Origin: an uncultured Candidatus Binatia bacterium | GTDB lineage: Bacteria; Desulfobacterota; Binatia; UBA9968; CAXXLF01 | NCBI GenBank assembly: GCA_965218425.1 | Contig: OZ244621.1 | Span: 256,001-320,000, forward strand | Direction of reading: 5' to 3' | DNA length: 64,000 nucleotides | Shown: positions 1-64,000 of the stretch, one piece after another | Position numbering within the stretch: the first letter of the stretch is position 1 | How the letters are laid out: each line of letters begins with the position of its first letter | Translations under genes and position numbers: made by a program | The notes under the pieces: model-generated | Seen by the model: the letters and a program-made list of their open reading frames with translations, nothing else | Database searches by the model: none | What the model was told of the DNA's origin: nothing

Positions 1-11
1 AAATCATATAC

Positions 12-130
12 TAACCGCAGATTGACGCAGATCAAAAAACAGCAAAACGCAATCAGGACTGAGCAATGAGCGCTGTGGACTGAGTATCGCACATCACGCG
101 GACTACGGACCACTGACTACAGCACAACGG
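12..130 (+). repeat. Intergenic mosaic of short periodic repeat modules
   Basis: TAACCGCAGATTGACGCAGAT (9-nt period), GGACTGAGCAATGAGCGCTGTGGACTGAG (7-nt period) and GGACTACGGACCACTGACTACAG (100-122, exact 23-nt match to 14250-14272). Confidence 0.8.
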
Positions 131-263
131 AGAAGAAAAGGACAGTTAATTGCAGACAAAGGATGAAAAGCACGTAATCGGCAGAATGCTAAAATTGAAG
201 GAACTTTATTCGGATCAAATCATTATAACGGGAAAATCCAAACACCGCGGGGCGAGTTGGATG

Positions 264-292
264 TTGACAGGACACCTGTCATCGACTAGATT
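264..292 (+). promoter_or_regulatory. Sigma70-type promoter for peroxiredoxin, with a palindrome over the -35 box
   Basis: TTGACA(264-269)-17 nt-TAGATT(287-292); TGACAG-N5-CTGTCA inverted repeat at 265-281. Confidence 0.65.
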
Positions 293-350
293 TTGCTAGC
301 ATCGTTAGAAAAAATTAAGGAATTTGAAATAAATTCCAAGGAGGTAGATT

Positions 351-1010
351 ATGGCACTACATATCGGAGAAGAAGTTCCCAATTTCACCGCGGAGACAAC
401 GGAAGGAACCATCAACTTTCACGAATGGATCGGCAACGGGTGGGCTATCCTGTTTTCGCATCCAAAGGATTTCACCCCCGTCTGCACCACCGAGCTCGGG
501 TACATGGCGAGTCTAAAGCCGGAGTTCGACAAGCGGAATTGCAAGGTGATGGGTCTGAGCATTGATTCGGTGGCGGATCACCAGAAATGGTCCAAGGACA
601 TTGAGGAAACCCAGGGCCATGCGGTGAATTTTCCAATCGTCGGTGACTTTGATTTGAAAGTCGCCAAGACGTTCGATATGATTCAGCCCAGCGCCAGCGG
701 AACCGCCGAGGGGCGAACGGCGGCGGACAATTCAACGGTCCGGTCGGTGTTCATCATAGGACCTGACAAAAAGATCAAACTGATGCTCACCTATCCCATG
801 ACGACTGGCCGTAACTTTGACGAAGTACTGCGCGTCCTGGATTCTATGCAGTTAACCGCGAAGCATCAGGTTGCCACACCGGTGAATTGGAAGCATGGCG
901 ACGACGTCATCATCGTCCCTGCAGTATCCAATGAAGAGGCACAAAAAAAGTACCCGGGCGGTTGGAAGACAGTGAAACCCTATCTCCGCCTCGTATCGCC
1001 GCCGAAGTAA
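351..1010 (+). CDS. 1-Cys peroxiredoxin (Prx6 subfamily)
   Basis: FSHPKDFTPVCTTE motif, GRNFDEVLR, TPVNW; AGGAGG RBS. Confidence 0.95.
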   Translation: MALHIGEEVPNFTAETTEGTINFHEWIGNGWAILFSHPKDFTPVCTTELGYMASLKPEFDKRNCKVMGLSIDSVADHQKWSKDIEETQGHAVNFPIVGDFDLKVAKTFDMIQPSASGTAEGRTAADNSTVRSVFIIGPDKKIKLMLTYPMTTGRNFDEVLRVLDSMQLTAKHQVATPVNWKHGDDVIIVPAVSNEEAQKKYPGGWKTVKPYLRLVSPPK

Positions 1011-1017
1011 AACCCAT

Positions 1018-1977
1018 TCAAGGCATCTTTGCGCGGAACGGAAACTCCCGGACCTCGGGTTCAAACAGGCTCTCCGGGACAAGTCGCTGCTGGGTCAGTC
1101 CCTGGTCATGGGCGTAGGCCAGGAACTGGTCCAGCTGCGCACGATTGCGCTCCAGGCCGTAGGGCCACGGATCGTCACCGAACATCTCCACTGTCTCATC
1201 GAGATAGGACCGCATCAGAGGAAGACTGGTCATCCGCTCGTTTCGAAGCTGACCATAAGCAGACTCTTTTGCCTGATCGAAGGCCCCGCACAGCTCCTCG
1301 AGAAGCCCTCGCCGTTTCTGGACAGCCTTATTCGATACCACAATGACATGAACGATGATGTGAAAACCCGTCTTTCGATAAAAGTCGCGCTGCAAGGTGT
1401 GAACGCCCGGGTGGACGCGCACGACTTTCTTCCGGTCCTCCTCTGACAACACAGGTGTCCCCTCCGTCATCAGGCAGTCCACCGTACCGTCCAGTAGCCG
1501 CTCCACACCGAGATGCGGTCCTGGACTTACCACCACCTTGATCCCTTCAGGAAGGCTCATTCTCTTGTCACGTTCCGGCGAGGTACAGTGCCACTGGATC
1601 TCCTCTGGCGTGATGCCATGCTCGTCCTTGAGCATCCCGCGTTGCCAAATAGACGCGGTCATGAAGTATTGTGGAACGAGTACACGACGGCCACGCAACT
1701 CTCCCGTGGAACGTATCCCCGTCTCCGGACGGGTGTAAACGTATTGATGAATGAATAGACGATCGGGAAACACCGGGATGGCGGCAAAAGGCGCGCCGAT
1801 ATTGCGAAGGAACACATAGTGGGCAAGGGGCATTTCAGCCGCATCGAAGACTCCATCTATGACACCGGCCACACCGGTTCCCGCAGGGACCTGCATCACC
1901 ATAGCATCGTCAATAGATACGGTCCTCGTATGAAGCGCGTCAGTCCGGTCAAAACGTTGTAACGCTAGAGTAAACAT
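1018..1977 (-). CDS. 4,5-dihydroxyphthalate decarboxylase-like protein (periplasmic-binding fold)
   Basis: FDAAEMPL, AIPVFPDR, YFMTASIWQRG, GDDPWPYGLERNR, QGL motifs typical of the OphC/Pht5-like family. Confidence 0.75.
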   Translation of the reverse strand: MFTLALQRFDRTDALHTRTVSIDDAMVMQVPAGTGVAGVIDGVFDAAEMPLAHYVFLRNIGAPFAAIPVFPDRLFIHQYVYTRPETGIRSTGELRGRRVLVPQYFMTASIWQRGMLKDEHGITPEEIQWHCTSPERDKRMSLPEGIKVVVSPGPHLGVERLLDGTVDCLMTEGTPVLSEEDRKKVVRVHPGVHTLQRDFYRKTGFHIIVHVIVVSNKAVQKRRGLLEELCGAFDQAKESAYGQLRNERMTSLPLMRSYLDETVEMFGDDPWPYGLERNRAQLDQFLAYAHDQGLTQQRLVPESLFEPEVREFPFRAKMP

Positions 1978-2028
1978 CCTGGCGGCTGATCGTATTGGAG
2001 GCTAACTTCACCGGTTCCCGGCAAGCCA

Positions 2029-3180
2029 CTAGCTGGCTTTTTTCGCACGCTTTGTTCTGGCCACATGGTACCCCTGCAACACCAGCTTCCTCCAATGGAC
2101 CACAATGGCATCAGTCCAAGACATCTTTTCCCTCGAATGGTAATTCTGGGAACCGATAATCCTCAGGTCCTGGGAGGAAAAATTCGTATTCATGGCCCAA
2201 CGCCGGTAGAGGTAGTATGACAAACAAAACCTGAGCTTCCAGGCCCTCGATCCCTTAGTGACATGCCAGTAAAAGTTTCTGACCGAGTCCTTGTCCACGG
2301 GGACTCCCCAACGCATGTACAGATGATCGGGATAGGTTATTCTGGTGATCCCCGGCAGGACGATTTCCTGGGTGTAGGGTTTGCCGGTGAAGTTTCCTTT
2401 GCTCCATGACTTTCTAAAAATCCATTGCCAGTATTTCCGCAAGAAGCGTCTGGGAAACCGGCCGAGACCCGGGTAGTCTTTCTGTACGGCAGGCCATGTC
2501 TCTTTAATCAGGGCCAGCCCTTTGCCATCGCGAGTTAATATGGGAGTGAGTTTCTGTCCCATGGGTCCCACGCCGGACAGCACCGCCAATACGGAATGTC
2601 GATGCACGTAAGGGGCGTGGCCGTCGATGGCGTTTTCGATCAAAGGGCGCCAGTTGATGGGCCAGAGCCGGACGTCTGTCAGCACTTGAACGTTGGGTTC
2701 CAGGAACTCTTCTGGAACATCCTCTGCCAGGGGAACGGGTTCCCCTTCTCCCATCCAGACCCACGCAATGCCGCACAGCTCCTCCATCTGCTTGCGAGGA
2801 ATGCGAACACCTGCCTCCAGAATACGGGACTCGGGACCTTCAACCAGTGCAGCCACACACTTTCCTTGGGCATCGTAGGTCCAACCATGATAGGGACAGC
2901 TCACGGTTCCAGGAAAGTGACAGACACCGTTTGATAGTTTGGACCCGCGATGAGCACACAGGTCCTCCAAGGCAACGATCTTTCCGGCTCCATCGCGGAA
3001 GAAAACCAAGTTCTCACCCAGTAAACGGATGCCAACCGGCTTTTTCCTGCCCACTTCTTTTGCAAGCAGAGCCGGATACCAGTATTCCCGGAGTCCCTCG
3101 GCGGGAATCTGCTCGCGCCAATCAGAACCCGTTGCCTGACTGTTAGCTAACTCATCTTTTATCGTAACCGCCAAGGCCAT
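2029..3180 (-). CDS. Rieske non-heme iron oxygenase alpha subunit
   Basis: Rieske CAH...CPYH ligands; mononuclear Fe motif ENAIDGHAPYVH...SQD. Confidence 0.92.
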   Translation of the reverse strand: MALAVTIKDELANSQATGSDWREQIPAEGLREYWYPALLAKEVGRKKPVGIRLLGENLVFFRDGAGKIVALEDLCAHRGSKLSNGVCHFPGTVSCPYHGWTYDAQGKCVAALVEGPESRILEAGVRIPRKQMEELCGIAWVWMGEGEPVPLAEDVPEEFLEPNVQVLTDVRLWPINWRPLIENAIDGHAPYVHRHSVLAVLSGVGPMGQKLTPILTRDGKGLALIKETWPAVQKDYPGLGRFPRRFLRKYWQWIFRKSWSKGNFTGKPYTQEIVLPGITRITYPDHLYMRWGVPVDKDSVRNFYWHVTKGSRAWKLRFCLSYYLYRRWAMNTNFSSQDLRIIGSQNYHSREKMSWTDAIVVHWRKLVLQGYHVARTKRAKKAS

Positions 3181-3212
3181 TGGACTTGTCTCCTGGAGTC
3201 ATTCCAATACAT

Positions 3213-4277
3213 TTACGGACGGAACACTGCGAAGCACTTGTTCGAGTTGAAGATGTAACTCTCCACGTAGTCGACGACGTTCACCTTGAGCTTCAACTCG
3301 GTCATCGCCCCTGCCAGGCATACCCAATTTAATATTTCGTTTTGACCGGCATCTTCGATCTGTGAAAGACTCAGTTCCCGCCACCTTCCGTGTCCCCCGT
3401 CCCTCAGCTCTTCAAACCGCCGCAGATCTGACTCCATGTCCGGATACAACCAGTGGTTCTTCTCAGTGAGAAAGGCATGAGACCAACTGGACGTAGCCAT
3501 CAGGACAACCCGCCAGGGACTCGCTCGAAGTAGACGGGCAACCGCGCGCCCCAGCTCAAAGCACCGCCTAGGAGATGGCGCCGGGGGGTCGGGCCCATCT
3601 TTTCCTTCTGCTTTTAGGTGTGCATTTCCACCCCGGCTGCGTATTACGGCACTTCCGTAGCAGTTCACATGAAACGGGATCAAACAATGGTCGAAACCCA
3701 ATCTGTCATAGTCTAAATAAAGGAGGGTCTGGCTGAAGGAATGGGCCAGCCCCCGGGCAAAACGCAGGGTGTAGGCATAGGGAAGGTCAAAATCCTCCTC
3801 CAGCAATCGGCTCACCAGGTAGCGTCCACCCGGAACGTGTCCTTTAACGGTGAAGACCTTGCCGGGCGGCTCATCCCAAACGTTCTGGGATGTGCGGGCC
3901 CATCGATCTATTCCAGCCAACGGGGTGTATTGAGCCTGGTCGAATATATATACACAGAAGGGGGGTATGATGTCCTCGCGGAAATTCTCATATTGATCGT
4001 CGCCCCAGACCACGATGAAATCTGGCCTGAAAGCTTCTATCTCCGCGCGAATCTTTCGAAACGCGCCCATGAGTTGCTCACGGTGCTTGCCCGCCGCAGT
4101 GGCTCCCTCGTCGCTGCCCCATTCCAACTGCATGGGCCGCGGCCAGCTTTGCACTTTCTTTAGTTGATCCGGGACACGGGGACTTTCCAAAGTGCGGCGC
4201 AAAAAAGCCGCCATATATGAATCGGGAACCATGGGACCTGGATAATGGCTCGTGCCGATTCCTAATATCTCTCCCAT
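3213..4277 (-). CDS. LigB-type (class III) extradiol ring-cleavage dioxygenase
   Basis: GTSHYP, WGDDQYENF, GLAHSF, SSWSHAF, GQNEILNW motifs. Confidence 0.85.
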   Translation of the reverse strand: MGEILGIGTSHYPGPMVPDSYMAAFLRRTLESPRVPDQLKKVQSWPRPMQLEWGSDEGATAAGKHREQLMGAFRKIRAEIEAFRPDFIVVWGDDQYENFREDIIPPFCVYIFDQAQYTPLAGIDRWARTSQNVWDEPPGKVFTVKGHVPGGRYLVSRLLEEDFDLPYAYTLRFARGLAHSFSQTLLYLDYDRLGFDHCLIPFHVNCYGSAVIRSRGGNAHLKAEGKDGPDPPAPSPRRCFELGRAVARLLRASPWRVVLMATSSWSHAFLTEKNHWLYPDMESDLRRFEELRDGGHGRWRELSLSQIEDAGQNEILNWVCLAGAMTELKLKVNVVDYVESYIFNSNKCFAVFRP

Positions 4278-4292
4278 TTCTTCCTCTGTACT

Positions 4293-5885
4293 TTACGGCT
4301 TGGTCCGGCGTCCCCTGGCCTTTTCCCCGGTGATAAAATGATCCCCTCTCAAGGCAAGCTGGGCTTCTTCCTCGTCCTCCTCGGACCAAACCCCAAGACT
4401 GTATCCGTACCAGGGCATGCGAGGCTTCAAGGTGGGTAGTCCCAACTCTTCCCAGAGGGCCTTCGCGCCTTCCATGAACTCTTTGCGCGGCAACGATACC
4501 GGGAGATAGGGCCACGGCCGGGTGGCATTAATCAACAGGGCAGTCATTTCCACTTTTCTCTTCTCCTCACTTGAGGCAGTCGGTGGAGCTGCGGAAGGGT
4601 CCAAGCCTCCCGTTTTGCCTTTGGTAATGGCAACATCCTTATCAGGAACGACATTAAAACATATGGCCCAGTTGATCATTGCCGGGGCGCGCATATCGAT
4701 ATCCTCATCCACCGCAACGCAAATCTTGGTGTAGTTTGCCGCGAAGGCGGCCGCGGCATGTAACGCCCGCCACACCTCGGCATCATTGCTTTTTCTGGTC
4801 TTGATGACGCAGTAGGCTTGCCCGCTTCCGCTCACTTCATCATGAATGGCAACGTCCAGGACGCTCGAGTTTCCGCAATCGAACCTGAGGTACTTGTAAA
4901 TAACCTTTTCGGTTCCCACATGTTTGATCTTGCTGCTCTCGCTGGGAGGGAACTGGCTAATAAGCGCGCTGTAAATGGCGTCCCGCCGGTGAGTAATACA
5001 GGTTACTTCCATATAAGGCGAATGTCCCCGCGGGCCCAGGTAGCCCGTGTATTCGCCGAATGGGCCCTCAGGCTCAAGGGAATCCGTTGGGATAACTCCT
5101 TCGATGACCACTTCTGCCGCGGCCGGCACCTCAAGATCCACGGTAACGCACTTTACCAGTTCCACGGGCTCTCCGGCCAATCCCCCAGCTAACCGGTATT
5201 CGTCAAAATCATAGGGAAGCTTCGCGGTGGCGGCATAGGCTACGCTGGGAATGGCGCCCACCACAATCGCAGCTTCCAAGGGTTTTCCCTTTGCCAAACA
5301 CTTTCTCCAGTGCTGTCCCATATGCTGGTTGAGAAACAGACCGCCTACTCTATTGGGACTCTTAATCTGTCCCCGGTAGTTCCCAACATTGACGATGCCT
5401 GTTGCGGGATCCTTGGAGATCCAATTGGCCGAGGTGAGATAAGGGGCATTATCAAAACCCGGAGTCGAAATGGGTACCGGGAGCATATCCAGCCCGTGGC
5501 CCTCATGGAGATCCTTCCCTTGCCGGATCACCTCATGGACCGGCCCCGAGCTTAGAGTTAACGGTTGAATTGGATGGAGCTGGGCCTTTGTCCAGAGCTC
5601 ATAGATCTCCTCAGATCTGCAATTGAGGCCAATAGCATAGATTTCAGTGGAGGCGGCAAGGGTACCAACTGAAACAGGCATATTGTAGTGCCGCCCTTTC
5701 ACATCAACCACGTTCTCAAACAGGAACGCCTTGCGGTCCTCCTCCTCTAGACCCCGGAATTGCCAGCGCACCAGCGGCATCAGCTCGGTATCTTTATTAA
5801 TCTTACGTTTTATCCTTAATAATTTTCCCTTCTCCTCCAATGCCGCAAGATGCTCTCTCGTGTCTCTGTAATAATTTCCTTTCAC
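4293..5885 (-). CDS. UbiD-family prFMN-dependent (de)carboxylase; start uncertain (GTG 5885 or TTG 5951)
   Basis: NVGNYR, PEGPFGEYTGY, VAVDEDID, LDPS, INATRPW motifs. Confidence 0.92.
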   Translation of the reverse strand: MKGNYYRDTREHLAALEEKGKLLRIKRKINKDTELMPLVRWQFRGLEEEDRKAFLFENVVDVKGRHYNMPVSVGTLAASTEIYAIGLNCRSEEIYELWTKAQLHPIQPLTLSSGPVHEVIRQGKDLHEGHGLDMLPVPISTPGFDNAPYLTSANWISKDPATGIVNVGNYRGQIKSPNRVGGLFLNQHMGQHWRKCLAKGKPLEAAIVVGAIPSVAYAATAKLPYDFDEYRLAGGLAGEPVELVKCVTVDLEVPAAAEVVIEGVIPTDSLEPEGPFGEYTGYLGPRGHSPYMEVTCITHRRDAIYSALISQFPPSESSKIKHVGTEKVIYKYLRFDCGNSSVLDVAIHDEVSGSGQAYCVIKTRKSNDAEVWRALHAAAAFAANYTKICVAVDEDIDMRAPAMINWAICFNVVPDKDVAITKGKTGGLDPSAAPPTASSEEKRKVEMTALLINATRPWPYLPVSLPRKEFMEGAKALWEELGLPTLKPRMPWYGYSLGVWSEEDEEEAQLALRGDHFITGEKARGRRTKP

Positions 5886-5974
5886 GATGGTTCCTCGAGT
5901 TGGACCTCCATTAACACCGCCCCTACGGACTGTCAAGGCGAGCTGAGACAACAGCAGGGAGCATAGACAAAACA

Positions 5975-6028
5975 GCTATCAGCCGTCAGCCAAAAAAACG
6001 TAAAGCGCAAAGAGCATGGCGCAAAGCG
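5975..6028 (+). repeat. Intergenic periodic modules
   Basis: GCTATCAGCCGTCAGC (exact also at 34785-34800) plus AAAGCGCAAAGAGCATGGCGCAAAGCG. Confidence 0.75.
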
Positions 6029-6032
6029 ACTG

Positions 6033-6049
6033 GGAGGCGCTGCGCCTCC
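6033..6049. terminator. GC-rich hairpin downstream of the solute-binding gene
   Basis: GGAGGCG-CTG-CGCCTCC; no clear U-tract. Confidence 0.3.
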
Positions 6050-6076
6050 TGGCCCCGCGTCATTTCGCAAATGCCG

Positions 6077-7285
6077 CTATCTCCCCCGGACCTCGTAGTA
6101 GATCTTCACTGCTTGTTTCAGTGCCCAAATCCGTTTTTTCTGGGCCTGCGGGTCATGGGCGATGGTCATGTATTCGATCCCGGGCCGACGCATTTCAACC
6201 GCTTCCACCATACCCTTTTCCGTAACGTCCTCGCGGAAGGACTGATCAGGCACCCGCTCGCTCTTGATCTGCATGATTGTCTGGCCTTCCTTGGAGAGTA
6301 GCCAGTTGACGAAAAGTTTCGCGGCGTAGGGGTGGGGTCTCCGGTTGACTACCATTATATTATTGGAGGCTCCGGTTCCCTGTAGAATGGGACGTTCCTT
6401 CACCGGCTTGTCGATGATCTGCGTAAAGCTCGCCACGGGAAGCCCCTGCCTACCGAGCCTGTCGATATCCCTGCCGCCGGAGCCTACAAATATCGCCATG
6501 GTGTATTTCCCCCGGGCAACCCTGTCTGCGATCTGGCGGAAATCGGAGCTGAACTGAACATTCAGTTCCCGGCGAAACATGCGCCGCAGATACTTCGGCC
6601 CCAGATCCGGGTGGACCATGACGGTGAAATAAGTTCCCAGGGCGCCGGAAGCCGTGGGCGGAAGGGAGACGATCTGTCCGGCGAATCTTTTGTCGAGAAA
6701 GGTCCAAACGGAGTCGATCTTTTTCGCCTCCTTAATGGGCAGTTTGTTCGTGTTGAAACGCATGCCTATGGGGGTGAGTTCGGCGTTGGCTGAGAAGGCG
6801 AACACGTACTTCTCCTCCGGATCGCTGTAGCGGTGCGTGCCTTTGTACCAAAGGGATTGGTCCACCACTTCTGGGTGGAACAAGACCGGCCCGATGGGAT
6901 CGAGCACCTTGTTGGGCAGTAGACGTGTATTGGCGCTGCCCCCCCCAATGAGTACGACGTCGACCTTAAACTTGCCAGCACCGCGCTCGGCCAGGAGCCG
7001 GTCCGCCTGCCTGCGCCCACCGCCGGTGGAGACCACCGTTCGGATACCGAACTTGTTTTCGAAGTACTTGAAGATGGGACGGTAGTTGCGCGACGCCGAG
7101 CCGCCCAGCACGGCCACAAGAGTGCCTTCCTCTTTAGCTTTGGCAATCGTATCGTCCCACATATTCGCCCCGGACAAACCCGGTATGGCGAGCACCAATA
7201 GCACCGCTAGCAAACAGGTCAATGGGTCCAGAGGCCTGAACCGCGTCATTATTTTTGAAAGATCCTTCCTACACATCATGCTCAA
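6077..7285 (-). CDS. Extracellular solute-binding protein (ABC-type, orphan)
   Basis: Signal peptide; AKAKEEGTLV, LLAERGAGK, PHPYAAKLFVNWLLSKEGQ. Confidence 0.88.
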   Translation of the reverse strand: MSMMCRKDLSKIMTRFRPLDPLTCLLAVLLVLAIPGLSGANMWDDTIAKAKEEGTLVAVLGGSASRNYRPIFKYFENKFGIRTVVSTGGGRRQADRLLAERGAGKFKVDVVLIGGGSANTRLLPNKVLDPIGPVLFHPEVVDQSLWYKGTHRYSDPEEKYVFAFSANAELTPIGMRFNTNKLPIKEAKKIDSVWTFLDKRFAGQIVSLPPTASGALGTYFTVMVHPDLGPKYLRRMFRRELNVQFSSDFRQIADRVARGKYTMAIFVGSGGRDIDRLGRQGLPVASFTQIIDKPVKERPILQGTGASNNIMVVNRRPHPYAAKLFVNWLLSKEGQTIMQIKSERVPDQSFREDVTEKGMVEAVEMRRPGIEYMTIAHDPQAQKKRIWALKQAVKIYYEVRGR

Positions 7286-7377
7286 CCTCCTTTGTTACTG
7301 GATCAAAAAACTCTACCGTAATCAGTGAACAACGCAGCAACCAGATGGCCGCTCGGCCACAAGCACCTGCGGTTCGG

Positions 7378-8539
7378 TCAGGTATCCCGCTCGCTCATGG
7401 GACCCGTCTCGCCGGTGCACCAGGGGATGAACGCCTTCATCCTGCAGGTTGCGCCATGGGTCTTGAGGTCCTTCTCAAAGATCTCATGGATCTCACGGTC
7501 TTCGTCCTCATACTCGATCTGCCCGCCGCCTTCTTTTACGCTTACCTCGGTGGCCAAAATGCGCGGCATCCCTGGGGAATTCAAGCCCATGTCTCCGGTC
7601 CTGAGGGCCAGGTAGCGGGCGCGATTGTTTCCCGTGTTGAAATGCTGGTGGAAGCAGTTGTCGTTAGGAACCGTGACCATGGAACCCAGCTGCCAATCGC
7701 ACTTGATCATGTCGGATCGGTCTTCCTTGGTCCAGACCAGGGAGTAACCGCCGGAACCGCTGAGTATCACCAGGTGCGCTCCGGGACCGTGGCGGTGGGC
7801 TTTCTTGTAAGTGCCCACAGGAAACTCAGAGATATGGCATTTGGTATTATTGTTCGCCAACTCCAGGGCGGCGTGAATTCCTCCGGCGCCCCGATTGTCC
7901 CGCGAATAGAGCAGCATGTCCGGCGCGTTGGCAATGAAGTTGGACTGCCACACCCGGCGTTTGAAGAGCTTGCCGTTGCCGCTGAAGTAGTCGTCTTCGC
8001 CCGAGTAGCGGGAGTCGAACTTGTAATTGGAGCTGAATATGAACTTGTTATCCTTAGAAAAGCCGCATCATGGGCGGCGCGTTGGTCACGGCGATGTAGC
8101 GGACGGGTTCAGTGCCGCTGCCGTTGAAGTTCTGGTATCGGGCATTGAGGGGAATAGCGAAGAGACTACCCGCCTGCCATTCGAAGGTCTGCTTTTGCTC
8201 GTCGTCCTGCCAGATGGTGGTGGCACCGCGGCCCGAGACCACGTAGACCATGGCCTCGTAAATGTGATGTTCCGGCTCGGACTTGCCCCCTGGCTTGATC
8301 TCCACAACGTGACAATCGTTGGGCATGTGCCGGTTGGTAATGTGGATCACCGCGCCACTTCCTCCCTTGCGCTCCCACGGTCCCAGCTCGATCTTCCCAA
8401 GGCTCGGAAAGTAAAACTCCTCGTAGACCTTTACACCCTCTTTTTTAAGCCAATCGTCGTAGGGATCGGCCTGCTTGAATTCTTCGAGGCCTCCCTTGGG
8501 GGTCTCCGCCACTTTCATATCCGTTCCGAGCATTACCAT
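7378..8539 (-). pseudogene. Bicupin protein split by a 1-nt insertion near 8057
   Basis: ATG 8539 with GGAGGAGG RBS; cupin motifs PEHHIYE and KAHRHGPG; removing one base in CTTTTCTAAGGAT gives continuous RLFKDNKFIF...WQSNFIANAPD. Confidence 0.85.
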
Positions 8540-8584
8540 GGTTTGATTCCTCCTCCAAAAAATTAAGCAAGAGCAGCGGGAAGA

Positions 8585-8860
8585 AAGCATAGCGCAAAGA
8601 GACGAGAGAAGAAAGACAGGAGGCAGTGGGCAGCAATTCAGGAACCACCGAAGGACTGCGGATAAGTGAAACGGACGGGTTCGTGCTCGTGTTCGAGGTT
8701 CGTGGCTGGGGAGTAAGGGTGCAAAGCCGGTGGTACTGAGAACTGAGCACAGGGTAAAAGACAAAGAGTATGGCGTTGGGGTAGGGTGTGGGGTTTAGGG
8801 GGAGGAAAAACGGCCGTTGAGTGTTGAGTGTTAAGGGAAGAAAGCAGAGGCGGGGTTTAG
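8585..8860 (+). repeat. Intergenic mosaic of periodic modules
   Basis: AGCATAGCGCAAAGAG, AAAGACAGGAGGCAGTGGGCAGC, TTCGTGCTCGTGTTCGAG, GTACTGAGAACTGAGCAC, GGGTAGGGTGTGGGGT, GTTGAGTGTTGAGTGTTAAG. Confidence 0.75.
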
Positions 8861-8913
8861 GTTGACATTAGAACCGTCAATTGGATACTTTAGTTGCCCA
8901 AACAGAGCGCGCA

Positions 8914-10158
8914 ATGTATCCAGTACAGTTATTTTGCTGGCACTTCATGGCCTATCCCTACCTGCCGTCGGACTTCGATGAGAAATACGAGACGGGATGG
9001 GTCACGGTCCCCAACACCCTGTGGGATTCAGAGCGATCCAGGGGGCTTTACCAAGAATACATTGACCAGCTTGCCTATGCCGATGAGCTGGGTTTTGACG
9101 GCCTGGTGTTGAACGAGCACCACCAGAACATCTACGGCCTGATGGCGTCGCCGAACCTCATTGCCTCCGCCCTCACCCAAAGGACCACCCGCAGCAAAAT
9201 TGTGGTGCTGGGAAACCTCCTGCCCCTTCAACTCAATCCGCTAAGAACGGCAGAGGAATACGCCATGCTCGACAACATGAGCAACGGTCGAATCATCGCC
9301 GGCTTTGCACCAGGCGGAGGTCAGGAGACTTTTAACTACAACGTTCCGTCGGTGGCATCCCGCAGACAGTTTTGGGAAGCCGCAGATCTCATCGTACGCG
9401 CCTGGACCGAAGACGGTCCTTTCACCCATGAAGGAAGATACTATCCGCTGCGCTATGTAAACCCCTGGCCCAAACCCCTGCAAAAGCCTCATCCCCCTAT
9501 CTGGATTCCCGGGTCGCGCAGCGCTTCAACTTTTATAGAAGTGGCCAGGCGCGGCTACAGCTATTTCTTCTCCTCCCGGAGCCATGGAGCAGAGACCGAT
9601 AAGGCCCAGCGACAGTTTTCCAAGGTACTGGAGGACCACGGGGACCGCTACGAGCCGCGGCGAATGGGGATCCTGATGTCGGCTTATGTATCCGAAAGCG
9701 ATGGGCAAGCGCGGGAAGAATGCGAGGAAGGCGTGTGGTATTTTCTCAGAAACTGCCTCAAGGGACACTTGCGACGCGAGGGACGTCAACTGACCGTGGG
9801 ACCGGGGATCCCTTATACCCCGGTGCCGGCATGGAAGGAATACCTCGAGCATTCACAGCCCGGGCGAAAACTCCTTGGGGATGTGGAGAACTGGGACGAG
9901 CTGGACGCCTCCCAGTCCATCATCGTGGGAAGCCCAGAGACAGTTAGGGAACGCATCTGGAATATCATTGAACGCTCCCAGGTGGGCAATCTACTCATCC
10001 AGTTTCATCTCGGGAACATGCCGCCGGAACTGGTCCGAAAAAGCATGCACCTCTTTGCCACCCAAGTGGCCCCTCCGTTGCGGGAGCAGTCCGCAAAGCT
10101 GTTCGAGAAAAACTACCCTACCGCCCAGGAGCCCTCCAGTGGAAAGGCCGTCCGTTGA
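8914..10158 (+). CDS. LLM-class flavin-dependent oxidoreductase
   Basis: GFDGLVLNEHH, AEEYAMLDNMSNGR, WPKPLQKPHPPIW. Confidence 0.92.
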   Translation: MYPVQLFCWHFMAYPYLPSDFDEKYETGWVTVPNTLWDSERSRGLYQEYIDQLAYADELGFDGLVLNEHHQNIYGLMASPNLIASALTQRTTRSKIVVLGNLLPLQLNPLRTAEEYAMLDNMSNGRIIAGFAPGGGQETFNYNVPSVASRRQFWEAADLIVRAWTEDGPFTHEGRYYPLRYVNPWPKPLQKPHPPIWIPGSRSASTFIEVARRGYSYFFSSRSHGAETDKAQRQFSKVLEDHGDRYEPRRMGILMSAYVSESDGQAREECEEGVWYFLRNCLKGHLRREGRQLTVGPGIPYTPVPAWKEYLEHSQPGRKLLGDVENWDELDASQSIIVGSPETVRERIWNIIERSQVGNLLIQFHLGNMPPELVRKSMHLFATQVAPPLREQSAKLFEKNYPTAQEPSSGKAVR

Positions 10159-10979
10159 GCGGACGCGGCATTCAACTCCGCGGGCGCAAGGTCTGGCTCC
10201 TGGAGGAAGGAAGTGGCCTTCCCCTACTCTACCTCCACGGCTTCGTTGACGTGCATGGTGTCACTGAAAGTTGGATGCCCTTTCACCAGGGACTCTTTCA
10301 AAGCGCCCAGGTAATCGCGCCGGCCCATCCAGGCTGCGCTCAAAGTGACGACAACGGTGAGATAGATTCCATCGAGGACGTGGTCTTTCACTACCTGGAG
10401 GTCATAGACGCGCTGGGGCTCCATCAGTTCCACCTGGCGGGGGCGTGCGTCGGCGGCTGGATTGCGGCGGAGATCGCTGTCCGCCACCCTGAAAAGGTAC
10501 TGACACTCGCGCTGATTGGCGCTACGGGTCTCCTGGTGCCGGGCTCTCCCATCGGCGATATCTTCATGATGTCCCAGCCCGAACGCGGGACGAGCTATGC
10601 TACGCTCAGAGAGATGTTGTTCAGCAGTGCGGACCACCCCCTGGCGTTTGAACTGTTTCCCGACGGCCGCGGCCCCATTGACAGCGAGATCCGCCGCTAC
10701 CAGATGCTCAGGTTCACTTCCCGGTTCGGATTCAAGCCACCCTACCTTTACGATTGGAAGCTGAAAGATCGGCTTCACCGCATCCAGGCACCCTCTCTGA
10801 TCATCTGGGGGGAACGTGACCGCATGGTTCCCCTGGCCCATGGCAACGCGTACGCACAGGACATTCCAATGGCCAAGGGCCCCGAGATTATTAAAGGGGC
10901 AGGACATAGCGTGCATGCGGAAAGGCCCGAGGCAACGGCGGAACTACTGTTAGAATTCCTGAAGACGGAAAAAGCATAG
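10155..10979 (+). CDS. Alpha/beta hydrolase fold protein, translationally coupled to the LLM gene
   Basis: YLHG, GACVGG (Cys at the nucleophile position), WGERD, AGH; TTGA start/stop overlap. Confidence 0.88.
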   Translation: MSGRGIQLRGRKVWLLEEGSGLPLLYLHGFVDVHGVTESWMPFHQGLFQSAQVIAPAHPGCAQSDDNGEIDSIEDVVFHYLEVIDALGLHQFHLAGACVGGWIAAEIAVRHPEKVLTLALIGATGLLVPGSPIGDIFMMSQPERGTSYATLREMLFSSADHPLAFELFPDGRGPIDSEIRRYQMLRFTSRFGFKPPYLYDWKLKDRLHRIQAPSLIIWGERDRMVPLAHGNAYAQDIPMAKGPEIIKGAGHSVHAERPEATAELLLEFLKTEKA

Positions 10980-10986
10980 GACCACA

Positions 10987-11110
10987 GTTATCAGCCGTCA
11001 GCTATCAGCTAGTTGATGAGGAAGAATAACAATCCCTCCCGCTTAGGGTCAGACCTTGATAACTAAACAATCTGTGTAGTCCTAAAGAATAAACATAACC
11101 GCGGATTACT
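10987..11110 (+). repeat. Intergenic periodic modules
   Basis: GTTATCAGCCGTCAGCTATCAGC, AGGGTCAGACCTTGA, TAACCGCGGATT. Confidence 0.65.
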
Positions 11111-11126
11111 GTGATAGAGATGAGGA

Positions 11127-11672
11127 TTACGGGTTGAATTTTCGTTTTAACCAGGGTTTGCTCCCATGGCGTCGCTCGATATAAGCTCTGGTAGCCGCAG
11201 CGTCCGGCCTTTGGTAATTTAGGGTGACTCCTGCTCTGTCTGAGATGTCTAGGAGAAAGGTTCCAAGGTCGACGATTTGGCCGGGGACCGGCACAAAATA
11301 GGCTCCTTTGTTTCCCCTAAGGTACATGGTCTCTTCATCCCCGGGAGTCCCTCACTTAAAAATCACCCGACTTAGAAAAGATGCGTTTGGGGGCATATTG
11401 GGAATCACAAAGTAGCCGCCGCGTTGAATAACTGCCGTGATGAGCAGGGTCTGATCTTTATTTTTGATCTCCAGTGCAATGCCGCGACGGACGGTTCCCA
11501 TGGGCATGAGACCGAGCCTGCTCGGGTACTTACTGGTTGTTAACGATAACCCTTCCGATCACAAGAGAACTGTCAGGTCCAATGGGACCGCTCAGTGTAA
11601 CAGCGCAACCGCCAATGAGAAGCGACAGGAAAAAATCGAGGAAAGAAGAACGATTGTTCTAAGTCCCCTCAT
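11127..11672 (-). pseudogene. Degraded lipoprotein gene
   Basis: GGAGG RBS plus ATG 11672; shifted frame gives the lipobox-like LLIGGC; several stops and frameshifts before the C-terminal ORF 11327-11127. Confidence 0.5.
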
Positions 11673-11713
11673 TTTTATCCTCCCATGCCTCACATCTGAC
11701 ACAACCATAAGCC

Positions 11714-12502
11714 CTAGCGAACAGAATAACATTTTGCCTCGACAATGCTACTCGGACGAATCTGAAACATCAAACCTCGTACCGTAACAGTCTTGGTGGA
11801 AAGGGGAAATCCGGTCGCCCAAATGGCCTTGGCGACCCAGGTATTACAGGTATTGAATGCGTGGAATCGGCCCTCTGCACCATAGAATCGGCTTTTTCCG
11901 TAAAGACCCTGGCCAAGCTCCATCACATGGTTACTGGACGTACGGCTGAAACTCCCGGCCAAAAAGTCCAACAGTTTTCCATAGCCGGTTTGCGGCACCG
12001 AGACATCCACCACCTGACTCCCCGAAAAGTATTGTCTTGGCGAGACCGGAACCTCAACGATATGAAGCACACTCGATGTGGGGAAAAGCACCGCCCGAAG
12101 GGCCAGGCCATAATTCACCTCTCGCCTCTGGTAGAATCGTCGGTCTCCCCAACCAATCTCCAGAAATTTGACCTTACCAAAATCCGATTCCAGCTGGGGC
12201 ACCCGATTGGTGAGATCCCTGCGGTGAACAACAAGCCCTGTGTGCCATTCATGGCTTACAACATAAAGGGTTCGTGGCGCTTCACACTCCATGGCGTTGG
12301 CCGCCTCGGCCGGCGCGGCCGTAATACCGACAAGGAGAGAAAAAAACATTATGCAAACCGCATTACGCAACGCCGACAGTGCTCGGTAACGAGGCCCGAG
12401 CACTGAGGCATGAAGAAGAATCGAGGATAGACGACAGAGGAGCGAATATTGACGGGGGGAGGACGCTAGGCGCATAGAGCAACGGTATCCATCAGAGTCC
12501 AT
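11714..12502 (-). CDS. DUF2459/TIGR02117-like protein (start probably downstream)
   Basis: SHEWHTGL, EIGWGDRRFY, FHAFNTCNTW motifs. Confidence 0.8.
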   Translation of the reverse strand: MDSDGYRCSMRLASSPRQYSLLCRLSSILLHASVLGPRYRALSALRNAVCIMFFSLLVGITAAPAEAANAMECEAPRTLYVVSHEWHTGLVVHRRDLTNRVPQLESDFGKVKFLEIGWGDRRFYQRREVNYGLALRAVLFPTSSVLHIVEVPVSPRQYFSGSQVVDVSVPQTGYGKLLDFLAGSFSRTSSNHVMELGQGLYGKSRFYGAEGRFHAFNTCNTWVAKAIWATGFPLSTKTVTVRGLMFQIRPSSIVEAKCYSVR

Positions 12503-12504
12503 GG

Positions 12505-13248
12505 TTAGCGTAGTGCTCGGTAGATCAGGGCTACACCCACAATGAACAACAAGGCCATCAGCACGCGATTAAAACTCTTCTGGCTAACTCGGTCCTGGGT
12601 CTTGAGGCCTAGGTAAAAACCCACCAGGACAAACAAGGTGACCCCCAGAGACAAAATGAGTCGCGAGGGAGTGAATAGATTCCAGGTGGACACCGCCACC
12701 AGCTGGCTGACCTTGGTGATCATGAAGATGGTGGCAATGGACTTGATAAATTCTCTCTTGGGAAGGTCAAGGCTATAGAGATAGATGGCCAACCCCGGCC
12801 CGGCGGCATTGGTCATCCCGTTTAAAAAGCCACCCACCAAACCCACCACAGGTGAGACTTTAGCTTCCACTGAAGGCGGCATCCGAATGGTAAATTGAAA
12901 GACATTCGATGCAACAAAAAACAGGACCATGATTCCCAGAAACAAGTTGAGCACCCAGATGGGCAGACTCACCAACACCGACGTCCCCAGAAATACTCCC
13001 ACAACGGTCAGGACAAACAACCAACTAAAGCGGCCGAGGACCTCCCGCGGGAGACTCCCCCGAAACATCTACGTAATATCCATGACGATATTCGGAATGA
13101 TGAGGATGACAATGGCGGTCCGGATATCCAGCAGGAGGGTCACCATGGGAGTTGCAATCAATGGGAATCCCATGCCGGTGGTCCCTTTGGTAAAGGCCGC
13201 CAGGAGAAGTGCCGCGGCCACTAGGAGGGTTGTTTCATGGAAAGACAT
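12505..13248 (-). pseudogene. TSUP (TauE/SafE) sulfite exporter family gene with an in-frame TAG at 13071-13069
   Basis: KGTTGMGFPLIATP...IPNIVMDIT*MFRG...GGFLNGMTNAAGP; one 248-codon frame with a single internal stop. Confidence 0.85.
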
Positions 13249-13354
13249 GTTTGCTTAAAAAGGTTATGCCGGATTCGAGGCGAGTTGCAAACACGGCCCA
13301 CAGAGCAAAGAGCATAGCGCAAGGCACGAAGAGACGGGGAGCGCGTAGCATGTT

Positions 13355-14135
13355 CTAGCGGGGAATGGCCTTGCGCAAGGTCTCACGCAGAAAAGTCCTG
13401 ACGTCTTTCCAGTAATAATCCACACCCCAGAAAAGACGATGGCCACCGCCCCGATCATAGCGGATAATGCGCGCCTCTTTTCTATCAACTCGCAAGGCTT
13501 CTTTTAACGGCTGAAAGTCCTCTAAAATTATTTCCTCATCGCTCGCTTCAACCAAAAGCAAGAAGGGATATTTAGAGCACGCACCTGCTCAACGGCATCG
13601 GCAAAATGGCCACGGCCTGGCGCCGGTGCCAAGATCAGCAGGGACCTCAGACCTTTCCGCTTAACACCGACCATCAGTATTAAAAGTCCGCCGCGCGAGA
13701 AACCCATGAGGGCAATCCGTGAGCGATCTACTTCAGGTAACGTCTTTGCGTGATCGATCGCTCGTGAAACCTCTTTTGCGTGTTCTGGAATATTTCTTAT
13801 ACCGGTGCCTCGAATGGGAACGAATGCCAGGAATCCATCCCCGGCAAGGGCATGACAGAACCCATCCAAATCGTAGCCTCGCGCGCTAGCGTTCTGATAA
13901 CCTGTGCGGTCCACAATGAGCCCATGGTTGTATATAACCGCGGGAAAAGGACCATTCCCTTGCGGCCGGCAGACAAGCGCCTTTGATGGGAATCTGAGCG
14001 GTAAAATCCGATTCCAAGGTCACACGAACACTTCGGGAGGAACGATACTTCTTCAGACCAGGCTTGCTGCCGCAATGAACCGAGACGCCGCTCTCTCTCA
14101 GCACGGAGCCATACTATTGCTTCATCTTCAGTCAC
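13355..14135 (-). pseudogene. Dienelactone hydrolase/alpha-beta hydrolase, multiply frameshifted
   Basis: GPFPAVIYNHG, GFSRGG and GGGH motifs spread over different frames. Confidence 0.75.
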
Positions 14136-14221
14136 GTCTCATACGGCACAGGCCAATACAAGTCCGGTCCCCTCAACGGCTTTGTTGACCGGTTGTGAAC
14201 AGCCACAAACAAGAAAAACGA

Positions 14222-14325
14222 ACAGAGCAAAGCGCAAATAGTTCAGCATGGACTACGGACCACTGACTACAGGACCACGGAACGGCCGGAGCGCATAGCG
14301 CAAACCGTAGTCAGAGATCAGACCA
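14222..14325 (+). repeat. Intergenic periodic modules
   Basis: GGACTACGGACCACTGACTACAGGACCACG shared with 100-122 and 19481-19503, flanked by GCGCAAA/GCATAGCGCAAA modules. Confidence 0.8.
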
Positions 14326-14343
14326 GAGGAAACAAGTTTACCA

Positions 14344-14469
14344 TTATTTCCAAATCGGTGTCACCCATTCGAGATCGCTCCGCCCGCCGGGGGAAAGAGC
14401 CACCCACGGGCCATGATCACCTACTACTCTGTAGTTGATATTAACGCCGCGGACTTTGGCCCAGGGCAT
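14344..14469 (-). pseudogene. N-terminal remnant of an alpha/beta hydrolase
   Basis: GAGGAG RBS; MPWAKVRGVNINYRVVGDHGPWVALSPGG then a stop after 41 aa. Confidence 0.65.
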
Positions 14470-14558
14470 GAGTTACTCCTCTAGGAGCAAAGCGTTGTGC
14501 CGCCCTTAACTTCTTCAGTTACGGGCACGAACACGACTTTGCACGATGATCCAACACG

Positions 14559-16847
14559 TTAACCTCCCCTAGACTCCCGCAATGCGCGCAGGACATTTTC
14601 GGGACTCAAAGGCAGTTTTCTAATCCGGACACCCGTGGCGTTGTAAACTGCATTGGCGATGGCCGCCATGGGCGGAACGCTGCCGATCTCGCCGACGCCC
14701 TTGGTGCCATAGGGTCCGGCGCCTGGATAGCCTTCAACGATGACGGGTTCGATCCTTGGCAGCATATTGATGGTGGGCATGAGGTAATCCACAAAGGTGG
14801 GATTCAAAGTCTTTCCCTGGTGGTCCACCACCACCTGCTCGCACAGGGCCTGTCCAAGGCTCATGGCCGTCGCGCCTTCGATCTGCCCCTCCACCGCCTT
14901 GGGGTGAACCACAAAGCCCACATCATGAACCGCCACGTACTTCAAAACTTTGATGCTGCCCGTATCCGTGTCCACTTCCACTAGGGCAGCGTGGGTGGTA
15001 AAGGGCTGCGAGCTGCCGCGTTCCTTTTCCTCCGTCATGGAAGCCTTTGAGTCAAAAAATCCTCTACCAATGACCTCGCCGATTTCGTTGTGGGCCGCAG
15101 TGGCCACGGAGGCGAGGGAAACGGATTTACCGGGTGTGCCCTTGACCCTGATCTGCCGATCTTTGATCTCCAGGTCTTCAGGACTCGCCTCCAGTTTTCC
15201 TGAGGCCATACGCAAAAGCTGATTGCGCGCGTCAATGGCAGCCAATCGAGTGGCATTGCCTGACACCAGCATGGATCGGCTCCCCACTGTTCCGGCGTCC
15301 CACGGCGCGGCATCCGTATCCACGTTCATAACCGTAACACCCTCAGTGGGAATCCCCAGCTCTTCGGCAACCACCATGGGAATACCGAAACGGGCGGCTG
15401 TGCCGTAGTCCACTTTGCCGATGATGACCGTTACCGAACCGTCTTCGTTGACTTTGATAATGGCTCCACCCCCCGGTCCCGCCCCTTCGATCCATGAGCC
15501 GGTGGCAAACCCGATGCCCTGGTTTTTTTCCAAGGTTACTTTTCCCCAACCAATTTTCTCGGCGGCGGTACGAATGGTTTCGCCCAGAGAGACGTCCCGT
15601 AGTTTGGGCACGCCGACAATCTTGTCACCCGGCTTGGGAACGTTCTTGAGACGAAACTCAACCGGGTCCATGCCCAGCTTGTTAGCCAGGGTATCCATGT
15701 GAGACTCCACGGCGAAGGCTGCCTGGGGCCCTCCCGGTCCACGCACCGGCCCGCAGACCTGCTTGTTGGTGTAAACAATGTAGCCGTCACTATGCACGTT
15801 GGGCAACAGATACCAGCCTCCCAACATGTTGGTAGCCCTGGCCCCCGCCATGGCCCCGAACCCTGAGTAGCCGCCTGCGTCATAAATAACTTTCGCCTTT
15901 CGCGCCACCAGAGTACCGTCTTTCATCACCCCGCTCTGAATCCACATCCTGGCTCCGGACCGGATGGACGTGGAAATGGTTTCCTCGGCCTTGTCGAGGA
16001 CCATCATCACCGGCCGATTGGCCTTCATGGCAAGCAAACCGCAGATGGGCTCGATGGCCGCGCCGGAGGTGATCCCGCTTCCCTTCCCGCCAAAACCACC
16101 GCCGATTTCCGTCACCAACACCCTGACGCTATTCAGGGGAAGCCCGAGGGTCTTTGCCACCTCGGTTCGAATGGGAAATGGGGCCTGGGCGTTTACCCAG
16201 ACCGTCAACCGTCCATCCTCTTCCTGCCGCGCGGCTGCCATGCGTGGTTCGAGGTACTGGGGATGGATCATCTTTGTCTCATAGGACTCTTCCACCACCA
16301 GATCCGCTTCAGCCATGGCCTTATCCGGATCGCCAATATGAACCCCCGTGTAGCTAAAAACATTCTTGACCTTAGCGTCTTTCGGCAGGTTGGCAGGCAA
16401 AGGCACATCCTCGTGCAAGGTGGGCGCGGAGGGCTTCATGGCCTCTTCGGGATCCACCACCACGGGTAGAGTCTCGTATTCTACTTTGATCTTTTTGAGC
16501 GCCTGTTTGACCAGAGCTTGGCTCTCGGCAGCAACCGCCGCCACGGGATCACCCATGTAACGGACCCTCTCCTTAGCGAGTATGTATCGGTCCAGGTCGC
16601 TTCGCCCGTATTTGACGTCCGGCGCATCCGCCGCGGTGACCACGGTGTGAACGCCAGACAGGGCTCTGGCCCCGTTGGTATCAATACTCAGGATGCGTGC
16701 GTGGGCATGATGACTTCGAAGTATCCCACCGTGTAAGGCGTTGGGCAGGTCCAGATCGATGCCGTAGATCCCCGCTCCGGTGACCCGTTCTTCGCCGCCC
16801 ATCCGCGGCATATTCGTACCCAAGACGGTATATTCAGGCTTGGCCAT
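14559..16847 (-). CDS. Xanthine dehydrogenase/CoxL-family molybdopterin-binding subunit
   Basis: GGGFGGKG, VRGPGG, GTVGSRS, GQIEG, KGVGE; ATG 16847 with RBS. Confidence 0.93.
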   Translation of the reverse strand: MAKPEYTVLGTNMPRMGGEERVTGAGIYGIDLDLPNALHGGILRSHHAHARILSIDTNGARALSGVHTVVTAADAPDVKYGRSDLDRYILAKERVRYMGDPVAAVAAESQALVKQALKKIKVEYETLPVVVDPEEAMKPSAPTLHEDVPLPANLPKDAKVKNVFSYTGVHIGDPDKAMAEADLVVEESYETKMIHPQYLEPRMAAARQEEDGRLTVWVNAQAPFPIRTEVAKTLGLPLNSVRVLVTEIGGGFGGKGSGITSGAAIEPICGLLAMKANRPVMMVLDKAEETISTSIRSGARMWIQSGVMKDGTLVARKAKVIYDAGGYSGFGAMAGARATNMLGGWYLLPNVHSDGYIVYTNKQVCGPVRGPGGPQAAFAVESHMDTLANKLGMDPVEFRLKNVPKPGDKIVGVPKLRDVSLGETIRTAAEKIGWGKVTLEKNQGIGFATGSWIEGAGPGGGAIIKVNEDGSVTVIIGKVDYGTAARFGIPMVVAEELGIPTEGVTVMNVDTDAAPWDAGTVGSRSMLVSGNATRLAAIDARNQLLRMASGKLEASPEDLEIKDRQIRVKGTPGKSVSLASVATAAHNEIGEVIGRGFFDSKASMTEEKERGSSQPFTTHAALVEVDTDTGSIKVLKYVAVHDVGFVVHPKAVEGQIEGATAMSLGQALCEQVVVDHQGKTLNPTFVDYLMPTINMLPRIEPVIVEGYPGAGPYGTKGVGEIGSVPPMAAIANAVYNATGVRIRKLPLSPENVLRALRESRGG

Positions 16848-16851
16848 ATTT

Positions 16852-17328
16852 CTAACTCCTTCCTTCCAACTTTTGAGCCGCCACCTCGATAGCATCGACG
16901 ATCTTCGCATAGCCGGTACAGCGGCAGATGTTTCCGGATATTGCCTCTTCGATATTCTCCCGGGTGGGATTCTTCGAACGGTCCAAGAGCGCCTTGACGG
17001 AGATGATAAATCCCGGAGTGCAATAGCCGCATTGAACTGCACCGGTATCGATGAACGCTTGTTGAACCGGATGGAGCTCGTGGTCTTGCGCCAATCCCTC
17101 TACCGTGACGATCTTCGCGCTGGCCGCGTCGGCTCCCAGCACCACGCAAGAATTAACCGGCCTGCCATTGAATAAAATGGTGCAGGCGCCACATTCGCCG
17201 GTGTTGCAACATAGCTTGACCCCTTTGTAACCAAGGGTATCGCGCAAAAAGTCGAGTAGAGACGTGGAAGGCTCCACCGCAGCAGCATGGGTTTTTCCGT
17301 TAACCGTAACGATTACTTCGACACTCAT
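16852..17328 (-). CDS. XDH/CoxS-type (2Fe-2S) subunit
   Basis: CNTGECGACT...NSC, QCGYCTPG, NICRCTGY. Confidence 0.95.
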   Translation of the reverse strand: MSVEVIVTVNGKTHAAAVEPSTSLLDFLRDTLGYKGVKLCCNTGECGACTILFNGRPVNSCVVLGADAASAKIVTVEGLAQDHELHPVQQAFIDTGAVQCGYCTPGFIISVKALLDRSKNPTRENIEEAISGNICRCTGYAKIVDAIEVAAQKLEGRS

Positions 17329-18197
17329 CAGGCCACCTCCTTGCCCGTGGCCGCCTTCCAACACTGCGCCAAGCCCCGGCGAGTTAGGGCCTCGACGATC
17401 CAACTTCGATATTCCGCGCTGCTGCGCTGATCGCTAATGGGACTGGCCTCGGCAGCGGCCATCTGAGCTGCTTCCTGCAACAACCCTGGGTTCAAGGACT
17501 GGCCACGCAACAAGGCCTCGGTCCTGGTGGCGCGCATGGGAATCGGTGCCACGGCACCCAGGCCAATTCGTACATCTTGCAATTGAGAGTTCGTCTGATC
17601 CGGTGTGGTCAGGACCGCGACTCCAACCATGGCGATGTCCATGGAACCGCGCACCGCATGTTTTAGATAGACGCTGCGGCTTCCTTCGGCCGGATAGGGG
17701 ATCTCGATTCCCGTTAGCAAACCCGTGGCACCCAGACTCGATTGCCCTGGGCCCCGGAAGAATTGGTGGAAGCCTTCCGTTTTTTCCCCGTTGGAAAATG
17801 CGAGCTTGGCCTTGGCCTCCAGCACCAGGAGAGGTGCCAAGGTCTCACCGGAGGGCGAGGAGCGGCAGATGTTGCCGCCGATGGTGGCTGTGTTGCGAAT
17901 CTGGAGGGATGCAAATTGGTGTGAGGCCTCCCAGAGGAGGGCCAATCGCTCGCGCACCATGGGGTTCACCTCAATCTCACGGATGGTCACCAGGGGCCCG
18001 ATATGTAGAGCGGCACCATTCTCCTGGATATCGTTCAGACCGGGAATCCGTTTGATATTGACCAGGAAGCCCGGCTCGTCTTTAAACTTCATGTCCACCA
18101 TGACATCGGTGCCGCCGGCGATAACTTTGGCTTTATCTCCAAACTTATCCAGCAGGGCAAGTGCCTCGCCGATGGTTTTGGGTTCAAAATATTCCAT
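17328..18197 (-). CDS. XDH/CoxM-type FAD-binding subunit
   Basis: IAGGTD, QIRNTATIGGN, PISDQRSSAEYR. Confidence 0.95.
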   Translation of the reverse strand: MEYFEPKTIGEALALLDKFGDKAKVIAGGTDVMVDMKFKDEPGFLVNIKRIPGLNDIQENGAALHIGPLVTIREIEVNPMVRERLALLWEASHQFASLQIRNTATIGGNICRSSPSGETLAPLLVLEAKAKLAFSNGEKTEGFHQFFRGPGQSSLGATGLLTGIEIPYPAEGSRSVYLKHAVRGSMDIAMVGVAVLTTPDQTNSQLQDVRIGLGAVAPIPMRATRTEALLRGQSLNPGLLQEAAQMAAAEASPISDQRSSAEYRSWIVEALTRRGLAQCWKAATGKEVA

Positions 18198-18245
18198 GAT
18201 TCTTCTCCCTGAAAATTCTTACATCTTAGATCTTTATGAATTACT

Positions 18246-18450
18246 TAACCGCAGATCTACACAGATGAAAAATGCAAAGAGCATGGCGTACGGATCTCCG
18301 TTTCGGCCCTTTTTCGATTTTTCAACGTGCAATCCTCTATTCTTATCGCCACCACCCAGTTCTCAGTACTCATTACTCAGCACTGATTTGTCGCCTGCTG
18401 CCCATTGCTAACTGTCTTTCTGGCTTATCGCTCTGCTCCCTGCGCTTTGA
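18246..18450 (+). repeat. Composite repeat X, copy 1, plus reverse-oriented modules
   Basis: Same module order as 59540-59674 (+) and 20736-20883 (-). Confidence 0.8.
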
Positions 18451-18472
18451 CATTCCCCAGTGGGCACCATTA

Positions 18473-19252
18473 CTAGCTTTCTTTTTCCGCTCTGTCCAGG
18501 CTGGCTTGCAGGATCGTACCGTAAAGATCCACGGAGGTCATGCTGCAATACTCTAAACTATATCCGGGCCTTACCACCGCCGATCCATCCTCCAGGAGCC
18601 GTTGGAGAACTATACGTCTGAAGCTCCCATGTCCCATGATGCCTTCCTCATGTTCTCTCAGGTCCGCTTCTTCGTGGGTGGAAAAATAAACCGCTTGCTC
18701 CGGTGTCAGGCTATAATGAGCAGTCAGCGCATTGAAAAACTCACCTGACCAGTACCCGATCTGTTCTTCCGTAGTACCCGCAGCATAGGTTTCCGCCACC
18801 GTCCCTTCCCAGACAACGGACCTACGGTAATCGAGAAGGGCTCGGAATTCCGCAAGCATGGGTGAAATAAATATTTCGTCATCGTTTATACCCAGGGCTT
18901 TGGCCGTTTTCAGCACCACATGAATATGACCGGGCGGTTTAGGATGGATGAGTTCGTCCGCGAGTTTCTGGGCCATGGCTGCCATCAGGTCACGGTGTTT
19001 TCTAAAAAAGGCGATGTGCTTGTGATAGGAGGCCGCCTCGAGGGAGTTGATCTCGATGGTGAAGGAACCCCAATTCGTGAAAAACAGTCGAAGCGCCTTT
19101 GGTGACAATTTGCCGGTCCTCAACTGCTCCATAAAGGGTGCGTCGGTGATCCTCTCCTTCCATCTCGCCGCCACCTTCTCATAGAGTTGGTCCACGAAGG
19201 CCTTTGCTTCCTCCTGACTCATCTTCAGTCGCTCGCCACTCAGTGTTGCCAT
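18473..19252 (-). CDS. Heme-oxygenase-like / TenA-PqqC-CADD superfamily protein (possible diiron HDO)
   Basis: ADELIHPKPPGH, TTEEQ and YFSTHEEAD...GH helix-bundle metal-ligand pattern; AGGAGG RBS. Confidence 0.7.
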   Translation of the reverse strand: MATLSGERLKMSQEEAKAFVDQLYEKVAARWKERITDAPFMEQLRTGKLSPKALRLFFTNWGSFTIEINSLEAASYHKHIAFFRKHRDLMAAMAQKLADELIHPKPPGHIHVVLKTAKALGINDDEIFISPMLAEFRALLDYRRSVVWEGTVAETYAAGTTEEQIGYWSGEFFNALTAHYSLTPEQAVYFSTHEEADLREHEEGIMGHGSFRRIVLQRLLEDGSAVVRPGYSLEYCSMTSVDLYGTILQASLDRAEKES

Positions 19253-19411
19253 ATCTCTCCTCCTGAATTCGTCTCGTTCTTCGACCGTGCCCTTGAGCCA
19301 TTTACCCGGGCTCAGAGATGGTGAGTCCCAGCTCACCTGGAATCGGACCTCAGCTAGATTATCTCAACCACGCTTAGCGCTAATCGCCAAAAGGCGTCAA
19401 GGGGGGAAATC

Positions 19412-19570
19412 AGCAAAGCGCATGGCGCTGAGCGCAAAGCGCGGAGGAAGAAAGACAGGTGGCAGTGAGCAGCAAAAAAGGGACCACTGACTACAGGACC
19501 ACGAGCAGACAGAGACAGAGATACGGACAGAGCAAGAAGAGAGAAAGACAGCGCGCGGATGGCAGGGGGC
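19412..19570 (+). repeat. Intergenic mosaic including composite Z, copy 1
   Basis: 19481-19551 aligns by eye with 34976-35046 (GGACCACTGACTACAGG...CAGACAGAGACAGAGATACGGACAGAGC...GAGAAAGACAG). Confidence 0.8.
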
Positions 19571-19672
19571 GGGAAAAGAGGGGCCAGTAACTAGAGGTCT
19601 ATAGATAACCCGGAGAAGAAGGTAGGATAGAAAGTTGTAGGCTATCGGCGATGAAATAGAAACGGAGCACTG

Positions 19673-20656
19673 CTACTTCCCGGGGTCCTTCCACGTGTCG
19701 TAATTGAGAGCCTTCACGTCGGGAGTGTAATTTCCGCCAGCGAAAACTCCCCGGCGCACTGGTCCTTTGAAGCCGTTTTCGCAGTAAAACTCCCAGAGGT
19801 TGCCCGATGGACTACGAAAGTACATGGCCGCATCCGTTCCGTTTCGGGTCCAGATATCGTGGGTCGGGACACCGTAGCTCTCGAGGCGCTCTTTCAGGGG
19901 TATGAGGTCGTCGGGTCTAACAAGTAGAGTGTAATGGGGGTATTCCGCATCTGGCGCCGTCCAGCCGCCCTTGGCGTTTGACTGACCGATCTGCTCGCCG
20001 CCCACCACAACCGTGACATGATCGGGTAGCTCAAACAGCACGGAGCCGCCAACGGCCGAAACCCAGAAACGTTTTCCCTCCTGCATGTCGCGCACGGGGA
20101 GGGTCATGTGATTGAAGCCTCCAGGTCGTACTTTGGGTAGCTTGGATTTGTCAGCGGGCGGCTGGAGCGAACGGTAATTTAACGCGCCAAAGTCCACGAC
20201 ATAATCGCCGCCGGCACGGGCTCCCAACCTGAGGGGCACCGCGTTGAAGCCCTCCGCACAGTACAATTCGAACTGATTACCCGACGGGTCACGGAAATAC
20301 ATGAGGGCAGCGGGCCGCTCTTTTCGGCCCCAGGGGTCATGGGTGGGAACGCCAAAAGCATCCAACCGCTGCTTGATGCCCATGAAGTCCTGTGGCTGAA
20401 CCGTAAGGCCGTAGTGGGGGTATTCGGCATCGTGAGGGGTGGCTCCCCCTGACTGTGGACCCAGGACAATTGGCAAGGTGCCGATGCGCACGCAAACGGA
20501 ATCGGGCCTGTCATCCACCAGGTCCCCACCCAAAACCTCCACGAAAAACTGCTTCGACAGGGGGAGGTCTCTTGCCGGAACACTGAGGGGACCAAATCCG
20601 TACGGAGTCACCGCCCGCGCGTGTTTTTCCTGCAGATCTTCTTCCTGTGTACTCAT
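19673..20656 (-). CDS. Tandem two-domain VOC (glyoxalase/FosA-like) protein
   Basis: Internal duplication: DAEYPHY, GVPTHD.W, MYFR.PSGN..E.YC each occur twice. Confidence 0.85.
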   Translation of the reverse strand: MSTQEEDLQEKHARAVTPYGFGPLSVPARDLPLSKQFFVEVLGGDLVDDRPDSVCVRIGTLPIVLGPQSGGATPHDAEYPHYGLTVQPQDFMGIKQRLDAFGVPTHDPWGRKERPAALMYFRDPSGNQFELYCAEGFNAVPLRLGARAGGDYVVDFGALNYRSLQPPADKSKLPKVRPGGFNHMTLPVRDMQEGKRFWVSAVGGSVLFELPDHVTVVVGGEQIGQSNAKGGWTAPDAEYPHYTLLVRPDDLIPLKERLESYGVPTHDIWTRNGTDAAMYFRSPSGNLWEFYCENGFKGPVRRGVFAGGNYTPDVKALNYDTWKDPGK

Positions 20657-20697
20657 GGGTCACCCCTTTTCTTACATGCCGTCACTTTTTGACCAAG

Positions 20698-20726
20698 ATT
20701 CTATTGATCCCGGCTGAGTTTGTCAA
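20698..20726 (-). promoter_or_regulatory. Near-consensus sigma70 promoter for the VOC gene
   Basis: Minus strand TTGACA-17 nt-TAGAAT. Confidence 0.75.
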
Positions 20727-20735
20727 AGAGAAACG

Positions 20736-20883
20736 CACTGAGGACTGATTAGAAAAGGATGACAATCGAGAATAGAGGATCGAAGATCGAAAAAGGGCTG
20801 AAAGATAGATCCGGACGCCATGCGCTTTGCGCTCTGCTCTTTGCCGTCCATCGACTGCGATAATCGGCGCAAATCTGCAGCTA
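20736..20883 (-). repeat. Composite repeat X, copy 2
   Basis: Reverse complement aligns by eye with 59540-59674 and 18246-18385. Confidence 0.8.
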
Positions 20884-20926
20884 AGTTTTTTCTTGAGAAA
20901 TTTAACCGTAGTTCGTAGTATGGAGT

Positions 20927-22025
20927 TTAATTGCTTGGGACCGCTAGGATCTTGGGGATGGCCATATCGTAAAGTCGCGCCACGTTTTCCCGAACCAGCT
21001 TCGCCCTTGTCTCGGGCGGAAGGTGCCCCAGATCCCGCGCCACCACTTCCCGCGAGTGAGGCCACGTGGAATTGACGTGGGGGTAGTCGTTGGACCACAT
21101 GCAGTTGTCCACACCCCACCAGGCCAGGTTGTGGGCGCCCACGGCGTCATTAAAAAAAGTGGCGCAAACCTGACGGTTGAAGTATTCACTGGGCTTCTTG
21201 TCTATGGTCAAAGGCGCGGTTGGACGGTGGCGACCAAAGTAGTAATCCCATTGTTCCAGCACATAGGGCAACCATCCAATCTCATTTTCCACAAGGACGA
21301 TTTTGAGGCGAGAATAGCGATCCAGAACTCCGGAAAAGATTAGGTCGAAAAGGGCGTTGCTGATCTCTGCCAGTTTCAAATTCACGCTCGCCCGGTAGCG
21401 CTCGATACCCTTGCGCTGCTCCCTATGCTTCGAGTAGCCATGTCCGGTGAGGATGTGGAGGCTCACCGGACATGTTCAAATCCTGGGCTGCTGCCCAGAA
21501 TCTCTCGTAATGGTCCGAGGTGAAGGGAAGTTCCTTGGGCGGGGCCTGCCAGATCAGCGCACCACGCAACCCGGCCTTGGCGCACCGTTGCAGTTCCTTG
21601 ACGGCGTGCTCGGTGTTGTACGTGGAAATCACGGGGACACCCACCAAACGGTCCAAGGAAACCTGACAGTACTCGATCAGCCAATCGTTGTAGGCCCGGC
21701 AGCATGCCTCCTGGAGGGCGGCTTCATCCATGCCAAACAGGCCTAACGCGTGGGTGGGGTAGAGGACTTCGGCGCTGACGCCGTCGCTCGCCATCTCTTT
21801 GATGCGGTGATGGGGGTCGGATCCTCCGGGATGAGTCTGAAATCCTTCTCCCACCTTCAGTTCCGGAAAACGGGGAGCCTTGTCGCGGAAGGCCGACGCC
21901 ACTCTCGTCACAATGGTGTCCGAGGGTTCCATCACGTGGGAGTCCGAAGAGAATAGAAGGTTCTCTGTGCTGCCCGCTGTACCGGTCCGATAGGTTCGCT
22001 CGTAAAGTCCAGTGTCGATAGACAT
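20927..22025 (-). pseudogene. Amidohydrolase_2 family gene with a 1-nt insertion near 21470
   Basis: SSDSHVMEP, EVLYPT, AYNDW; removing one base restores MPVSLHILTG; WSNDYPH. Confidence 0.85.
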
Positions 22026-22229
22026 AACACCTTGCCCCCATGGGATAAAAATATGCCGATCGAGGGGTAGTTTATCACGGCTTTGCGGGGAGTCAATTGG
22101 AGCGGCTACCAGTTTAGATTTTTGACAATGACTGAAATACCGCAACGGTACCGCGTGCGGTTTAGCATTGATCCTTGATGCGCCATGGGGTAGAAAGCCT
22201 TTCCCACGCAGCACGGAAAGGAGACGCTG

Positions 22230-22388
22230 ATGTTTTTCGAACTTCGCCAATACAAGATCAAACGTGTGGATCCGCAGCTTCGAGAGTGAAGAACAGCAGA
22301 AATGGTACCTTTCATTAACGAGTGGAACGACCGCTCGGCCATGGTTGTCACCCGCCTGGAGGCGACTCCCAAGTCGGTGGTTCAGTAG
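22230..22388 (+). pseudogene. NIPSNAP-family remnant with internal deletions
   Basis: MFFELRQYKIK, VWIRSFESEE and VVTRLEATPKSVVQ* in different frames within 159 nt; AGGAG RBS. Confidence 0.7.
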
Positions 22389-22481
22389 GAGAAATTTCCG
22401 TGGTGGTGATGGGCAGGAGCAGAGCGCATGGCGCAAAGCGTCAAGAAATCAAGTGCGCGTTTGTTTGGTTGGGGGTGGTGA

Positions 22482-22511
22482 TTGACAGCAGACCGAATCT
22501 TTTTCTAGGAT
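22482..22511 (+). promoter_or_regulatory. Sigma70-type promoter
   Basis: TTGACA-18 nt-TAGGAT, 7 nt before ATG 22519 (possibly a leaderless mRNA). Confidence 0.5.
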
Positions 22512-22518
22512 TAGGTCC

Positions 22519-22942
22519 ATGATTAATCTAGCCGAGAACGTCGCAAAAGTCGTAGACAATGCCTTGGCCAACGGATGTCCGTGCATACTCGCCTCCGCCT
22601 CTGCGGCTGGAGAACCCGATATCGAGTTCAAGGGGAGCATGATGGTCTTCGATAGCGAGTCCCTGGCCTATTGGGAGCGTACCAAGCGCGTGCATCTAAA
22701 GAATGTCTCTGAAAATCCGCATGTGGTGGTGATGATCAGAGATCAGAACGCGAAAGTCGCTTTGCGCTTTCACGGTGAGGCCACAGTTCACGAGAGCGGT
22801 GCGGTACCAGGTGATGGCGAGGGTGATCAAGCCGGAGCTGGATAAGGATCCGGAGAAAACGGGTCTGGCCGGGGTCATCCGCCTGTACCGGGTCACGACT
22901 CTGAGCGGCCAGGTCCTCCAGAGCCGCGAGCCTGTAACCTAA
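22519..22942 (+). pseudogene. Pyridoxamine 5'-phosphate oxidase-family protein, frameshifted near 22805
   Basis: PDIEFKGSMMVFD...NVSENPHV; continues in another frame as QVMARVIKPELDKDPEK...VIRL. Confidence 0.75.
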
Positions 22943-23134
22943 CCCAACGGCAGTCGCCTCCCTATCCAGGCCGGGGTTAACCGATGTTTCAAATGGGGGC
23001 AAACCGGTGCGGCTTCGCATCGGTTCAACAAAACGACTTGATAGCCTCCCCATTGCGCGCTATAAAAGCCATACTGATCTAACTTGGCTCCACGGGGTCA
23101 GCAAAATTCCCATTTTTTTCTGGAGGGACCAGGG

Positions 23135-24220
23135 ATGTCAAATCAATTCGCAACCAGAATCATCGATGGCGACGGCCATATTCAGGAGGACAACAAGGGC
23201 ATCATTGCCCACATGTCTTCCCCCTATCGAAAAATTGCAGAACGGAGAAACACCGTCTTCCCACCCCTGGATCACCTCCACGCCGGGCGTGCGGTGGAGA
23301 CACCTCCCGTCAGGGACGGAAGACCGGGAGTGGGTCCCAAAGGCTGGCTGGACTTTCTGGACGACGTGGGCATCGATTGGACCGTGCTCTACCCCACTCA
23401 AGCCCTTGCCTACGGTAAGATCGTGAGCCTCGACTACGCGGTGGAGGCCTCTCGCGCTTACAACGATTGGCTCCATGACACCTATTTGAAGTTCAATCCC
23501 CGCTTCAAGGGAATGGCCCTCATTCCGATGCAAGATCCCGAGGAGGCCGTTAAGGAACTACGCCGCGCGGTGACCGAATTGGGAATGCTGGGGGGTATGA
23601 TGCCCTCCAATGGACTACCCTCTCCCCTTGGCGCCAAGGTGTATTGGCCAATTTATGCGGAGGCCGATCGGCTCGGTTGCTGCCTGGCGGTCCACGGCGG
23701 GGCCCACGATCGCTTCGGTATGGATCAAATGAACATGTATGTGCCGGTGCACGCCCTGGGACACCCCTGGGGACTCACCATCAACTGCGCCAACATCATC
23801 TATAACGGCATCTTCGACCGCTTTCCCCGGGTGCGCATCGCCTTTCTCGAGGGGGGTGTCGCCTGGCTGCTGTTGTGCCTGGAAAGGCTTCATGCGTCCC
23901 ATGAAACTCACTTCCAACATATTCCTGAGGGCGAATTCGGTATAAGGGAAGACGAGAAGCCGAGCCAGTACATCATTAACAAAATCAAAGAGGGCCGCTT
24001 ATACATTGGCTGTGAGACGGAAGAGTTGACCATGCCCTTTGCCATCAAGGTGGTGGGCAACGAGCCCTTCATTTACTCCTCCGACTTTCCCCACGAAGTC
24101 ACCAACGAGAGTTGTAAACATGACATCGGCGAGCTGTTGGAAAGTGGGGACCTCACCCGGGATGACAAGGAAGCCGTGCTCTCGCGTAACGCCGAGCGGT
24201 TCTACAGCCTGCCGCTGTAA
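23135..24220 (+). CDS. Amidohydrolase_2 family protein
   Basis: IIDGDGH, VLYPT, AYNDW, AVHGG, FLEGG, SSDFPHE. Confidence 0.92.
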   Translation: MSNQFATRIIDGDGHIQEDNKGIIAHMSSPYRKIAERRNTVFPPLDHLHAGRAVETPPVRDGRPGVGPKGWLDFLDDVGIDWTVLYPTQALAYGKIVSLDYAVEASRAYNDWLHDTYLKFNPRFKGMALIPMQDPEEAVKELRRAVTELGMLGGMMPSNGLPSPLGAKVYWPIYAEADRLGCCLAVHGGAHDRFGMDQMNMYVPVHALGHPWGLTINCANIIYNGIFDRFPRVRIAFLEGGVAWLLLCLERLHASHETHFQHIPEGEFGIREDEKPSQYIINKIKEGRLYIGCETEELTMPFAIKVVGNEPFIYSSDFPHEVTNESCKHDIGELLESGDLTRDDKEAVLSRNAERFYSLPL

Positions 24221-24245
24221 TATTATTTACTAAGGAGGAGAGGTC

Positions 24246-25328
24246 ATGAACAACTGTCGCGCTGCCGTCATCACTGCCCATAACCAACCGCTGGAAATCC
24301 AGCGGGTCCCCATTCCCGAGCTGGAGCCTGGCGCCCTGCTGGTGCGGATAGCGGCCTCGACGCTATGCGGCACCGACGTCCACCGATGGCATGGCCCCCT
24401 GTCCCCCAGTGACTCGCTACCTATTATTACCGGTCACGAACCCTGTGGATTCATCGAAGATATCAATGGGGAACGCACCGACATCCTGGGCAACCCCATT
24501 AAGAAGGGCGACCGGATCGTATGGAGCTATGTCAGCTGCGGCCACTGTTACTACTGCACCGTGGCGCTTCAGCCCTGCATCTGCCGCGGCCGGGCATCCT
24601 GGGGGCATAACCGGAGCGACCAGCCTCCATACCTGTTGGGGAGTTGCGCCGAGTACATGTACGTCCCGCCCCCTTGCCAGATCATTCGTGTTCCTGACGA
24701 AGTCTCATCCGCCTCGGCGGCAGCCGCTGCTTGCGCGTACCGAACCGTGATGCATGGGTTCGACAAACTTGGCGCGCTCAAGAGTCATGAAACGGTGGTG
24801 ATTCAAGGTAGCGGCCCCCTGGGCAACTTTGCCACGGCAGTGGCGCGCGACCACGGGGCCAAACAGGTTCTGGTCATCGGCGCGCCGGCCGCCCGCCTGG
24901 AAGTCACCAAACGCATGGGGGCCGACTCCGTGCTGAATCTGGAAGAGGTCACCAATCCGGAAGATCGCCGTAAATGGGTACGTGACCGCACTGCGGGTCG
25001 TGGAGCCGACGTGGTGATCCAGGTGGCCAACAACATGGCGGTTCCCGAAGGTCTCACCATGCTGCGCGATGGCGGCAGGTACGTATGCATCGGCGCAGGG
25101 GGAAAGGCCGAGGTGGCCGTGAACCGTCTTCCTGGAGAGATGACATTCCACACCATTCGTTCCGGGGAGCCTCGCCACTGGCTGCAGGCCATCGACTTCC
25201 TGGCGTCACGTAAGAACACATTTCCCTTCGAGGAGATGATCACCGCAACCTACAAACTGGACCAGGTGAACGAGGCGCTACAGGCCATGGCAAGCTACCA
25301 GGTGGTGAAGGCGGTCATTAACATGTGA
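24246..25328 (+). CDS. Zinc-binding alcohol dehydrogenase (MDR family)
   Basis: CGTD, GHE, CGHCYYC...C, GSGPLG. Confidence 0.93.
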   Translation: MNNCRAAVITAHNQPLEIQRVPIPELEPGALLVRIAASTLCGTDVHRWHGPLSPSDSLPIITGHEPCGFIEDINGERTDILGNPIKKGDRIVWSYVSCGHCYYCTVALQPCICRGRASWGHNRSDQPPYLLGSCAEYMYVPPPCQIIRVPDEVSSASAAAAACAYRTVMHGFDKLGALKSHETVVIQGSGPLGNFATAVARDHGAKQVLVIGAPAARLEVTKRMGADSVLNLEEVTNPEDRRKWVRDRTAGRGADVVIQVANNMAVPEGLTMLRDGGRYVCIGAGGKAEVAVNRLPGEMTFHTIRSGEPRHWLQAIDFLASRKNTFPFEEMITATYKLDQVNEALQAMASYQVVKAVINM

Positions 25329-25442
25329 TAAAGCAACATGGTCGTGATTCGTGATCGCGCTCGGGTTCGCGAATTTCATTGAGATGTTCCTTCTCCGTTA
25401 GATTCACGATCACGATTTCCCTCACGGCTTGGCTTTCTAACC

Positions 25443-25855
25443 CTAGCCACGCTTCTGCGGGCCCGCTTTTTCAATATTGATTCGCATGGCGATCCGCCCT
25501 TCGGCCAAGGTCTTTTTCGAACGTCATCCCAATTTTTCGGCTCCCCTCTAATCTGGCGGCGCCAATCGAGAATGATATTCGTAGCCTGGGGCCGGGGAAT
25601 AATTTCCGCCTTACCGTCCACCCGGATGTACTTGGAACCGTGAAACTCCTCGCCAAAGACCAGGAGTGAAATCCGCGGGTTGCGCTTGATGTTTTTGACC
25701 TTGCAGGCGGTCTCCCGGCCGGTGATGATGAGATCCCCGTTAGCACCGATGGCTGGAGAGACCAGGGTCATCTGAATGGAGCCGTCTTTTTTCCGTGCCA
25801 CCAGCACGCCACGTTGCTTACCTCTTAAAAACTCTTTTGCTTCCGCAAGATCCAT
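25443..25855 (-). pseudogene. PPOX-class (F420-dependent-like) oxidoreductase, frameshift in an A-run near 25515
   Basis: KKDGSIQ, KVKNIKRNPR, YIRVDGKAE; adding one A gives KKTLAEGRIAMRINIEK...TAG. Confidence 0.75.
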
Positions 25856-26279
25856 ATAACCTCCCGAAAGATTTCTATCCGTGATCGTGTTGGTGATTCA
25901 TGTTCAAAAGCCCAAAGATGGGATGGAGCCGGTGATCCCATGTTTCCTCGACAGGTGAAAATGCTGCGGAAAGGAACGAATCCCTGCGAAACTTTTGTTA
26001 CGCGGTTACGTTGTATGTTCATAAAGACGCCATCGCTAGGCGGAAAGATGGTTTAACGTTTGAGTTCGGAGCCCAAGTTTAATCCCGTTAAAAATTGTCA
26101 TCCGGAGAGGTAATTACACGGGAATTATGGCCCAAAACCCGCTTCCCGGCCAATGGCGGAACCGTTAATTTCCTTGCCCGGGACTGAGCACCCTTTAACT
26201 CGGGAGGTTTTTCTACTAACTTTAATGAGATCGAGGGATGATTAGGGAATTTTCGATGGGTTACAGGAGATAAGGTTGA

Positions 26280-28721
26280 ATGCGCAAGTGGATGATAGCC
26301 GGAACCATTTTGATTTTCCTGTTTGTGATGGTTGTCCTGGCTCTTTTGAGTGCCAACTCATTGATCAACCGGAACCGGGATTACCTGGTCAAGAGAGCTG
26401 AGCAGGCATTAGGCCGGAAAGTTTCCGTTGGGAAAGTGGGTATATCTCTATGGAACGGAATCGGTGTACGGCTCAACGACTTTTCCCTTTCTGACGACGC
26501 TTCCTTTTCCTCCGGTCATTTCATTCGCGCCCAGGATCTTCAGGTAAATCTAAAGATCATCCCGTTGTTGTCCAAGGAAGTAGAGATCAAAAGATTGATT
26601 CTTAACAAGCCTATCATTGGAGTCCGCCGAAGCAAAAATGGCACCTTCAATTTCGCGAGCCTTGGAGGAACAGGCAAGGAAAAAGCGCCGGCGGGCAAAA
26701 CAAGAGAGCCCCCCAAGGAAAAGGTTACCGCTCTACCCCTCCTGGTTAGTCTGGTTGATATCTCAGACGGAGACGTTCACTACGTGGACCGTAAGGAGGG
26801 AATCGACCTGCGGATAAAAAAGATCGACTTCAGAGTGAAAGACCTGAATTTTGACAAACCGTTCTCCGTCTATCTGGCTGCAGCCTTGTTTTCGGAAAAA
26901 CAGAATTTCGAGGTTCAGACCCTGTTGGGCCCAGTTGGTCCACAAACCGAAATGGATCAAATCCCAGTGGAGGGCAGCATCAATGTGGACCCTATCGATT
27001 TCGGCAGACTCACCTCCGCCGCCCCTATTATCAAGGCCCTGTTGCCCAAAGACTTGAAATTGACCGGACCATTGAGGATCAAAGAAACGCGGTTGAAAGG
27101 GACACTGAAAAAACTGGCGCTGGCCGGGACCGTGGAGGGCACCGATACTTCCATCCAATTTGGCAAAAACTTCAGGAAGGATTCTGGGATAATGCTTATT
27201 GTCTCTTTTGCCGGCGAAATGACCAACAACAATCTCTCCTTTCAGCAAGCCAAGGTCACGCTACAAGGGTTAGAGCTCGTGGGTAAGGGTAAGGTGAAGC
27301 TGGGGATCGAACCCTTCCTCAATCTGTCCGTGGACTCCAACCAGTTTTCCCTCAAGGGTTGGGAAAAGATCATCCCCCCTATCCGAAGCTATCAACTTTC
27401 AGGTAACGCAAAGGTCCAAACGAAAGTGAACGGACGGTGGACGAAAGGTACCACCCCGCGAATCAATGGCACCATGACACTGTCGGGAGTCAACGCCAAT
27501 CCACCCCAATCGCCCCAACCCCTCAAGGACTTGAGCGCCAATGTAAACTTCACTGGAAACGGGGCGAACTTTAAAGAAACCACGTTGACCCTGGGGAGAT
27601 CCCGGATTCGCCTGGAAGCGGAGATCAAACGATTTTCTCCCCTGAGGGTTTCCTACAAGTTTTTTACGCCTGAAATTTGGCCGACCGATTTTCAAGTCAA
27701 TGGTCCTGCCGAAAGAAAGGCCGATGTGATTAAGAATCTTAGCAGCACTGGACAGTTGAATGTCAAAAACGGCAATCTCAATTACCAGGGGAAACTCACT
27801 TCCGGCCAGGGGACTTTCTACAACATTGCTTACAAGAAACTCGGAGCGGGCCTGGTATTGGAAAACAAAGTTGCCACCATCCGGGATTTTCGAGTCAACG
27901 CCCTCAAGGGCTCTCTAGAGGCTCAGGGAACCTATTCCTATAGAAACCCGGTACCGAGTTTCTCTCTTGCCAGTAAGATTCGGGGTCTGGACCTCAAAGA
28001 ACTGTACCGTGCCTTGGATCCCAAGGCACCGCAGGTTATTCAGGGAAACCTGAATGCCAACCTGAAGGTTGCCGGCAGCGGCAAAGCCTGGAAAGAAATC
28101 GAGCCGCGGCTGAGGGGTGAAGGGAACGCAGAGGTCATAGACGGCGCCCTGCTGAATTTCAACCTTGCGGAAGGGATCATTTTAGAAATTACCGGTATCC
28201 CTGGTCTTACTTCGCTCATCACGCCGCAGGTGCCGGAACAGTATCCCGAGATCTTTCAGTCGAAAGATACCAAGTTCAAGGAACTTAAAGCACTCTTCAG
28301 CCTGGGCGACAGCCGGATGAACGTGAAGGACCTCACAATTACTGCTGCAGACTTTACAATATTGGGCAAGGGGCGGGTCTTATTCAACCGCAAGACCGAT
28401 TTTCGTTCTCTTATACTATTTTCCCAGCAACTGTCCGCCGATCTAGCAAGAGCGGCTCGGGAAATGAAGTATATTTACAACCAGCAGAACCGGTTAGAGA
28501 TACCCTTCGTTCTCAACGGGACTCTCCCCAATGTAAGGCCGAAACCAGACTCCAATTTCTTAGCTAAACTGGTGCAACGGGGAGCGGCTGGAAAGGGAGC
28601 AGAAGAGATTTCAAAACAGATCTTCGGCTCGAAGGAACCTTCATCACCGCAGGAGTCCAAAGAAAGGGATGCAGTGCAAGACCTCATCCGTAAAGGTTTA
28701 CAGGGCATCTTCGGCCGCTGA
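26280..28721 (+). CDS. AsmA family protein
   Basis: N-terminal membrane anchor, ALGRKVSVG, GTFNF, beta-rich body, C-terminal IPFVLNGTLPNVRP. Confidence 0.88.
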   Translation: MRKWMIAGTILIFLFVMVVLALLSANSLINRNRDYLVKRAEQALGRKVSVGKVGISLWNGIGVRLNDFSLSDDASFSSGHFIRAQDLQVNLKIIPLLSKEVEIKRLILNKPIIGVRRSKNGTFNFASLGGTGKEKAPAGKTREPPKEKVTALPLLVSLVDISDGDVHYVDRKEGIDLRIKKIDFRVKDLNFDKPFSVYLAAALFSEKQNFEVQTLLGPVGPQTEMDQIPVEGSINVDPIDFGRLTSAAPIIKALLPKDLKLTGPLRIKETRLKGTLKKLALAGTVEGTDTSIQFGKNFRKDSGIMLIVSFAGEMTNNNLSFQQAKVTLQGLELVGKGKVKLGIEPFLNLSVDSNQFSLKGWEKIIPPIRSYQLSGNAKVQTKVNGRWTKGTTPRINGTMTLSGVNANPPQSPQPLKDLSANVNFTGNGANFKETTLTLGRSRIRLEAEIKRFSPLRVSYKFFTPEIWPTDFQVNGPAERKADVIKNLSSTGQLNVKNGNLNYQGKLTSGQGTFYNIAYKKLGAGLVLENKVATIRDFRVNALKGSLEAQGTYSYRNPVPSFSLASKIRGLDLKELYRALDPKAPQVIQGNLNANLKVAGSGKAWKEIEPRLRGEGNAEVIDGALLNFNLAEGIILEITGIPGLTSLITPQVPEQYPEIFQSKDTKFKELKALFSLGDSRMNVKDLTITAADFTILGKGRVLFNRKTDFRSLILFSQQLSADLARAAREMKYIYNQQNRLEIPFVLNGTLPNVRPKPDSNFLAKLVQRGAAGKGAEEISKQIFGSKEPSSPQESKERDAVQDLIRKGLQGIFGR

Positions 28722-28849
28722 ATCAGCTTACGCTCAGCTCTGTTTCCCTCAACTCTTGCTGACAACTTCTAGATAAAAGCTGACGCCGGCACACGGATTA
28801 TTGTTCAGTTGTCAGTGTTAAGGATCGATTAAAATTCTTTTCCCTGTCT

Positions 28850-28987
28850 TCGCTCAACACGCACCACTTAACACTGTCGCTCCTGCCTCCGACCCCCTAC
28901 TCCCAACACCCCACCCCGTAGTCTTATCGCTCTGCGGGCTGCACTTTGCTCTAGGCGCTAACCCTACAATCCTAGACCTGACCCCAT
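28850..28987 (-). repeat. Intergenic periodic modules, reverse orientation
   Basis: CTCAACACGCACCACTTAACAC, CCCCTACTCCCAACACCCCACCCC, CTAGACCTGACCCC. Confidence 0.55.
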
Positions 28988-29019
28988 TAGGGTTCTTTTA
29001 CCTTTTTACTTCGTACTTT

Positions 29020-30273
29020 TTACTTGTTTCCTAACCTGTCGTGCACCTGGGTTCCAAGGATGATTGCCGTGGCGCTGGCCATGAAACCTAGAAATCCAAA
29101 CGCAGCCCAGAATCCTAGGATAGCCGAGAGCAACGCAAACATGGAGGTACTGGCGGGCGACCCCACGGTACCGATGGTATGCCAAACGCCATAGAACTTT
29201 CCCCGGGCCTTTGCCGGCGCAATGTCGGAGCCCAAGGTCTGCATGTTGCCGCCTGTAATGCCGTTGCTGGCGTAAACGCAGATGTAAGCCAGAACAAAAA
29301 TATGGACTGGCATCTGGAAATAATCCGCAATGCCGATGAAAATCATGGCGACCGTGAGCAGCGAGAAACCAGGCACCAAAGTGGCCTTGCGTCCGAAGCG
29401 GTCCATGATGTAACCCGAGCAGATGGTGATGGGGATGCCAACGGCCGTCACGGCCGTCGCGAGGATCCCGATGGTCTGCGGCAACAAATGATAGACGTAG
29501 GCGCCGTAGAAGTTGAGCTGACCGGAAAATATGGGGCCCCGTGTCATTCCAGCAAAGAGCTGAGCAACAAAGAAAATTATGACCTGATAGGTGAACAAAG
29601 CCCGCAACCCCGATTCCTCGGTCTCCTGCTCTTTAGTCCCTTGACCACCGAATTTCCCCGTCAAATGGGGAGCCGTCTCCTTAGTCAGCTTGAAACTGGG
29701 GATGATCGCAATGAGGGACAGTAACGCGAGGGCAATGAACGGAGCACGGATGTCCCAGTAGCCGGCGAGAAGTCCCCCGAGGGCCGGTGAGAAGAGTCGG
29801 CCGGAATGCTGCATTGCGGCCATGGTGGTAATCTGGCGGCCCCGTTCCCGGTCGGCGCCGGTATCGGCGATCATGGCCAGCCTGCCCAGGTGCCACATCT
29901 GCTGCCCTACCCCACCGATAAAGCGATAAACAAGCAATTCGAAAAAGGAACGCGCCACGGCAACCAGCAACGAAGAAACCGCAAGGATGATGGGGCCGGT
30001 AAGAAGGATCTTTCTGCGACCGAGGCGATCCATCAGCAAGCCAATGGGAAAACTCGAAAGGGTGACCCCCAATTGGTGCACGATGATCACCAAGGAGGCA
30101 ATCTCAAAGGAGACACCGAAGGACCTGGCGTAGACGGGAAGCGCCGGAACAATGATCCCGGTGCCCACCGCAAGGGTCATGGCCGGAACATAGATGGATA
30201 GAAAATTTTGCCGCGAGTAGATTCCGCCACCACCACTAGCCACGAGCCGCACCTGCGGGAGAGGCAAAACCAC
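29020..30273 (-). CDS. MFS transporter (paralog of 39096-40346; start may be GTG 30243)
   Basis: Multiple hydrophobic segments; MDRLGRR and MDRFGRK motif A. Confidence 0.92.
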   Translation of the reverse strand: MVLPLPQVRLVASGGGGIYSRQNFLSIYVPAMTLAVGTGIIVPALPVYARSFGVSFEIASLVIIVHQLGVTLSSFPIGLLMDRLGRRKILLTGPIILAVSSLLVAVARSFFELLVYRFIGGVGQQMWHLGRLAMIADTGADRERGRQITTMAAMQHSGRLFSPALGGLLAGYWDIRAPFIALALLSLIAIIPSFKLTKETAPHLTGKFGGQGTKEQETEESGLRALFTYQVIIFFVAQLFAGMTRGPIFSGQLNFYGAYVYHLLPQTIGILATAVTAVGIPITICSGYIMDRFGRKATLVPGFSLLTVAMIFIGIADYFQMPVHIFVLAYICVYASNGITGGNMQTLGSDIAPAKARGKFYGVWHTIGTVGSPASTSMFALLSAILGFWAAFGFLGFMASATAIILGTQVHDRLGNK

Positions 30274-30454
30274 CTGGGATCAGGGGTTTGAATTTGTTAG
30301 CGTGCATCCTCATCCTCTCTTCTTCTTTTCAAATCGAAACCAAACTTTCAATCCTTATCATACTGGGAAGCCAATATGGAATAGCGACGCCCATAAGGTT
30401 GCAGGAGTGAAACCGTATAGATAGTATCCGAATTCCGCGGAGAAGGAGTCAAAC

Positions 30455-31507
30455 ATGAAATTCAGTCTGTTTACCGAAGTGCAGTGTCCTGCTGGGGTGT
30501 CACCCGTCAAGCGTCTGGATGATTTCCTGGTACAGGCGGAAAATGCGGATGAATTGGACTACCATGGCTTGTGGATTTCAGAACTCCACTTCCAACCTGA
30601 GTTCTCGGTCTTCTCCGCCCCCTACCCCGTGCTTGGCGCCGTGTCCCAACGTACCAAAAGGATTCGCATGGGAGTAGCCGTAAATATTCTTCCCGTTCAC
30701 CACCCACTTCAGTTGGCCGAGCAAGCGGCCATGATTGATCTCCTTTCCCACGGCCGCATGGACTTCGCCATTGGCATGGGCCATTTTCATTCGAGGGTCT
30801 ATGAGGGTTTCGGGGTGGAGCAGGAAAAAGGCAGAGAGATGATGGAAGAGAGCGTAGAAGTGATCCGGGCGGCCTGGACGCAAGAAGTTTTAAAATTCGA
30901 GGGCAGATTTCATCGTATCCCAGAAGTGGTACCTAACCCCCGGCCACTTCAGCAACCTCACCCTCCTATCTATACCGCCACCGGGTCCCCCGACGGAATC
31001 GAGCTTGCCGCCCGCCTGGGCCTCAACCTGTTATTACCGCTCCACACCCTGACCCGTGAGAGGGTCAAAGAATCTGCCGCTTCCTACTGGGAGTGTCTTG
31101 AAAAACACGGACGTAATCGGTCCGAAGGGGAAATAGGATTGTTGGTCCCGGTTCATATCGCCGGGTCTGCACAGGAGGCACAGGAACGGGCCCAGACCGG
31201 TATCATGGACTACTACGCAGTAATCCGCAAGGTTCGATACGATTACCGAGATTGGTGGATACGACGCGGTCTGGATCCCTCGCGTCTGCGCCGACCCGCA
31301 TGGGAGGGAATCACCTATGAAAGAATCCGCAACGAACATGCGGTGCTAGCTGATCCCCATACGGCAGTGGCGGAATTGCGGGGCCTTCAACAGGAAACGG
31401 GCGCAAACCACATCCTGTGCTGGATGAACATGGGAAGTATTTCCCAGGAGCTGGTCCTTGATTCCATGGAAAGGTTCGCCCACGGTGTCATGCCGAACTT
31501 GCTTTGA
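30455..31507 (+). CDS. LLM-class flavin-dependent oxidoreductase
   Basis: WISELHF, AEQAAMIDLLSHGR, PRPLQQPHPPI. Confidence 0.92.
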   Translation: MKFSLFTEVQCPAGVSPVKRLDDFLVQAENADELDYHGLWISELHFQPEFSVFSAPYPVLGAVSQRTKRIRMGVAVNILPVHHPLQLAEQAAMIDLLSHGRMDFAIGMGHFHSRVYEGFGVEQEKGREMMEESVEVIRAAWTQEVLKFEGRFHRIPEVVPNPRPLQQPHPPIYTATGSPDGIELAARLGLNLLLPLHTLTRERVKESAASYWECLEKHGRNRSEGEIGLLVPVHIAGSAQEAQERAQTGIMDYYAVIRKVRYDYRDWWIRRGLDPSRLRRPAWEGITYERIRNEHAVLADPHTAVAELRGLQQETGANHILCWMNMGSISQELVLDSMERFAHGVMPNLL

Positions 31508-31518
31508 GCCGCAAGGAA

Positions 31519-32181
31519 TTAGTGCCCGGAGTTCTCCCACACGGCGAGGGCGACCCGGCAACACAGGGTGTCCTGCTCTGCCCGACTGCCCCCAGCCACT
31601 CCGATCCCGCCGATGATGGCAACTCCATCGACGATGACAATACCGCCTCCTGTAGGAGTGATGCGACCGCGATGGGAAACCATGAGGCTGCGCAGCCAGG
31701 CCTGCCGGGCTTGTGGCACCAACTCCTCGGTGGGTACGTGAAAGGCGGCCGCCGTGTAGGCCTTATGAAAGGCAAGCTCCGCCGTCCTCGGGTTAGCCTC
31801 GTCCATCCTCCCTACGGCAATGGGGCAACCGGCCTCATCAACCACCGCAACGGCCACCTTCATCCCCTCCTTACTGGCATACGCATGCGTCGCATTGACC
31901 ATCTCCCATGCCTTCTCCATGGGAACGGGACCAACATCCGGTTTATTTTGCCGAAAGAAGCTGGCGTTGACCTCCAGCGAGTGCTTGTGCTCGGCTGGTA
32001 GGTCGTAATCAACGAAAATGGCGTCCACGGGACAGACGATTTCGCATTGCTCGCAATCGATACACACCTCGGGATCGATATAGAACTGTGGCGCCCCGGG
32101 GGTGGTATGAATGCAGGCCACCGGACATACATCCACGCAGGACCCATCGTTGGTGCAAAGCTCCGTGATGACGTAAGGCAG
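31519..32181 (-). CDS. Dicluster (7Fe-type) ferredoxin fused to a GlcG/HbpS heme-binding domain; putative CTG start
   Basis: (M)PYVITELCTNDGSCVDVCPVACIH, CIDCEQCEIVCP; then AVVDEAG...RMD...KAYTA...GGIGVAGG...QD; AGGAG RBS upstream of CTG at 32181. Confidence 0.85.
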   Translation of the reverse strand: MPYVITELCTNDGSCVDVCPVACIHTTPGAPQFYIDPEVCIDCEQCEIVCPVDAIFVDYDLPAEHKHSLEVNASFFRQNKPDVGPVPMEKAWEMVNATHAYASKEGMKVAVAVVDEAGCPIAVGRMDEANPRTAELAFHKAYTAAAFHVPTEELVPQARQAWLRSLMVSHRGRITPTGGGIVIVDGVAIIGGIGVAGGSRAEQDTLCCRVALAVWENSGH

Positions 32182-32191
32182 GTGTTCTCTC

Positions 32192-32773
32192 CTAGCCGTC
32201 TGCGATCAGCGGTAAATCGGTGCGGATGACGTTCACCACATGAACCTGGGTCCCGTATTTTTGCGTCGCCAGTTTCCCCTCGGCGTTGATCGTCCCCAGA
32301 CCTGCTGCTTCGGCTAGTTGCTCCGCATCAGGGTCCGCCGACGCCGCGGCGCGAAATCCAAGTTCTCTGATCCATGCGCTGAGGACGAAGGTGACGAACA
32401 GGCCGTTCTGTACGGGCACCTGGCCACCAACTCCCGGGGCCGTTTGCGGGTCCATTTCCGCTCGTACCGCGCAGATGACCGCGAAGGAAAACCCTTCACT
32501 GTTGTCAGATTCATTGGTGTCTAATTTCGTGATGCCCACCAGATCGGCACCCAGATAGCGTGCCAGTTCTTTCACATGGCTGGAAGTAATCTCCGGCGTA
32601 TGGATGTCAGCCTTGGTTGGGAAAACATTGCCCTCGGGGGCATTGCGGATCAACTCCGGCACCGAGTTGGCAAGATCGGCCATGGGCTTGTTGAGAAAAG
32701 TCTCCCAGTAGGGATCTTCCCGGGCGGCTCTTCCAAGCCAGGGAATATTAAACGGTCCCAACCGCAAGGCCAC
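32192..32773 (-). CDS. Stand-alone RdhA-like core domain lacking Fe-S motifs
   Basis: HVKELARYLGADLVGI, WIRELGFRA, AEAAGLG, KYG...IRTDLPL parallel the upstream RdhA; no CxxCxxC. Confidence 0.75.
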   Translation of the reverse strand: MALRLGPFNIPWLGRAAREDPYWETFLNKPMADLANSVPELIRNAPEGNVFPTKADIHTPEITSSHVKELARYLGADLVGITKLDTNESDNSEGFSFAVICAVRAEMDPQTAPGVGGQVPVQNGLFVTFVLSAWIRELGFRAAASADPDAEQLAEAAGLGTINAEGKLATQKYGTQVHVVNVIRTDLPLIADG

Positions 32774-34113
32774 TAGACGTCCCGTCTCACGAATCGGTTA
32801 GTGTTTTCCTTCAGAGGCGCATAATAGCCCATATTACCGACCACCTCCCCCGATGCTTTGTCCCCTTCATGGGAGGCCGTGCAACCGGCAACGGTACAGG
32901 CGTGCTCGCCGGGTTTCGCGCCGGAGTCATAGCCCAGCCATTTCACCCGTGTCTGACGCGCCACCCCCCAGAACCGGTCGTCGATGGCCTTGAGGGCTTT
33001 CACCAGAGTTGGGCGTAAGGGAATGGGGCAGGTGTGGAGAGCCAAAATAGTAAGGCTTCGCCACCAAACGTTGGGTTTGGTAAAGGGACAAACGGTGGCG
33101 CAGGTCAGGCAGCTCCCCCAATGTTCGTGGGTATAGGCCCGCAGCTTGTAACAGGTGAGCCAGTTGATCTTGTACTTCTCAACCCCGTTGTAAACCTCCT
33201 TGTCCTCGAAGGTGATGCTGTTGGTGGGACAATTGATGGCGCATTTGCGACAGATCTTGCAGAAGTCTTCAACGCCTATGTCAAGGGGTTGGTCCGAAAC
33301 CAATGGGAGGTCGGTTAGTATGGGATCCGGCATATGGATGCGGGCACCGTATTTATCGTTTATGAGGAGCCCGTTGCGGCCCAGCTCGCCGACACCGGAG
33401 GCCAATCCTGAGGCCTGAGGGTTAGCCACACCGCGGAGCGCAGTATACCCCAATTCTTTCACATACCCTTCAAGGGCCTTGAGAATCATGACGCCTCTCA
33501 TCTGCGACACGTGATAGGCGGCGTCACCGATATGGTGCCGATGGGCCTGGAGCTTATTGTAGTCCCATGCTGTGGTGGCAACGATGAGGTAAGGGAATTT
33601 GCGGACCAGCTCCTCAGGCGCCTGGGTCTCATACGCGTCCTCGGCCGTACCGTCCTGGACGTAGCGGGCTCCGGCGTACAGGAAGCTCGGATGCGCTTTG
33701 GCGACGGCCACAATATCGGCACCCATATAGCGGGCGACGGCTTTGATGTGGCGCGTCATGGCGGCTGGATCATCCACCGAAACCCGATCCGGATTGACCA
33801 TGCCTTTGCTTGCCCGGTTAACCACCGTGGTAAGGAAATGTCTGTGGTCGGCGAAATGGTTTGGAGCGGATACCCGGGTCAAGGGATCTTTGGAAACCGT
33901 GTTGTGCTGATAGTTGAATAGGGCCTTCCCCAACTCACCGCGCCGGTTCTTTGGGTGCGGCGACTGGTTCATGTCAACGTTGGCGACGGGTCCGACAATG
34001 CGAACCGTCCGGCCAAGGTAGGGGGGAGGAGGAAGGTCAGCCTTCGCTTGATTACTTTTGAGGCCATCACCCTCGTTAAGTGGCTTTGCGGTACTCTCCA
34101 GTCCTTCAACCAT
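32773..34113 (-). CDS. rdhA: Reductive dehalogenase-like B12/Fe-S protein, no Tat signal
   Basis: IKAVARYMGADIV, SGVGELGRNG...YGAR...TDLPL, FCKICRKCAINCP, C-x13-CLTCATVCP. Confidence 0.82.
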   Translation of the reverse strand: MVEGLESTAKPLNEGDGLKSNQAKADLPPPPYLGRTVRIVGPVANVDMNQSPHPKNRRGELGKALFNYQHNTVSKDPLTRVSAPNHFADHRHFLTTVVNRASKGMVNPDRVSVDDPAAMTRHIKAVARYMGADIVAVAKAHPSFLYAGARYVQDGTAEDAYETQAPEELVRKFPYLIVATTAWDYNKLQAHRHHIGDAAYHVSQMRGVMILKALEGYVKELGYTALRGVANPQASGLASGVGELGRNGLLINDKYGARIHMPDPILTDLPLVSDQPLDIGVEDFCKICRKCAINCPTNSITFEDKEVYNGVEKYKINWLTCYKLRAYTHEHWGSCLTCATVCPFTKPNVWWRSLTILALHTCPIPLRPTLVKALKAIDDRFWGVARQTRVKWLGYDSGAKPGEHACTVAGCTASHEGDKASGEVVGNMGYYAPLKENTNRFVRRDV

Positions 34114-34209
34114 GGCAGCTTCTCCTTCCTAGTTTATGATCTATACCCTAGCGGCAGCAGGTGCTTAACGGTTTTTTAGGCGGAAAACGATCTCATTTTA
34201 ATTTCCAAC

Positions 34210-34608
34210 TCATGCATATGAGGCGAGAGCAACTTCGGCACATCGTTGGTCCTGATCATCGGTACCACCGGCCACGGCAACGGCGCCTACAACATTACCA
34301 CCCTCCACCACGGGCAGAGCCCCCGCACCGGGCATAATTCGACCGCTGCTGGAAACCACCAAACTCTGGAACCAGGTCTGGCCTGCAACCCCGGACAATT
34401 CCTTGGTGGGTTGCTGGAAACTAGCCGCCGTGTAGGCTTTGTTCAGAGCGATTTCCACCGTGATGGGCCGCGCGCGGTCCATTCGGCCCACTGCGATCAT
34501 TCGGCCACTCTGATCAACCACCACCGCAGTAACCGCGATGTCCAACTGTGCCGCTTCAGTGTGAGCGGCGCGAACTATTTCAATCGCCTTTTCTCCTGGT
34601 ATCGCCAT
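34210..34608 (-). CDS. GlcG/HbpS/PduO-C-type heme-binding protein
   Basis: AVVVDQSG, RMDRA, ALNKAYTAAS, VGAVAVAGG, QDQRCA. Confidence 0.88.
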   Translation of the reverse strand: MAIPGEKAIEIVRAAHTEAAQLDIAVTAVVVDQSGRMIAVGRMDRARPITVEIALNKAYTAASFQQPTKELSGVAGQTWFQSLVVSSSGRIMPGAGALPVVEGGNVVGAVAVAGGTDDQDQRCAEVALASYA

Positions 34609-34676
34609 GGTCGCTTCGGCCCTCTGTTGGTGTTTAGTGCAAACGCCAAATCAACGAGATGCTGCAATTTGGCTAT

Positions 34677-34705
34677 AGTCTATTCCTGCCTGACCGGACT
34701 GTCAA
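34677..34705 (-). promoter_or_regulatory. Sigma70 promoter of the GlcG-RdhA operon
   Basis: Minus strand TTGACA-17 nt-TAGACT; TGAC-N6-GTCA palindrome at 34691-34704. Confidence 0.7.
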
Positions 34706-34724
34706 ACCCTATGGAGAAGGAGGT

Positions 34725-35210
34725 AAGCACAAAGCGCAGAGCCCGCAGTACTGGGTAACGAGTTCTGATTACTGAGCAGAACTAGCTATCAGCCGTCAGC
34801 TTTCAGCGATCAGCCAGTCAAGAGAGAAAGACAGCAGGCAGTAGGCAGGGAGCAGCCGGAATAGTGTTGAGTGCTGACGGATGAGGGGCCGGAGATCGGA
34901 GGGCAGAGGTCGGAGATCAGAGATCAGGCAAGATCAAGGAAAGGCGCGAAGGGTAATGCGTTAGGACTGGACGACGGACTACTGACGACAGGACTACGAA
35001 CAGACAGAGATAGAGATAGGGACAGAGCGAGAAACGAGAAAGACAGTGGGCAGAGGGCAGTTGGCAGCAAAAGAATAATCGCTCACTACAAGATTACGAA
35101 CAACGGACTCCTGGTCGGCAATTCCCGTATCAGGGTCAGTAGTCGGTAGCCAGTGGTCCCGAATCCGTATGGACGCTATGCTCTTTGCGCTTTGCTATTA
35201 GGCTCAGTGC
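34725..35210. repeat. Largest intergenic mosaic of periodic modules (forward then reverse), including composite Z, copy 2
   Basis: GCTATCAGCCGTCAGCTTTCAGC, GACAGCAGGCAGTAGGCAG, GGAGATCGGAGGGCAGAGGTCGGAGATCAGAGATCAG, GGACTACTGACGACAGGACTAC, then GGACGCTATGCTCTTTGCGCTTTGC. Confidence 0.82.
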
Positions 35211-35293
35211 TCGACGAAGCGCTGGACAACCGGGTCCAATATGATCTAGAAGTCAGGAAGAAATAATTCTTTTGTCATCCTGGAGGTAGAAAA

Positions 35294-37507
35294 ATGGCGC
35301 AGGTGGTTGGAAGGCCCACACCGAGGGTCGAGGGAGAGGAGAAGGTCACGGGCGAAGCAATTTACAGTGCGGATGTGGCATTGCCGGATATCCTGTGGGG
35401 CAAGATTCTTCGTAGCCCGATTCCTTACGGCCGTATCAAGCGAATCGACGTGAGCCGAGCCGCCCAGGTTCCGGGGGTAAAATCCGTAATCACAGGACAG
35501 GACGTGGCAGGGCTTCTGATCGGCAGGCAGATATACGACACGCCGATCCTCGCAAACGATGTGGTTCGCTTCGTGGGGGATAAAGTGGCCGCCGTAGCGG
35601 CCGAAAGCGAAGACGCCGCAGACCAGGCCCTCCAGCTCATTGAGATTGAATACGAGGAGCGGGAACCCGTGCTAGATCCCCTGGAAGCCTTGAAGCCCAC
35701 GGCCGCCCTGATCCACCCCGATGTCCTCTCCTATAAAGGGCTGCCCAGTCCACTGGAGTCGGCGAGCAATCTTTTTGGTTACTTCTGCTGGGGGAATGGA
35801 GACACTGACGCTGGCTTTCAACAGGCCTACGAGATCGTGGAAAATACCTTCGAGACCCATGTGGTTCACCAGTCCTACATCGAGCCTCACGCGTGCGTGG
35901 TAAAGGCCGATTCTTCCGGGGGGGCGGAGATATGGGCCTGTTGCAAGACTCCCTTTGCAGTGCGCCGGCAACTCTCCAACGCCGTTGGTATCGCACAGGA
36001 AAAACTGGTTTTCCATCCGGTTCACATCGGCGGGGATTTCGGCGGCAAGGGGGGATTCATGAATATCCCCGTGGGTTACTTCCTCTCACTCAAGAGCGGG
36101 GCGCCCGTGAAGGTGGTCATGGACTACGATGAAGAACTCACCGCGGGCAATCCCCGCCATGCTTCGGTGATTAAAATAAAGACTGGAGTTAAGAGAGACG
36201 GGACCATTGTGGCGCACCACATGGAGTTTGTTTTCGATAGCGGCGCCTTCGGCTCTATGAAACCTGCAGGTTACCTCAGGGGTGCCATGAACTGCGCGGG
36301 GCCCTACAAAATGGCGAACTGCAAAATCGAAGAGAAGATGGTCTACACGAACAAGGTTCCATGCGGGCATATGCGCGCCCCTGGAGACCCCCAGGGTTTT
36401 TTCGCCAACGAAAGCCAGATGGACATCGTTGCTCGCAGGATCGGCATGGACCCCGCAGAGTTCAGGCGCAGAAACCTCCTTCGCGATGGGGACACCTCAC
36501 CCACGGGCGAGACCATGTCCCACATCAAGGCCGTCGAAGCACTGGACAAGGCCATTTCCCTGTCGGGCTACCAGAGGCCAAAGCCGAAGAATGTCGGCCG
36601 CGGCCTCGCGTTCGCCGAGTGGGGGCCGGGGGGTGGCGAGGGAAACGTGTTTATCAAGATCGATGAAACAGGGACCATTACCGTCAGCTCTCCGGTGGTG
36701 GATCAGGGAGCCGGTACGTACACGGTGATATGCGGAGTAGTCGCTGAGGAGCTGAAGACTTCCACCCAGGCGTTGAAGTTTGTCCACATGGATACGAGCA
36801 AAGTTCCCAGTGATGGAGGCGTGGGCGGCAGCAGGGCAACGAGGGTTTACGGTAACGCGGCCTACGAAGCGGCACTGAAGGCCAGAGAAGAGCTATTTGC
36901 CATTGCGGGCGACAGCTTCAAGGTCAACCCCGGGGAGCTTTCGCTGGCCAACGAGGCCGTCATCCACCGGCGCGGTAAACGTCGCATGAGTTTTGCCCAG
37001 CTAGCTCAGGCAAAAGGATTGCCCATCGATGTCCAGGGTTACTACAAGCAGTCGGAAAAGACCCATCACGCCACCGTAGCAGCGCAGGTGGCAGAGGTGG
37101 AGGTGGATCCGGAAACGGGCCAGATCAGGCTGAGACAATTTATTTCGGCCCATACCACAGGCAAAGTCATCAACCCCCTCATGCACCAGGGCCAGATTGA
37201 AGGAGGAGTGGTGTTTGGATTGGGGTACGCTTTGACGGAACATTTGATCTTTGACGATGGAAAAGTGATGACGACCAATTTCGGCGATTACAAAATCCCG
37301 AACATTCAGGACATACCGCGCTTAAAGACTGCTGTGATGGAAACGGTCCCGGGGGGGCCGGGTCCCTATAATAGTCTACCCATCGGAGAAGTGGCCAACG
37401 TCCCCACGGCGGCTGCCATCGCCAACGCCATAGAAGACGCTGTGGGATTGAGAATAAAATCCTTGCCGCTCACCGCCGAAAAAGTTTTTGCCGTAACCAG
37501 ATCGTGA
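35294..37507 (+). CDS. Stand-alone XDH/CoxL-family molybdopterin-binding subunit
   Basis: GGDFGGKG, HMRAPG, GGSRAT, GQIEGG, PIGE. Confidence 0.93.
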   Translation: MAQVVGRPTPRVEGEEKVTGEAIYSADVALPDILWGKILRSPIPYGRIKRIDVSRAAQVPGVKSVITGQDVAGLLIGRQIYDTPILANDVVRFVGDKVAAVAAESEDAADQALQLIEIEYEEREPVLDPLEALKPTAALIHPDVLSYKGLPSPLESASNLFGYFCWGNGDTDAGFQQAYEIVENTFETHVVHQSYIEPHACVVKADSSGGAEIWACCKTPFAVRRQLSNAVGIAQEKLVFHPVHIGGDFGGKGGFMNIPVGYFLSLKSGAPVKVVMDYDEELTAGNPRHASVIKIKTGVKRDGTIVAHHMEFVFDSGAFGSMKPAGYLRGAMNCAGPYKMANCKIEEKMVYTNKVPCGHMRAPGDPQGFFANESQMDIVARRIGMDPAEFRRRNLLRDGDTSPTGETMSHIKAVEALDKAISLSGYQRPKPKNVGRGLAFAEWGPGGGEGNVFIKIDETGTITVSSPVVDQGAGTYTVICGVVAEELKTSTQALKFVHMDTSKVPSDGGVGGSRATRVYGNAAYEAALKAREELFAIAGDSFKVNPGELSLANEAVIHRRGKRRMSFAQLAQAKGLPIDVQGYYKQSEKTHHATVAAQVAEVEVDPETGQIRLRQFISAHTTGKVINPLMHQGQIEGGVVFGLGYALTEHLIFDDGKVMTTNFGDYKIPNIQDIPRLKTAVMETVPGGPGPYNSLPIGEVANVPTAAAIANAIEDAVGLRIKSLPLTAEKVFAVTRS

Positions 37508-37529
37508 GGATGGAGGTAAAAGAGAACCC

Positions 37530-38801
37530 ATGGAGAAGGGAACCACACCGGGCACCGTCAGCGTGGCGGGGGTGGCTGAGCAAGCGGTCAGCATCAGCAA
37601 ACGGGAAAAACAGATCGTCATGTGGTTGAACAACATCAACCACATGATGAACCATTTTCAGAACCAGATCGTCTTCGTCATGTACCCCACCATTGCCCGG
37701 GAAATGGGCTTTGGGCCCTTACAGCTGAGCCTTCTCACCGCCGGTCGAAGCATCTTCAATAACTGGGCGCAGCTAGGCTACGGCTTCCTGACACCCTTTG
37801 TTCCACGGTTTCAGCTCTTAGGCATTACCAGCCTGGTTTACGCCTCCGGCACCTTTCTCAGTGGCACTGCCTGGAACTTTTTGAGCTTTCTGGGCATCCG
37901 ATGCCTTGCAGCTGCCGGCTCAAGCTCCATGCATCCCGTGGGCACCAGCCTCCTGGCAAGCTACTTCCGGGAAAACCGGGGCGCGGTGCTCGCCTTAAAC
38001 AGCAGCATATCCCAGGTGGGTAGCATTATGGCGCCTTTGCTGGGAGGCTTCTTGCTTCTCTCCATCGGTTGGCGCAACACTTTTTTCACCGTGGCCATTC
38101 TGAGCGTGTTCATGGCCGTGGCCTACTTCTTTTTTCGCGACCGCGTCAGGGACAACACGAAAACCGGGGAATCCAAAAAAGCAAAGCTCGCTCGCAGCAC
38201 GGCAAGCTATCTACGGCTGCTGCGCAACCGTAACTTCATGTTCATCGCCCTGGTGTTTCTCGTTGGCGGTGCTGGTCGAGGCGAAGTGATGCCCACCTAC
38301 CTGCCCCTTTACCTGGAGCGGGACTTCGGCTTCGCCACGACGTTCACCATCGCAGTGTTGTTCCTGTTCCAGCTGGGCGGTCTCGCCGGACCTCTGGTGT
38401 TCGGGTGGATCTCAGACCGCGGTTCCCGCAAGCGGGTCACCCAGACGTCGCTGTTTCTCTCCGGATTGGCGGCCATCGGTTTGGCCTGGCAGGGACCCAA
38501 CCCGACTATGATCGTTCTCAACGTCCTTTTCTTTGGAGCCGTAACCCACTCTCGTGGGAGCCTGACCCAGGCCATGGTGGCCGACTCGGTTACGGAAGAA
38601 GACCAGGATGCGGCCTTCAGCCTTTATTTCTTTCTTGGATTTCTGTCGGCTCCGGTGTGGGCCATTGTGACCGGCTACCTCTTCCAGGCCTATAGCTTTA
38701 CCGTGGCTTTTTCGGTTATGTCCACCAGCTTTTTCGCGGCAATGCTCGTAATGAACCTGGTGCAGGACACACGAAAACCGCTGGTGCAGCATAAAGCCTA
38801 G
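37530..38801 (+). CDS. MFS transporter
   Basis: Hydrophobic helices, SSMHPVG, GWISDR. Confidence 0.88.
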   Translation: MEKGTTPGTVSVAGVAEQAVSISKREKQIVMWLNNINHMMNHFQNQIVFVMYPTIAREMGFGPLQLSLLTAGRSIFNNWAQLGYGFLTPFVPRFQLLGITSLVYASGTFLSGTAWNFLSFLGIRCLAAAGSSSMHPVGTSLLASYFRENRGAVLALNSSISQVGSIMAPLLGGFLLLSIGWRNTFFTVAILSVFMAVAYFFFRDRVRDNTKTGESKKAKLARSTASYLRLLRNRNFMFIALVFLVGGAGRGEVMPTYLPLYLERDFGFATTFTIAVLFLFQLGGLAGPLVFGWISDRGSRKRVTQTSLFLSGLAAIGLAWQGPNPTMIVLNVLFFGAVTHSRGSLTQAMVADSVTEEDQDAAFSLYFFLGFLSAPVWAIVTGYLFQAYSFTVAFSVMSTSFFAAMLVMNLVQDTRKPLVQHKA

Positions 38802-38820
38802 GCAATTTAGTACTGAGGAG

Positions 38821-39082
38821 CGGCAAAGCGCATGGTGCTGGGCGCAAAGCGTCAAGAGCGATACGCCCCCGGATTTCCGAACAAAGACAACTCGCGTCCT
38901 TCGAGAACCTCAGGACCCCGAGGGAAATCGAGGGGCAAAGACGCAAAGCGGGCTCAGTACCGAGCTACGAGGGCTGAGGAACGAGCTTCCAAAAAAGTGT
39001 TAAATGTTGAGCGTAAGCCTCAGAGAGAAAGAATGGATGCGAGATTCTTTTCTTAACACTGAGGGATAATCTGCGGTTAATT
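38821..39082. repeat. Intergenic mosaic including composite Y, copy 1
   Basis: 38821-38896 aligns by eye with the reverse complement of 59710-59790; ends in ATCTGCGGTTAA. Confidence 0.75.
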
Positions 39083-39095
39083 TCTTAAAGAGCTC

Positions 39096-40346
39096 TTACG
39101 AGGTCACGTTCGCTGTCGGCTTCTCCCGCAACTTTTCGCGCACCTGGGTGCCAAGAATGAAGGCCGTTCCACCGGCCATGGCCCCGAGGAAACCATAGGC
39201 TGCCCAATAACCCAATCCGCCCGATAACACCGCAAACATAGAGGTGCCGCCCGGAGCCCCAATGGTGCCTATGGTGTTCCATACCCCGTAGAACTTTCCG
39301 CGCGCTCTTTCTGGCGCGATGTCCGACCCGAGGGTTTGCATGTTACCGCTAGTGATACCGGTACTGGCGTATACACAGATATACGCGAGCACGAACATGT
39401 TGAAGGATAATTGAACGTAATCCGTAACGCCGATGAAGACGAGGGCCAAGGTAAGCAATGAGAAGCCCGGTACAAGAGTGGCTTTGCGCCCGTAACGGTC
39501 CATAATGAATCCGGAAGCGATGGTAATGGGGATGCCAATGGCCGTTACGGCGGTGGCCAAAATCCCTATGGCCTGGGGCGACAGGTCGTAGGCATAGGCG
39601 CCATAGAGGTTTAACTGCCCTGAAAAGATGGGACCGCGAGTCAGGGAAGCAAAAAATTGGGCGGCAAAAAAGATGATGACCTGGTAGGTGAGAAGTTCCC
39701 GGAAGCTAGTGCGCGTCGCCGGGTCGGCCTGCTTGCCACCGCTACTGGTACTCTTGATGAGATGGGGTGCCGTCTCCTGCGCCAGCTTGAAACTTGGAAT
39801 GATGGCGATGAGGGACAGCAGTGCATGGGCAATAAACGGCGCACGGATATCCCAGAAGCCAGCCAACAGCCCGCCAAGGGCCGGCGAAAAGAGCCGGCCT
39901 GCGTTCTGCATCGCGGTCATTGTGGTGATTTGCCGACCGCGCTCTCGGTCCGCTCCCGTATCCGCGATCATCGCCAAGCGCCCGAGGTGCCACATCTGCT
40001 CACCAACTCCGCTGATGAACCGGTAGACCAACAACTCGGGGAAAGTCTGCGCCACCGTAATAAGAAAAGCCGAGACGGCCAGAAGCACAGGGCCGGCGAG
40101 CAGGACCTTTCGGCGCCCGACCCGGTCGATGAGCAAGCCCACGGGATAACTCGAGAGAGTCATCCCCAGTTGGTGAACGATGATCGCTAGAGAGGCAATT
40201 TCAAAGGAGACCTGGAACGACTTGGCGTATACCGGCAGCGCGGGGACCACAATGCCGGTGCCTACGGCAAGGGTCATGGCCGGCACATAGATGGAAAGAA
40301 AGTTTTGGCGCGAGTATACACCGCCGCCTCGCTCAGTACTACTCAC
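39096..40346 (-). CDS. MFS transporter (paralog of 29020-30273)
   Basis: Long identical stretches with the paralog, e.g. YSRQNFLSIYVPAMTLAVGTGI and HLGRLAMIADTGADRERGRQITTM. Confidence 0.92.
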   Translation of the reverse strand: MSSTERGGGVYSRQNFLSIYVPAMTLAVGTGIVVPALPVYAKSFQVSFEIASLAIIVHQLGMTLSSYPVGLLIDRVGRRKVLLAGPVLLAVSAFLITVAQTFPELLVYRFISGVGEQMWHLGRLAMIADTGADRERGRQITTMTAMQNAGRLFSPALGGLLAGFWDIRAPFIAHALLSLIAIIPSFKLAQETAPHLIKSTSSGGKQADPATRTSFRELLTYQVIIFFAAQFFASLTRGPIFSGQLNLYGAYAYDLSPQAIGILATAVTAIGIPITIASGFIMDRYGRKATLVPGFSLLTLALVFIGVTDYVQLSFNMFVLAYICVYASTGITSGNMQTLGSDIAPERARGKFYGVWNTIGTIGAPGGTSMFAVLSGGLGYWAAYGFLGAMAGGTAFILGTQVREKLREKPTANVTS

Positions 40347-40442
40347 ATATTACTCCCAACAGTCAACGCTTTTCGCTTGACACTCTTTCTTCCTTGCTTC
40401 CCCCAAACCCTATCCCCTAAGCTTTGCGTTATGCTTCTTGCA

Positions 40443-42062
40443 CTATATGCATTTCGCCGTTGACCTTTTTACTTTTGCCTTTTTATCAATAAGTATTTCC
40501 CTTGCCGCGTTGTAACCGGGCAATCCTGTCACACCACCACCGGGGTGGGTTCCAGACCCACACAGATAAAGGTTATGGACTGGCGTTCGGTACTGCGCCC
40601 ATCCCCGTAGGGGACGAAGAGAGAAAAGCTGGCCCATGACCATATCCCCGTGAAAGATGTTGCCATGGGTCAGTCCAAAGTCCCGCTCGAGGTCTAACGG
40701 AGTCAAAACTTGCCGGTGAATAATCGCGCTTTTGATATTGGGAGCATAATTTTCCAACGTCTCAATGACTCGATCCGCGTAGCTGTCCCGGAAGTCATCC
40801 CAATTCCCTGATTTGAGACGGTAGGGTGCGTACTGGACGAAGATGGACATGATATGTTTACCGGGCGGAGCCAACGAATCGTCATAGGTTGTGGGAATAC
40901 AACACTCGAGCATGGGGTTGGTTGAAGGAGTCCCCTGCTCGGCGTCGCGCCACGCCTCTTCCATGTAAGCCAGGCTGGGGCAGATGTGAATGGTTCCTTT
41001 GTGCTGCGGCCCCGGCTGGAGCCCGGGAAGGGCAGTGAAATTTGGCAGCTCTCCCAGGATCAAATTGACCTTCATGGCATGACCATCCATTTTTAAACTT
41101 TCAATTCGACTGCGAAATGAAGGCGGCAGATCTCCATTATTCATGAGTGTCAAGAAGGTCTGCTTGGGATCGGCATTGGATACGATGGTCTCAGCCGCGA
41201 TTTCATCGCCATTGCTCATGACGACTCCCACGGCTCTACCGGATCGCGTGCTGATTTTTGCCACGGCTGCTTCACTCTTAATCACTACTCCCTTTGATTC
41301 GGCAGATCTTTTCAAGGCCTGCGTTATGCCGCCCATGCCGCCTTTGACAAAGCCCCAGAGACCCCTTTTGCCCCTCACCTCACCCATGCAATGGTGCAAC
41401 AACACATACGCAGAACCCAGGGTGGAAGGCCCTCCGTTAAACCCAATGACCCCGTCCGTGGCAAGAGTCGCCTTGACAACCTCAGACTGAAAATAATCGT
41501 CCAGAAATCCTTGCACGCTCCGTCCCATGACTCTGGCGAGCCCGGCTAAGTCTCTCCATCCGAGACGTATCATTTCGCCGCCAAGGGTGAAGGTTCTTTT
41601 CCAATCCTCCAGGGTGGTGGGAAGTACGTTGGCCGGTGTCTTTCTGAATTGAGATTCGGCAAAGACCGCCAGGCGGTTGATGAGTTCCTCATAGACGGGA
41701 TACTGCTCGGCGTCGCGCCGCGAGAACTTGGCGATTTCATCAAGGGTCTTTTTATGATCCTGCCAGAAAAGCAAAGATTGACCGTTAGGCAATGGCGTAA
41801 AGGAAGCGGGGTCCTTGGGAAATATGCCGTAACCGAAACGTTTCAGCTCCAAGTCTTCGATCACTCGTGAATCCAGCAAACTGCACACGTAAGATGCCGT
41901 GGAGACCCGATATCCAGGCAGCGGTTCCTCAGTGACGCACGCTCCTCCAACCACTTCCCGTCGCTCCACGACCAAAACCTTTAGGCCCCAACGTGCGAGG
42001 TATCCGGCAGTCACCAGACCATTGTGGCCTGCGCCGATGATAATAACGTCGAACCGTGTCAT
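40443..42062 (-). CDS. Phytoene dehydrogenase-like NAD(P)/FAD oxidoreductase
   Basis: GAGHNGL, VGGACVTEE, DSLAPPGKH, GNIFHG, CGSGTHPGGGV. Confidence 0.92.
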   Translation of the reverse strand: MTRFDVIIIGAGHNGLVTAGYLARWGLKVLVVERREVVGGACVTEEPLPGYRVSTASYVCSLLDSRVIEDLELKRFGYGIFPKDPASFTPLPNGQSLLFWQDHKKTLDEIAKFSRRDAEQYPVYEELINRLAVFAESQFRKTPANVLPTTLEDWKRTFTLGGEMIRLGWRDLAGLARVMGRSVQGFLDDYFQSEVVKATLATDGVIGFNGGPSTLGSAYVLLHHCMGEVRGKRGLWGFVKGGMGGITQALKRSAESKGVVIKSEAAVAKISTRSGRAVGVVMSNGDEIAAETIVSNADPKQTFLTLMNNGDLPPSFRSRIESLKMDGHAMKVNLILGELPNFTALPGLQPGPQHKGTIHICPSLAYMEEAWRDAEQGTPSTNPMLECCIPTTYDDSLAPPGKHIMSIFVQYAPYRLKSGNWDDFRDSYADRVIETLENYAPNIKSAIIHRQVLTPLDLERDFGLTHGNIFHGDMVMGQLFSLRPLRGWAQYRTPVHNLYLCGSGTHPGGGVTGLPGYNAAREILIDKKAKVKRSTAKCI

Positions 42063-42215
42063 GGGATGAAACCCTGGAACAAGAAGTCAAAAGGGTAAAG
42101 CAAAAAGGAAAAGAGAACGGGGTTAACAATAATGGCGAGGGACGGACCCATGAATCGCTGGTTGGTTATCATCTTCGACGACTCTTGCTCAGGCCTTTAC
42201 ACCAGGCTCTCAGAT

Positions 42216-42980
42216 TTACCGGCGCGAACGTCCAGTCCCGTGCCTTGAAGGCTCGCGCTCAATCTCGCTGCCAAAGGCCCCTGGTTTTCCGTTCAGGAAC
42301 TCCATAGCGATCCGGCCCGCCCCCGCCTCATCGGAAGTGACTTTTTCGGGATGACGGTAATCCTGCTTTTCAATGAACCGCTCGAGCTTGTCTCTCAAGG
42401 ACTTCGCCTTTTTTGCCTGGACCTCCATCAACAAATGGAAATTGGGATGGCTGGAAAAGCGCTCTTCGCTCATAAGAAAATGGGGCAGACAGATTCCTTG
42501 CGACTTCCCATAGGATTGAAAAAATTCTTCCTCCGGGAGTTGTTCCAAGAGCTGCTTCAGATGATAGGACTCGAATTGGCTCACATGGCGACAGACCGGA
42601 CAGGTCCCCTGCTTGATCTTTGGACGGATCTTCCGCTTATTTTTCACGAACACCGATCTGAGAGTTCGCTTTTTGCCGTCCCGTCCGATTCCCGCCAGAC
42701 GCTCAAATTTCTTCAGGAGATCCGAGGCAAGGATGGCGAAACCAACCTGAGGAGAACTGATTTTGGGAAGCTTGGATACTTGCCAGGTATGCCAATTGCA
42801 CAGCCCGAAGGAACGCATCAATTCCAATCGCGTTGGGACATCCATGATGCGCTCGTACATCATCATATCAAGGTAACCAAGGCCATCCTGTATAAACAGC
42901 AAACAAACGGGACACCCTGGTTCCTTCACGGCGTCCAATAGTTTGAAATAGGAGCGTCCTTTTCGTACCTGGGCCATCAC
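42216..42980 (-). CDS. DUF6062-like protein with a duplicated CPxC...CxxH module
   Basis: CPVC...GLCNWH and CPVC...GICLPH, QDYR. Confidence 0.7.
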   Translation of the reverse strand: MMAQVRKGRSYFKLLDAVKEPGCPVCLLFIQDGLGYLDMMMYERIMDVPTRLELMRSFGLCNWHTWQVSKLPKISSPQVGFAILASDLLKKFERLAGIGRDGKKRTLRSVFVKNKRKIRPKIKQGTCPVCRHVSQFESYHLKQLLEQLPEEEFFQSYGKSQGICLPHFLMSEERFSSHPNFHLLMEVQAKKAKSLRDKLERFIEKQDYRHPEKVTSDEAGAGRIAMEFLNGKPGAFGSEIEREPSRHGTGRSRR

Positions 42981-43307
42981 CTGTGCATAGCATTCCCCCT
43001 TCTTTTTTGACAGAGACCGAAAGCGTTCCGACTCAAACCATAACTCATTCTTCCTCCATCCCGGATCGACTTAAACCTGTCGCAAGGTGAGATGGAGTCG
43101 CAAATCTGACCCCTGCCTTGTGATCGAACGATTTTATCCCCCGGAGTTAAAAACCGCCTGCGATTCAGAACGCTTTTAGACGCCGCGCTCTCTCTGGCAC
43201 AAAGATCGCTCGTAGTCCTTGCTAGTCATCGCCGTACTTGAATCGGCCCCCATGGAACTCCCAGGCTTAACCGAGTCCTTGAGGTGCTGACTCAAAGGAG
43301 GATCGCC

Positions 43308-43526
43308 ATGAACAAATTCCATAAGACCGTGGTGGTCGGGTTGGTGACCGTATTCGCTTTTTGCCTGTTCGCAAGCTGTGGTCACTACGATGAAAGGCCT
43401 CAACTAGACTCCGCTTCCGCCCACCGGGGCACTGCCAACCGGCTTGAAGCCGGCTATGCCGGGTGGACCGCCCGACATGAAAGCAACGGTGTTAGGTGTA
43501 AAAACCTCAGACGGAACAGGTGCTGA
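43308..43526 (+). CDS. Small putative lipoprotein (possibly a remnant)
   Basis: AGGAGG RBS, hydrophobic N-terminus, LFASC lipobox-like. Confidence 0.45.
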   Translation: MNKFHKTVVVGLVTVFAFCLFASCGHYDERPQLDSASAHRGTANRLEAGYAGWTARHESNGVRCKNLRRNRC

Positions 43527-43739
43527 ATTCTTCCCTTATCCCAACACTGAGAACTTAACGCCAAACACTTAGTCATAATCTGCGGTTTATTGGCAAGAAT
43601 CTAACCGGTAGCTCATTTGGCACCCTCCGCCAAAATCCGGCGGCTCTGGACATTTTCACGCGATTGCAATATGGATGGCATTGTCCTGATCGGGAAAAAT
43701 CATGGTCCCGACCTGAAACCCATTTGGGGAGGTATTCCA

Positions 43740-45251
43740 ATGAGTGCGAAACCTGCTAAATCCCAGGCGTCCTTCCGTATTCTTGAGGCGACCATAGATG
43801 ATATTCAAGCCGCCTTTGGTTCGAAGCAACTCACCGCACGGCAACTGGTTCAGATGTATCTCAATCGAATCGAGGAGTTCGATCAGAAGGGACCCACCAT
43901 TAATGCGATTATTACCTTGAATTCCAAGGCTCTTGAAGAAGCAGACCGGCTCGATGCTACGTTCAACAAATCCGGACCCGTGGGCCCGCTTCACGGGATA
44001 CCCGTCATCATCAAGGACCAGTTCGATGCCAAGGGAATGCCCACCACCCTGGGTTCGTTGCTTTTCAAGGATTACTATCCGGATCGAGATGCCTTCGTCA
44101 CGGAGAAGCTAAAAAAGGCCGGAGCGATTATTTTAGCAAAGGCCACTTTGGGTGAATTGGGTGGCGGTGATACCCATGGTTCCCTTTTCGGATCCACGCG
44201 TAACCCCTACGATCCGGAACGAACGGTGGGCGGTTCCTCAGGTGGCACTGGAGCCAGCGTATCAGCAAACTTTGCTGCGGTAGGGGTCGGACAGGAGGGG
44301 CTGGCATCCATCCGTAGGCCCTCTACGTGGAACTCCATTGTCGGGATGCGACCGACGGCTGGCCTTGTGAGCCGCGGCGGTGTTTATGCCGGTTGGCCTG
44401 ACATCCATGGTTCTCTTGGCCCCATGGCCCGCACGGTGAGAGACCTGGCTATTGTTCTGGATGTAATGGTTGGCTACGATACCGAAGATCCCCTAACAGC
44501 AAGGGGTGTGGGTCATATCCCAGACAGCTACACAGAGTTTCTCGACAAGAACGGCCTCAAAGGGGCGCGCATCGGCATCTTGCGTGAATCCATTGGTTCT
44601 AATTCCGAGCCCGATTCCGAAGACTTCAACAAGATCACCGAAGTCTTCGACAAGGCAGTTGCCGAACTGAAGGCCGCGGGCGCCGAAATCGTCGACCCCA
44701 TCGTCATACCGAAGGTAAGGGATGCGCTGACCAAACGCTCGGGCAGTCCCACGGGGGCAGATGAATCCTTCAAGGTTTATTTCGGCAGGAGCAAGAAGTT
44801 CCCGTTCAAGTCCCGGGAGGAAGCCAGTCGGTCACCTGACTTTCCTCGAGTCATACAGCGCTCACGAAACCGTTGGCTTTCTTCCCCCGAACCAACCAAA
44901 CACTACGAGTACTTTACGACGCGAGACGAAATAATGAGTAATCTGCTAAAGGTGATGGCCGATCACCAGCTGGACGCCATCGTACACAAGGCAGTGGAAC
45001 ACCAGCCAACACTGATCAAAGACGGGCTCAACCCGCCATTCGTGGATCAAAAGGGAGCCCCCACCCTGAACACATTCTTGGTATTCGTTCCCTCCATCGT
45101 CGTCCCCGCGGGATATACCCGCGACCACCTGCCCGCAGGGATTTGTTTCCTGGGACGGCCCTACGACGACGGTGAAATGATCAAGCTCGCCTATTCCTAT
45201 GAGCAGGCAACCCATCATCGCAGGCCGCCCGCCAGCACCTCGGCACTCTAA
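43740..45251 (+). CDS. Amidase signature family protein
   Basis: GPLHGIPVIIKD, GGSSGG, ASIRRP. Confidence 0.93.
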   Translation: MSAKPAKSQASFRILEATIDDIQAAFGSKQLTARQLVQMYLNRIEEFDQKGPTINAIITLNSKALEEADRLDATFNKSGPVGPLHGIPVIIKDQFDAKGMPTTLGSLLFKDYYPDRDAFVTEKLKKAGAIILAKATLGELGGGDTHGSLFGSTRNPYDPERTVGGSSGGTGASVSANFAAVGVGQEGLASIRRPSTWNSIVGMRPTAGLVSRGGVYAGWPDIHGSLGPMARTVRDLAIVLDVMVGYDTEDPLTARGVGHIPDSYTEFLDKNGLKGARIGILRESIGSNSEPDSEDFNKITEVFDKAVAELKAAGAEIVDPIVIPKVRDALTKRSGSPTGADESFKVYFGRSKKFPFKSREEASRSPDFPRVIQRSRNRWLSSPEPTKHYEYFTTRDEIMSNLLKVMADHQLDAIVHKAVEHQPTLIKDGLNPPFVDQKGAPTLNTFLVFVPSIVVPAGYTRDHLPAGICFLGRPYDDGEMIKLAYSYEQATHHRRPPASTSAL

Positions 45252-45368
45252 CCATGCAGTGCAAGGTAATGGGCAAGAGAGTCGTGAGCGTGAATGTAGA
45301 TGGATGGGTACGGGCATGGCAGCCAACCGTATTTTTTTTAATCACTGTCTCTGGTAAGCTTGTCAACC

Positions 45369-46139
45369 ATGGATTACCTCGTTCTGCGAAGCTTGACCAA
45401 GCACTTTGACTCCGTTGAAGCGGTTAACGGGGTTAGCCTGAACGTTCAAGCCGGGGAGTTCCTCGTCATCATCGGCGAGAGCGGTTGCGGCAAGACCACA
45501 CTGCTGAGACTCATTGCAGGGTTAGAAGAACCAGACGACGGCATCATCTATATTGGCGGAGCCCCGGTCAATGACGTTCCCGCCGGGCAGAGGGGCGTGC
45601 AGATCATCTTCCAACACTTCGCCCTATGGCCTCATATGAAGGTGTACGATGAGCGCAATTACTCAAACATCAGCTTTCCTTTAAGAGTGAGGCGATGGGC
45701 GAAGGACAAAATTCATCGGCACGTCCGTTCCATCGCCCAGAGTCTTCAGATCCACGAGTCCCTCTTTCAGAGGAAACCCGACACCCTTTCAGGCGGAGAA
45801 AGGCAGCGTGTTGCCATGGCGAGGGCCATGGTCACAGCACCAAAGGTTCTCCTTATGGACGAGCCACTGAGCAACCTCGACCCTCACAGTCGAGCTTCCA
45901 TGAGGGCTGAGATACGTGACTTTCACGAACAGAATCGACTGACCACCATCTATGTCACCCACAATGTCGCCGACGGCATTGACCTGGCGGACCGGATGGC
46001 GGTGATGCGAGCTGGACGCATCGAACAGGTGGATACCGTTCAGGCCATCAAGGAACATCCCGTCAATGAGTACGTGGCGGATTTTTTCAGGCCCGAAGAC
46101 TTAAGATTTAGCCAGATCAAGTCCTGGGGCGGCCGTTGA
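45369..46139 (+). CDS. ABC transporter ATP-binding protein (MalK/PotA-like, short, orphan)
   Basis: GESGCGKTT, LSGGERQR, LLMDEPLSNLD, YVTH. Confidence 0.92.
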   Translation: MDYLVLRSLTKHFDSVEAVNGVSLNVQAGEFLVIIGESGCGKTTLLRLIAGLEEPDDGIIYIGGAPVNDVPAGQRGVQIIFQHFALWPHMKVYDERNYSNISFPLRVRRWAKDKIHRHVRSIAQSLQIHESLFQRKPDTLSGGERQRVAMARAMVTAPKVLLMDEPLSNLDPHSRASMRAEIRDFHEQNRLTTIYVTHNVADGIDLADRMAVMRAGRIEQVDTVQAIKEHPVNEYVADFFRPEDLRFSQIKSWGGR

Positions 46140-46207
46140 GGGTTTCACTAACTCATGGGGATAATACGATTACGGACAGATTCTAATTGTTATTGATGGG
46201 AGGAGTC

Positions 46208-47380
46208 ATGGCACAAAAACAGGCGAAGAAAAATGGCGCGACCCTACCGAATAACGTGAGCGTCGTTGACTGTGACGGTCATCTGGTGGAGTCCATTCCG
46301 GAATTGGCCGAGTTCATGGACCCAAGCATCCGGCGTCACGCGTTGTCTGGGGGCCGCAACCGGCAGGGGGTATTTCCTACATTGGACGGCATGCATTATC
46401 CCGACCTGGTCGCAGGGGAAGCAGCCCGCTTCAACGCGCGTCGCGACAACTGGACCCAGGCCAGTGAGCACCGCAAAGGCTCGGGGGAGGACTGCGCCGC
46501 CTTTGTGGAGAAAGCAGAAATCACAGACTCCGTCCTCTTTCCGTCGGAGGGTCTCTCCGTGGGCAACTTGCAGATGCTGGAGTACACCAAGCGGCTCTGC
46601 CAGGCCTACAATGACTACGTTGCGGATCGTTATATGAAGATGGACAAACGACTTCACCCTGCAGCGCTGATTCCCATGCTGGATCCCAAGGAAGCCATTC
46701 TGGAGATGCGCCGAGCCGTCAAAGAACTCGCGCTCACTGGAGCCATGCTCCCTTCCCGGGGTTTACCCCTGGATCTCAGCCATGAATACTATTGGCCGGT
46801 TTATGAAGAAGCCGCTTCCCTGGGCTGTGCCCTCGCCATTCTCGGCGGGGCCAACGTCAACCTCGGCATGGACTCGAGCCCCCCGCTTACCTCCAAGACG
46901 CTGCACCACTCGATCCCTTTGATGATCGCCCTAACGGGGTTTATGTTCAGTGGCGTATTCGACCGCTATCCTGACCTTCGAATGGGATTCCTGGAGGGCG
47001 GAGCCGGCTGGGCTGCATTTCTTGTGGACCGGCTTCACCGCCAGGAGAACGTGAGCATCGGCGGAATCACTAAGAGATCCTTCGCCGAGTACATGGCCAG
47101 CGGCCAGATCCTTATCGGCTGCGAGGGTAACGACCTGAGCCTGCCATTCCTGGCAAAGCATGTTGGCGTTGACGCCTTCGCCTACGCTTCGGACTATCCC
47201 CATGAAGTGGACTTGCCGGCGGCCAGGAATATGATCAAAGAGACCCTGGAACAACCGGAGCTCACACTGGAGCAAAAGGCCGCCATTCTCGGTGACAACG
47301 CGAGACGTTTCTTCCGACTTGAGAAGCGAGAGAAAACCAACAGTGATCTGTCCACATCACAGGACTCGATGGTCATCTAG
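46208..47380 (+). CDS. Amidohydrolase_2 family protein (central His replaced by Leu)
   Basis: VDCDGH, AYND, AILGG where paralogs have AVHGG, ASDYPHE. Confidence 0.88.
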   Translation: MAQKQAKKNGATLPNNVSVVDCDGHLVESIPELAEFMDPSIRRHALSGGRNRQGVFPTLDGMHYPDLVAGEAARFNARRDNWTQASEHRKGSGEDCAAFVEKAEITDSVLFPSEGLSVGNLQMLEYTKRLCQAYNDYVADRYMKMDKRLHPAALIPMLDPKEAILEMRRAVKELALTGAMLPSRGLPLDLSHEYYWPVYEEAASLGCALAILGGANVNLGMDSSPPLTSKTLHHSIPLMIALTGFMFSGVFDRYPDLRMGFLEGGAGWAAFLVDRLHRQENVSIGGITKRSFAEYMASGQILIGCEGNDLSLPFLAKHVGVDAFAYASDYPHEVDLPAARNMIKETLEQPELTLEQKAAILGDNARRFFRLEKREKTNSDLSTSQDSMVI

Positions 47381-47444
47381 CGTCATGTGAAGGACTCGTT
47401 GAAGCCTAAATTCACTTAGGCAAGACAAACAGGAGATTCTTCTT

Positions 47445-48215
47445 ATGTTACTCGAAGAACAGGTGGCACTGGTTACGGGAACAGGACCAAATCTTGGGAG
47501 TGAAATCGCGCGTACCCTGGCAGCCAATGGGGCCAAGGTGGTCTGCCTGGACGCGCGCCAGGACCAGGCGGAAACCGTTTCGGAGCAGATCCGCAAGCAG
47601 GATGGCGACGCCATTGCCGTTGCGGCTGACGTGACCAAGCCGGGAGAGGTTCAACGCGCGGTCATAACCGCGGTGTCCCATTACAAGGCGCTCCATATTC
47701 TCGTTAACAGCGCTGCCATCTCTCCCCGCACGGCCCTATTCGACTTCAACTTGGAGGACTGGCACCGAACCTTGGACATTATCTTGACCGGGACGGTACT
47801 GTGCACTCGCTATGTGGCAGAGAAGATGGTGGAGCAGAAACAGGGAGGCTCCATCATTAATATCCGCTCCACAACCGGCTATCGAGGTAGACCCGATGTG
47901 CTGGCCTATTCCACCGCAAAGGGTGGGTTAATGAACTTGACCAGGAGTCTGGCATTGACCCTGGCTCCGCACAAGATTCGGGTCAATTGCGTGACACCGT
48001 CTTCAGTTGGCGTTCCCCTCTCCAGTGCGGGACAGGGACGTCCCCGGAAGGAAACCGGGGAACCGAACCATATCCCTCTCGGGCGATGGAGTGAAGTGTC
48101 GGATCCGGCCCAAGCGGTCCTTTTCCTGGCCTCGCCCAACGCAAGCTTCATAACCGGTATCGATCTTCCGGTGGACGGCGGCACCCTGGCAAAGAGTGGC
48201 GGTGGGGTAGGCTAA
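47445..48215 (+). CDS. Short-chain dehydrogenase/reductase
   Basis: VTGTGPNLG, VNSAA, YSTAK, IRVN, VDGG. Confidence 0.92.
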   Translation: MLLEEQVALVTGTGPNLGSEIARTLAANGAKVVCLDARQDQAETVSEQIRKQDGDAIAVAADVTKPGEVQRAVITAVSHYKALHILVNSAAISPRTALFDFNLEDWHRTLDIILTGTVLCTRYVAEKMVEQKQGGSIINIRSTTGYRGRPDVLAYSTAKGGLMNLTRSLALTLAPHKIRVNCVTPSSVGVPLSSAGQGRPRKETGEPNHIPLGRWSEVSDPAQAVLFLASPNASFITGIDLPVDGGTLAKSGGGVG

Positions 48216-48316
48216 CCTTTCCTGAATTTCTGCTTTCTTCTAATGCTCCCGCTTGGACTGAATCAAATCCGCAGTGGGGAGCCCGGCCACTAACTCGATA
48301 AGAATTGAAGGCGCCG

Positions 48317-48784
48317 TCAGTCTCTGTCCCCCACCATGGTTCCACGGCAGTTACGGGTGCCGCAAAAGCAGGGATGGGCGGCTTTGGCCTTTTTCGTGTG
48401 GCGCTCGCCTAGTTGGAGGTTATAGTCATAGGTCAACTCTGCGCCGGGGCGAATCTTGCGGAGCGTCTCGATGAAGATATGGTCCTTCTCGTCTATGGTC
48501 TCACAGTTGGGCGTGCAGGAGTGATTGATCCAACGGGCGGAATTCCCATTCCTTGTGGCGTCGATAACAATCTTATCGTTGACTGTGAAGAGCATGGTAT
48601 GCGGGGAGTTTTCCTGTTCTTCACCGAATAGCCTATCCGCTTCCCTGTGGGAGATGCGCATGCCCTTGTACTCGATGAGGACGGTGCGCTTGGGGATGGC
48701 TCGGAGCGCAAAGACCCCTTTGCCGTGAATGCTGGATCTGCGGACCACAAAACGCCTGCCTTTTTCTTGCTTAAGACTCGGCAT
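48317..48784 (-). CDS. Bacterial SET-domain methyltransferase
   Basis: IHGKGVFA, RWINHSCTPN, ELTYDY, post-SET CFCGTRNC. Confidence 0.92.
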   Translation of the reverse strand: MPSLKQEKGRRFVVRRSSIHGKGVFALRAIPKRTVLIEYKGMRISHREADRLFGEEQENSPHTMLFTVNDKIVIDATRNGNSARWINHSCTPNCETIDEKDHIFIETLRKIRPGAELTYDYNLQLGERHTKKAKAAHPCFCGTRNCRGTMVGDRD

Positions 48785-48995
48785 AATCTCCTCCCGTTGT
48801 GCTTTTTGTAAACACGGCCCTCTAAAAAATGGACGGCCTGAATCGCGATGACCTATATTAGCAAGACGAAAGCTCGGAGTCACTAAAAAATTGGTGCAAA
48901 GTTTGGCTTGTTACCGCCGGCGATCCATGTTGACAAGGCGTCACCTCGTACTGTAAAAGCATTTCATATGATTGGACTCGAACACGGAGGTGATT

Positions 48996-50054
48996 ATGGC
49001 AAATTTACCGGTTATCGACACCGATGGACATATCCTGGAACGGCAGGCCGACATACGAAAGCATCTCGAAACCCCTTGGAATCGGCGATCGACTCCCCTG
49101 TGGCCCGGCGACGAGGTGTGGGACAACAACCTTTTTGATACTTTCAAATCCCGAAGCTGGCGTAATCTCGATCCGAAGCAGCAGATTGAGACCTGGCATG
49201 AGTTGATGGACAAGGAAGACATGGAAACAGCAATCTGTTTCCCCACGGGCTCTGGAAACGTCGCCAAGCTACAAGAGGTCCCATTTCAAATCGCTGTGGC
49301 AAAGGGCTGCAACAAGCACTTTGCCCAGGAATACAACGCCCGTTCCAACCGGGTGAGCTGCGTCGGCACCCTGCCCATGCGCTCGCCTGATGCAGCCGCC
49401 GAAGAGCTTCACCGTGCGGTAACGGAAGACGGTCTCAAGGGTTTTGAAATCCTTCCCACCGGACTCTCCCTGGCCTTGGGTAACACCTGCTACGACCCCA
49501 TCTATAAAAAGGCGGAAGAGCTGGGGGTCGTACTGGGCGTGCACGGAACCCGTCACTATTCGCGGGAGGTGGGAACTTCAGGTTTGGCTACTTTCTCCGA
49601 GGTGCACGCCTATGGCTTCCCGGCAGCCATCATGATGCAGTTCACAAGCATCGTCTGCCAGGGTCTACCCATCCGATTTCCCAGGTTGAAACTGGCCTTC
49701 CTGGAAATCGGGGCGACATGGCTCCCCTACTACCTGGATCGGCTCGATGAGCATTGGGAGAAGCGCGGAGAATTTGAAATGCCGCTTCTCAAAAAGAAGC
49801 CAAGCGATGTGGTCCGCGAGTCTTCCATATACATCAGCCTGGAGGCCGAGGAGACGCTGCTTCCACAGACCATTGACTATCTGGGAGCTGAACACTTCCT
49901 GTACGCCTCGGACATACCCCACTGGGACAACGGGTTTCCGGAAAACCTACACCTGCTTAGGAGGCATCCAGCGCTTCCGGATACCGTGAAAGAAAAGATT
50001 CTTTACCAGAACGGGAAAAAGCTTTTCGGCCTGGATGCCCATGGGTCCAATTGA
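48996..50054 (+). CDS. Amidohydrolase_2 family protein
   Basis: IDTDGH, GVHG, FLEIG, ASDIPHWD. Confidence 0.92.
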   Translation: MANLPVIDTDGHILERQADIRKHLETPWNRRSTPLWPGDEVWDNNLFDTFKSRSWRNLDPKQQIETWHELMDKEDMETAICFPTGSGNVAKLQEVPFQIAVAKGCNKHFAQEYNARSNRVSCVGTLPMRSPDAAAEELHRAVTEDGLKGFEILPTGLSLALGNTCYDPIYKKAEELGVVLGVHGTRHYSREVGTSGLATFSEVHAYGFPAAIMMQFTSIVCQGLPIRFPRLKLAFLEIGATWLPYYLDRLDEHWEKRGEFEMPLLKKKPSDVVRESSIYISLEAEETLLPQTIDYLGAEHFLYASDIPHWDNGFPENLHLLRRHPALPDTVKEKILYQNGKKLFGLDAHGSN

Positions 50055-50088
50055 GTAAGAAAACGCCAGGCCAATACGGGGGAAAAGG

Positions 50089-50766
50089 ATGAGCGGGCAA
50101 CCAGACGTAGAAAAGATGGCCAAACTCTGGGTAGAAATCGATGCCTTGAGCCAAAGTTTTTACGATCGGGTTTACGCTGTGGCAAAAGAGTTCTGGGCCA
50201 CCAAGCCTTCAGGCGACCGCTTGAACGCCTGGCTTCAGGAGAGGGTTTGGAGCGAACGCGAGGGCGCGAAAATGCATGCCTATGGGGTGGTAAAAATGGC
50301 CGAGGTGCTTGAACCCGGAGATCTGATCTTCCTCTCGCAACAGGCTGCTGACGAGGCACGCCATTTTCAACTGGTGGACGGTTGCCTGCGGGCTCGGGGA
50401 TGGAACATTGACGGCTATCAACCCACGGCGCGGTGGCAATCGATCTTTCAGGAAGACTACGATGCCGCCGACACCCGTGACCCGATTCATCTGTTCTCCA
50501 TATTACATATGGGGGGTGAAGGACCCGCTTCGGCCACAGCCAAAGCTGCCACGGAAGCTTTGAAGGGAACCCCCGATGCGGATATCGCGCGGGCCTATGA
50601 GCAGATCTACCCGGACGAGTCCGGCCACTGGAAGGCCGGTCGTGAAGCCCTCAAAAGATACGCTACGACTCCCGAGGCGCTGGAAAGATCGCGATCCGTC
50701 CTACAAGAAAAAGCCGAACACCTCTTCTCAGGATATAAGCGGCTTGTGGGTGACAAAGGTGCATAG
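50089..50766 (+). CDS. Ferritin-like diiron domain protein
   Basis: E...DEARH and E...DESGH four-helix-bundle ligand pairs. Confidence 0.8.
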   Translation: MSGQPDVEKMAKLWVEIDALSQSFYDRVYAVAKEFWATKPSGDRLNAWLQERVWSEREGAKMHAYGVVKMAEVLEPGDLIFLSQQAADEARHFQLVDGCLRARGWNIDGYQPTARWQSIFQEDYDAADTRDPIHLFSILHMGGEGPASATAKAATEALKGTPDADIARAYEQIYPDESGHWKAGREALKRYATTPEALERSRSVLQEKAEHLFSGYKRLVGDKGA

Positions 50767-50822
50767 CCCCGCCGGAACTCAGGTCCGATCACAGTGAAGC
50801 AACACCCTGAGAGAGTTTCAAC

Positions 50823-51704
50823 CTACGAATTCATTGGACCCGGGTCCTCGTAATGGTTTTGACAGTACCAATCCGAAATCTCCCCTGCGGTAGCAAGCCA
50901 CACTCCCTCGTGGGAACGGATGTACTCCAGCGCCTTGTCGAGGTATTTGATGCGAAAGGCAAGGCCTGTGATATAGGGATGCAACGGTAAAGCCATCACC
51001 CTCCCACCCCCGGCGGCTTCCCTGTACAGGGTGTCAAACTGATCACAAACCATCTGCAGGTACTGCTCCGGCGTATGGTGTTGTCCCACGAAGACGGTTA
51101 TATCGTTGAGACCCTGTTGGTAAGGGATCGAAACCATTCGACCGCTTCTAACGCGCATGGGTATCGGTTGATCGTCCATACCCCAATCGCAGAGGTACTC
51201 GAACCCCTCGGCAGCGAGATGATCCGGAGTATTGAACGACTCTGCAAGTCCCGGTCCAAGCCATCCTTTGGGAGGTTTCCCCACGGCCGCGGCAATTTTT
51301 TCTCTCACCTGACGGATCACCTGCCGCTCCTCCTCGGGAGGATAACTGGTCAAGCGCTGGTTGTTGTTGAAACCGTGACCCAACCATTCCCAGTTCCTCT
51401 TCTTCCCTTCTTCAATGATCGCGGGGTGTCGATCACACACCTCGGCGTTGAGCAGGACGCTGGCCCTGATCCCGTATTTGTCGAATACTTCCATCAGTCG
51501 AAATATCCCAATACGAGACCCGTACTCCCGCACGGTGTAACCCTGGATATCGGGAAGGTGTGAACCACCAGCGCTGGTAAGAACTTTATCGATGTGAAAG
51601 CACTCGATGTTGGGACCCACCCAGAGAGCGATTCTCGCACCCTTTGGCCATTTCAATTCCTTACGCCGAACCACCGGAGAATAATCGTAACGACGGCTTT
51701 CCAT
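50823..51704 (-). CDS. Polysaccharide deacetylase-like (PuuE allantoinase-like) protein
   Basis: WPKGARIA, EYGSRIGIFR, GWLGP, DDQP, LHPYITG. Confidence 0.88.
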   Translation of the reverse strand: MESRRYDYSPVVRRKELKWPKGARIALWVGPNIECFHIDKVLTSAGGSHLPDIQGYTVREYGSRIGIFRLMEVFDKYGIRASVLLNAEVCDRHPAIIEEGKKRNWEWLGHGFNNNQRLTSYPPEEERQVIRQVREKIAAAVGKPPKGWLGPGLAESFNTPDHLAAEGFEYLCDWGMDDQPIPMRVRSGRMVSIPYQQGLNDITVFVGQHHTPEQYLQMVCDQFDTLYREAAGGGRVMALPLHPYITGLAFRIKYLDKALEYIRSHEGVWLATAGEISDWYCQNHYEDPGPMNS

Positions 51705-51781
51705 ATTGTGAGCTCCTTTCTCTATGGGGAGACCTGCCTTGATCTGACGGCCCCTCAGTCAGACGCCGTGGGACGTGAAAT

Positions 51782-52405
51782 TTAGATATAGCCCCTTTCC
51801 CTTTGAATGGCCTGAACGGACGGACGCTCCTTCATCCGATCCATCCACCTTGCAAGCCGTGGCAAGGAAGGAGCCGGCACGGCACCGTAGCATTCAAGGG
51901 AAAGAAAGCGCGTAGTCAGGTCAATGTCGGCAAGGCTCAATTCCCCCAGAAAGTAATCTTTTCCCTCCAGCTCTTGATCCAGGTACCGAAGAAGTTCTCT
52001 CAGAACCTCACGGGATTTCTCCACGAGGGCAAGGTCGGGGTTTCCTCCCTCTTTCAACATCTCGTCACGCAGCGACCGAAAGGCAACATGAGTGAAATAC
52101 AAACCATAGTCCACCAGGTTGCGCATGCGGCCCCGTCCACGGGGATCCTTGGGCATGAGAGGAGGACGGGGATATTTCTCTTCCAGGTACTCGTTGATGA
52201 CGCAGGACTCAAAAAGCACAGTCCCGCCATCGTCTATAACTGGAACTTTCCCGTATGGGTTGAGCTTTAAGAACTCGGGCCTTTTTTGATCTTTCTTTCT
52301 TAAATCGAGTGGCACGATTTCGTAGGCAAGTCCCTTTTCCTGCAACGCGATTTTGACTCGCTCGCAGTTGGCGGACCGAAAAGAGGCATAGAGTTTAATG
52401 GCCAT
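51782..52405 (-). CDS. Glutathione S-transferase
   Basis: NPYGKVP, FESCVINEYL, SLADI. Confidence 0.92.
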   Translation of the reverse strand: MAIKLYASFRSANCERVKIALQEKGLAYEIVPLDLRKKDQKRPEFLKLNPYGKVPVIDDGGTVLFESCVINEYLEEKYPRPPLMPKDPRGRGRMRNLVDYGLYFTHVAFRSLRDEMLKEGGNPDLALVEKSREVLRELLRYLDQELEGKDYFLGELSLADIDLTTRFLSLECYGAVPAPSLPRLARWMDRMKERPSVQAIQRERGYI

Positions 52406-52467
52406 GACCTTCCTCCGCTGTTAACAGGCGCCCTCCTGATGCCATAGACGAACGTGGAACGGAAGGT

Positions 52468-52497
52468 AGTCTAGTCCCGGGGTATAAAAGTTGTCAA
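52468..52497 (-). promoter_or_regulatory. Sigma70-type promoter for GST
   Basis: Minus strand TTGACA-18 nt-TAGACT. Confidence 0.55.
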
Positions 52498-52500
52498 CTT

Positions 52501-52706
52501 AGCCTATGCGCTTTTGCAGGAGCCGCTATCCCTTCGCTTCAGTGGCCCCTCGGCGGGAAGCCTTAGCCGCTCGCTTCGGGCAGCCTCGAAACTCGCCGCG
52601 CTCAAACAGTCGATGTCGCTTTTCCTCAGCTTCGCAGAGGCTTCCAACGCCTCAGGACCAATCTTTCGCTCAGGCACGCCGGCTCCCGTTGCATCCGCGA
52701 TGGGCT
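52501..52706. repeat. ~200-bp imperfect palindromic (MITE/REP-like) element
   Basis: Nested arms AGCCTAT/ATGGGCT, GGAGCCG/CGGCTCC, GGAAGCCT/AGGCTTCC, TCGA/TCGA around AACTCGCCGCGCTCAAACAG. Confidence 0.65.
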
Positions 52707-52727
52707 GAGGGGGTTTGCCTAGCGAAA

Positions 52728-52900
52728 GATGGACGTAGCAGCGGGACTTGGCCTGAAGAAAGGGAAACGTCCGATACTGCAGGTTCAAGCCACATGGGCA
52801 TGCCAGATCAAATGACGGAGCCTCGAGGCAGAGACCCATCGGCTCCCGCTGAAGGGCGAGCCCCCGAGCCCCTATTGTTCCAAGCGCAAGAGGAAAAGCT
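52728..52900 (+). ncRNA. Structured non-coding segment resembling an IS110-family non-coding end, without a recombinase
   Basis: GGACGT/ACGTCC stem with an internal loop, GCCAGATCAAA, GCCTCGAGGC palindrome, GGCTC/GAGCC hairpin; the family resemblance is from memory only. Confidence 0.35.
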
Positions 52901-52901
52901 T

Positions 52902-53531
52902 CTATTGAAAGCTCTGCCAGTTGAGGTAGGATTTTTCAGCGTAGAGTTTATCCACCTCCAAGGGGAATGATACGCCGCGACCTGTCAAATAATGGGCAAC
53001 GGGTTTCAGAGGTAAACCCACTGCCGTCAGGTAATCCCCATGGATGGATTCGATCAGCGCGCGGCCCTTTCCCTGAATGGAATACCCCCCCGCCTTATCG
53101 AGGGATTCGCCGCAGGACAGATAGTTCTTAATCTCTTTGTCCGAATAGCCGCGCATGACCACGGAGACTTCCTCTACAGTCTTCAGTCCGGGTCCGCCTA
53201 AACCATCGAGGATGGCGACACTGGTGAGGACCTGGTGAGTCTTCCCCGAAAGTGTGCGGAGGATCGCTTTAGCATCGACCATCCCGGCGGGTTTACCAAT
53301 TTTTTCCCCGTCAATGAGAATCATGGTATCGCTGCCGATAATGATACTGTTGGAACGGTTTCGAGCCACGGACTCCGCCTTTCCAAGGGCGAAGTCCAGC
53401 ACTTCCTCATGAAGTGGACGATGATCCAGGATCGATTCGTCAAATTCGGGGGAGATCACTTCAAATGGCAGTCCCAACAGGGAGAGGATCTCACGGCGAC
53501 GCGGAGAGGTGGAGGCAAGGATCAGTCTCAT
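52902..53531 (-). CDS. maf: Maf-family nucleoside triphosphate pyrophosphatase
   Basis: LILASTSPRR, KAESV, GSDT, GKP, LSGKTH, DKAGGYSIQG. Confidence 0.93.
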   Translation of the reverse strand: MRLILASTSPRRREILSLLGLPFEVISPEFDESILDHRPLHEEVLDFALGKAESVARNRSNSIIIGSDTMILIDGEKIGKPAGMVDAKAILRTLSGKTHQVLTSVAILDGLGGPGLKTVEEVSVVMRGYSDKEIKNYLSCGESLDKAGGYSIQGKGRALIESIHGDYLTAVGLPLKPVAHYLTGRGVSFPLEVDKLYAEKSYLNWQSFQ

Positions 53532-53576
53532 AAATTCAATGTCCGACGGATGAAGGCCGGCCACCCTACGGTTTCC

Positions 53577-54719
53577 CTAACTGAGGGAGGCGTGATCTGA
53601 CGGCTCTAGCCTTGAAGACAAGTTTGACACGTAATTTCTTAGACAATCCACCACCTCACTCACGCTGTTGGTGCGGACCATTTGCCCTCGAAGTTCGGCG
53701 GCCCCCGGGATACCCTTGCAATACCATGCCAAATGTTTTCGCATGCCCACAAAAGTTGGGCTCCCAGAGTGATTCTGAAAATAGTGGCAATGTTCGAGGA
53801 TGACCCGGATACGATCCTCCAAAGTTACCTGTGGAGGTGAACATACCGGGCCTCCATCATGGCGCAAGGCCTCCTTCACCTCGTCCTTCGTTCTAAAAAT
53901 CCAGGGATTTCCCTGGGTGGCACGCCCAAGGAGGACCCCGTCCACTCGTGTTTCACCCACACGACGGTAGACATCATCCATGCATTTCAAGTCCCCATTG
54001 CCAAGGATGAGGGTCTCGGAATTCTCCGCGCATTCAACGGCTCGTGCCATGGCCTCCCAATCCGCGTTTCCCCGGTACATCTGCTTTAGGGTGCGGCCGT
54101 GGAGCGAAATGGCCGAAGGCTGTTCTTCCAGTAGGGTCCGAACCCAATCCTCCACGACGATTTTGTCATAGCCCAGGCGAGTCTTCACCGATAGCGGCAT
54201 GGGACGTCGATGGGGAAGTCTATCCGTTGCAGTCCTGAGCCGATTGGACGTCTCGACACGTTCAATCAACTCCGGGCTCGACTTGAGATTAGCCAACGTC
54301 TGTCCTTCGAACCAGTGTTGAATACCCAGACGCGCCGACTGGATGATGGATCGGGCCAGGGGTGGGTTCTGAATAAGCGCAGCCCCACCCCCTTTGCCCA
54401 CTACTTTTTTCGCCGGGCACCCCATATTAATATCCAAGCCATCGAACCCGAGCTCACATACCACATGGGCGACCTTGTAGAACAACTCGGGGGTATGACC
54501 GTAAATCTGGGCAACCACCGGACGCTCCATCTCGGAATAGGTCAGATCCCTGACAAGGTTGTGCGGTGCGTACAAAAAGGTCTCAATGTTCACAAACTCG
54601 GTAATCGTTATATCGGGTCCACCGTGCTTGGCCGTGATAAATCGAAACGAGGCATCGGATACGCCATCCATGGGTGAAAGACCGATAATGGGCTTCTCAA
54701 TGTTCTGCCAGAAATTCAT
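53577..54719 (-). CDS. tRNA-dihydrouridine synthase (DusB-like)
   Basis: SPMDGV, DINMGCP, SVKTRLG, HGRT, GNGD, RKHLAWY. Confidence 0.93.
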   Translation of the reverse strand: MNFWQNIEKPIIGLSPMDGVSDASFRFITAKHGGPDITITEFVNIETFLYAPHNLVRDLTYSEMERPVVAQIYGHTPELFYKVAHVVCELGFDGLDINMGCPAKKVVGKGGGAALIQNPPLARSIIQSARLGIQHWFEGQTLANLKSSPELIERVETSNRLRTATDRLPHRRPMPLSVKTRLGYDKIVVEDWVRTLLEEQPSAISLHGRTLKQMYRGNADWEAMARAVECAENSETLILGNGDLKCMDDVYRRVGETRVDGVLLGRATQGNPWIFRTKDEVKEALRHDGGPVCSPPQVTLEDRIRVILEHCHYFQNHSGSPTFVGMRKHLAWYCKGIPGAAELRGQMVRTNSVSEVVDCLRNYVSNLSSRLEPSDHASLS

Positions 54720-54860
54720 TGTTCGTGAAATTAGGATAACAAACCCCTAAACGGGGAACAACCACTGGATTGGAGGGCAGGAATAAAGTATAAATTATAA
54801 CAATGAGTTAGGCATTGATGGAATGAAATAGACGAAGAAAAATCTCGCGGAGATAGTGGA

Positions 54861-55457
54861 ATGTTAAGACGGCAAAATTCATGCTTCAAGGCAACTTTCA
54901 TGACGGCATTGGTGGTGACTACCGCCTTTACTGTGGGCCGGGCAGCCAGGGCCCAGGAAATGGCAGAAACCCCAAAGGTCATATTTTCAACGACTCAGGG
55001 AAGCTTCATGATTGAGTTCTACTCCGACAAGGCGCCCATCACGGTCAAAAACTTCCTCGCTTACGTGGACGCAGGTTATTTTGATGGTACAATTTTCCAC
55101 CGCGTAATCCCCGGGTTCATGATCCAGGGCGGGGGGTTCACAGAGGAGATGAAACGAAAAAAAACCAATCCTCCCATAAAAAACGAAGCCGATAACGGCC
55201 TCATGAACAAGCGCGGCACTCTCTCCATGGCCCGCACACGGAATGTGGACAGCGCCACCTCACAATTCTTCGTGAACCTGAAGCACAACGCGTTCTTGGA
55301 TCATGGAAGGCGGGACTCCGGTTACGCTGTGTTTGCCAGAGTGATTGCAGGGATGGAGGTGGTGGATAAAATCGCAGCGGTGACCACCGGGAACAAGGGG
55401 CTCTACCAGAACGTGCCCAAGACCCCTGTGGTCATCAAGTCAGCCCGGCGCAATTAG
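54861..55457 (+). CDS. Cyclophilin-type peptidyl-prolyl isomerase with a signal peptide
   Basis: [29 protein letters not shown]. Confidence 0.95.
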
Positions 55458-55479
55458 GACTACGCCCGGTACTTATTTT

Positions 55480-55974
55480 TTAAGGTGCAACGCTTCCAGG
55501 TTTCTGAGGGGCTCCGTCCAATTCATCTTCGATGGACCAATACCAACTGAAAGGTAGGGGCACCGACTTCTTGTATTCCTCCTGCGGCACATTGCAGTAG
55601 ACCTCCAGCTCATTACCGTCAGGATCAAAAAAGTAGACGCTCATGGTGGCGCCGTGAAATACGGTCTGATGAATTTTTACGCCCTTTTCCTTGAATATTC
55701 TGTAGGCCTCCTGAAGGGCCGCGAAGGAGGACAATTCATAGGCCACATGCATCATGCCCATCTGTTTGTCGGGCTGGGGTAAGGGGGACTCTTCCTTGGC
55801 CTGAGCAATGGCAAGCATATGATGGTTGTCATCAAAGTTTGAACTAAAAAAGAGCATTCTCCCGTTGTCGCAGGTCAGTTTCAGACCCAGGATCTCGGTA
55901 AAAAAACGCTTGGAGCGTTCAAGATCCTTTACCCTCAATACCAGGTGACCGGTTCTTTTAATCTCAACAGGCAT
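55480..55974 (-). CDS. VOC-family protein
   Basis: GHLVLRV, HHML, MHVAY, YFFDPDGNELE. Confidence 0.88.
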   Translation of the reverse strand: MPVEIKRTGHLVLRVKDLERSKRFFTEILGLKLTCDNGRMLFFSSNFDDNHHMLAIAQAKEESPLPQPDKQMGMMHVAYELSSFAALQEAYRIFKEKGVKIHQTVFHGATMSVYFFDPDGNELEVYCNVPQEEYKKSVPLPFSWYWSIEDELDGAPQKPGSVAP

Positions 55975-56028
55975 GGCTACCTCCTTTAATTAGAAAAACA
56001 TGGCGGACCTGTTACTTCGTGACCCGCG

Positions 56029-56058
56029 AGTTTAATCCGGCGGCACAATCGTTGTCAA
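56029..56058 (-). promoter_or_regulatory. Sigma70-type promoter
   Basis: Minus strand TTGACA-18 nt-TAAACT. Confidence 0.5.
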
Positions 56059-56090
56059 TTCACTGAATATGAGCACCAAATCTTTCCGGT

Positions 56091-56600
56091 TCAGCTGCCG
56101 GATCGAGGATAGTCCACAAGGACCTTTGGAATTTTTCTATTGAAGCGGAAGAGAAGTAGGACCACCGCATAGCCATGCTCAATCCCCGCAACCTTGCCCA
56201 CGCCCTTAGCATAGAAGGCGTAGCGAAAATCGTCGACCGTTACAGGGCCGGCAAATACCTTGAAATCGTTACGAAATAGCACTGTGTCGGAGACACCCGC
56301 TGGAGTGGTTGCTTTATAAGCTCCCACATAGGTATAGGTCTCTTCCATTCTCAGGGTTTTGTACTCGGTCTCTGGATCATTTATTTTGAAGACATGCACC
56401 ATGCTCTTCGTTTTTTTGCTCTCCCCTGGCTTGAGGGCCGCGCTCATGAGATGCCCTGTGGGGGTGCATTGAACCAGGTATCCATGCTCATGGTCGGTCT
56501 CGCTCGATAAATAGATCCTTTGATCTGTTACACTGAACAGGTCATCCTATTTGTCCCGACTTCGTTTCCAGATTGCTCCCTGCGCGTTTTTTGGTATTTG
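56091..56600 (-). pseudogene. C-terminal remnant of a hypothetical beta-rich protein
   Basis: TTPAG...FYAKGVGKV; frame continues upstream to an in-frame TAG with no evident start. Confidence 0.4.
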
Positions 56601-56652
56601 AGTTACGGCTTCGGTGATGAATTGGCCCTTTTGTTTCCCAGACGGGGTACAG

Positions 56653-57510
56653 TCATACTGTAATCACTAAGATAGACCCCACCACCGTACAAACAGCCCC
56701 CGCCATCACCCGCAAGGTGATGGCTTCCAGGTCTCTGAGAAAAATAGTGGACAGAAAGATGGAGATGACGGGATTCACGCTGATCAGAGGCTCCACAATC
56801 ACTACCTTTCCCGAGCTCAAAGCATAGAAAACCGACAACATCGCAGCCGTGTTGGAAAGCCCTGACGCAAAAAACCATCCGAAGGACCGCCGTGACAGTA
56901 AGATTGCCTGGCGACCGCCCTGTGCCTTGATCACAGTAAGAACAAAGAGAAGCGCAGTGGTGGCAGTGACGGCGGCTGCCATGAGGGGGATATCTTCCGC
57001 CAGTAATCCAAGCTTTCTAAGATTGCTAGATATGGCAAAAGAAAAGGAAGCCATGATTGGATAAATAAGATCGATTTTCCGCCATTGGGATTGCCTGGAT
57101 CCTTTTTGGGACAGGATCACCACACCTAAAATGACCAGTGACGTGCCCATCACATTCTGGAGAGTCCATGTCTCCCCCATGATGAGCACCGCCAGAATAG
57201 AAGCAAACATGGGAGATGAGTTGGAGATGGGCACGGAACGGGCCAGGCCCACTTTTTCAATGCCTATAAAGTTGAACGTCCGGCCGAGGCCGGGCGCAAA
57301 TATCCCGCTCAAGACAAAGTACCAGATAGCGGACGTCCAGAAGCTAGATAGCGGGATAAAGAAAGGCACTAGGACCCACAGGGTGATGGCGGAAATGCTA
57401 ATGGAAAACAGGGAACCAGTCATGGCGTTTGACATCACCAGTCCGCGGCGGTTCATAACATGACTAAATGAAAAACAAGAAGCCGCCAGGATGGAAATGT
57501 AAACGGTCAT
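56653..57510 (-). CDS. EamA/DMT family transporter
   Basis: GIFAPGLGR, GLARSVP, VEPLISVNP; ATGA overlap with the upstream paralog. Confidence 0.9.
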   Translation of the reverse strand: MTVYISILAASCFSFSHVMNRRGLVMSNAMTGSLFSISISAITLWVLVPFFIPLSSFWTSAIWYFVLSGIFAPGLGRTFNFIGIEKVGLARSVPISNSSPMFASILAVLIMGETWTLQNVMGTSLVILGVVILSQKGSRQSQWRKIDLIYPIMASFSFAISSNLRKLGLLAEDIPLMAAAVTATTALLFVLTVIKAQGGRQAILLSRRSFGWFFASGLSNTAAMLSVFYALSSGKVVIVEPLISVNPVISIFLSTIFLRDLEAITLRVMAGAVCTVVGSILVITV

Positions 57511-58365
57511 ACGGTAACCACCAGGATTGATCCTACCACGGTGCATCCTGCACCCAGAATAACACGGGGGGTTATGGACTCCAGGTCTTTCAAGAAAAGG
57601 GTGGTGAGAATAAGGCTAAGGACTGGACTGGCATTGACCAGTGGATCCACAACGACGATTTTGCCAAGCCCCAAAGCATAAAACACGGACAACATAGCTG
57701 TGGTGTGAGCGATCCCCGCCACTACAAACCAACCGAAGGAGCGCCGTGATAACTCAAATGTTTTCCAGCCCCCCCTGTGCCTGCTGAAAGATCAGGGTAA
57801 AGACAAAGGCCGTAGTTGCAGACACCGTGGCCGCCATGAGCGGGATGTTTGCTAGAACCAGGCCAAGCTTGCGCAGATTGGAAGATAGGGCAAAGGAGAC
57901 AGCCGCCAGGGCTGGATAGACAAGGTCTATCTTGCGCCATTGTGATGTTGCAGTCTGAGTGCGTGAAAGGATCACGACACCGAGAATGACAAGGGATGTA
58001 CCCAGTATATTTTGTAGCGGCCAAGTCTCTCCCACCACGAGGACGGCCAGGATGGAAGAAAACATTGGGGCAGTGTTGGTGATGGGTACGGCTCGTGCTA
58101 CGCCTACACGCTCGATGGCCTTGAAGGTCATGAACCGGCCCACAGCGGGGGCAAAGATGCCCCCTGCGATAAAGTACCAGACGGCAGGCGTACGAAAACT
58201 CAATAGCGGCACAAATATCGGGGTCACCAGCCACAACAGCACCGCAGAGATAATGATGGAGACCATGGTGCCGGTGGCGGCGTTGGATACCACCAAACCC
58301 CGGCGGATCACGATATGCGACAGGGCGAAGAGGAAGGCCCCCTGGATGGCAAAGTAAACGCTCAT
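57507..58365 (-). pseudogene. EamA/DMT transporter paralog, frameshift in a G7 run (57769-57775)
   Basis: G6 restores AQGGWKTFELSRRSFGWF, matching the paralog AQGGRQAILLSRRSFGWF. Confidence 0.85.
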
Positions 58366-58407
58366 CTACAGATAGCCGTCTAAGGGGTCGTGGCTCCCGT
58401 GGGCGTT

Positions 58408-59481
58408 TCAAGGGGAATAGCTTTTCTCCCCTCGCATGGTCATGAAAAGATCCGAAGAGACCTGTGTGCCGATGCCTCTGACCCTGGCCATTTCGTAAAT
58501 CTTCCTCGCAGCGGCGGCAAACTGGATTCCCACGCCGGTATTGTTCTTGAACAAGGTAATCTCCCGGTTGTCCTGGCGGCCACGGCATTGTTTTGTGAGA
58601 AGCTCGCCCAGTTCGTGAAGGTCTTCTTCACGTACCAGCCCACTTTCCAGCCGATGGGCAAACTCCGCCTGTCCATCGAGAAAAATCTGTTTTTTGCTAC
58701 CTACAATGATTAGCCCCGCACGGCGGATCACATCGTCGTCCAGCTCTCGACGGGGCAGGTAGCTGTCACCACCGACGATACTGGTGAGATGGCATCCCTC
58801 CTCGATCCATTGCCCTTTGACAACGGGCTCCACCGTGTTGGTGGCGGCTGTGGCCACGTCGCAGCCCCGAATAGCCTCTTCGGCGTTCGTCACCGGCACC
58901 ACTTCCACTCCGGCCCTTTCCGTCATTTCCTCCGCGAAGCGCTCCCGGTGAGCACGAGTTGGACTGAAGACCTTGACCTTGTCAATGGGCCTTACCGCAC
59001 AGGCGGCCAGCAGCTGGGTCCTCGCCTGTTCTCCGGATCCCAATAGACCCATGGTCTTTACATTCGCCCGGGCCAGGTGCCTCATGGCCACCCCGCTGGT
59101 GGCCCCAACGCGTAGCACGGAAGGTACATGATCATCCATGACGGCTAGTAGTTCACAACTCTCCATGTCAAAAAGAAAAACCGAACCAACGTAGTTTCCC
59201 GGATATACGATTCGCTCCGATCCCGCCACCTGTTCTCTCTGGGAGAAGCTCGAGTCGATCCTGAGGGCCATGGACTTGATGCCGGGAACCAAACCCATGA
59301 TGTTATTAAAATAGTATTGAACCCCTTGCGCCTTGCCTGGCGCTTGCACGCGAAGCCGTGCCCTGGGGGAATTCACCGCCTTTCCCTCGCCCAGCTCGTG
59401 AAAGGCCTGTTCCACTGCATCAATCAAATCGGGCATTGGAACAAGGTTCTCCATCTCCTTGTTCTTAAGGAAAAGAACCAT
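58408..59481 (-). CDS. Ornithine cyclodeaminase/mu-crystallin family protein
   Basis: LRVGATSG, GSGEQARTQ, AATNT, RELD, FKNNTGVGIQ. Confidence 0.9.
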   Translation of the reverse strand: MVLFLKNKEMENLVPMPDLIDAVEQAFHELGEGKAVNSPRARLRVQAPGKAQGVQYYFNNIMGLVPGIKSMALRIDSSFSQREQVAGSERIVYPGNYVGSVFLFDMESCELLAVMDDHVPSVLRVGATSGVAMRHLARANVKTMGLLGSGEQARTQLLAACAVRPIDKVKVFSPTRAHRERFAEEMTERAGVEVVPVTNAEEAIRGCDVATAATNTVEPVVKGQWIEEGCHLTSIVGGDSYLPRRELDDDVIRRAGLIIVGSKKQIFLDGQAEFAHRLESGLVREEDLHELGELLTKQCRGRQDNREITLFKNNTGVGIQFAAAARKIYEMARVRGIGTQVSSDLFMTMRGEKSYSP

Positions 59482-59539
59482 TGCATCGCCTCCTTCCACT
59501 GGGCAAGAATTTTCCGCGCAAAAAATTATTTTAAGAATC

Positions 59540-59819
59540 TAACCGCAGATTTTCGCCGATTATCACAGACAAAAAACGGCAAAGAGCATAGCGTCCTGGT
59601 CTCTCTTTCGGCCATTTTTCGACCTTCAATCGTCTGTTCTCGAGGCTCATCCGACCCTACTCAGTCCTCAGCACTTGTTAATCAGTACTGAGTCAGATTT
59701 GTGTCTTTTCGCGAGCTATTTTTTTCGGAAATCTAGGGCTAACTGCTCTTGACGCTTTGCGCTTTGCGCTTTGCGCCATGCGCTTTGCTGCCTTTCAGTC
59801 TGCGTAAAGCTGCGGTTAA
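59540..59819. repeat. Intergenic mosaic bounded by inverted TAACCGCAG/CTGCGGTTA; contains composite X copy 3 and composite Y copy 2
   Basis: Direct comparison with 18246, 20736 and 38821. Confidence 0.82.
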
Positions 59820-59834
59820 TCGCTTTTGACGCTT

Positions 59835-62240
59835 TTAGTCTGCCGGACTCACGCGGCAAAGGTACGAACGGTGCGGGAGGGAACCGCTAATCGGATCGGT
59901 CAGATCCGAGCCGATGAGAGTGCCAGGATTAGCGCCATCTGAGGTGTATGGGTTATAGCCGGGCAAGTCAAGTTCACTGCAGGCCTGCCACCACCCGTGT
60001 TGGCAACAAACAACTCCAGGAAGTATTCTATCCGTAACATAGGCGCGGAGCTTGATGGCGCCCTTGGGGGATTCCACCACCATCCACTCCTTATGCTTGA
60101 TCCCATATCGTGAAGCGGTGTCCGGATGTAACTCAGCCATGGGTTCTGGAGATGATTTGCGAAGACGCGATATTGCGCGCTGCTGGCTATGAACAAAGGT
60201 AGGAAACTTCGCATTCGTTAGGATCAAAGGAAAGTCTGCCGCAACTTCTGGCCGGCTAACCGGACTCATGGCAGGCTCTTTATAGTCCGGAAAAGGCGGT
60301 AAACCGTGCTTGGCAAAAGTATGGGAGTAAAGTTCCACCTTGCGTGAAGGCGTGGCAAAGCCGCGAGGCTTGCCGGTCCGGTCCCCTTCGGCATACTTAC
60401 GGTATCGCACGGGCTGAGAAACCGTGATTCCTCCCGGCGAGGATTTCAACTGTTCCAGCTGAATGCCCGTAGATACCAGCTCATAGGCGTATCCTGCCTC
60501 AATGTCTCCATGCCAAAAACGCTCACCATATCCGAGACGTTTCGCCAATTCAAAGATAATCCAGGTATCCGAGCGGCGCTCCGCAAGCGGTGGTACCACG
60601 GCAGGCCGGTATTGTAAGTGAGTTGTCCCCCCCGGGCGATGGCGGAAACCGGTGGTAACATTGGTCATCTCGAGAAAGCTCGTAGCGGGAAGCACATAGT
60701 CGCACAGCTCTGCCGTAGGTGTCATGAAGAGATCGACCGCAACACTAAATTCGACATTGCTATAGGCCTCCCGCGCCTTGCGGGAATCGCCGCTCGACAT
60801 CACGGGGTTGGTACCAAAATTAAGCAGCGCCTTCACCGGGTAAGGATGGTCTTCCAAAACCGCAGTAAAGACGTCGTAGGGGGCGCAGTTGCCCGGCTTG
60901 GCAGGCGGCCCAAGGGGTTTTTCCGACAGCCCGATTCTCTGCGCGGCCATTTCCTTGGATAAAAATTCATTTCCCTCCACCGCATTGGCCCGGGCACTGG
61001 GAAAAAGAACGTTCCCGCCCGGTTGATCAAAACTGCCTAATAGAGCATACAGCGTCGCAACTGCTCTGCTGGTCTGTGTGGCATTGGTGTGCTGGCCGAG
61101 GCCATTCCACATGTACATGCTTACGGGAGTGCTATTGGCAAGGAGTTGGGCCGCCTGCCAGGTTTTTTTTGCGGGGACATGGGTAATCGTCTCCGTAGAT
61201 TCCGGAGTGTAGTGAGACGACGCCTCGGCAAGGAACTCAAAGGCCGATTTGCAAGGAATCCCCTTCCCGTCTTTTCCACCGAGCGTTCTGTCGCCGAAGA
61301 GCCCTGGTCGAACCGTGTCTCTCTCGTAACACCCTTCGGAAGGATCATAGATCGCTGGACTCTGGCTCCTCTCATCCCAAATGACGTACCGCCCCGGGTT
61401 TCCCCCTTTCACGAGATCAGCCTCGGTCACAGGCCTCAGGGTTTTCACGCTGAGGAGAAAAGGTCCATTGGTCCAGTGTCTGAGAAAATCCGCGTCGAAC
61501 CAGCTCTCCTCTATCAACGCGTTTATGAGGGCCAAGGCAAGGGCACCATCCGTTCCTGGCCGAACCTGAAGGAGAACGTCCGCCTGCCCGGAAATACCCA
61601 CCCGCCGTGGATCCACGGCCACCACCTTCATGCCTCGTGATCTTGCCACTACAATGTCATGGGCCAGGACAATGGATGTGGCGCTTGGGTTATGCCCCCA
61701 GAGCAGAAAAGCGTTGCTGTGGGAAAGATCGGGTATGGGGAGATTCGACCCAAAGGTAAAGCCGAAGGCGGTGTCCTTGTGCCAATTGCACACGTGGGTC
61801 GTGGATACCCAGTTGGGGCTACCGAAACAATAGAGCAATCGCCCCAGCCATCGCTCCGCATCGTCCACCGAGGTCCCGCTGCGGGTTCCTTTGGCGAGGG
61901 CCATGGCACGGGCGCCGTGGCGCTCACGTATGGATAGTAACTTCCGGGCAATTGCGTCCAGTGCGTCATCCCAACTCACCCTGACCCACCCGGGGTCGGG
62001 ATCCCCCTTGGGCCGCGTCCGCTTCAAGGGGTAGTCGAGCCGCTCCGGGTGATAGACCAGGTCAGGAGCGGCCCTGCCTTTGATACAAATGACACCGCCG
62101 TTGGGATGATCGTGATCCGGTTCGAGCCGGGTTACCCGACCGTCTTCAACCGTCGCTATGGTGGCGCAGTGCGCTGTGCAAAGGGCGCAGTAACCGCGGA
62201 CCGTGGACCTTTCATTTGGGGCTGGAGCTTCACTGGACAT
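59835..62240 (-). CDS. DMSO-reductase-superfamily molybdopterin oxidoreductase, cytoplasmic
   Basis: CALCTAHC...CIKG, ERLDYPLKR, LWGHNP, RPGTDGALAL, FMTPTAE..DYVLPA, HSQ. Confidence 0.93.
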   Translation of the reverse strand: MSSEAPAPNERSTVRGYCALCTAHCATIATVEDGRVTRLEPDHDHPNGGVICIKGRAAPDLVYHPERLDYPLKRTRPKGDPDPGWVRVSWDDALDAIARKLLSIRERHGARAMALAKGTRSGTSVDDAERWLGRLLYCFGSPNWVSTTHVCNWHKDTAFGFTFGSNLPIPDLSHSNAFLLWGHNPSATSIVLAHDIVVARSRGMKVVAVDPRRVGISGQADVLLQVRPGTDGALALALINALIEESWFDADFLRHWTNGPFLLSVKTLRPVTEADLVKGGNPGRYVIWDERSQSPAIYDPSEGCYERDTVRPGLFGDRTLGGKDGKGIPCKSAFEFLAEASSHYTPESTETITHVPAKKTWQAAQLLANSTPVSMYMWNGLGQHTNATQTSRAVATLYALLGSFDQPGGNVLFPSARANAVEGNEFLSKEMAAQRIGLSEKPLGPPAKPGNCAPYDVFTAVLEDHPYPVKALLNFGTNPVMSSGDSRKAREAYSNVEFSVAVDLFMTPTAELCDYVLPATSFLEMTNVTTGFRHRPGGTTHLQYRPAVVPPLAERRSDTWIIFELAKRLGYGERFWHGDIEAGYAYELVSTGIQLEQLKSSPGGITVSQPVRYRKYAEGDRTGKPRGFATPSRKVELYSHTFAKHGLPPFPDYKEPAMSPVSRPEVAADFPLILTNAKFPTFVHSQQRAISRLRKSSPEPMAELHPDTASRYGIKHKEWMVVESPKGAIKLRAYVTDRILPGVVCCQHGWWQACSELDLPGYNPYTSDGANPGTLIGSDLTDPISGSLPHRSYLCRVSPAD

Positions 62241-62569
62241 TGGAGGGATTAAGAATACTGGAAATTCGCTTTCTGGTAAACCCCGTGTAGGGTGTAAGTT
62301 TACATCTCAATTGTCCGCTTTTTTCCACATCCCAGCTGTCCTAGGTTGCAGCTTTCAGCCAATGACCTCGCTACCACGGTCGATCCTCCTTCAGCATCGT
62401 CCACACCCGCCACCCAACACCTCCTATAACAAATTTAAGGACAATTAAGATATGAGATCACACCACCACAAAAGATGCAATCGCACATCTCCACTAGGGC
62501 TGGTTGACTGTCTTCCTGTGTTTCCATATTACGAGACGCCTAGGGTATGTTGTGTAAAAGGAGAACCTT

Positions 62570-62960
62570 GTGGGGAAGATCATACGAGAGTTTGCGACCC
62601 ACTGGGATAGAGATGCCCCGATCTGGTTTGAGCGAGATGAGGACGAGCTGATCGGTACCCAGCGAAGCGGCGGCCGCCCCATACCTCGAATCCGTATCTT
62701 TGACTTGTTCTCTGGCGCCACAAATCGCGCGGGCTACAAGCCGATGGTCCTTTGGGCCGGTGAGGACGGCATTTATTGAAGCCCACAACATAAACGGGCC
62801 GGAGCCTCACTTCCATCGTCCAGCCGACTTTGATGTTCTCGTGCTTCAGTTCTCTGGCAGTGCTGCGGCCGAAACCGAGTTCGGGGAGTTTCATATAGCT
62901 CCCGGCCAAACGATGCACATTCCAGTTAAAGTCGTTCTCCGGGTAACGGACATAGTATAC
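62570..62960 (+). pseudogene. Frameshifted cupin (homogentisate-dioxygenase-like) gene
   Basis: AGGAG plus GTG start; frame shift near 62770 into PHFHRPADFDVLVLQFSG...TEFG...PGQTMHIP. Confidence 0.6.
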
Positions 62961-63365
62961 CTCCATCGAATATCTCCGATTCCCTTTGCTTATTCGTCGA
63001 GCATCGGAACACTGCCACGCTACGTAGCGCGTCGCTACCCGACTTTTATTTGTGGCACCTATATTCCCCAGCCAAAGGGATGTTATGCATGCACCTTCTC
63101 CCTGGTTCGCCCGCTCCTATCTTGCTCCTCTTTAACATTGACAGTCACAAGAAAGTTATAGTAGCTTGCCGCAATGCAAATGGAAGCCATGATCGATCTG
63201 ATCTGCGGTAGTGGCTCAATCATAGACGGCCGCTACCATCCGGGGTGGGCGCGCCTTGGAGCGCAGGGATGGGTAGTTGACGGAGGCCAATGATACTGAG
63301 GTGAACTTTCCCGTTTGACGTTCGACGAGGAATCAATAAGGCATTAAAACTAAGAGGATAGTAGC

Positions 63366-63563
63366 ATGGCAACCAAACCAGGAACGAAATCAACGGAAGC
63401 GAAGGTTTACGCCCAGGAGCGTATCGGCGAGTTTATGACCACCTGGAAGTGGCGGGTCCCCATCGACCCCACAAGGCATGTTTTCAACAGCAGTTTCGAG
63501 GTTTCAACCACGGTCCACAAGGAGGCCGAGTGGAGAAAACAAGCTGTAGCCATAGGCGGGTGA
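63366..63563 (+). CDS. Small hypothetical protein or gene remnant
   Basis: GAGGA RBS plus ATG; no recognisable motif. Confidence 0.35.
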   Translation: MATKPGTKSTEAKVYAQERIGEFMTTWKWRVPIDPTRHVFNSSFEVSTTVHKEAEWRKQAVAIGG

Positions 63564-63647
63564 GGTTGACAAGAAAGGCCCCGATACGCCAGTTAACACA
63601 AACCCGTCCGTGGTCATTTCCAAGGGTTACCCTTTTTAGAAGTTGAC

Positions 63648-64000
63648 GTGGACCAAGTGACTTTTGCGCGCTATAGCGGGGAGACCGCGCGAATTATTTT
63701 TCCACCGCTTTTCATCGGACTCGCACGGGGCTACTTTAAGGATCTCGACATTTCCGTTGCAATTGTAGAGCCCGAGGAGCAACCGTGGGTCGCCGTGGCC
63801 GAAGGCCGCGCGGACTGTGGTCCGGGATATATTGATTACTGTGCGCGGCCTGAGTTCTACGGACATATGAAGGCAGTCGCGGTTCATGAGCAGTTCCGCC
63901 CCGGACATGGCATCACCACCCTACTAGCGCGAACCGCGCTTGTTGAAAACGGCGGATTAACCGACTACCAAAGCCTCCGTGGCAAAACCATAGGGCTTGC
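63648..64000 (+). CDS. NMT1/SsuA-like substrate-binding protein (partial, runs off the window)
   Basis: Manual translation: PLFIGLARGYFKDLDISV...AVAEGRAD...SLRGKTIG; absent from the ORF track. Confidence 0.75.
   Translation, partial: MDQVTFARYSGETARIIFPPLFIGLARGYFKDLDISVAIVEPEEQPWVAVAEGRADCGPGYIDYCARPEFYGHMKAVAVHEQFRPGHGITTLLARTALVENGGLTDYQSLRGKTIGL

Follow-up and report, generated by a model that had tools for sequence, protein, structure and literature searches.

Intergenic short-repeat piles in a Candidatus Binatia genome, likely litter of an undescribed small mobile element with inverted arms

Introduction

The STRR of cyanobacteria are tandem repeats of heptamers, and bacterial MITEs are internally deleted derivatives multiplied in trans. 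Decades of reports on bacterial intergenic heptamer repeats have left their origin unexplained, and the widespread TIGR02436 and GxxExxY proteins have no assigned function. The locus described here ties both questions together through comparative evidence, namely a subfamily-specific arm code, junctions that are empty, full or gene-less depending on the genome, and a deletion derivative that has been multiplied.

Among described systems, the 23S rRNA intervening sequences (IVS) of Coxiella and Leptospira carry an S23p/four-helix ORF and are presented as selfish and horizontally acquired (PMC4990558). The cassettes reported below likewise hold a protein of the PF05635 family (structure 2GSC) inside terminal inverted repeats. 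They differ from IVS in lying between protein genes and not in rRNA, in having subfamily-specific arms made of tandem 6-10-mers, in accepting GxxExxY as a second cargo within the same design, and in being accompanied by hundreds of gene-less tracts. In the REPIN/REP-RAYT system, as outlined in PMC3116915 (see also PMC3733652 and PMC8266576), non-autonomous extragenic inverted doublets far outnumber the helper gene flanked by the same repeats. Here too, non-autonomous inverted doublets occupy extragenic DNA, but none of the helper candidates is a Y1/HUH transposase, many coexisting arm families recombine into composites, and the helper gene lies inside the inverted pair. As regards MITEs, no transposase with these ends was seen here, nor, by eye in the empty/filled pairs of genomes ~13% diverged, a target-site duplication.

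Intergenic heptamers of sequence GGGAATC in Xanthomonas and GGGGA(C/T)T in Nostoc often form inverted pairs; the main text describing them, in which the STRR are mentioned as the Calothrix heptamers, deals with one unit per genome, reads the repeats as G-quadruplex elements of which 83% are kept between Xcc and Xac, holds them to be unconnected with mobile elements and draws no connection to four-helix genes, the term "helix bundle" occurring 0 times (PMC4692102). Here, in contrast, there are many families and near-complete turnover. In Beggiatoaceae, Cyanobacteria and Bacteroidetes, direct repeats of TAACTGA lie just upstream of start codons, and the paper on them reports a patchy, apparently horizontal spread with "no mechanism evident" and reads the repeats as regulator sites (PMC4679880). 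The tracts studied here resemble them in being heptamer tandems with a patchy distribution and differ from them in that no link of arms to cassette genes is made there and that genome has few inverted partners. Nowhere outside rRNA are arm-flanked TIGR02436/GxxExxY cassettes described in the literature covered, which included few subscription papers.

Results

The window, that is, the whole 64-kb stretch of DNA analysed, belongs to the genome designated G000; G001 (its sister and congener) and G002 are relatives. Using motif patterns written from G000 itself, and thus tuned to it, 399 intergenic tracts of 15 motif families were counted in this genome, against 22 in dinucleotide shuffles, so that the modules stand above chance. 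A preliminary description of the window had named 15 spacers built from recurring units. All of these units are present at the positions given, and 13 of the spacers match the motif patterns; the two near 28850 and 43540 hold only degenerate tracts, read by eye. Its view of the modules as the general make-up of intergenic DNA does not hold, since only 232 of the 3132 G000 spacers carry a tract and the window is the densest 64-kb bin of the genome (44 tracts against a mean of ~6). The units are tandem 6-10-mers with periods of 6-9 nt and without spacer register. Segments periodic at lag 7 are mostly intergenic (233/347); the intergenic share at other lags was 17/92 (lag 5), 41/381 (lag 6), 42/120 (lag 8) and 43/348 (lag 9). 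The claimed exact matches of 23 and 16 nt over long distances were borne out, with a 23-nt repeat at 100/14250, a 22-nt repeat at 14258/19482 and pairs of 16-18 nt, among them 5974/34784 and the inverted pair 19411/59775. Contigs of another, independent study (run X3) match window positions 33500-40500 with 0 substitutions and 1 inserted base, and the tracts are therefore no assembly artefact. Over the same interval, a comparison for strain variation showed the piles unchanged in 4 contig sets, the cover being patchy in three. An Rfam search of the window gave no match.

In what follows, letters denote motif families, a prime sign marks the reverse-complement (downstream-type) arm, and features are on the + strand except for the two degenerate ones, which have no strand assigned. 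The window opens at 12..125 with upstream-type arms only, of families A (AACCGCAGAT, the GxxExxY arm), E-like (GGACTGAG) and C (GGACTAC/GGACCAC), and this tract includes the 23-nt match to 14250. The B (GCAAAGC), D (CAGCTAT) and B arms at 5954..6030 are downstream-type on the sense (-) strand, ahead of a UbiD-family gene. The pile at 8585..8835 consists solely of upstream-type arms, of families B, J/F (AGACAG, GGCAGTG), E, M (GGGTGTA) and G (GTGTTGA). Smaller tracts follow at 10973..11110 (a D arm after a stop codon, with an A-like arm at 11096), at 13297..13327 (a B arm, the orthologous G001 spacer having a B-like tract and then different DNA) and at 14222..14325 (B, C, B and H, GAGATCA). The pile at 18244..18450 reads A-B-linker-I'-E'-F'-J'-B'; in G001 the outer A and B' are kept around a different and short interior. 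At 19411..19565, the pile B-F-C-J-J contains a C-J composite that is 83% identical to 34976 over 99 bp. The composite E-I-linker-B'-A' at 20736..20885 lies in a spacer of 270 bp, the G001 orthologue of which measures ~4 bp; over 110 bp without gaps it shares 88% identity with an insert that G001 carries at a different junction, and it has 10 more G000 matches of at least 70 bp.

Further along, a small, decayed gene has a B arm directly behind its stop codon (22414..22445), and degenerate G, G', M' and B' tracts, seen by eye and without a pattern match, occupy 28760..28990 in a convergent spacer of 298 bp, against 67 bp in G001. The largest pile, at 34725..35210, runs B E D J F G H C J F and then C' B' E'; its outer B/B' arms are common to G001, with an interior that is wholly different. 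At 38810..39085, E B B N-hairpin E G followed by G' A' fills a convergent junction at which G001 has almost nothing. The G-like, E'/G' and A' tracts at 43470..43590 are again degenerate, read by eye and without a pattern match. The last pile, at 59532..59830, is nested as A B [I' E' N'] B'B'B' A'; the left A-B is common to G001, which then switches to a B-C composite. The window piles contain no ORF, and the genes adjoining the tracts have no common function.

The arms obey an order rule. Across the seven families that could be oriented by real cassettes, the upstream-type arm comes first in a ratio of 38:1 in G000. In 800 kb of unselected G001 DNA, the ratio was 17:0 with 2 mixed. The strand polarity noted in the preliminary description is thus real, but its restriction to one strand is wrong, as upstream-type arms precede their reverse complements on either strand. 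Strict symmetric nesting is weak by a sparse pattern count (1 nested, 1 crossed). Non-periodic linkers recur between sites, and composites of 110-200 bp are likewise common to unrelated sites; together with the differing interiors at orthologous sites, these composites support the combinatorial shuffling proposed earlier.

Arms of these types bracket small genes. A cassette consists of a tandem arm, a gene for a four-helix-bundle (TIGR02436/PF05635) or a GxxExxY nuclease-fold (TIGR04256/PF13366) protein, and the reverse-complement arm, and is placed after the stop of a host gene and ahead of the start of its neighbour. Inverted arms (inverted score of at least 14) were found at 84 of 101 four-helix loci, against 22 with direct ones, and in 53 of 61 four-helix and GxxExxY rows the inverted partner from the same locus ranked among the best few of 61 cross-pairings. 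G000 has only two four-helix genes; these, and most of those in relatives, lie between inverted arms of the window unit types. The link of the tracts to four-helix-bundle and GxxExxY genes that the preliminary description drew from other bacteria is thus supported. As in IVS, a PF05635 protein sits between terminal inverted repeats, but neither the window tracts nor the two G000 cassettes are inside an rRNA gene; their neighbours are protein genes. A PDB sequence search with the four-helix protein, which may resemble Avd, returned 2GSC and 2RLD only.

The arm code is specific. Of 70 relatives of the B-arm gene of G000, 57 have the B arm (GCGCAAA) upstream in forward orientation and 59 have it downstream in reverse; of 101 other loci it occurs at 1, which is that of the B-arm gene. 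Arm sharing increases once amino-acid identity exceeds 60%; such a correlation of arm and protein is also expected from shared descent. The B-arm gene, absent from the gene calls and recovered by HMM, deviates at 9 of 66 conserved columns (median 1 and maximum 5 in relatives), and this gene, the one of the two compared with relatives, is, to judge from these columns, decaying. In family f3, there were 0/13 TIGR02436 matches and only 0-3 B matches per genome.

Both C-armed cassettes (L077 and L269) are oriented opposite to the usage of C in G000 and G001, and the 21-nt C motif is beside a four-helix gene at 1/47 loci. No E-arm cassette was found, the E pattern matching 0/121 genomes, nor a G-arm cassette (a cassette gene near 0/6 G loci) or J-arm cassettes. 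None of 303 viral loci matching a B, D, E, G or J pattern had a cassette gene within 300 bp, the sample comprising 80 of 119 E, 80 of at least 139 D and 80 of at least 120 J loci; where J matches viral contigs, it falls within an apparent phage gene and is not informative. Neither a GxxExxY gene or remnant nor another called cargo ORF between same-family arms was found in G000. The evidence for movement comes from genome comparison.

Comparison of orthologous spacers, first in 330 kb of G001 partly chosen for B matches and again on unselected DNA, shows that module turnover is near complete between congeners: in the latter, only 2 of 43 module-bearing junctions match between G000 and G001, with a few of the 243 orthologous pairings possibly wrong and the window 59482 row mapped to a paralogue. 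A single junction takes five states, including empty, full and gene-less in relatives. Where G001 has a GxxExxY cassette, the orthologous G000 junction carries a gene-less N-arm pair, and reciprocal empty and filled junctions of the two genomes carry the same composite. For the junction at 20657, the gene pair is not adjacent in G002 and was not matched as a pair in other outgroups; since these outgroups are without the gene pair, gain and loss at the empty/filled junctions are not polarised. Furthermore, a gene-deleted GxxExxY derivative with both ends occupies 16 sites (10 in G000, 6 in G001), a population of dispersed inverted doublets reminiscent of REPINs, the mobility of which we infer.

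Several known identities were rejected. A CRISPR array, with constant repeats of 23-47 bp and unique spacers, does not agree with the short periods, and no Cas model was found among the 54 window proteins scanned. The Y1 genes are not flanked by modules and the units lack the 20-40-bp REP palindrome with its GTAG/CGTC tag; the statement that the tracts are neither CRISPR nor classical REP is thereby upheld. A diversity-generating retroelement (Avd plus reverse transcriptase, RT) was also discarded, PF00078 having 0 matches in G000.

Discussion

The likely reading of the window repeats is as litter left by a small mobile element not described before, and not as a regulatory code; it is based on the gene-less pairs and composites that occupy different junctions in two sister genomes. 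The tracts very probably originated as cassette arms. We consider it probable that most modules are the inverted arms of four-helix/GxxExxY cassettes, and the piles gene-less pairs and composites that likely spread non-autonomously and likely swap interiors; spread of the gene-less units in trans is itself a fairly probable component. That the GxxExxY protein is the mobilising enzyme is put forward tentatively. Such tracts should not be read as regulatory motifs of the neighbouring genes.

The sequence of events might be as follows. A unit of arm, ORF and reverse-complement arm, as observed between host genes, with each protein subfamily having its own arm unit, would lose its ORF by decay or deletion while both arms stay, a direction suggested by the states seen in relatives. 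The deletion product would then be copied in trans to many new junctions, like a MITE or a REPIN. Existing arms may attract further cassettes, and crossovers at shared arms may produce combinatorial strings in which upstream-type arms stay left. The PD-(D/E)XK-fold GxxExxY protein, as the only catalytic candidate, could putatively cut or nick at arm hairpins, host repair copying an arm-bearing donor after the cut, and the four-helix pentamer could be an arm-binding helper or a hitch-hiker. Since G000 is without a GxxExxY gene, the helper must, under this scheme, have been lost, and the system in G000 is mostly fossil.

A much wider and doubtful extension is that of a transposase-free, cross-phylum mobile system in which small four-helix and GxxExxY proteins, each specific for an arm code of 6-10 nt, would place hairpin cassettes at gene junctions and mobilise gene-less derivatives that recombine into mosaics, as the common source of heptamer repeats and ORF-bearing IVS. 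If true, Xanthomonas GGGAATC, cyanobacterial STRR, Beggiatoa TAACTGA and the ORF-bearing rRNA intervening sequences would have found their source, and the arms would offer a natural library of orthogonal protein-repeat pairs.

It is unlikely, but the most serious objection, that the piles are passive scars only, each being the remnant of full cassettes inserted in place, with composites arising by host gene conversion between look-alike spacers. G002 indeed keeps the arms of the G000 secA-argJ cassette without the gene, one derivative copy retains a few bases of pre-ORF sequence, the copies are only 72-90% identical and therefore old, and the empty/filled pairs of these ~13% diverged genomes showed no target-site duplication on inspection by eye. 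Scars do not readily account, however, for the same joint of 27-28 nt at 11 of 14 measured, unrelated sites, nor for a chimeric composite with non-matching arms that fills junctions of only 4 and 13 bp in the sister genome, and module-bearing G000 spacers hold no ORF remnant except the B-arm gene. Quite improbable is a host regulatory code, in which the arms would be RNA- or DNA-binding protein sites or RNase III stems tuning operons, as proposed for Beggiatoa TAACTGA. In tandem spacers, downstream-type arms are indeed placed closer to the start codon and upstream-type arms closer to the stop (median relative position 0.60 and 0.28), the piles at 34725 and 59532 fold well (z -3.5 and -2.5), and within one subfamily own-locus arms pair better than cross-locus arms. 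Against such a code speak the turnover between congeners, the unrelated neighbour genes and a tract density that is lowest in divergent, promoter-bearing spacers (0.34/kb) and highest in convergent ones (0.88/kb). Folding as a general property of piles was rejected, module spacers having median z values of -0.74, 0.0 and -1.33 against -0.65 for module-free spacers, in small samples with 8 shuffles each. The nucleoid/RNA-binding code of the preliminary description is thus unsupported, because orthologous spacers rarely keep modules and folding is ordinary.

Hardly credible is a known REP/REPIN or IS-derived MITE family moved by a RAYT or IS transposase: the tracts are dispersed, intergenic, inverted and gene-less and G000 has 4 Y1 transposase matches, but 0/4 are bracketed by modules (one has a single J' ~200 bp away), the arms are tandem 6-10-mers, and the enclosed genes are PF05635 or PF13366. 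There remains the very improbable case of simple repeats that arose locally, through slippage or the action of a short-repeat-templating polymerase, and that small genes later captured as arms. Many phyla, and phage contigs too, do have the same units without a gene; however, slippage leaves the order rule, the shared non-periodic linkers and the subfamily-specific arms unexplained, and local slippage repeats without shared flanks are ruled out by the linkers and composites common to unrelated sites. The earlier idea of a mobile-system footprint is supported; its templating polymerase has no candidate, because G000 has no RT. G002 has none either, and modules were nearby in only 3 of 20 G001 RT-element copies, whose 5' ends were not located. 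Slippage as sole cause is largely refuted; unit copy number nevertheless differs in 7-nt steps between aligned copies, and slippage probably contributes to the variation in arm length.

Results

The intergenic modules are a real feature of this genome, largely explained as the arms of cassettes, in which a tandem arm precedes a four-helix-bundle (TIGR02436/PF05635) or GxxExxY (PF13366) gene and its reverse complement follows, and as gene-less derivatives of these. The repeat units of the preliminary description were found in the window spacers, as were exact repeats of 23, 22 and 16-18 nt. In the source genome (G000; a single 4.46-Mb contig, 97% complete), 399 intergenic tracts were counted against 22 in dinucleotide shuffles, using 15 patterns written from and tuned on G000 and gene boundaries from a simple purpose-made caller. 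The corresponding families are A (AACCGCAGAT), B (GCAAAGC), C (GGACTAC), D (CAGCTAT), E (TACTGAG), F (GGCAGTA), G (GTGTTGA), H (GAGATCA), I (GATCGAA), J (AGACAG), K (CGAAATC), L (ACGAATA), M (GGGTGTA), N (CGCAAAGA) and O (CACGAAG). Tracts occupy 232 of 3132 spacers, 91 of which combine at least two families, and the window, with 44 tracts, is the densest 64-kb bin. Lag-7 segments are intergenic in 233/347 cases, unlike those at lags 5, 6, 8 and 9, which are not mostly intergenic. Furthermore, window 33500-40500 was recovered without substitutions in contigs from a separate study (run X3).

The window itself encodes ordinary metabolic and transport functions, and none of its 54 scanned proteins matches four-helix, GxxExxY, Cas or transposase models. 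A small gene at 22190-22412 (+) is decayed, with internal deletions, and has a B arm 3' of its stop codon; its orthologue in the sister genome (G001) is intact and presumably NIPSNAP-like. The ORF at 22519-22945 (+) may be frameshifted, as its stop codon lies at 22845 and similarity to G001 extends to 22927. Two neighbouring genes at 32192-34113 (-) give sub-threshold matches to TIGR02486, a reductive dehalogenase model, and 48317-48883 (-) encodes an ankyrin-repeat-like protein whose match to an effector model falls far short of the cut-off.

G000 carries two TIGR02436/PF05635 genes, one at C1:1432733, preceded by a B tract and followed by the reverse complement of that tract, the other at C1:3182466, between inverted L-type tracts; a genome search returned no GxxExxY gene. 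Among 101 four-helix loci sampled by order, class and phylum, flanks match in inverted orientation with a score of at least 14 in 84 and directly in 22. A locus's own inverted partner is among the best cross-pairings for 53 of 61 four-helix and GxxExxY rows, a set in which one row is a G000 gene and one locus is a duplicate. GxxExxY arms consist of 8-9-mers, and those of one such locus, L039, are the A module of the window. The link drawn earlier between such tracts and both gene types is supported. The four-helix protein matches structures 2RLD and 2GSC (XCC0516), the latter solved as a pentamer according to PMC4990558.

Arms track protein subfamily. The B-arm gene has 80 relatives in metagenomes (58-75% identity, 64 distinct), 70 of them with enough flank; in these, B lies upstream in forward orientation in 57 and downstream in reversed orientation in 59, with the opposite orientation in 3 each; among the 101 general loci, the only B arm is that of the G000 gene itself. 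Locus pairs with less than 50% protein identity share almost no arm 6-mers, and sharing increases once identity exceeds 60% (Mantel r 0.29, 0/999 permutations, kin not being independent). B, the only family counted, has 68 matches in G000, 228 in G001, 40 in a further relative (G002), 0-3 in f3 genomes and 0-16 in f2 genomes; TIGR02436 has no match in any of 13 genomes of family f3, and f2 genomes have the genes with other arm types. Actual cassettes establish which way A, B, D, F, H, I and N are oriented, and none among the loci surveyed does so for E, G or J. Both C cassettes found are oriented opposite to C use in G000 and G001. The 21-nt C motif (L071-L117) is present in records titled Acidobacteriota, Planctomycetota-group, Clostridia, Verrucomicrobia, Actinomycetota and Binatia, where it frequently serves as the right-hand arm of hairpins that lack a gene, opposite to the way it is used in G000.

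Gene-less arms keep the order of a cassette minus its middle. With F for an upstream-type arm and R for its complement, F precedes R in 19/20 same-family pairs of G000, cross-family pairs are FR 91 times versus RF 6, and the seven cassette-anchored families alone give 38:1. Every F lies left of every R in 47 of 52 two-orientation spacers, single-orientation spacers being 94 F-only and 86 R-only, and 800 kb of unselected G001 DNA gives 17:0 with 2 mixed. Gene-less hairpins of viral contigs obey the same rule (D 28:1, E 12:1). These hairpins (L366-L445, L485-L564) occupy the junctions between genes on phage-like contigs, with several on each contig, and the 80 of at least 139 D loci and 80 of 119 E loci that were scanned have no cassette gene less than 300 bp away; the non-autonomous forms may thus be carried by phages or may invade them.

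A single junction exists in several states among relatives (gene names being our reading of the translations). The secA and argJ genes abut in G001. In G000 a complete four-helix cassette separates them, and in G002 the arms of that cassette remain and its gene is missing; G004 has a gene-less hairpin of a different kind, and the cassette found in G005 differs in its arms and encodes a protein of only 33% identity. Between moaC and radC, whose products are 90-92% identical in G000 and G001, lies an N-armed GxxExxY cassette in G001 and a gene-less N-arm pair in G000. When unselected G001 DNA was compared with G000 at 243 orthologous junctions, 200 were module-free (median difference 1 bp); the 43 module-bearing ones comprise 2 that match, 5 sharing a family, 6 disjoint and 30 one-sided (median length difference 151 bp). 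A partly selected G001 set gave 0/35 matching module junctions. Both genomes have the same outer arms around a replaced interior at window 34725 and 18246, and at 59540 a common left A-B is followed by different composites. At the G001 counterpart of G000:C1:3924830, a transposase gene, IS200/IS605-like by its look, directly adjoins a pile with the nested order A[P...P']A' B' N'.

Gene-less units are also dispersed. An A-B-linker-I'-E' composite of 110-200 bp recurs with 72-81% identity at window 18246, 20736, 59540 and elsewhere, as do composites of the C-J and N-hairpin types at 83-89%; with the differing interiors of orthologous junctions, this agrees with the combinatorial shuffling proposed at the outset. 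Among the non-periodic linkers of G000 spacers, three are present in 6-8 copies versus 0-1 for controls and a fourth in 9 versus 0-3, two more being single-copy or not above control. Window 20738-20847 aligns ungapped at 88% over 110 bp with a G001 insert at a different junction, which is 13 bp long in G000, the window site being about 4 bp in G001. The ends, never the ORF, of a frameshifted GxxExxY cassette of G001 (L045:1268-1889) match 21 sites in G000 and 21 in examined G001 DNA. Derivatives with both ends joined occupy 10 and 6 sites respectively, none in the window, many nested within A...A' arms, and their joint measures 27-28 nt in 11 of 14 measurable copies. A constant joint at unrelated sites would most simply reflect a single deletion, subsequently multiplied.

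Discussion

An alternative reading of the tracts is a regulatory, nucleoid- or RNA-binding code. Two window piles do fold well, but in the spacers sampled, carrying modules brought no better folding than lacking them, tracts turn over between congeners, and their density in G000 is highest in convergent and lowest in divergent spacers, all of which counts against a code; secondary effects on transcripts may occur. We infer that gene-less units would spread in trans and that exchange would take place at shared arms. As to mechanism, our preference, a tentative and rather doubtful one, goes to cut-and-copy repair between arm-bearing sites, because the GxxExxY protein (PF13366, PD-(D/E)XK fold), encoded in G001 and absent from G000, is the sole catalytic candidate. 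In G000, where neither a reverse transcriptase nor a module-bracketed Y1 transposase was found, the system looks decayed, since the B-arm protein deviates at 9 of 66 conserved columns (median of its relatives, 1).

The window system works like a REPIN/MITE family, and its putative parent cassette is built like an ORF-bearing 23S rRNA IVS. Membership of either was rejected: there is no RAYT or palindromic REP unit, and the cassettes are not in rRNA. The heptamer repeats published for Xanthomonas and Nostoc (PMC4692102) and for Beggiatoa (PMC4679880) each resemble one arm family here and, in the available portions of these papers, are not tied to four-helix or GxxExxY genes. No account of the arm-flanked cassette class was found in openly accessible main-text literature; the mobility proposed for it would be transposase-free and arm-coded.

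Other repeats were also noted. A non-periodic intergenic repeat of 15-23 copies in G000, which resembles the start of an IS3-type element, is accompanied by at least two other families of 12-15 copies, and a GGGGTCAG tract precedes two Y1 transposase genes (G000:C1:1404656 and 1971014), a separate REP-like signal. On many G001 contigs (including L146-L165) lies an RT element of about 2 kb, absent from G000, with about 25 full-length copies of near-equal score, a 460-aa RT and a presumably group II intron-like 3' end; several of its insertion flanks carry short TGACCCC tandem tracts.

Follow-up and report, generated by a model that had tools for sequence, protein, structure and literature searches.

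The locus carries four co-oriented ORFs on the minus strand: a free GlcG protein (G1), an RdhA-like protein, a stand-alone copy of the RdhA core (hereafter Core), and a fusion of a ferredoxin with a second GlcG domain (G2). They lie in a window of 64,000 nucleotides, which is the whole stretch of DNA that was analyzed. A preliminary description had read this gene content from the sequence, and it is confirmed here from the ORFs and from profile searches (Table 1).

Table 1. Genes and sequence elements of the cassette, in order of transcription
Feature	Position	Strand	Remarks
Sigma-70-type promoter TTGACA-17-TAGACT	34677..34705	-	same hexamers in L079, L125; 19-bp-spacer counterpart in relatives
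Free GlcG/HbpS-like (DUF336) protein G1	34210..34608	-	132 aa; PF03928 E 2e-28
RdhA-family cobalamin/2x[4Fe-4S] catalytic subunit	32773..34113	-	446 aa, without Tat signal; matches NpRdhA 270-651
Rebuilt active-site segment AHRHxIGD197xxY200H201xxQ204	33502..33546	-	Gln204 at catalytic Tyr position (PceA Y246, NpRdhA Y426)
His260 at position of PceA R305/NpRdhA K488	33334..33336	-	His in 61/62
First Fe-S motif C285-x2-C288-x2-C291-x3-C295P	33226..33261	-	from sequence; invariant in 62/62
C321 and second Fe-S motif C335-x2-C338-x3-C342P	33085..33153	-	alignment of clade members
Core, stand-alone vestigial cobalamin-core subunit	32192..32773	-	193 aa; without Fe-S motif, without GELGRNG loop
Shine-Dalgarno AGGAG	32189..32193	-	overlaps Core stop codon; 7 nt before CTG of ferredoxin-GlcG; from sequence
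Ferredoxin-GlcG fusion: 7Fe FdxA-type ferredoxin and second GlcG domain G2	31519..32181	-	220 aa, CTG start

The start of Core and the stop of RdhA overlap by one base—as they do in 34 of 58 loci—and translation of Core is coupled to that of RdhA. The frame of the ferredoxin–GlcG ORF stays open upstream of the GTG at 32136 that had been listed as its start and reads [L]PYVITELCTNDGSC from the CTG at 32181, behind the AGGAG. This GTG is rejected because it would cut the first cysteine motif. Hence, the fusion stands as described earlier, but its start moves to the CTG. Homologues bear ATG, GTG, or TTG at the start position in 117 of 121 cases and CTG in none of the 121. An assembly error at this codon is unlikely, since contigs of two runs, X1 and X2, cover it without a mismatch, though X2 is possibly the source sample.

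On its own, the promoter barely exceeds chance (4 sites versus 2.3 ± 1.3 in shuffled sequence). Its two hexamers recur at L079 and L125 with a different spacer, and a CTTGAC-type/19 bp/TAnAnT counterpart lies at a fixed place in 71 of 115 distinct upstream regions (0.12 expected), which bears out the promoter proposed earlier. The commonest promoter spacer in the flanks of the relatives is 18 bp; therefore, 19 bp is only one longer. Reading the 19-bp promoter as a MerR-type operator is unsupported, as it shows no dyad symmetry (best mean 0.38). In X1—the one RNA run, labelled sponge metagenome (share 0.07)—two short identical contigs fall inside the cassette (32106–32263 and 33023–33193, depth ~3), and the cassette flanks yielded no contigs of similar quality in this run. 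As DNA carry-over is possible, these contigs are a weak hint at transcription at most.

Uncultured bacteria from several phyla share the cassette as a unit. Among the best-matching relatives, synteny covers the whole set of four genes in 47 of 63 genome loci and in 40 of 40 metagenome loci that have sufficient flank, so that the four-gene order singled out for checking by the preliminary description proves conserved; the free GlcG alone is missing from 14 loci, mostly of Chloroflexota. In two sets—the best 80 of 134 and the best 80 of 462 matches, whose related loci are kin and not independent—Core lies directly downstream of RdhA in 72/74 and 63/63 loci, the ferredoxin comes next after Core in 62/66 and 48/48, and the free GlcG lies upstream of RdhA in 59/75 and 64/65. 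Exceptions are L059 and L083, with no ferredoxin–GlcG nearby, L095, which is devoid of Core, and L113, which stands alone. Within the class, 11 of 251 genomes match the ferredoxin–GlcG profile, and all 11 also hold an RdhA orthologue of at least 74%.

Beyond the four genes, no constant neighbor family was found among 83 representative neighbors scanned of 122 listed; the flanks are lineage-specific, and gene context failed to give a substrate clue. There is no RdhB-like small membrane ORF within 3 kb and no such conserved neighbor in the relatives. Neither a regulator nor an NAD(P)H–ferredoxin reductase appeared among the 53 window ORFs scanned, mostly those of at least 150 aa and in one scan at E 1e-12, and the latter was not found as a conserved neighbor in the relatives either. 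This agrees with the earlier remark that no rdhB anchor, regulator, or NAD(P)H reductase lies nearby. Unlike the cytosolic rdhA genes of PMC12219181, the cassette travels with no regulator, transporter, or catabolic gene. The host genome itself shows MetH-type use of B12; a TonB receptor accompanies its two cobalamin riboswitches, and it encodes two POR-type oxidoreductases.

The RdhA subunit scores 145.4 bits against TIGR02486, under the cut-off of 160.35, and 41 bits against TIGR00276 of QueG (cut-off 200); PF13486 gave no match at E 0.1. By fold, it matches the catalytic half of NpRdhA (residues 270–651) with a Z of 26.3 and an rmsd of 3.6 over 325 aligned residues, and the clusters that a search of the ESM Atlas gave were all RdhA-like. 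In a tree with one QueG as outgroup, a comparison set picked by similarity to the query, and weak deep nodes (0.48–0.93), the RdhA clade is monophyletic with a support of 1.0 and sits nested among RdhA-family proteins, at a distance of 1.7–2.7 to the nearest of these versus 7.0 to the genome's own QueG. Elsewhere in the host genome, a QueG-like gene (L003) carries the DYH motif, which is absent from the cassette RdhA. Scores, tree placement, and the missing DYH motif lead us to reject a QueG identity; the protein clusters with the RdhA family, which answers a question left by the preliminary description.

As had been noted, RdhA carries both Fe–S motifs, and all eight cysteines are invariant in 62 of 62 clade members. 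Analogy to QueG and RDases (PMC5175355) would make C295, C321, C335, and C338 the ligands of the cobalamin-proximal cluster. The absence of RRxFLK was likewise seen correctly: no RR occurs before residue 57, the protein has no segment of transmembrane strength, and a pattern search finds a Tat signal in none of 37 clade members, against 21 of 95 others. The earlier reading of the RdhA cassette as conserved, self-contained, and cytoplasmic is upheld.

Core aligns with residues 75–274 of RdhA at 25% identity (E 1e-17), in line with its earlier description as an overlapping ORF that repeats the RdhA core without Fe–S. That description missed that Core, encoded here in trans, is the vestigial domain known from catabolic RdhAs. 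Its best structural match is this very domain of NpRdhA (residues 38–220; Z 17.7, rmsd 3.2, 164 residues aligned), followed by PceA (13.8) and QueG (12.3). In catabolic RdhAs, the vestigial domain packs on the catalytic core and thereby mimics the respiratory dimer (PMC10463259). As Core resembles the vestigial and RdhA the catalytic half of NpRdhA, the pair is likely a split version of a catabolic RdhA, whose vestigial duplicate of the cobalamin core is present as a separate gene. A stop codon splits the two ORFs, and their order is reversed relative to the N-terminal fusion of the NpRdhA type. A search for longer Core homologues found no Core–RdhA fusion within the clade, which weighs little; in a related lineage that keeps Tyr/Arg, one RdhA (P0132) has a Core-like domain (44–201) fused ahead of the catalytic part.

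The active site sets the clade apart. In a sequence alignment that is ungapped through the helix, the catalytic Tyr is present in 0 of 62 clade members versus 79 of 95 other RdhAs, and the Arg/Lys of the dyad, retained by 83 of these 95, gives way to His in 61 of 62. Judging from this alignment, the Tyr–Lys/Arg proton dyad is lost in the clade. Asp197, Tyr200, His260, and the AHRH motif are conserved, and Tyr200/His260 might replace the dyad. The AlphaFold monomer cannot be relied on at either terminus or in the active-site loop, with a pLDDT <50 at 187–198. One Tyr is common to PceA, NpRdhA, and QueG (PMC4646009); in NpRdhA, mutation of the conserved Tyr yields inactive enzyme (PMC5500849), and K488Q loses all activity (PMC7565698). 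With the dyad gone, halophenols and halobenzoates are therefore not a safe substrate guess.

In the ferredoxin, C9, C15, C19, C23, C40, C43, C46, and C50 are invariant; its FdxA_Actino match (E 1e-16), scored on the truncated ORF, is below the cut-off. Both GlcG domains pass the gathering score of PF03928 (99.4 and 102.5 bits versus 25). A complex model of RdhA, Core, and ferredoxin–GlcG reaches a score of 0.70 versus 0.01 for the best control, with runs that share at least 78% of contacts and a partner pLDDT of at least 85. The mark for this score was calibrated on solved complexes (116 of 157 reach it) and on mismatched pairs (2 of 215 do), from which our prediction differs by its own alignments and its three chains; cobalamin and G1 are absent from the model. 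Both RdhA and Core touch ferredoxin–GlcG, and the RdhA–Core interface lies outside the score. Ferredoxin residues 19–22 and 39–48 are predicted to dock on RdhA 296–299 and 320–327, and GlcG residues 148–153, 181–189, and 202–216 on RdhA helix 63–75 and Core 49–53. The model docks the proteins by their cysteine faces, as one would expect for electron transfer (PMC5175355). Interface residues of RdhA are conserved above average (0.87 versus 0.76), those on the GlcG side no more than average (0.77 versus 0.75).

The earlier proposal of the ferredoxin as electron donor is supported, and the model places a GlcG domain on RdhA, a contact on which the preliminary description had made its reading depend. 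With the ferredoxin docked on the cobalamin-proximal cluster and GlcG on RdhA and Core, the GlcG domain in this model seems to serve more to anchor than to carry corrinoid. The earlier suggestion that GlcG delivers or reduces the corrinoid is not supported: the PduO heme ligand His18 is lost in 53 of 53 free GlcGs (Ile 51, Met 1, Leu 1 at the aligned position), PduOC binds aquocobalamin extremely weakly at most (PMC4923194), and the model uses the GlcG surface for docking.

Our preferred reading is that the four genes are one conserved operon that likely encodes a cytoplasmic, ferredoxin-fed cobalamin reductase. RdhA and the free Core would dimerize, with cobalamin bound, and ferredoxin–GlcG is predicted to clamp on via its GlcG domain and to pass electrons to the cobalamin-proximal Fe–S cluster; G1 would complete a GlcG hetero-oligomer with G2. 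The ferredoxin might be reduced by a general donor, e.g., a 2-oxoacid:ferredoxin oxidoreductase. Cob(I)alamin would then reductively cleave the carbon–halogen bond of a small polar substrate by means of a relocated proton relay; because the pocket is His/Arg-rich, this substrate may be anionic and haloacid-like. The architecture of a one-complex B12 reductase taken by itself is quite probable. The full reading including the halogen chemistry is held tentatively, at somewhat under an even chance, since the required Tyr–Lys/Arg dyad appears, as aligned, to be absent from the clade; a reductive cleavage other than dehalogenation is a possibility to be taken seriously.

Such a cleavage could keep the same complex and electron path and amount to a new class III cobalamin reaction, in which Co(I) cleaves a C–O, N–O, or S–O bond. 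In the manner of QueG, the enzyme would deoxygenate an epoxide, N-oxide, sulfoxide, or oxyanion on one widespread polar metabolite, with Asp197, His193, and His260 as acid–base relay—possible in our view, though doubtful. The Tyr shared by PceA, NpRdhA, and QueG (PMC4646009) is missing in 62 of 62 members, and QueG deoxygenates with an Asp–His pair (PMC5175355). The identity of 72–83% across Binatia, Rokubacteria, and Acidobacteriota records, the invariant polar pocket, and the lack of a regulator and of pathway neighbors suggest one universal substrate. Lys and Asp of the EfgA pocket are retained in both GlcG domains and would suit a carbonyl product, but the EfgA Ser114 is Ala in 44/53 G1 and 49/58 G2 (Ser in 9/53 and 7/58). 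Moreover, the clade is nested among RdhA-family proteins, the invariant Tyr200 is one turn away, and of the 89 further RdhA-family proteins that have a residue at the Tyr position, 10 likewise lack the Tyr. A third class III branch beside dehalogenases and QueG—hetero-oligomeric, without the Tyr that all characterised members share, with new Co(I) chemistry on a common metabolite free of halogen and a DUF336/GlcG adaptor clamping a dedicated low-potential ferredoxin beside the cobalamin-proximal cluster—is conceivable rather than probable.

It is unlikely that the cassette encodes a corrinoid-processing machine like CblC/CblD, in which RdhA would bind salvaged cobalamin base-off and strip its upper ligand or reactivate it, with Core as cofactor-free partner and GlcG domains that take up or deliver the product. 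This comes nearest to the GlcG idea of the preliminary description. The host genome gave no match for CobS or BtuR/CobA and has B12 uptake and a PduO-type adenosyltransferase, and Gln233 (55/62) lies at the register of QueG Arg141, where CblC has Gln. HbpS binds aquocobalamin by a C-terminal His ligand; in the cassette, His16 of G1 is invariant, and 49 of 58 G2 domains have a C-terminal His. The Kd of HbpS for aquocobalamin is given as 34 µM in work cited by PMC4923194, but PduOC hardly binds it (PMC4923194). A scan of 20 of the ~160 loci gave no Rfam match and hence no cobalamin riboswitch, and no B12 uptake, synthesis, or B12-enzyme family occurs among the 83 neighbor proteins scanned. The cassette is also patchy (11/251 class genomes) and occurs in CobS-positive genomes (2/5), and the cassette RdhA lies much nearer in fold to the RdhA family (Z 26) than to MMACHC (5.8).

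Quite improbable is a sensor-gated or detoxifying module, in which GlcG would sense aldehyde (as EfgA) or heme/redox (as HbpS) and switch ferredoxin docking, leaving the reductase active only under that stress. G1 is the most conserved gene of the cassette (68–97% identity, mean column identity 89%), more so than the enzyme, its Arg42, Lys57, and Asp120 align with EfgA R42, K57, and D121, and 11 loci have a RidA-family gene after the cassette. However, Lys and Asp seem family-wide, Ser114 is mostly Ala, G1 is missing from 14 mostly Chloroflexota cassettes, and there is no linked signalling gene. That the locus is a mis-annotated QueG, a duplication in decay, or a set of genes clustered by chance—to which the sub-cut-off TIGR02486 score and one database match named QueG (P0112) might point—is refuted by profile scores (QueG 41 bits versus 145, with L003 as separate DYH-bearing gene), synteny (Core intact and conserved in 72/74 and 63/63 loci), and tree, and deserves hardly any credence.

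The redox partners of class III cobalamin enzymes have been called little known (PMC4646009), and reconstitution of NpRdhA with neighboring ferredoxins failed (PMC10463259). The cassette makes this question directly testable, as its four genes form a complete soluble system for which a cognate donor is predicted. It further suggests a concrete role for the enigmatic DUF336/GlcG fold—a docking adaptor—and shows that the vestigial domain, part of the same chain in catabolic RdhAs, can also exist as a separate subunit. Hundreds of 'reductive dehalogenase' genes in uncultured Binatia, Rokubacteria, and Chloroflexota are without the dyad and may not mark organohalide turnover. A description of the cassette was not found in the literature searched, which lay largely outside subscription journals and supplements.

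Compared with known systems, the cassette GlcGs share the EfgA R42/K57/D121 positions in G1 and Lys and Asp in G2 with the DUF336 family (PF03928; GlcG, HbpS, PduO-C, EfgA), whereas PduO His18 is absent and EfgA Ser114 mostly Ala. The fusion of G2 to a ferredoxin as predicted docking adaptor on an enzyme is a role not found in the literature searched. With QueG, RdhA shares the class III cobalamin/Fe–S redox chain and the presence of acidic residues and His close to the upper face, but neither the DYH motif nor a HEAT-repeat tRNA domain, for which there was no match. Respiratory RdhAs (PceA of Sulfurospirillum, 4UQU; PceA2B2, 8Q4H) have the fold, both Fe–S motifs, and a GELGRNG-type loop in common with it (Z 22–25); in contrast, the cassette bears no Tat signal, RdhB, or Tyr246/Arg305 and is predicted to form a heterodimer, not a homodimer. 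The 'simplified cytosolic' RdhA-like proteins (PMC12219181) are likewise ~400 aa long, Tat-less, devoid of an in-chain vestigial domain, and common in Chloroflexota. The cassette supplies this domain in trans, and the accessible part of that work mentions neither a partner subunit nor GlcG, though clade members could figure in its supplements. Closest are the catabolic RdhAs (NpRdhA, PDB 4RAS and 6ZXU–6ZY1; JtRdhA; BhbA), also without Tat or RdhB and with a cobalamin-core fold, two [4Fe–4S] clusters, a vestigial cofactor-free core copy, and—for NpRdhA—ferredoxin genes close by (PMC10463259). The cassette departs from them in that its vestigial domain is a separate gene after the catalytic one, the Y426–K488 dyad of NpRdhA is replaced by Gln/His, no NAD(P)H reductase is fused or adjacent and no catabolic or regulatory genes are linked, and its ferredoxin, of the 7Fe type, carries a fused GlcG domain by which it is predicted to dock.

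All four minus-strand ORFs of the preliminary description were confirmed: a free GlcG protein (G1), an RdhA-like protein, an overlapping Fe–S-less copy of the RdhA core (Core), and a 7Fe ferredoxin fused to a second GlcG domain (Fd-GlcG, with the GlcG domain G2). The cassette is real and apparently undescribed so far. None of the four proteins bears a Tat motif—as first noted for RdhA—or a clear membrane segment, and, as likewise noted, an rdhB anchor is absent, with no RdhB-like ORF within 3 kb of the cassette. RdhA and Core overlap by one base in 34 of 58 loci. The start codon of Fd-GlcG is a CTG preceded by an AGGAG, which itself overlaps the stop codon of Core; 117 of 121 homologues carry a common start codon (ATG, GTG, or TTG) at the position of the CTG. 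With this noncanonical codon, Fd-GlcG may be expressed at a lower level than RdhA.

The cassette promoter is supported by its conservation in relatives. Its hexamers recur in two related loci (L079 and L125), which share the 17-bp spacer version with the window, and of 115 distinct upstream regions, 71 carry a 19-bp version at a constant position (expected 0.12). This extended −10 promoter (L035–L193) reads CTTGAC(T/G)–19 bp ending CTGn–TAnAnT about 70 bp 5′ of G1, shows no dyad symmetry, and has a spacer one base above the 18 bp commonest in these lineages. Between the cassette promoter and a divergent molybdopterin oxidoreductase lies a low-complexity, short-repeat intergenic tract, and here the contigs of relatives part from the window. 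Two closely similar MFS transporter genes flank the cassette region, and LLM monooxygenases, amidohydrolases, and molybdopterin enzymes abound in the window.

Coordinates of the cassette and of other features in the window, the host genome (G000), and related loci
Feature	Location	Strand	Remark
G1	window 34210–34608	minus	free GlcG
RdhA	window 32773–34113	minus	
Core	window 32192–32773	minus	
Fd-GlcG	window 31519–32181	minus	
Fd-GlcG start codon	window 32179–32181	minus	CTG
RdhA C-terminal motif	window ~32869–32898	minus	residues 406–415
Intergenic tract	window 34770–35200		
Parting of relatives' contigs	window 34777–34814		
MFS transporter genes	window 29020–30273; 39096–40346		
Second RdhA-like gene	L002:1309–2228 (minus); G000:C1 near 4,390,500–4,391,400	-	overlapping ORFs
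RidA/YjgF-family gene	L060:9695–10867		and ten other loci
Cobalamin riboswitches	G000:C1:3385475–3386888		L201, L202

The RdhA model aligns with residues 270–651 of the catabolic NpRdhA (Z 26.3, rmsd 3.6, 325 residues), and the Core model (pLDDT 84.6) finds its best match in residues 38–220 of the same protein (Z 17.7, rmsd 3.2, 164 residues), with weaker matches to the respiratory PceA (Z 13.8) and QueG (Z 12.3). Passages of PMC10463259 describe the N-terminal region of NpRdhA as a vestigial cobalamin-free duplicate, which lies against the catalytic core in an arrangement resembling the dimer of respiratory enzymes. Since RdhA matches the catalytic part and Core this duplicate, the two proteins, as modeled, rebuild the catabolic RdhA architecture in trans and in reverse order. 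In a related RdhA of 603 aa (P0132), a vestigial core and RdhA are fused into one compact protein, and Tyr/Arg are retained. Another protein (P0131, 685 aa) apparently holds two tandem RdhA modules with Fe–S motifs in each, and a second RdhA-like gene of the window's genome is split or frameshifted into overlapping ORFs of 139 and 218 aa.

The proposed association of the four proteins was modeled for three of them—RdhA 25–446, Core 14–193, and Fd-GlcG as partner—and for these, Fd-GlcG is predicted to dock (score 0.70 versus 0.01 for the best control). At least 78% of the contacts agree between runs, and the partner pLDDT is 85 or higher. Of solved complexes, 116 of 157 reach the mark applied, as do 2 of 215 mismatched pairs; these rates hold only roughly here because the model was built from custom alignments and three chains. 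No solved RdhA–ferredoxin or RdhA–GlcG complex that it could have memorized is known, to the extent covered by the structure searches. Ferredoxin residues 19–22 and 39–48—which we take to be the [4Fe-4S] face by the usual ligation rule—are predicted to contact RdhA 296–299 and 320–327, and the fused GlcG domain to contact RdhA helix 63–75 and Core 49–53. G1 might oligomerize with G2, to judge by their 48% identity. Conservation of this interface is 0.87 on the RdhA side (average 0.76) and not above average on the partner side (0.77 versus 0.75). The contacted RdhA segments lie beside C295 and C321, which the QueG/RDase assignment in the text of PMC5175355 would make ligands of the cobalamin-proximal cluster; the predicted dock adjoining them agrees with the earlier idea of the ferredoxin as electron supplier.

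In the proposed mechanism, a general donor would reduce the ferredoxin, which the GlcG domain would hold on RdhA–Core; the ferredoxin would feed the cobalamin-proximal cluster, giving cob(I)alamin, and this would reductively cleave a small polar substrate via a relocated proton relay. This architecture, with the ferredoxin kept on RdhA–Core in this way, is probable. That the reaction is carbon–halogen cleavage falls somewhat short of an even chance, and another reductive cleavage is a lesser, still serious, candidate.

The active site of RdhA is altered. The Tyr–Lys/Arg dyad of characterized RdhAs is the proposed proton donor, with K488Q killing activity (passages of PMC7565698 and PMC5500849), and Tyr is given as the single active-site residue common to PceA, NpRdhA, and QueG (in part of PMC4646009). 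By profile alignments, Gln204 corresponds to PceA Tyr246/NpRdhA Tyr426 and His260 to Arg305/Lys488. Among 62 sequences of the cassette-type clade, the first position holds Tyr in none and Gln in 55, the second His in 61; 95 other RdhA-family representatives hold Tyr in 79 and Arg/Lys in 83. Invariant in the clade instead of Tyr are His191, Arg192, His193, Asp197, and Tyr200, and Arg227 (55/62) lies near the Asn272/Asp134 position. Stand-alone sister paralogues with no Core or GlcG adjoining share Asp197, Tyr200, and His260 in all four examined; hence, the active site probably changed before the cassette arose. Sister paralogues (L020, L022, L023, L024, and six full-length copies in another genome, G005) are about 40% identical and carry an SNNSRISD-like sequence where the cassette RdhA has AHRHHIGD; the one in L022 adjoins a plain FdxA gene. 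The C-terminal RdhA motif C-T-V-A-G-C-x-A-x-H, with Cys406 and Cys411 in 55/62 and His415 in 56/62, is a possible extra metal site.

Corrinoid processing is an improbable role for the cassette. For GlcG domains that deliver or reduce the corrinoid, as once suggested, there is little evidence: no counterpart of PduO His18 is present, and PduOC, another GlcG-fold protein, binds aquocobalamin extremely weakly at most, according to passages of PMC4923194. As a counterpoint, His16 of G1 is invariant and a C-terminal His of G2 is present in 49/58. From the Lys/Ser/Asp pocket of the GlcG-fold protein EfgA (described in part of PMC8153426), Lys and Asp are kept and Ser is mostly lost, by inferred numbering. 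A sensor-gated module is less probable still.

An artefact or a QueG is hardly credible; the TIGR02486 score of RdhA is 145 bits (cut-off 160), that for QueG 41, and the window's genome holds a separate QueG-like gene. With this single QueG-like sequence as root, a tree of 134 core alignments places the 37 clade members as a monophyletic group (support 1.0) among RdhA-family proteins, with weak deep nodes. From 134 genome matches and 462 metagenome matches, the best 80 of each were compared; among their loci with enough flank, 47/63 and 40/40, respectively, keep the four-gene order. These are not independent trials, as the genomes are related and were chosen by similarity. Source records include Binatia, Rokubacteria, Acidobacteriota, Methylomirabilota, Eisenbacteria, and Chloroflexota, the closest named one being L079 (Ca. 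Binatia; RdhA 96% identical). Fourteen loci have RdhA–Core–Fd-GlcG without G1 (13 labeled as Chloroflexota lineages, one unlabeled). The most divergent of these G1-less loci come mostly from Dehalococcoidia and Chloroflexota; their fused domain is closer to G1 than to G2, which suggests that G1 arose by duplication. Exceptions are L059 and L083 with no fusion nearby, L113, which stands alone, and L095, with ferredoxin–GlcG upstream of RdhA and Core absent. L101 holds two divergent RdhA+Core copies. Distribution is patchy: an RdhA orthologue at 74% or more occurs in 15 of 61 relatives, and the fusion profile matches 11 of 251 class genomes, all 11 with this orthologue. No other constant neighbor was found among the loci compared; a RidA/YjgF-family gene of 391–400 aa lies co-directional 3′ of the cassette in 11 loci.

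The host genome (97% complete) gave no match for CobS, BtuR/CobA, or methylmalonyl-CoA mutase. It encodes B12-binding enzymes including a MetH-length frame, as well as a PduO-type adenosyltransferase. Upstream of a TonB-dependent receptor stand two cobalamin riboswitches, separated by about 1 kb that contains two small ORFs. By gene content, the host likely salvages B12, and it could reduce a ferredoxin; two POR-type oxidoreductases are encoded.

No description of the cassette was found in the literature searched, and passages of PMC5395668 are silent on it. For the "simplified cytosolic" RdhA-like proteins, the description in passages of PMC12219181 makes no mention of partners. The cassette enzyme would work like the catabolic RdhAs and differs from them in the Tyr–Lys/Arg dyad, the fusion of the vestigial domain, and the reductase partner.
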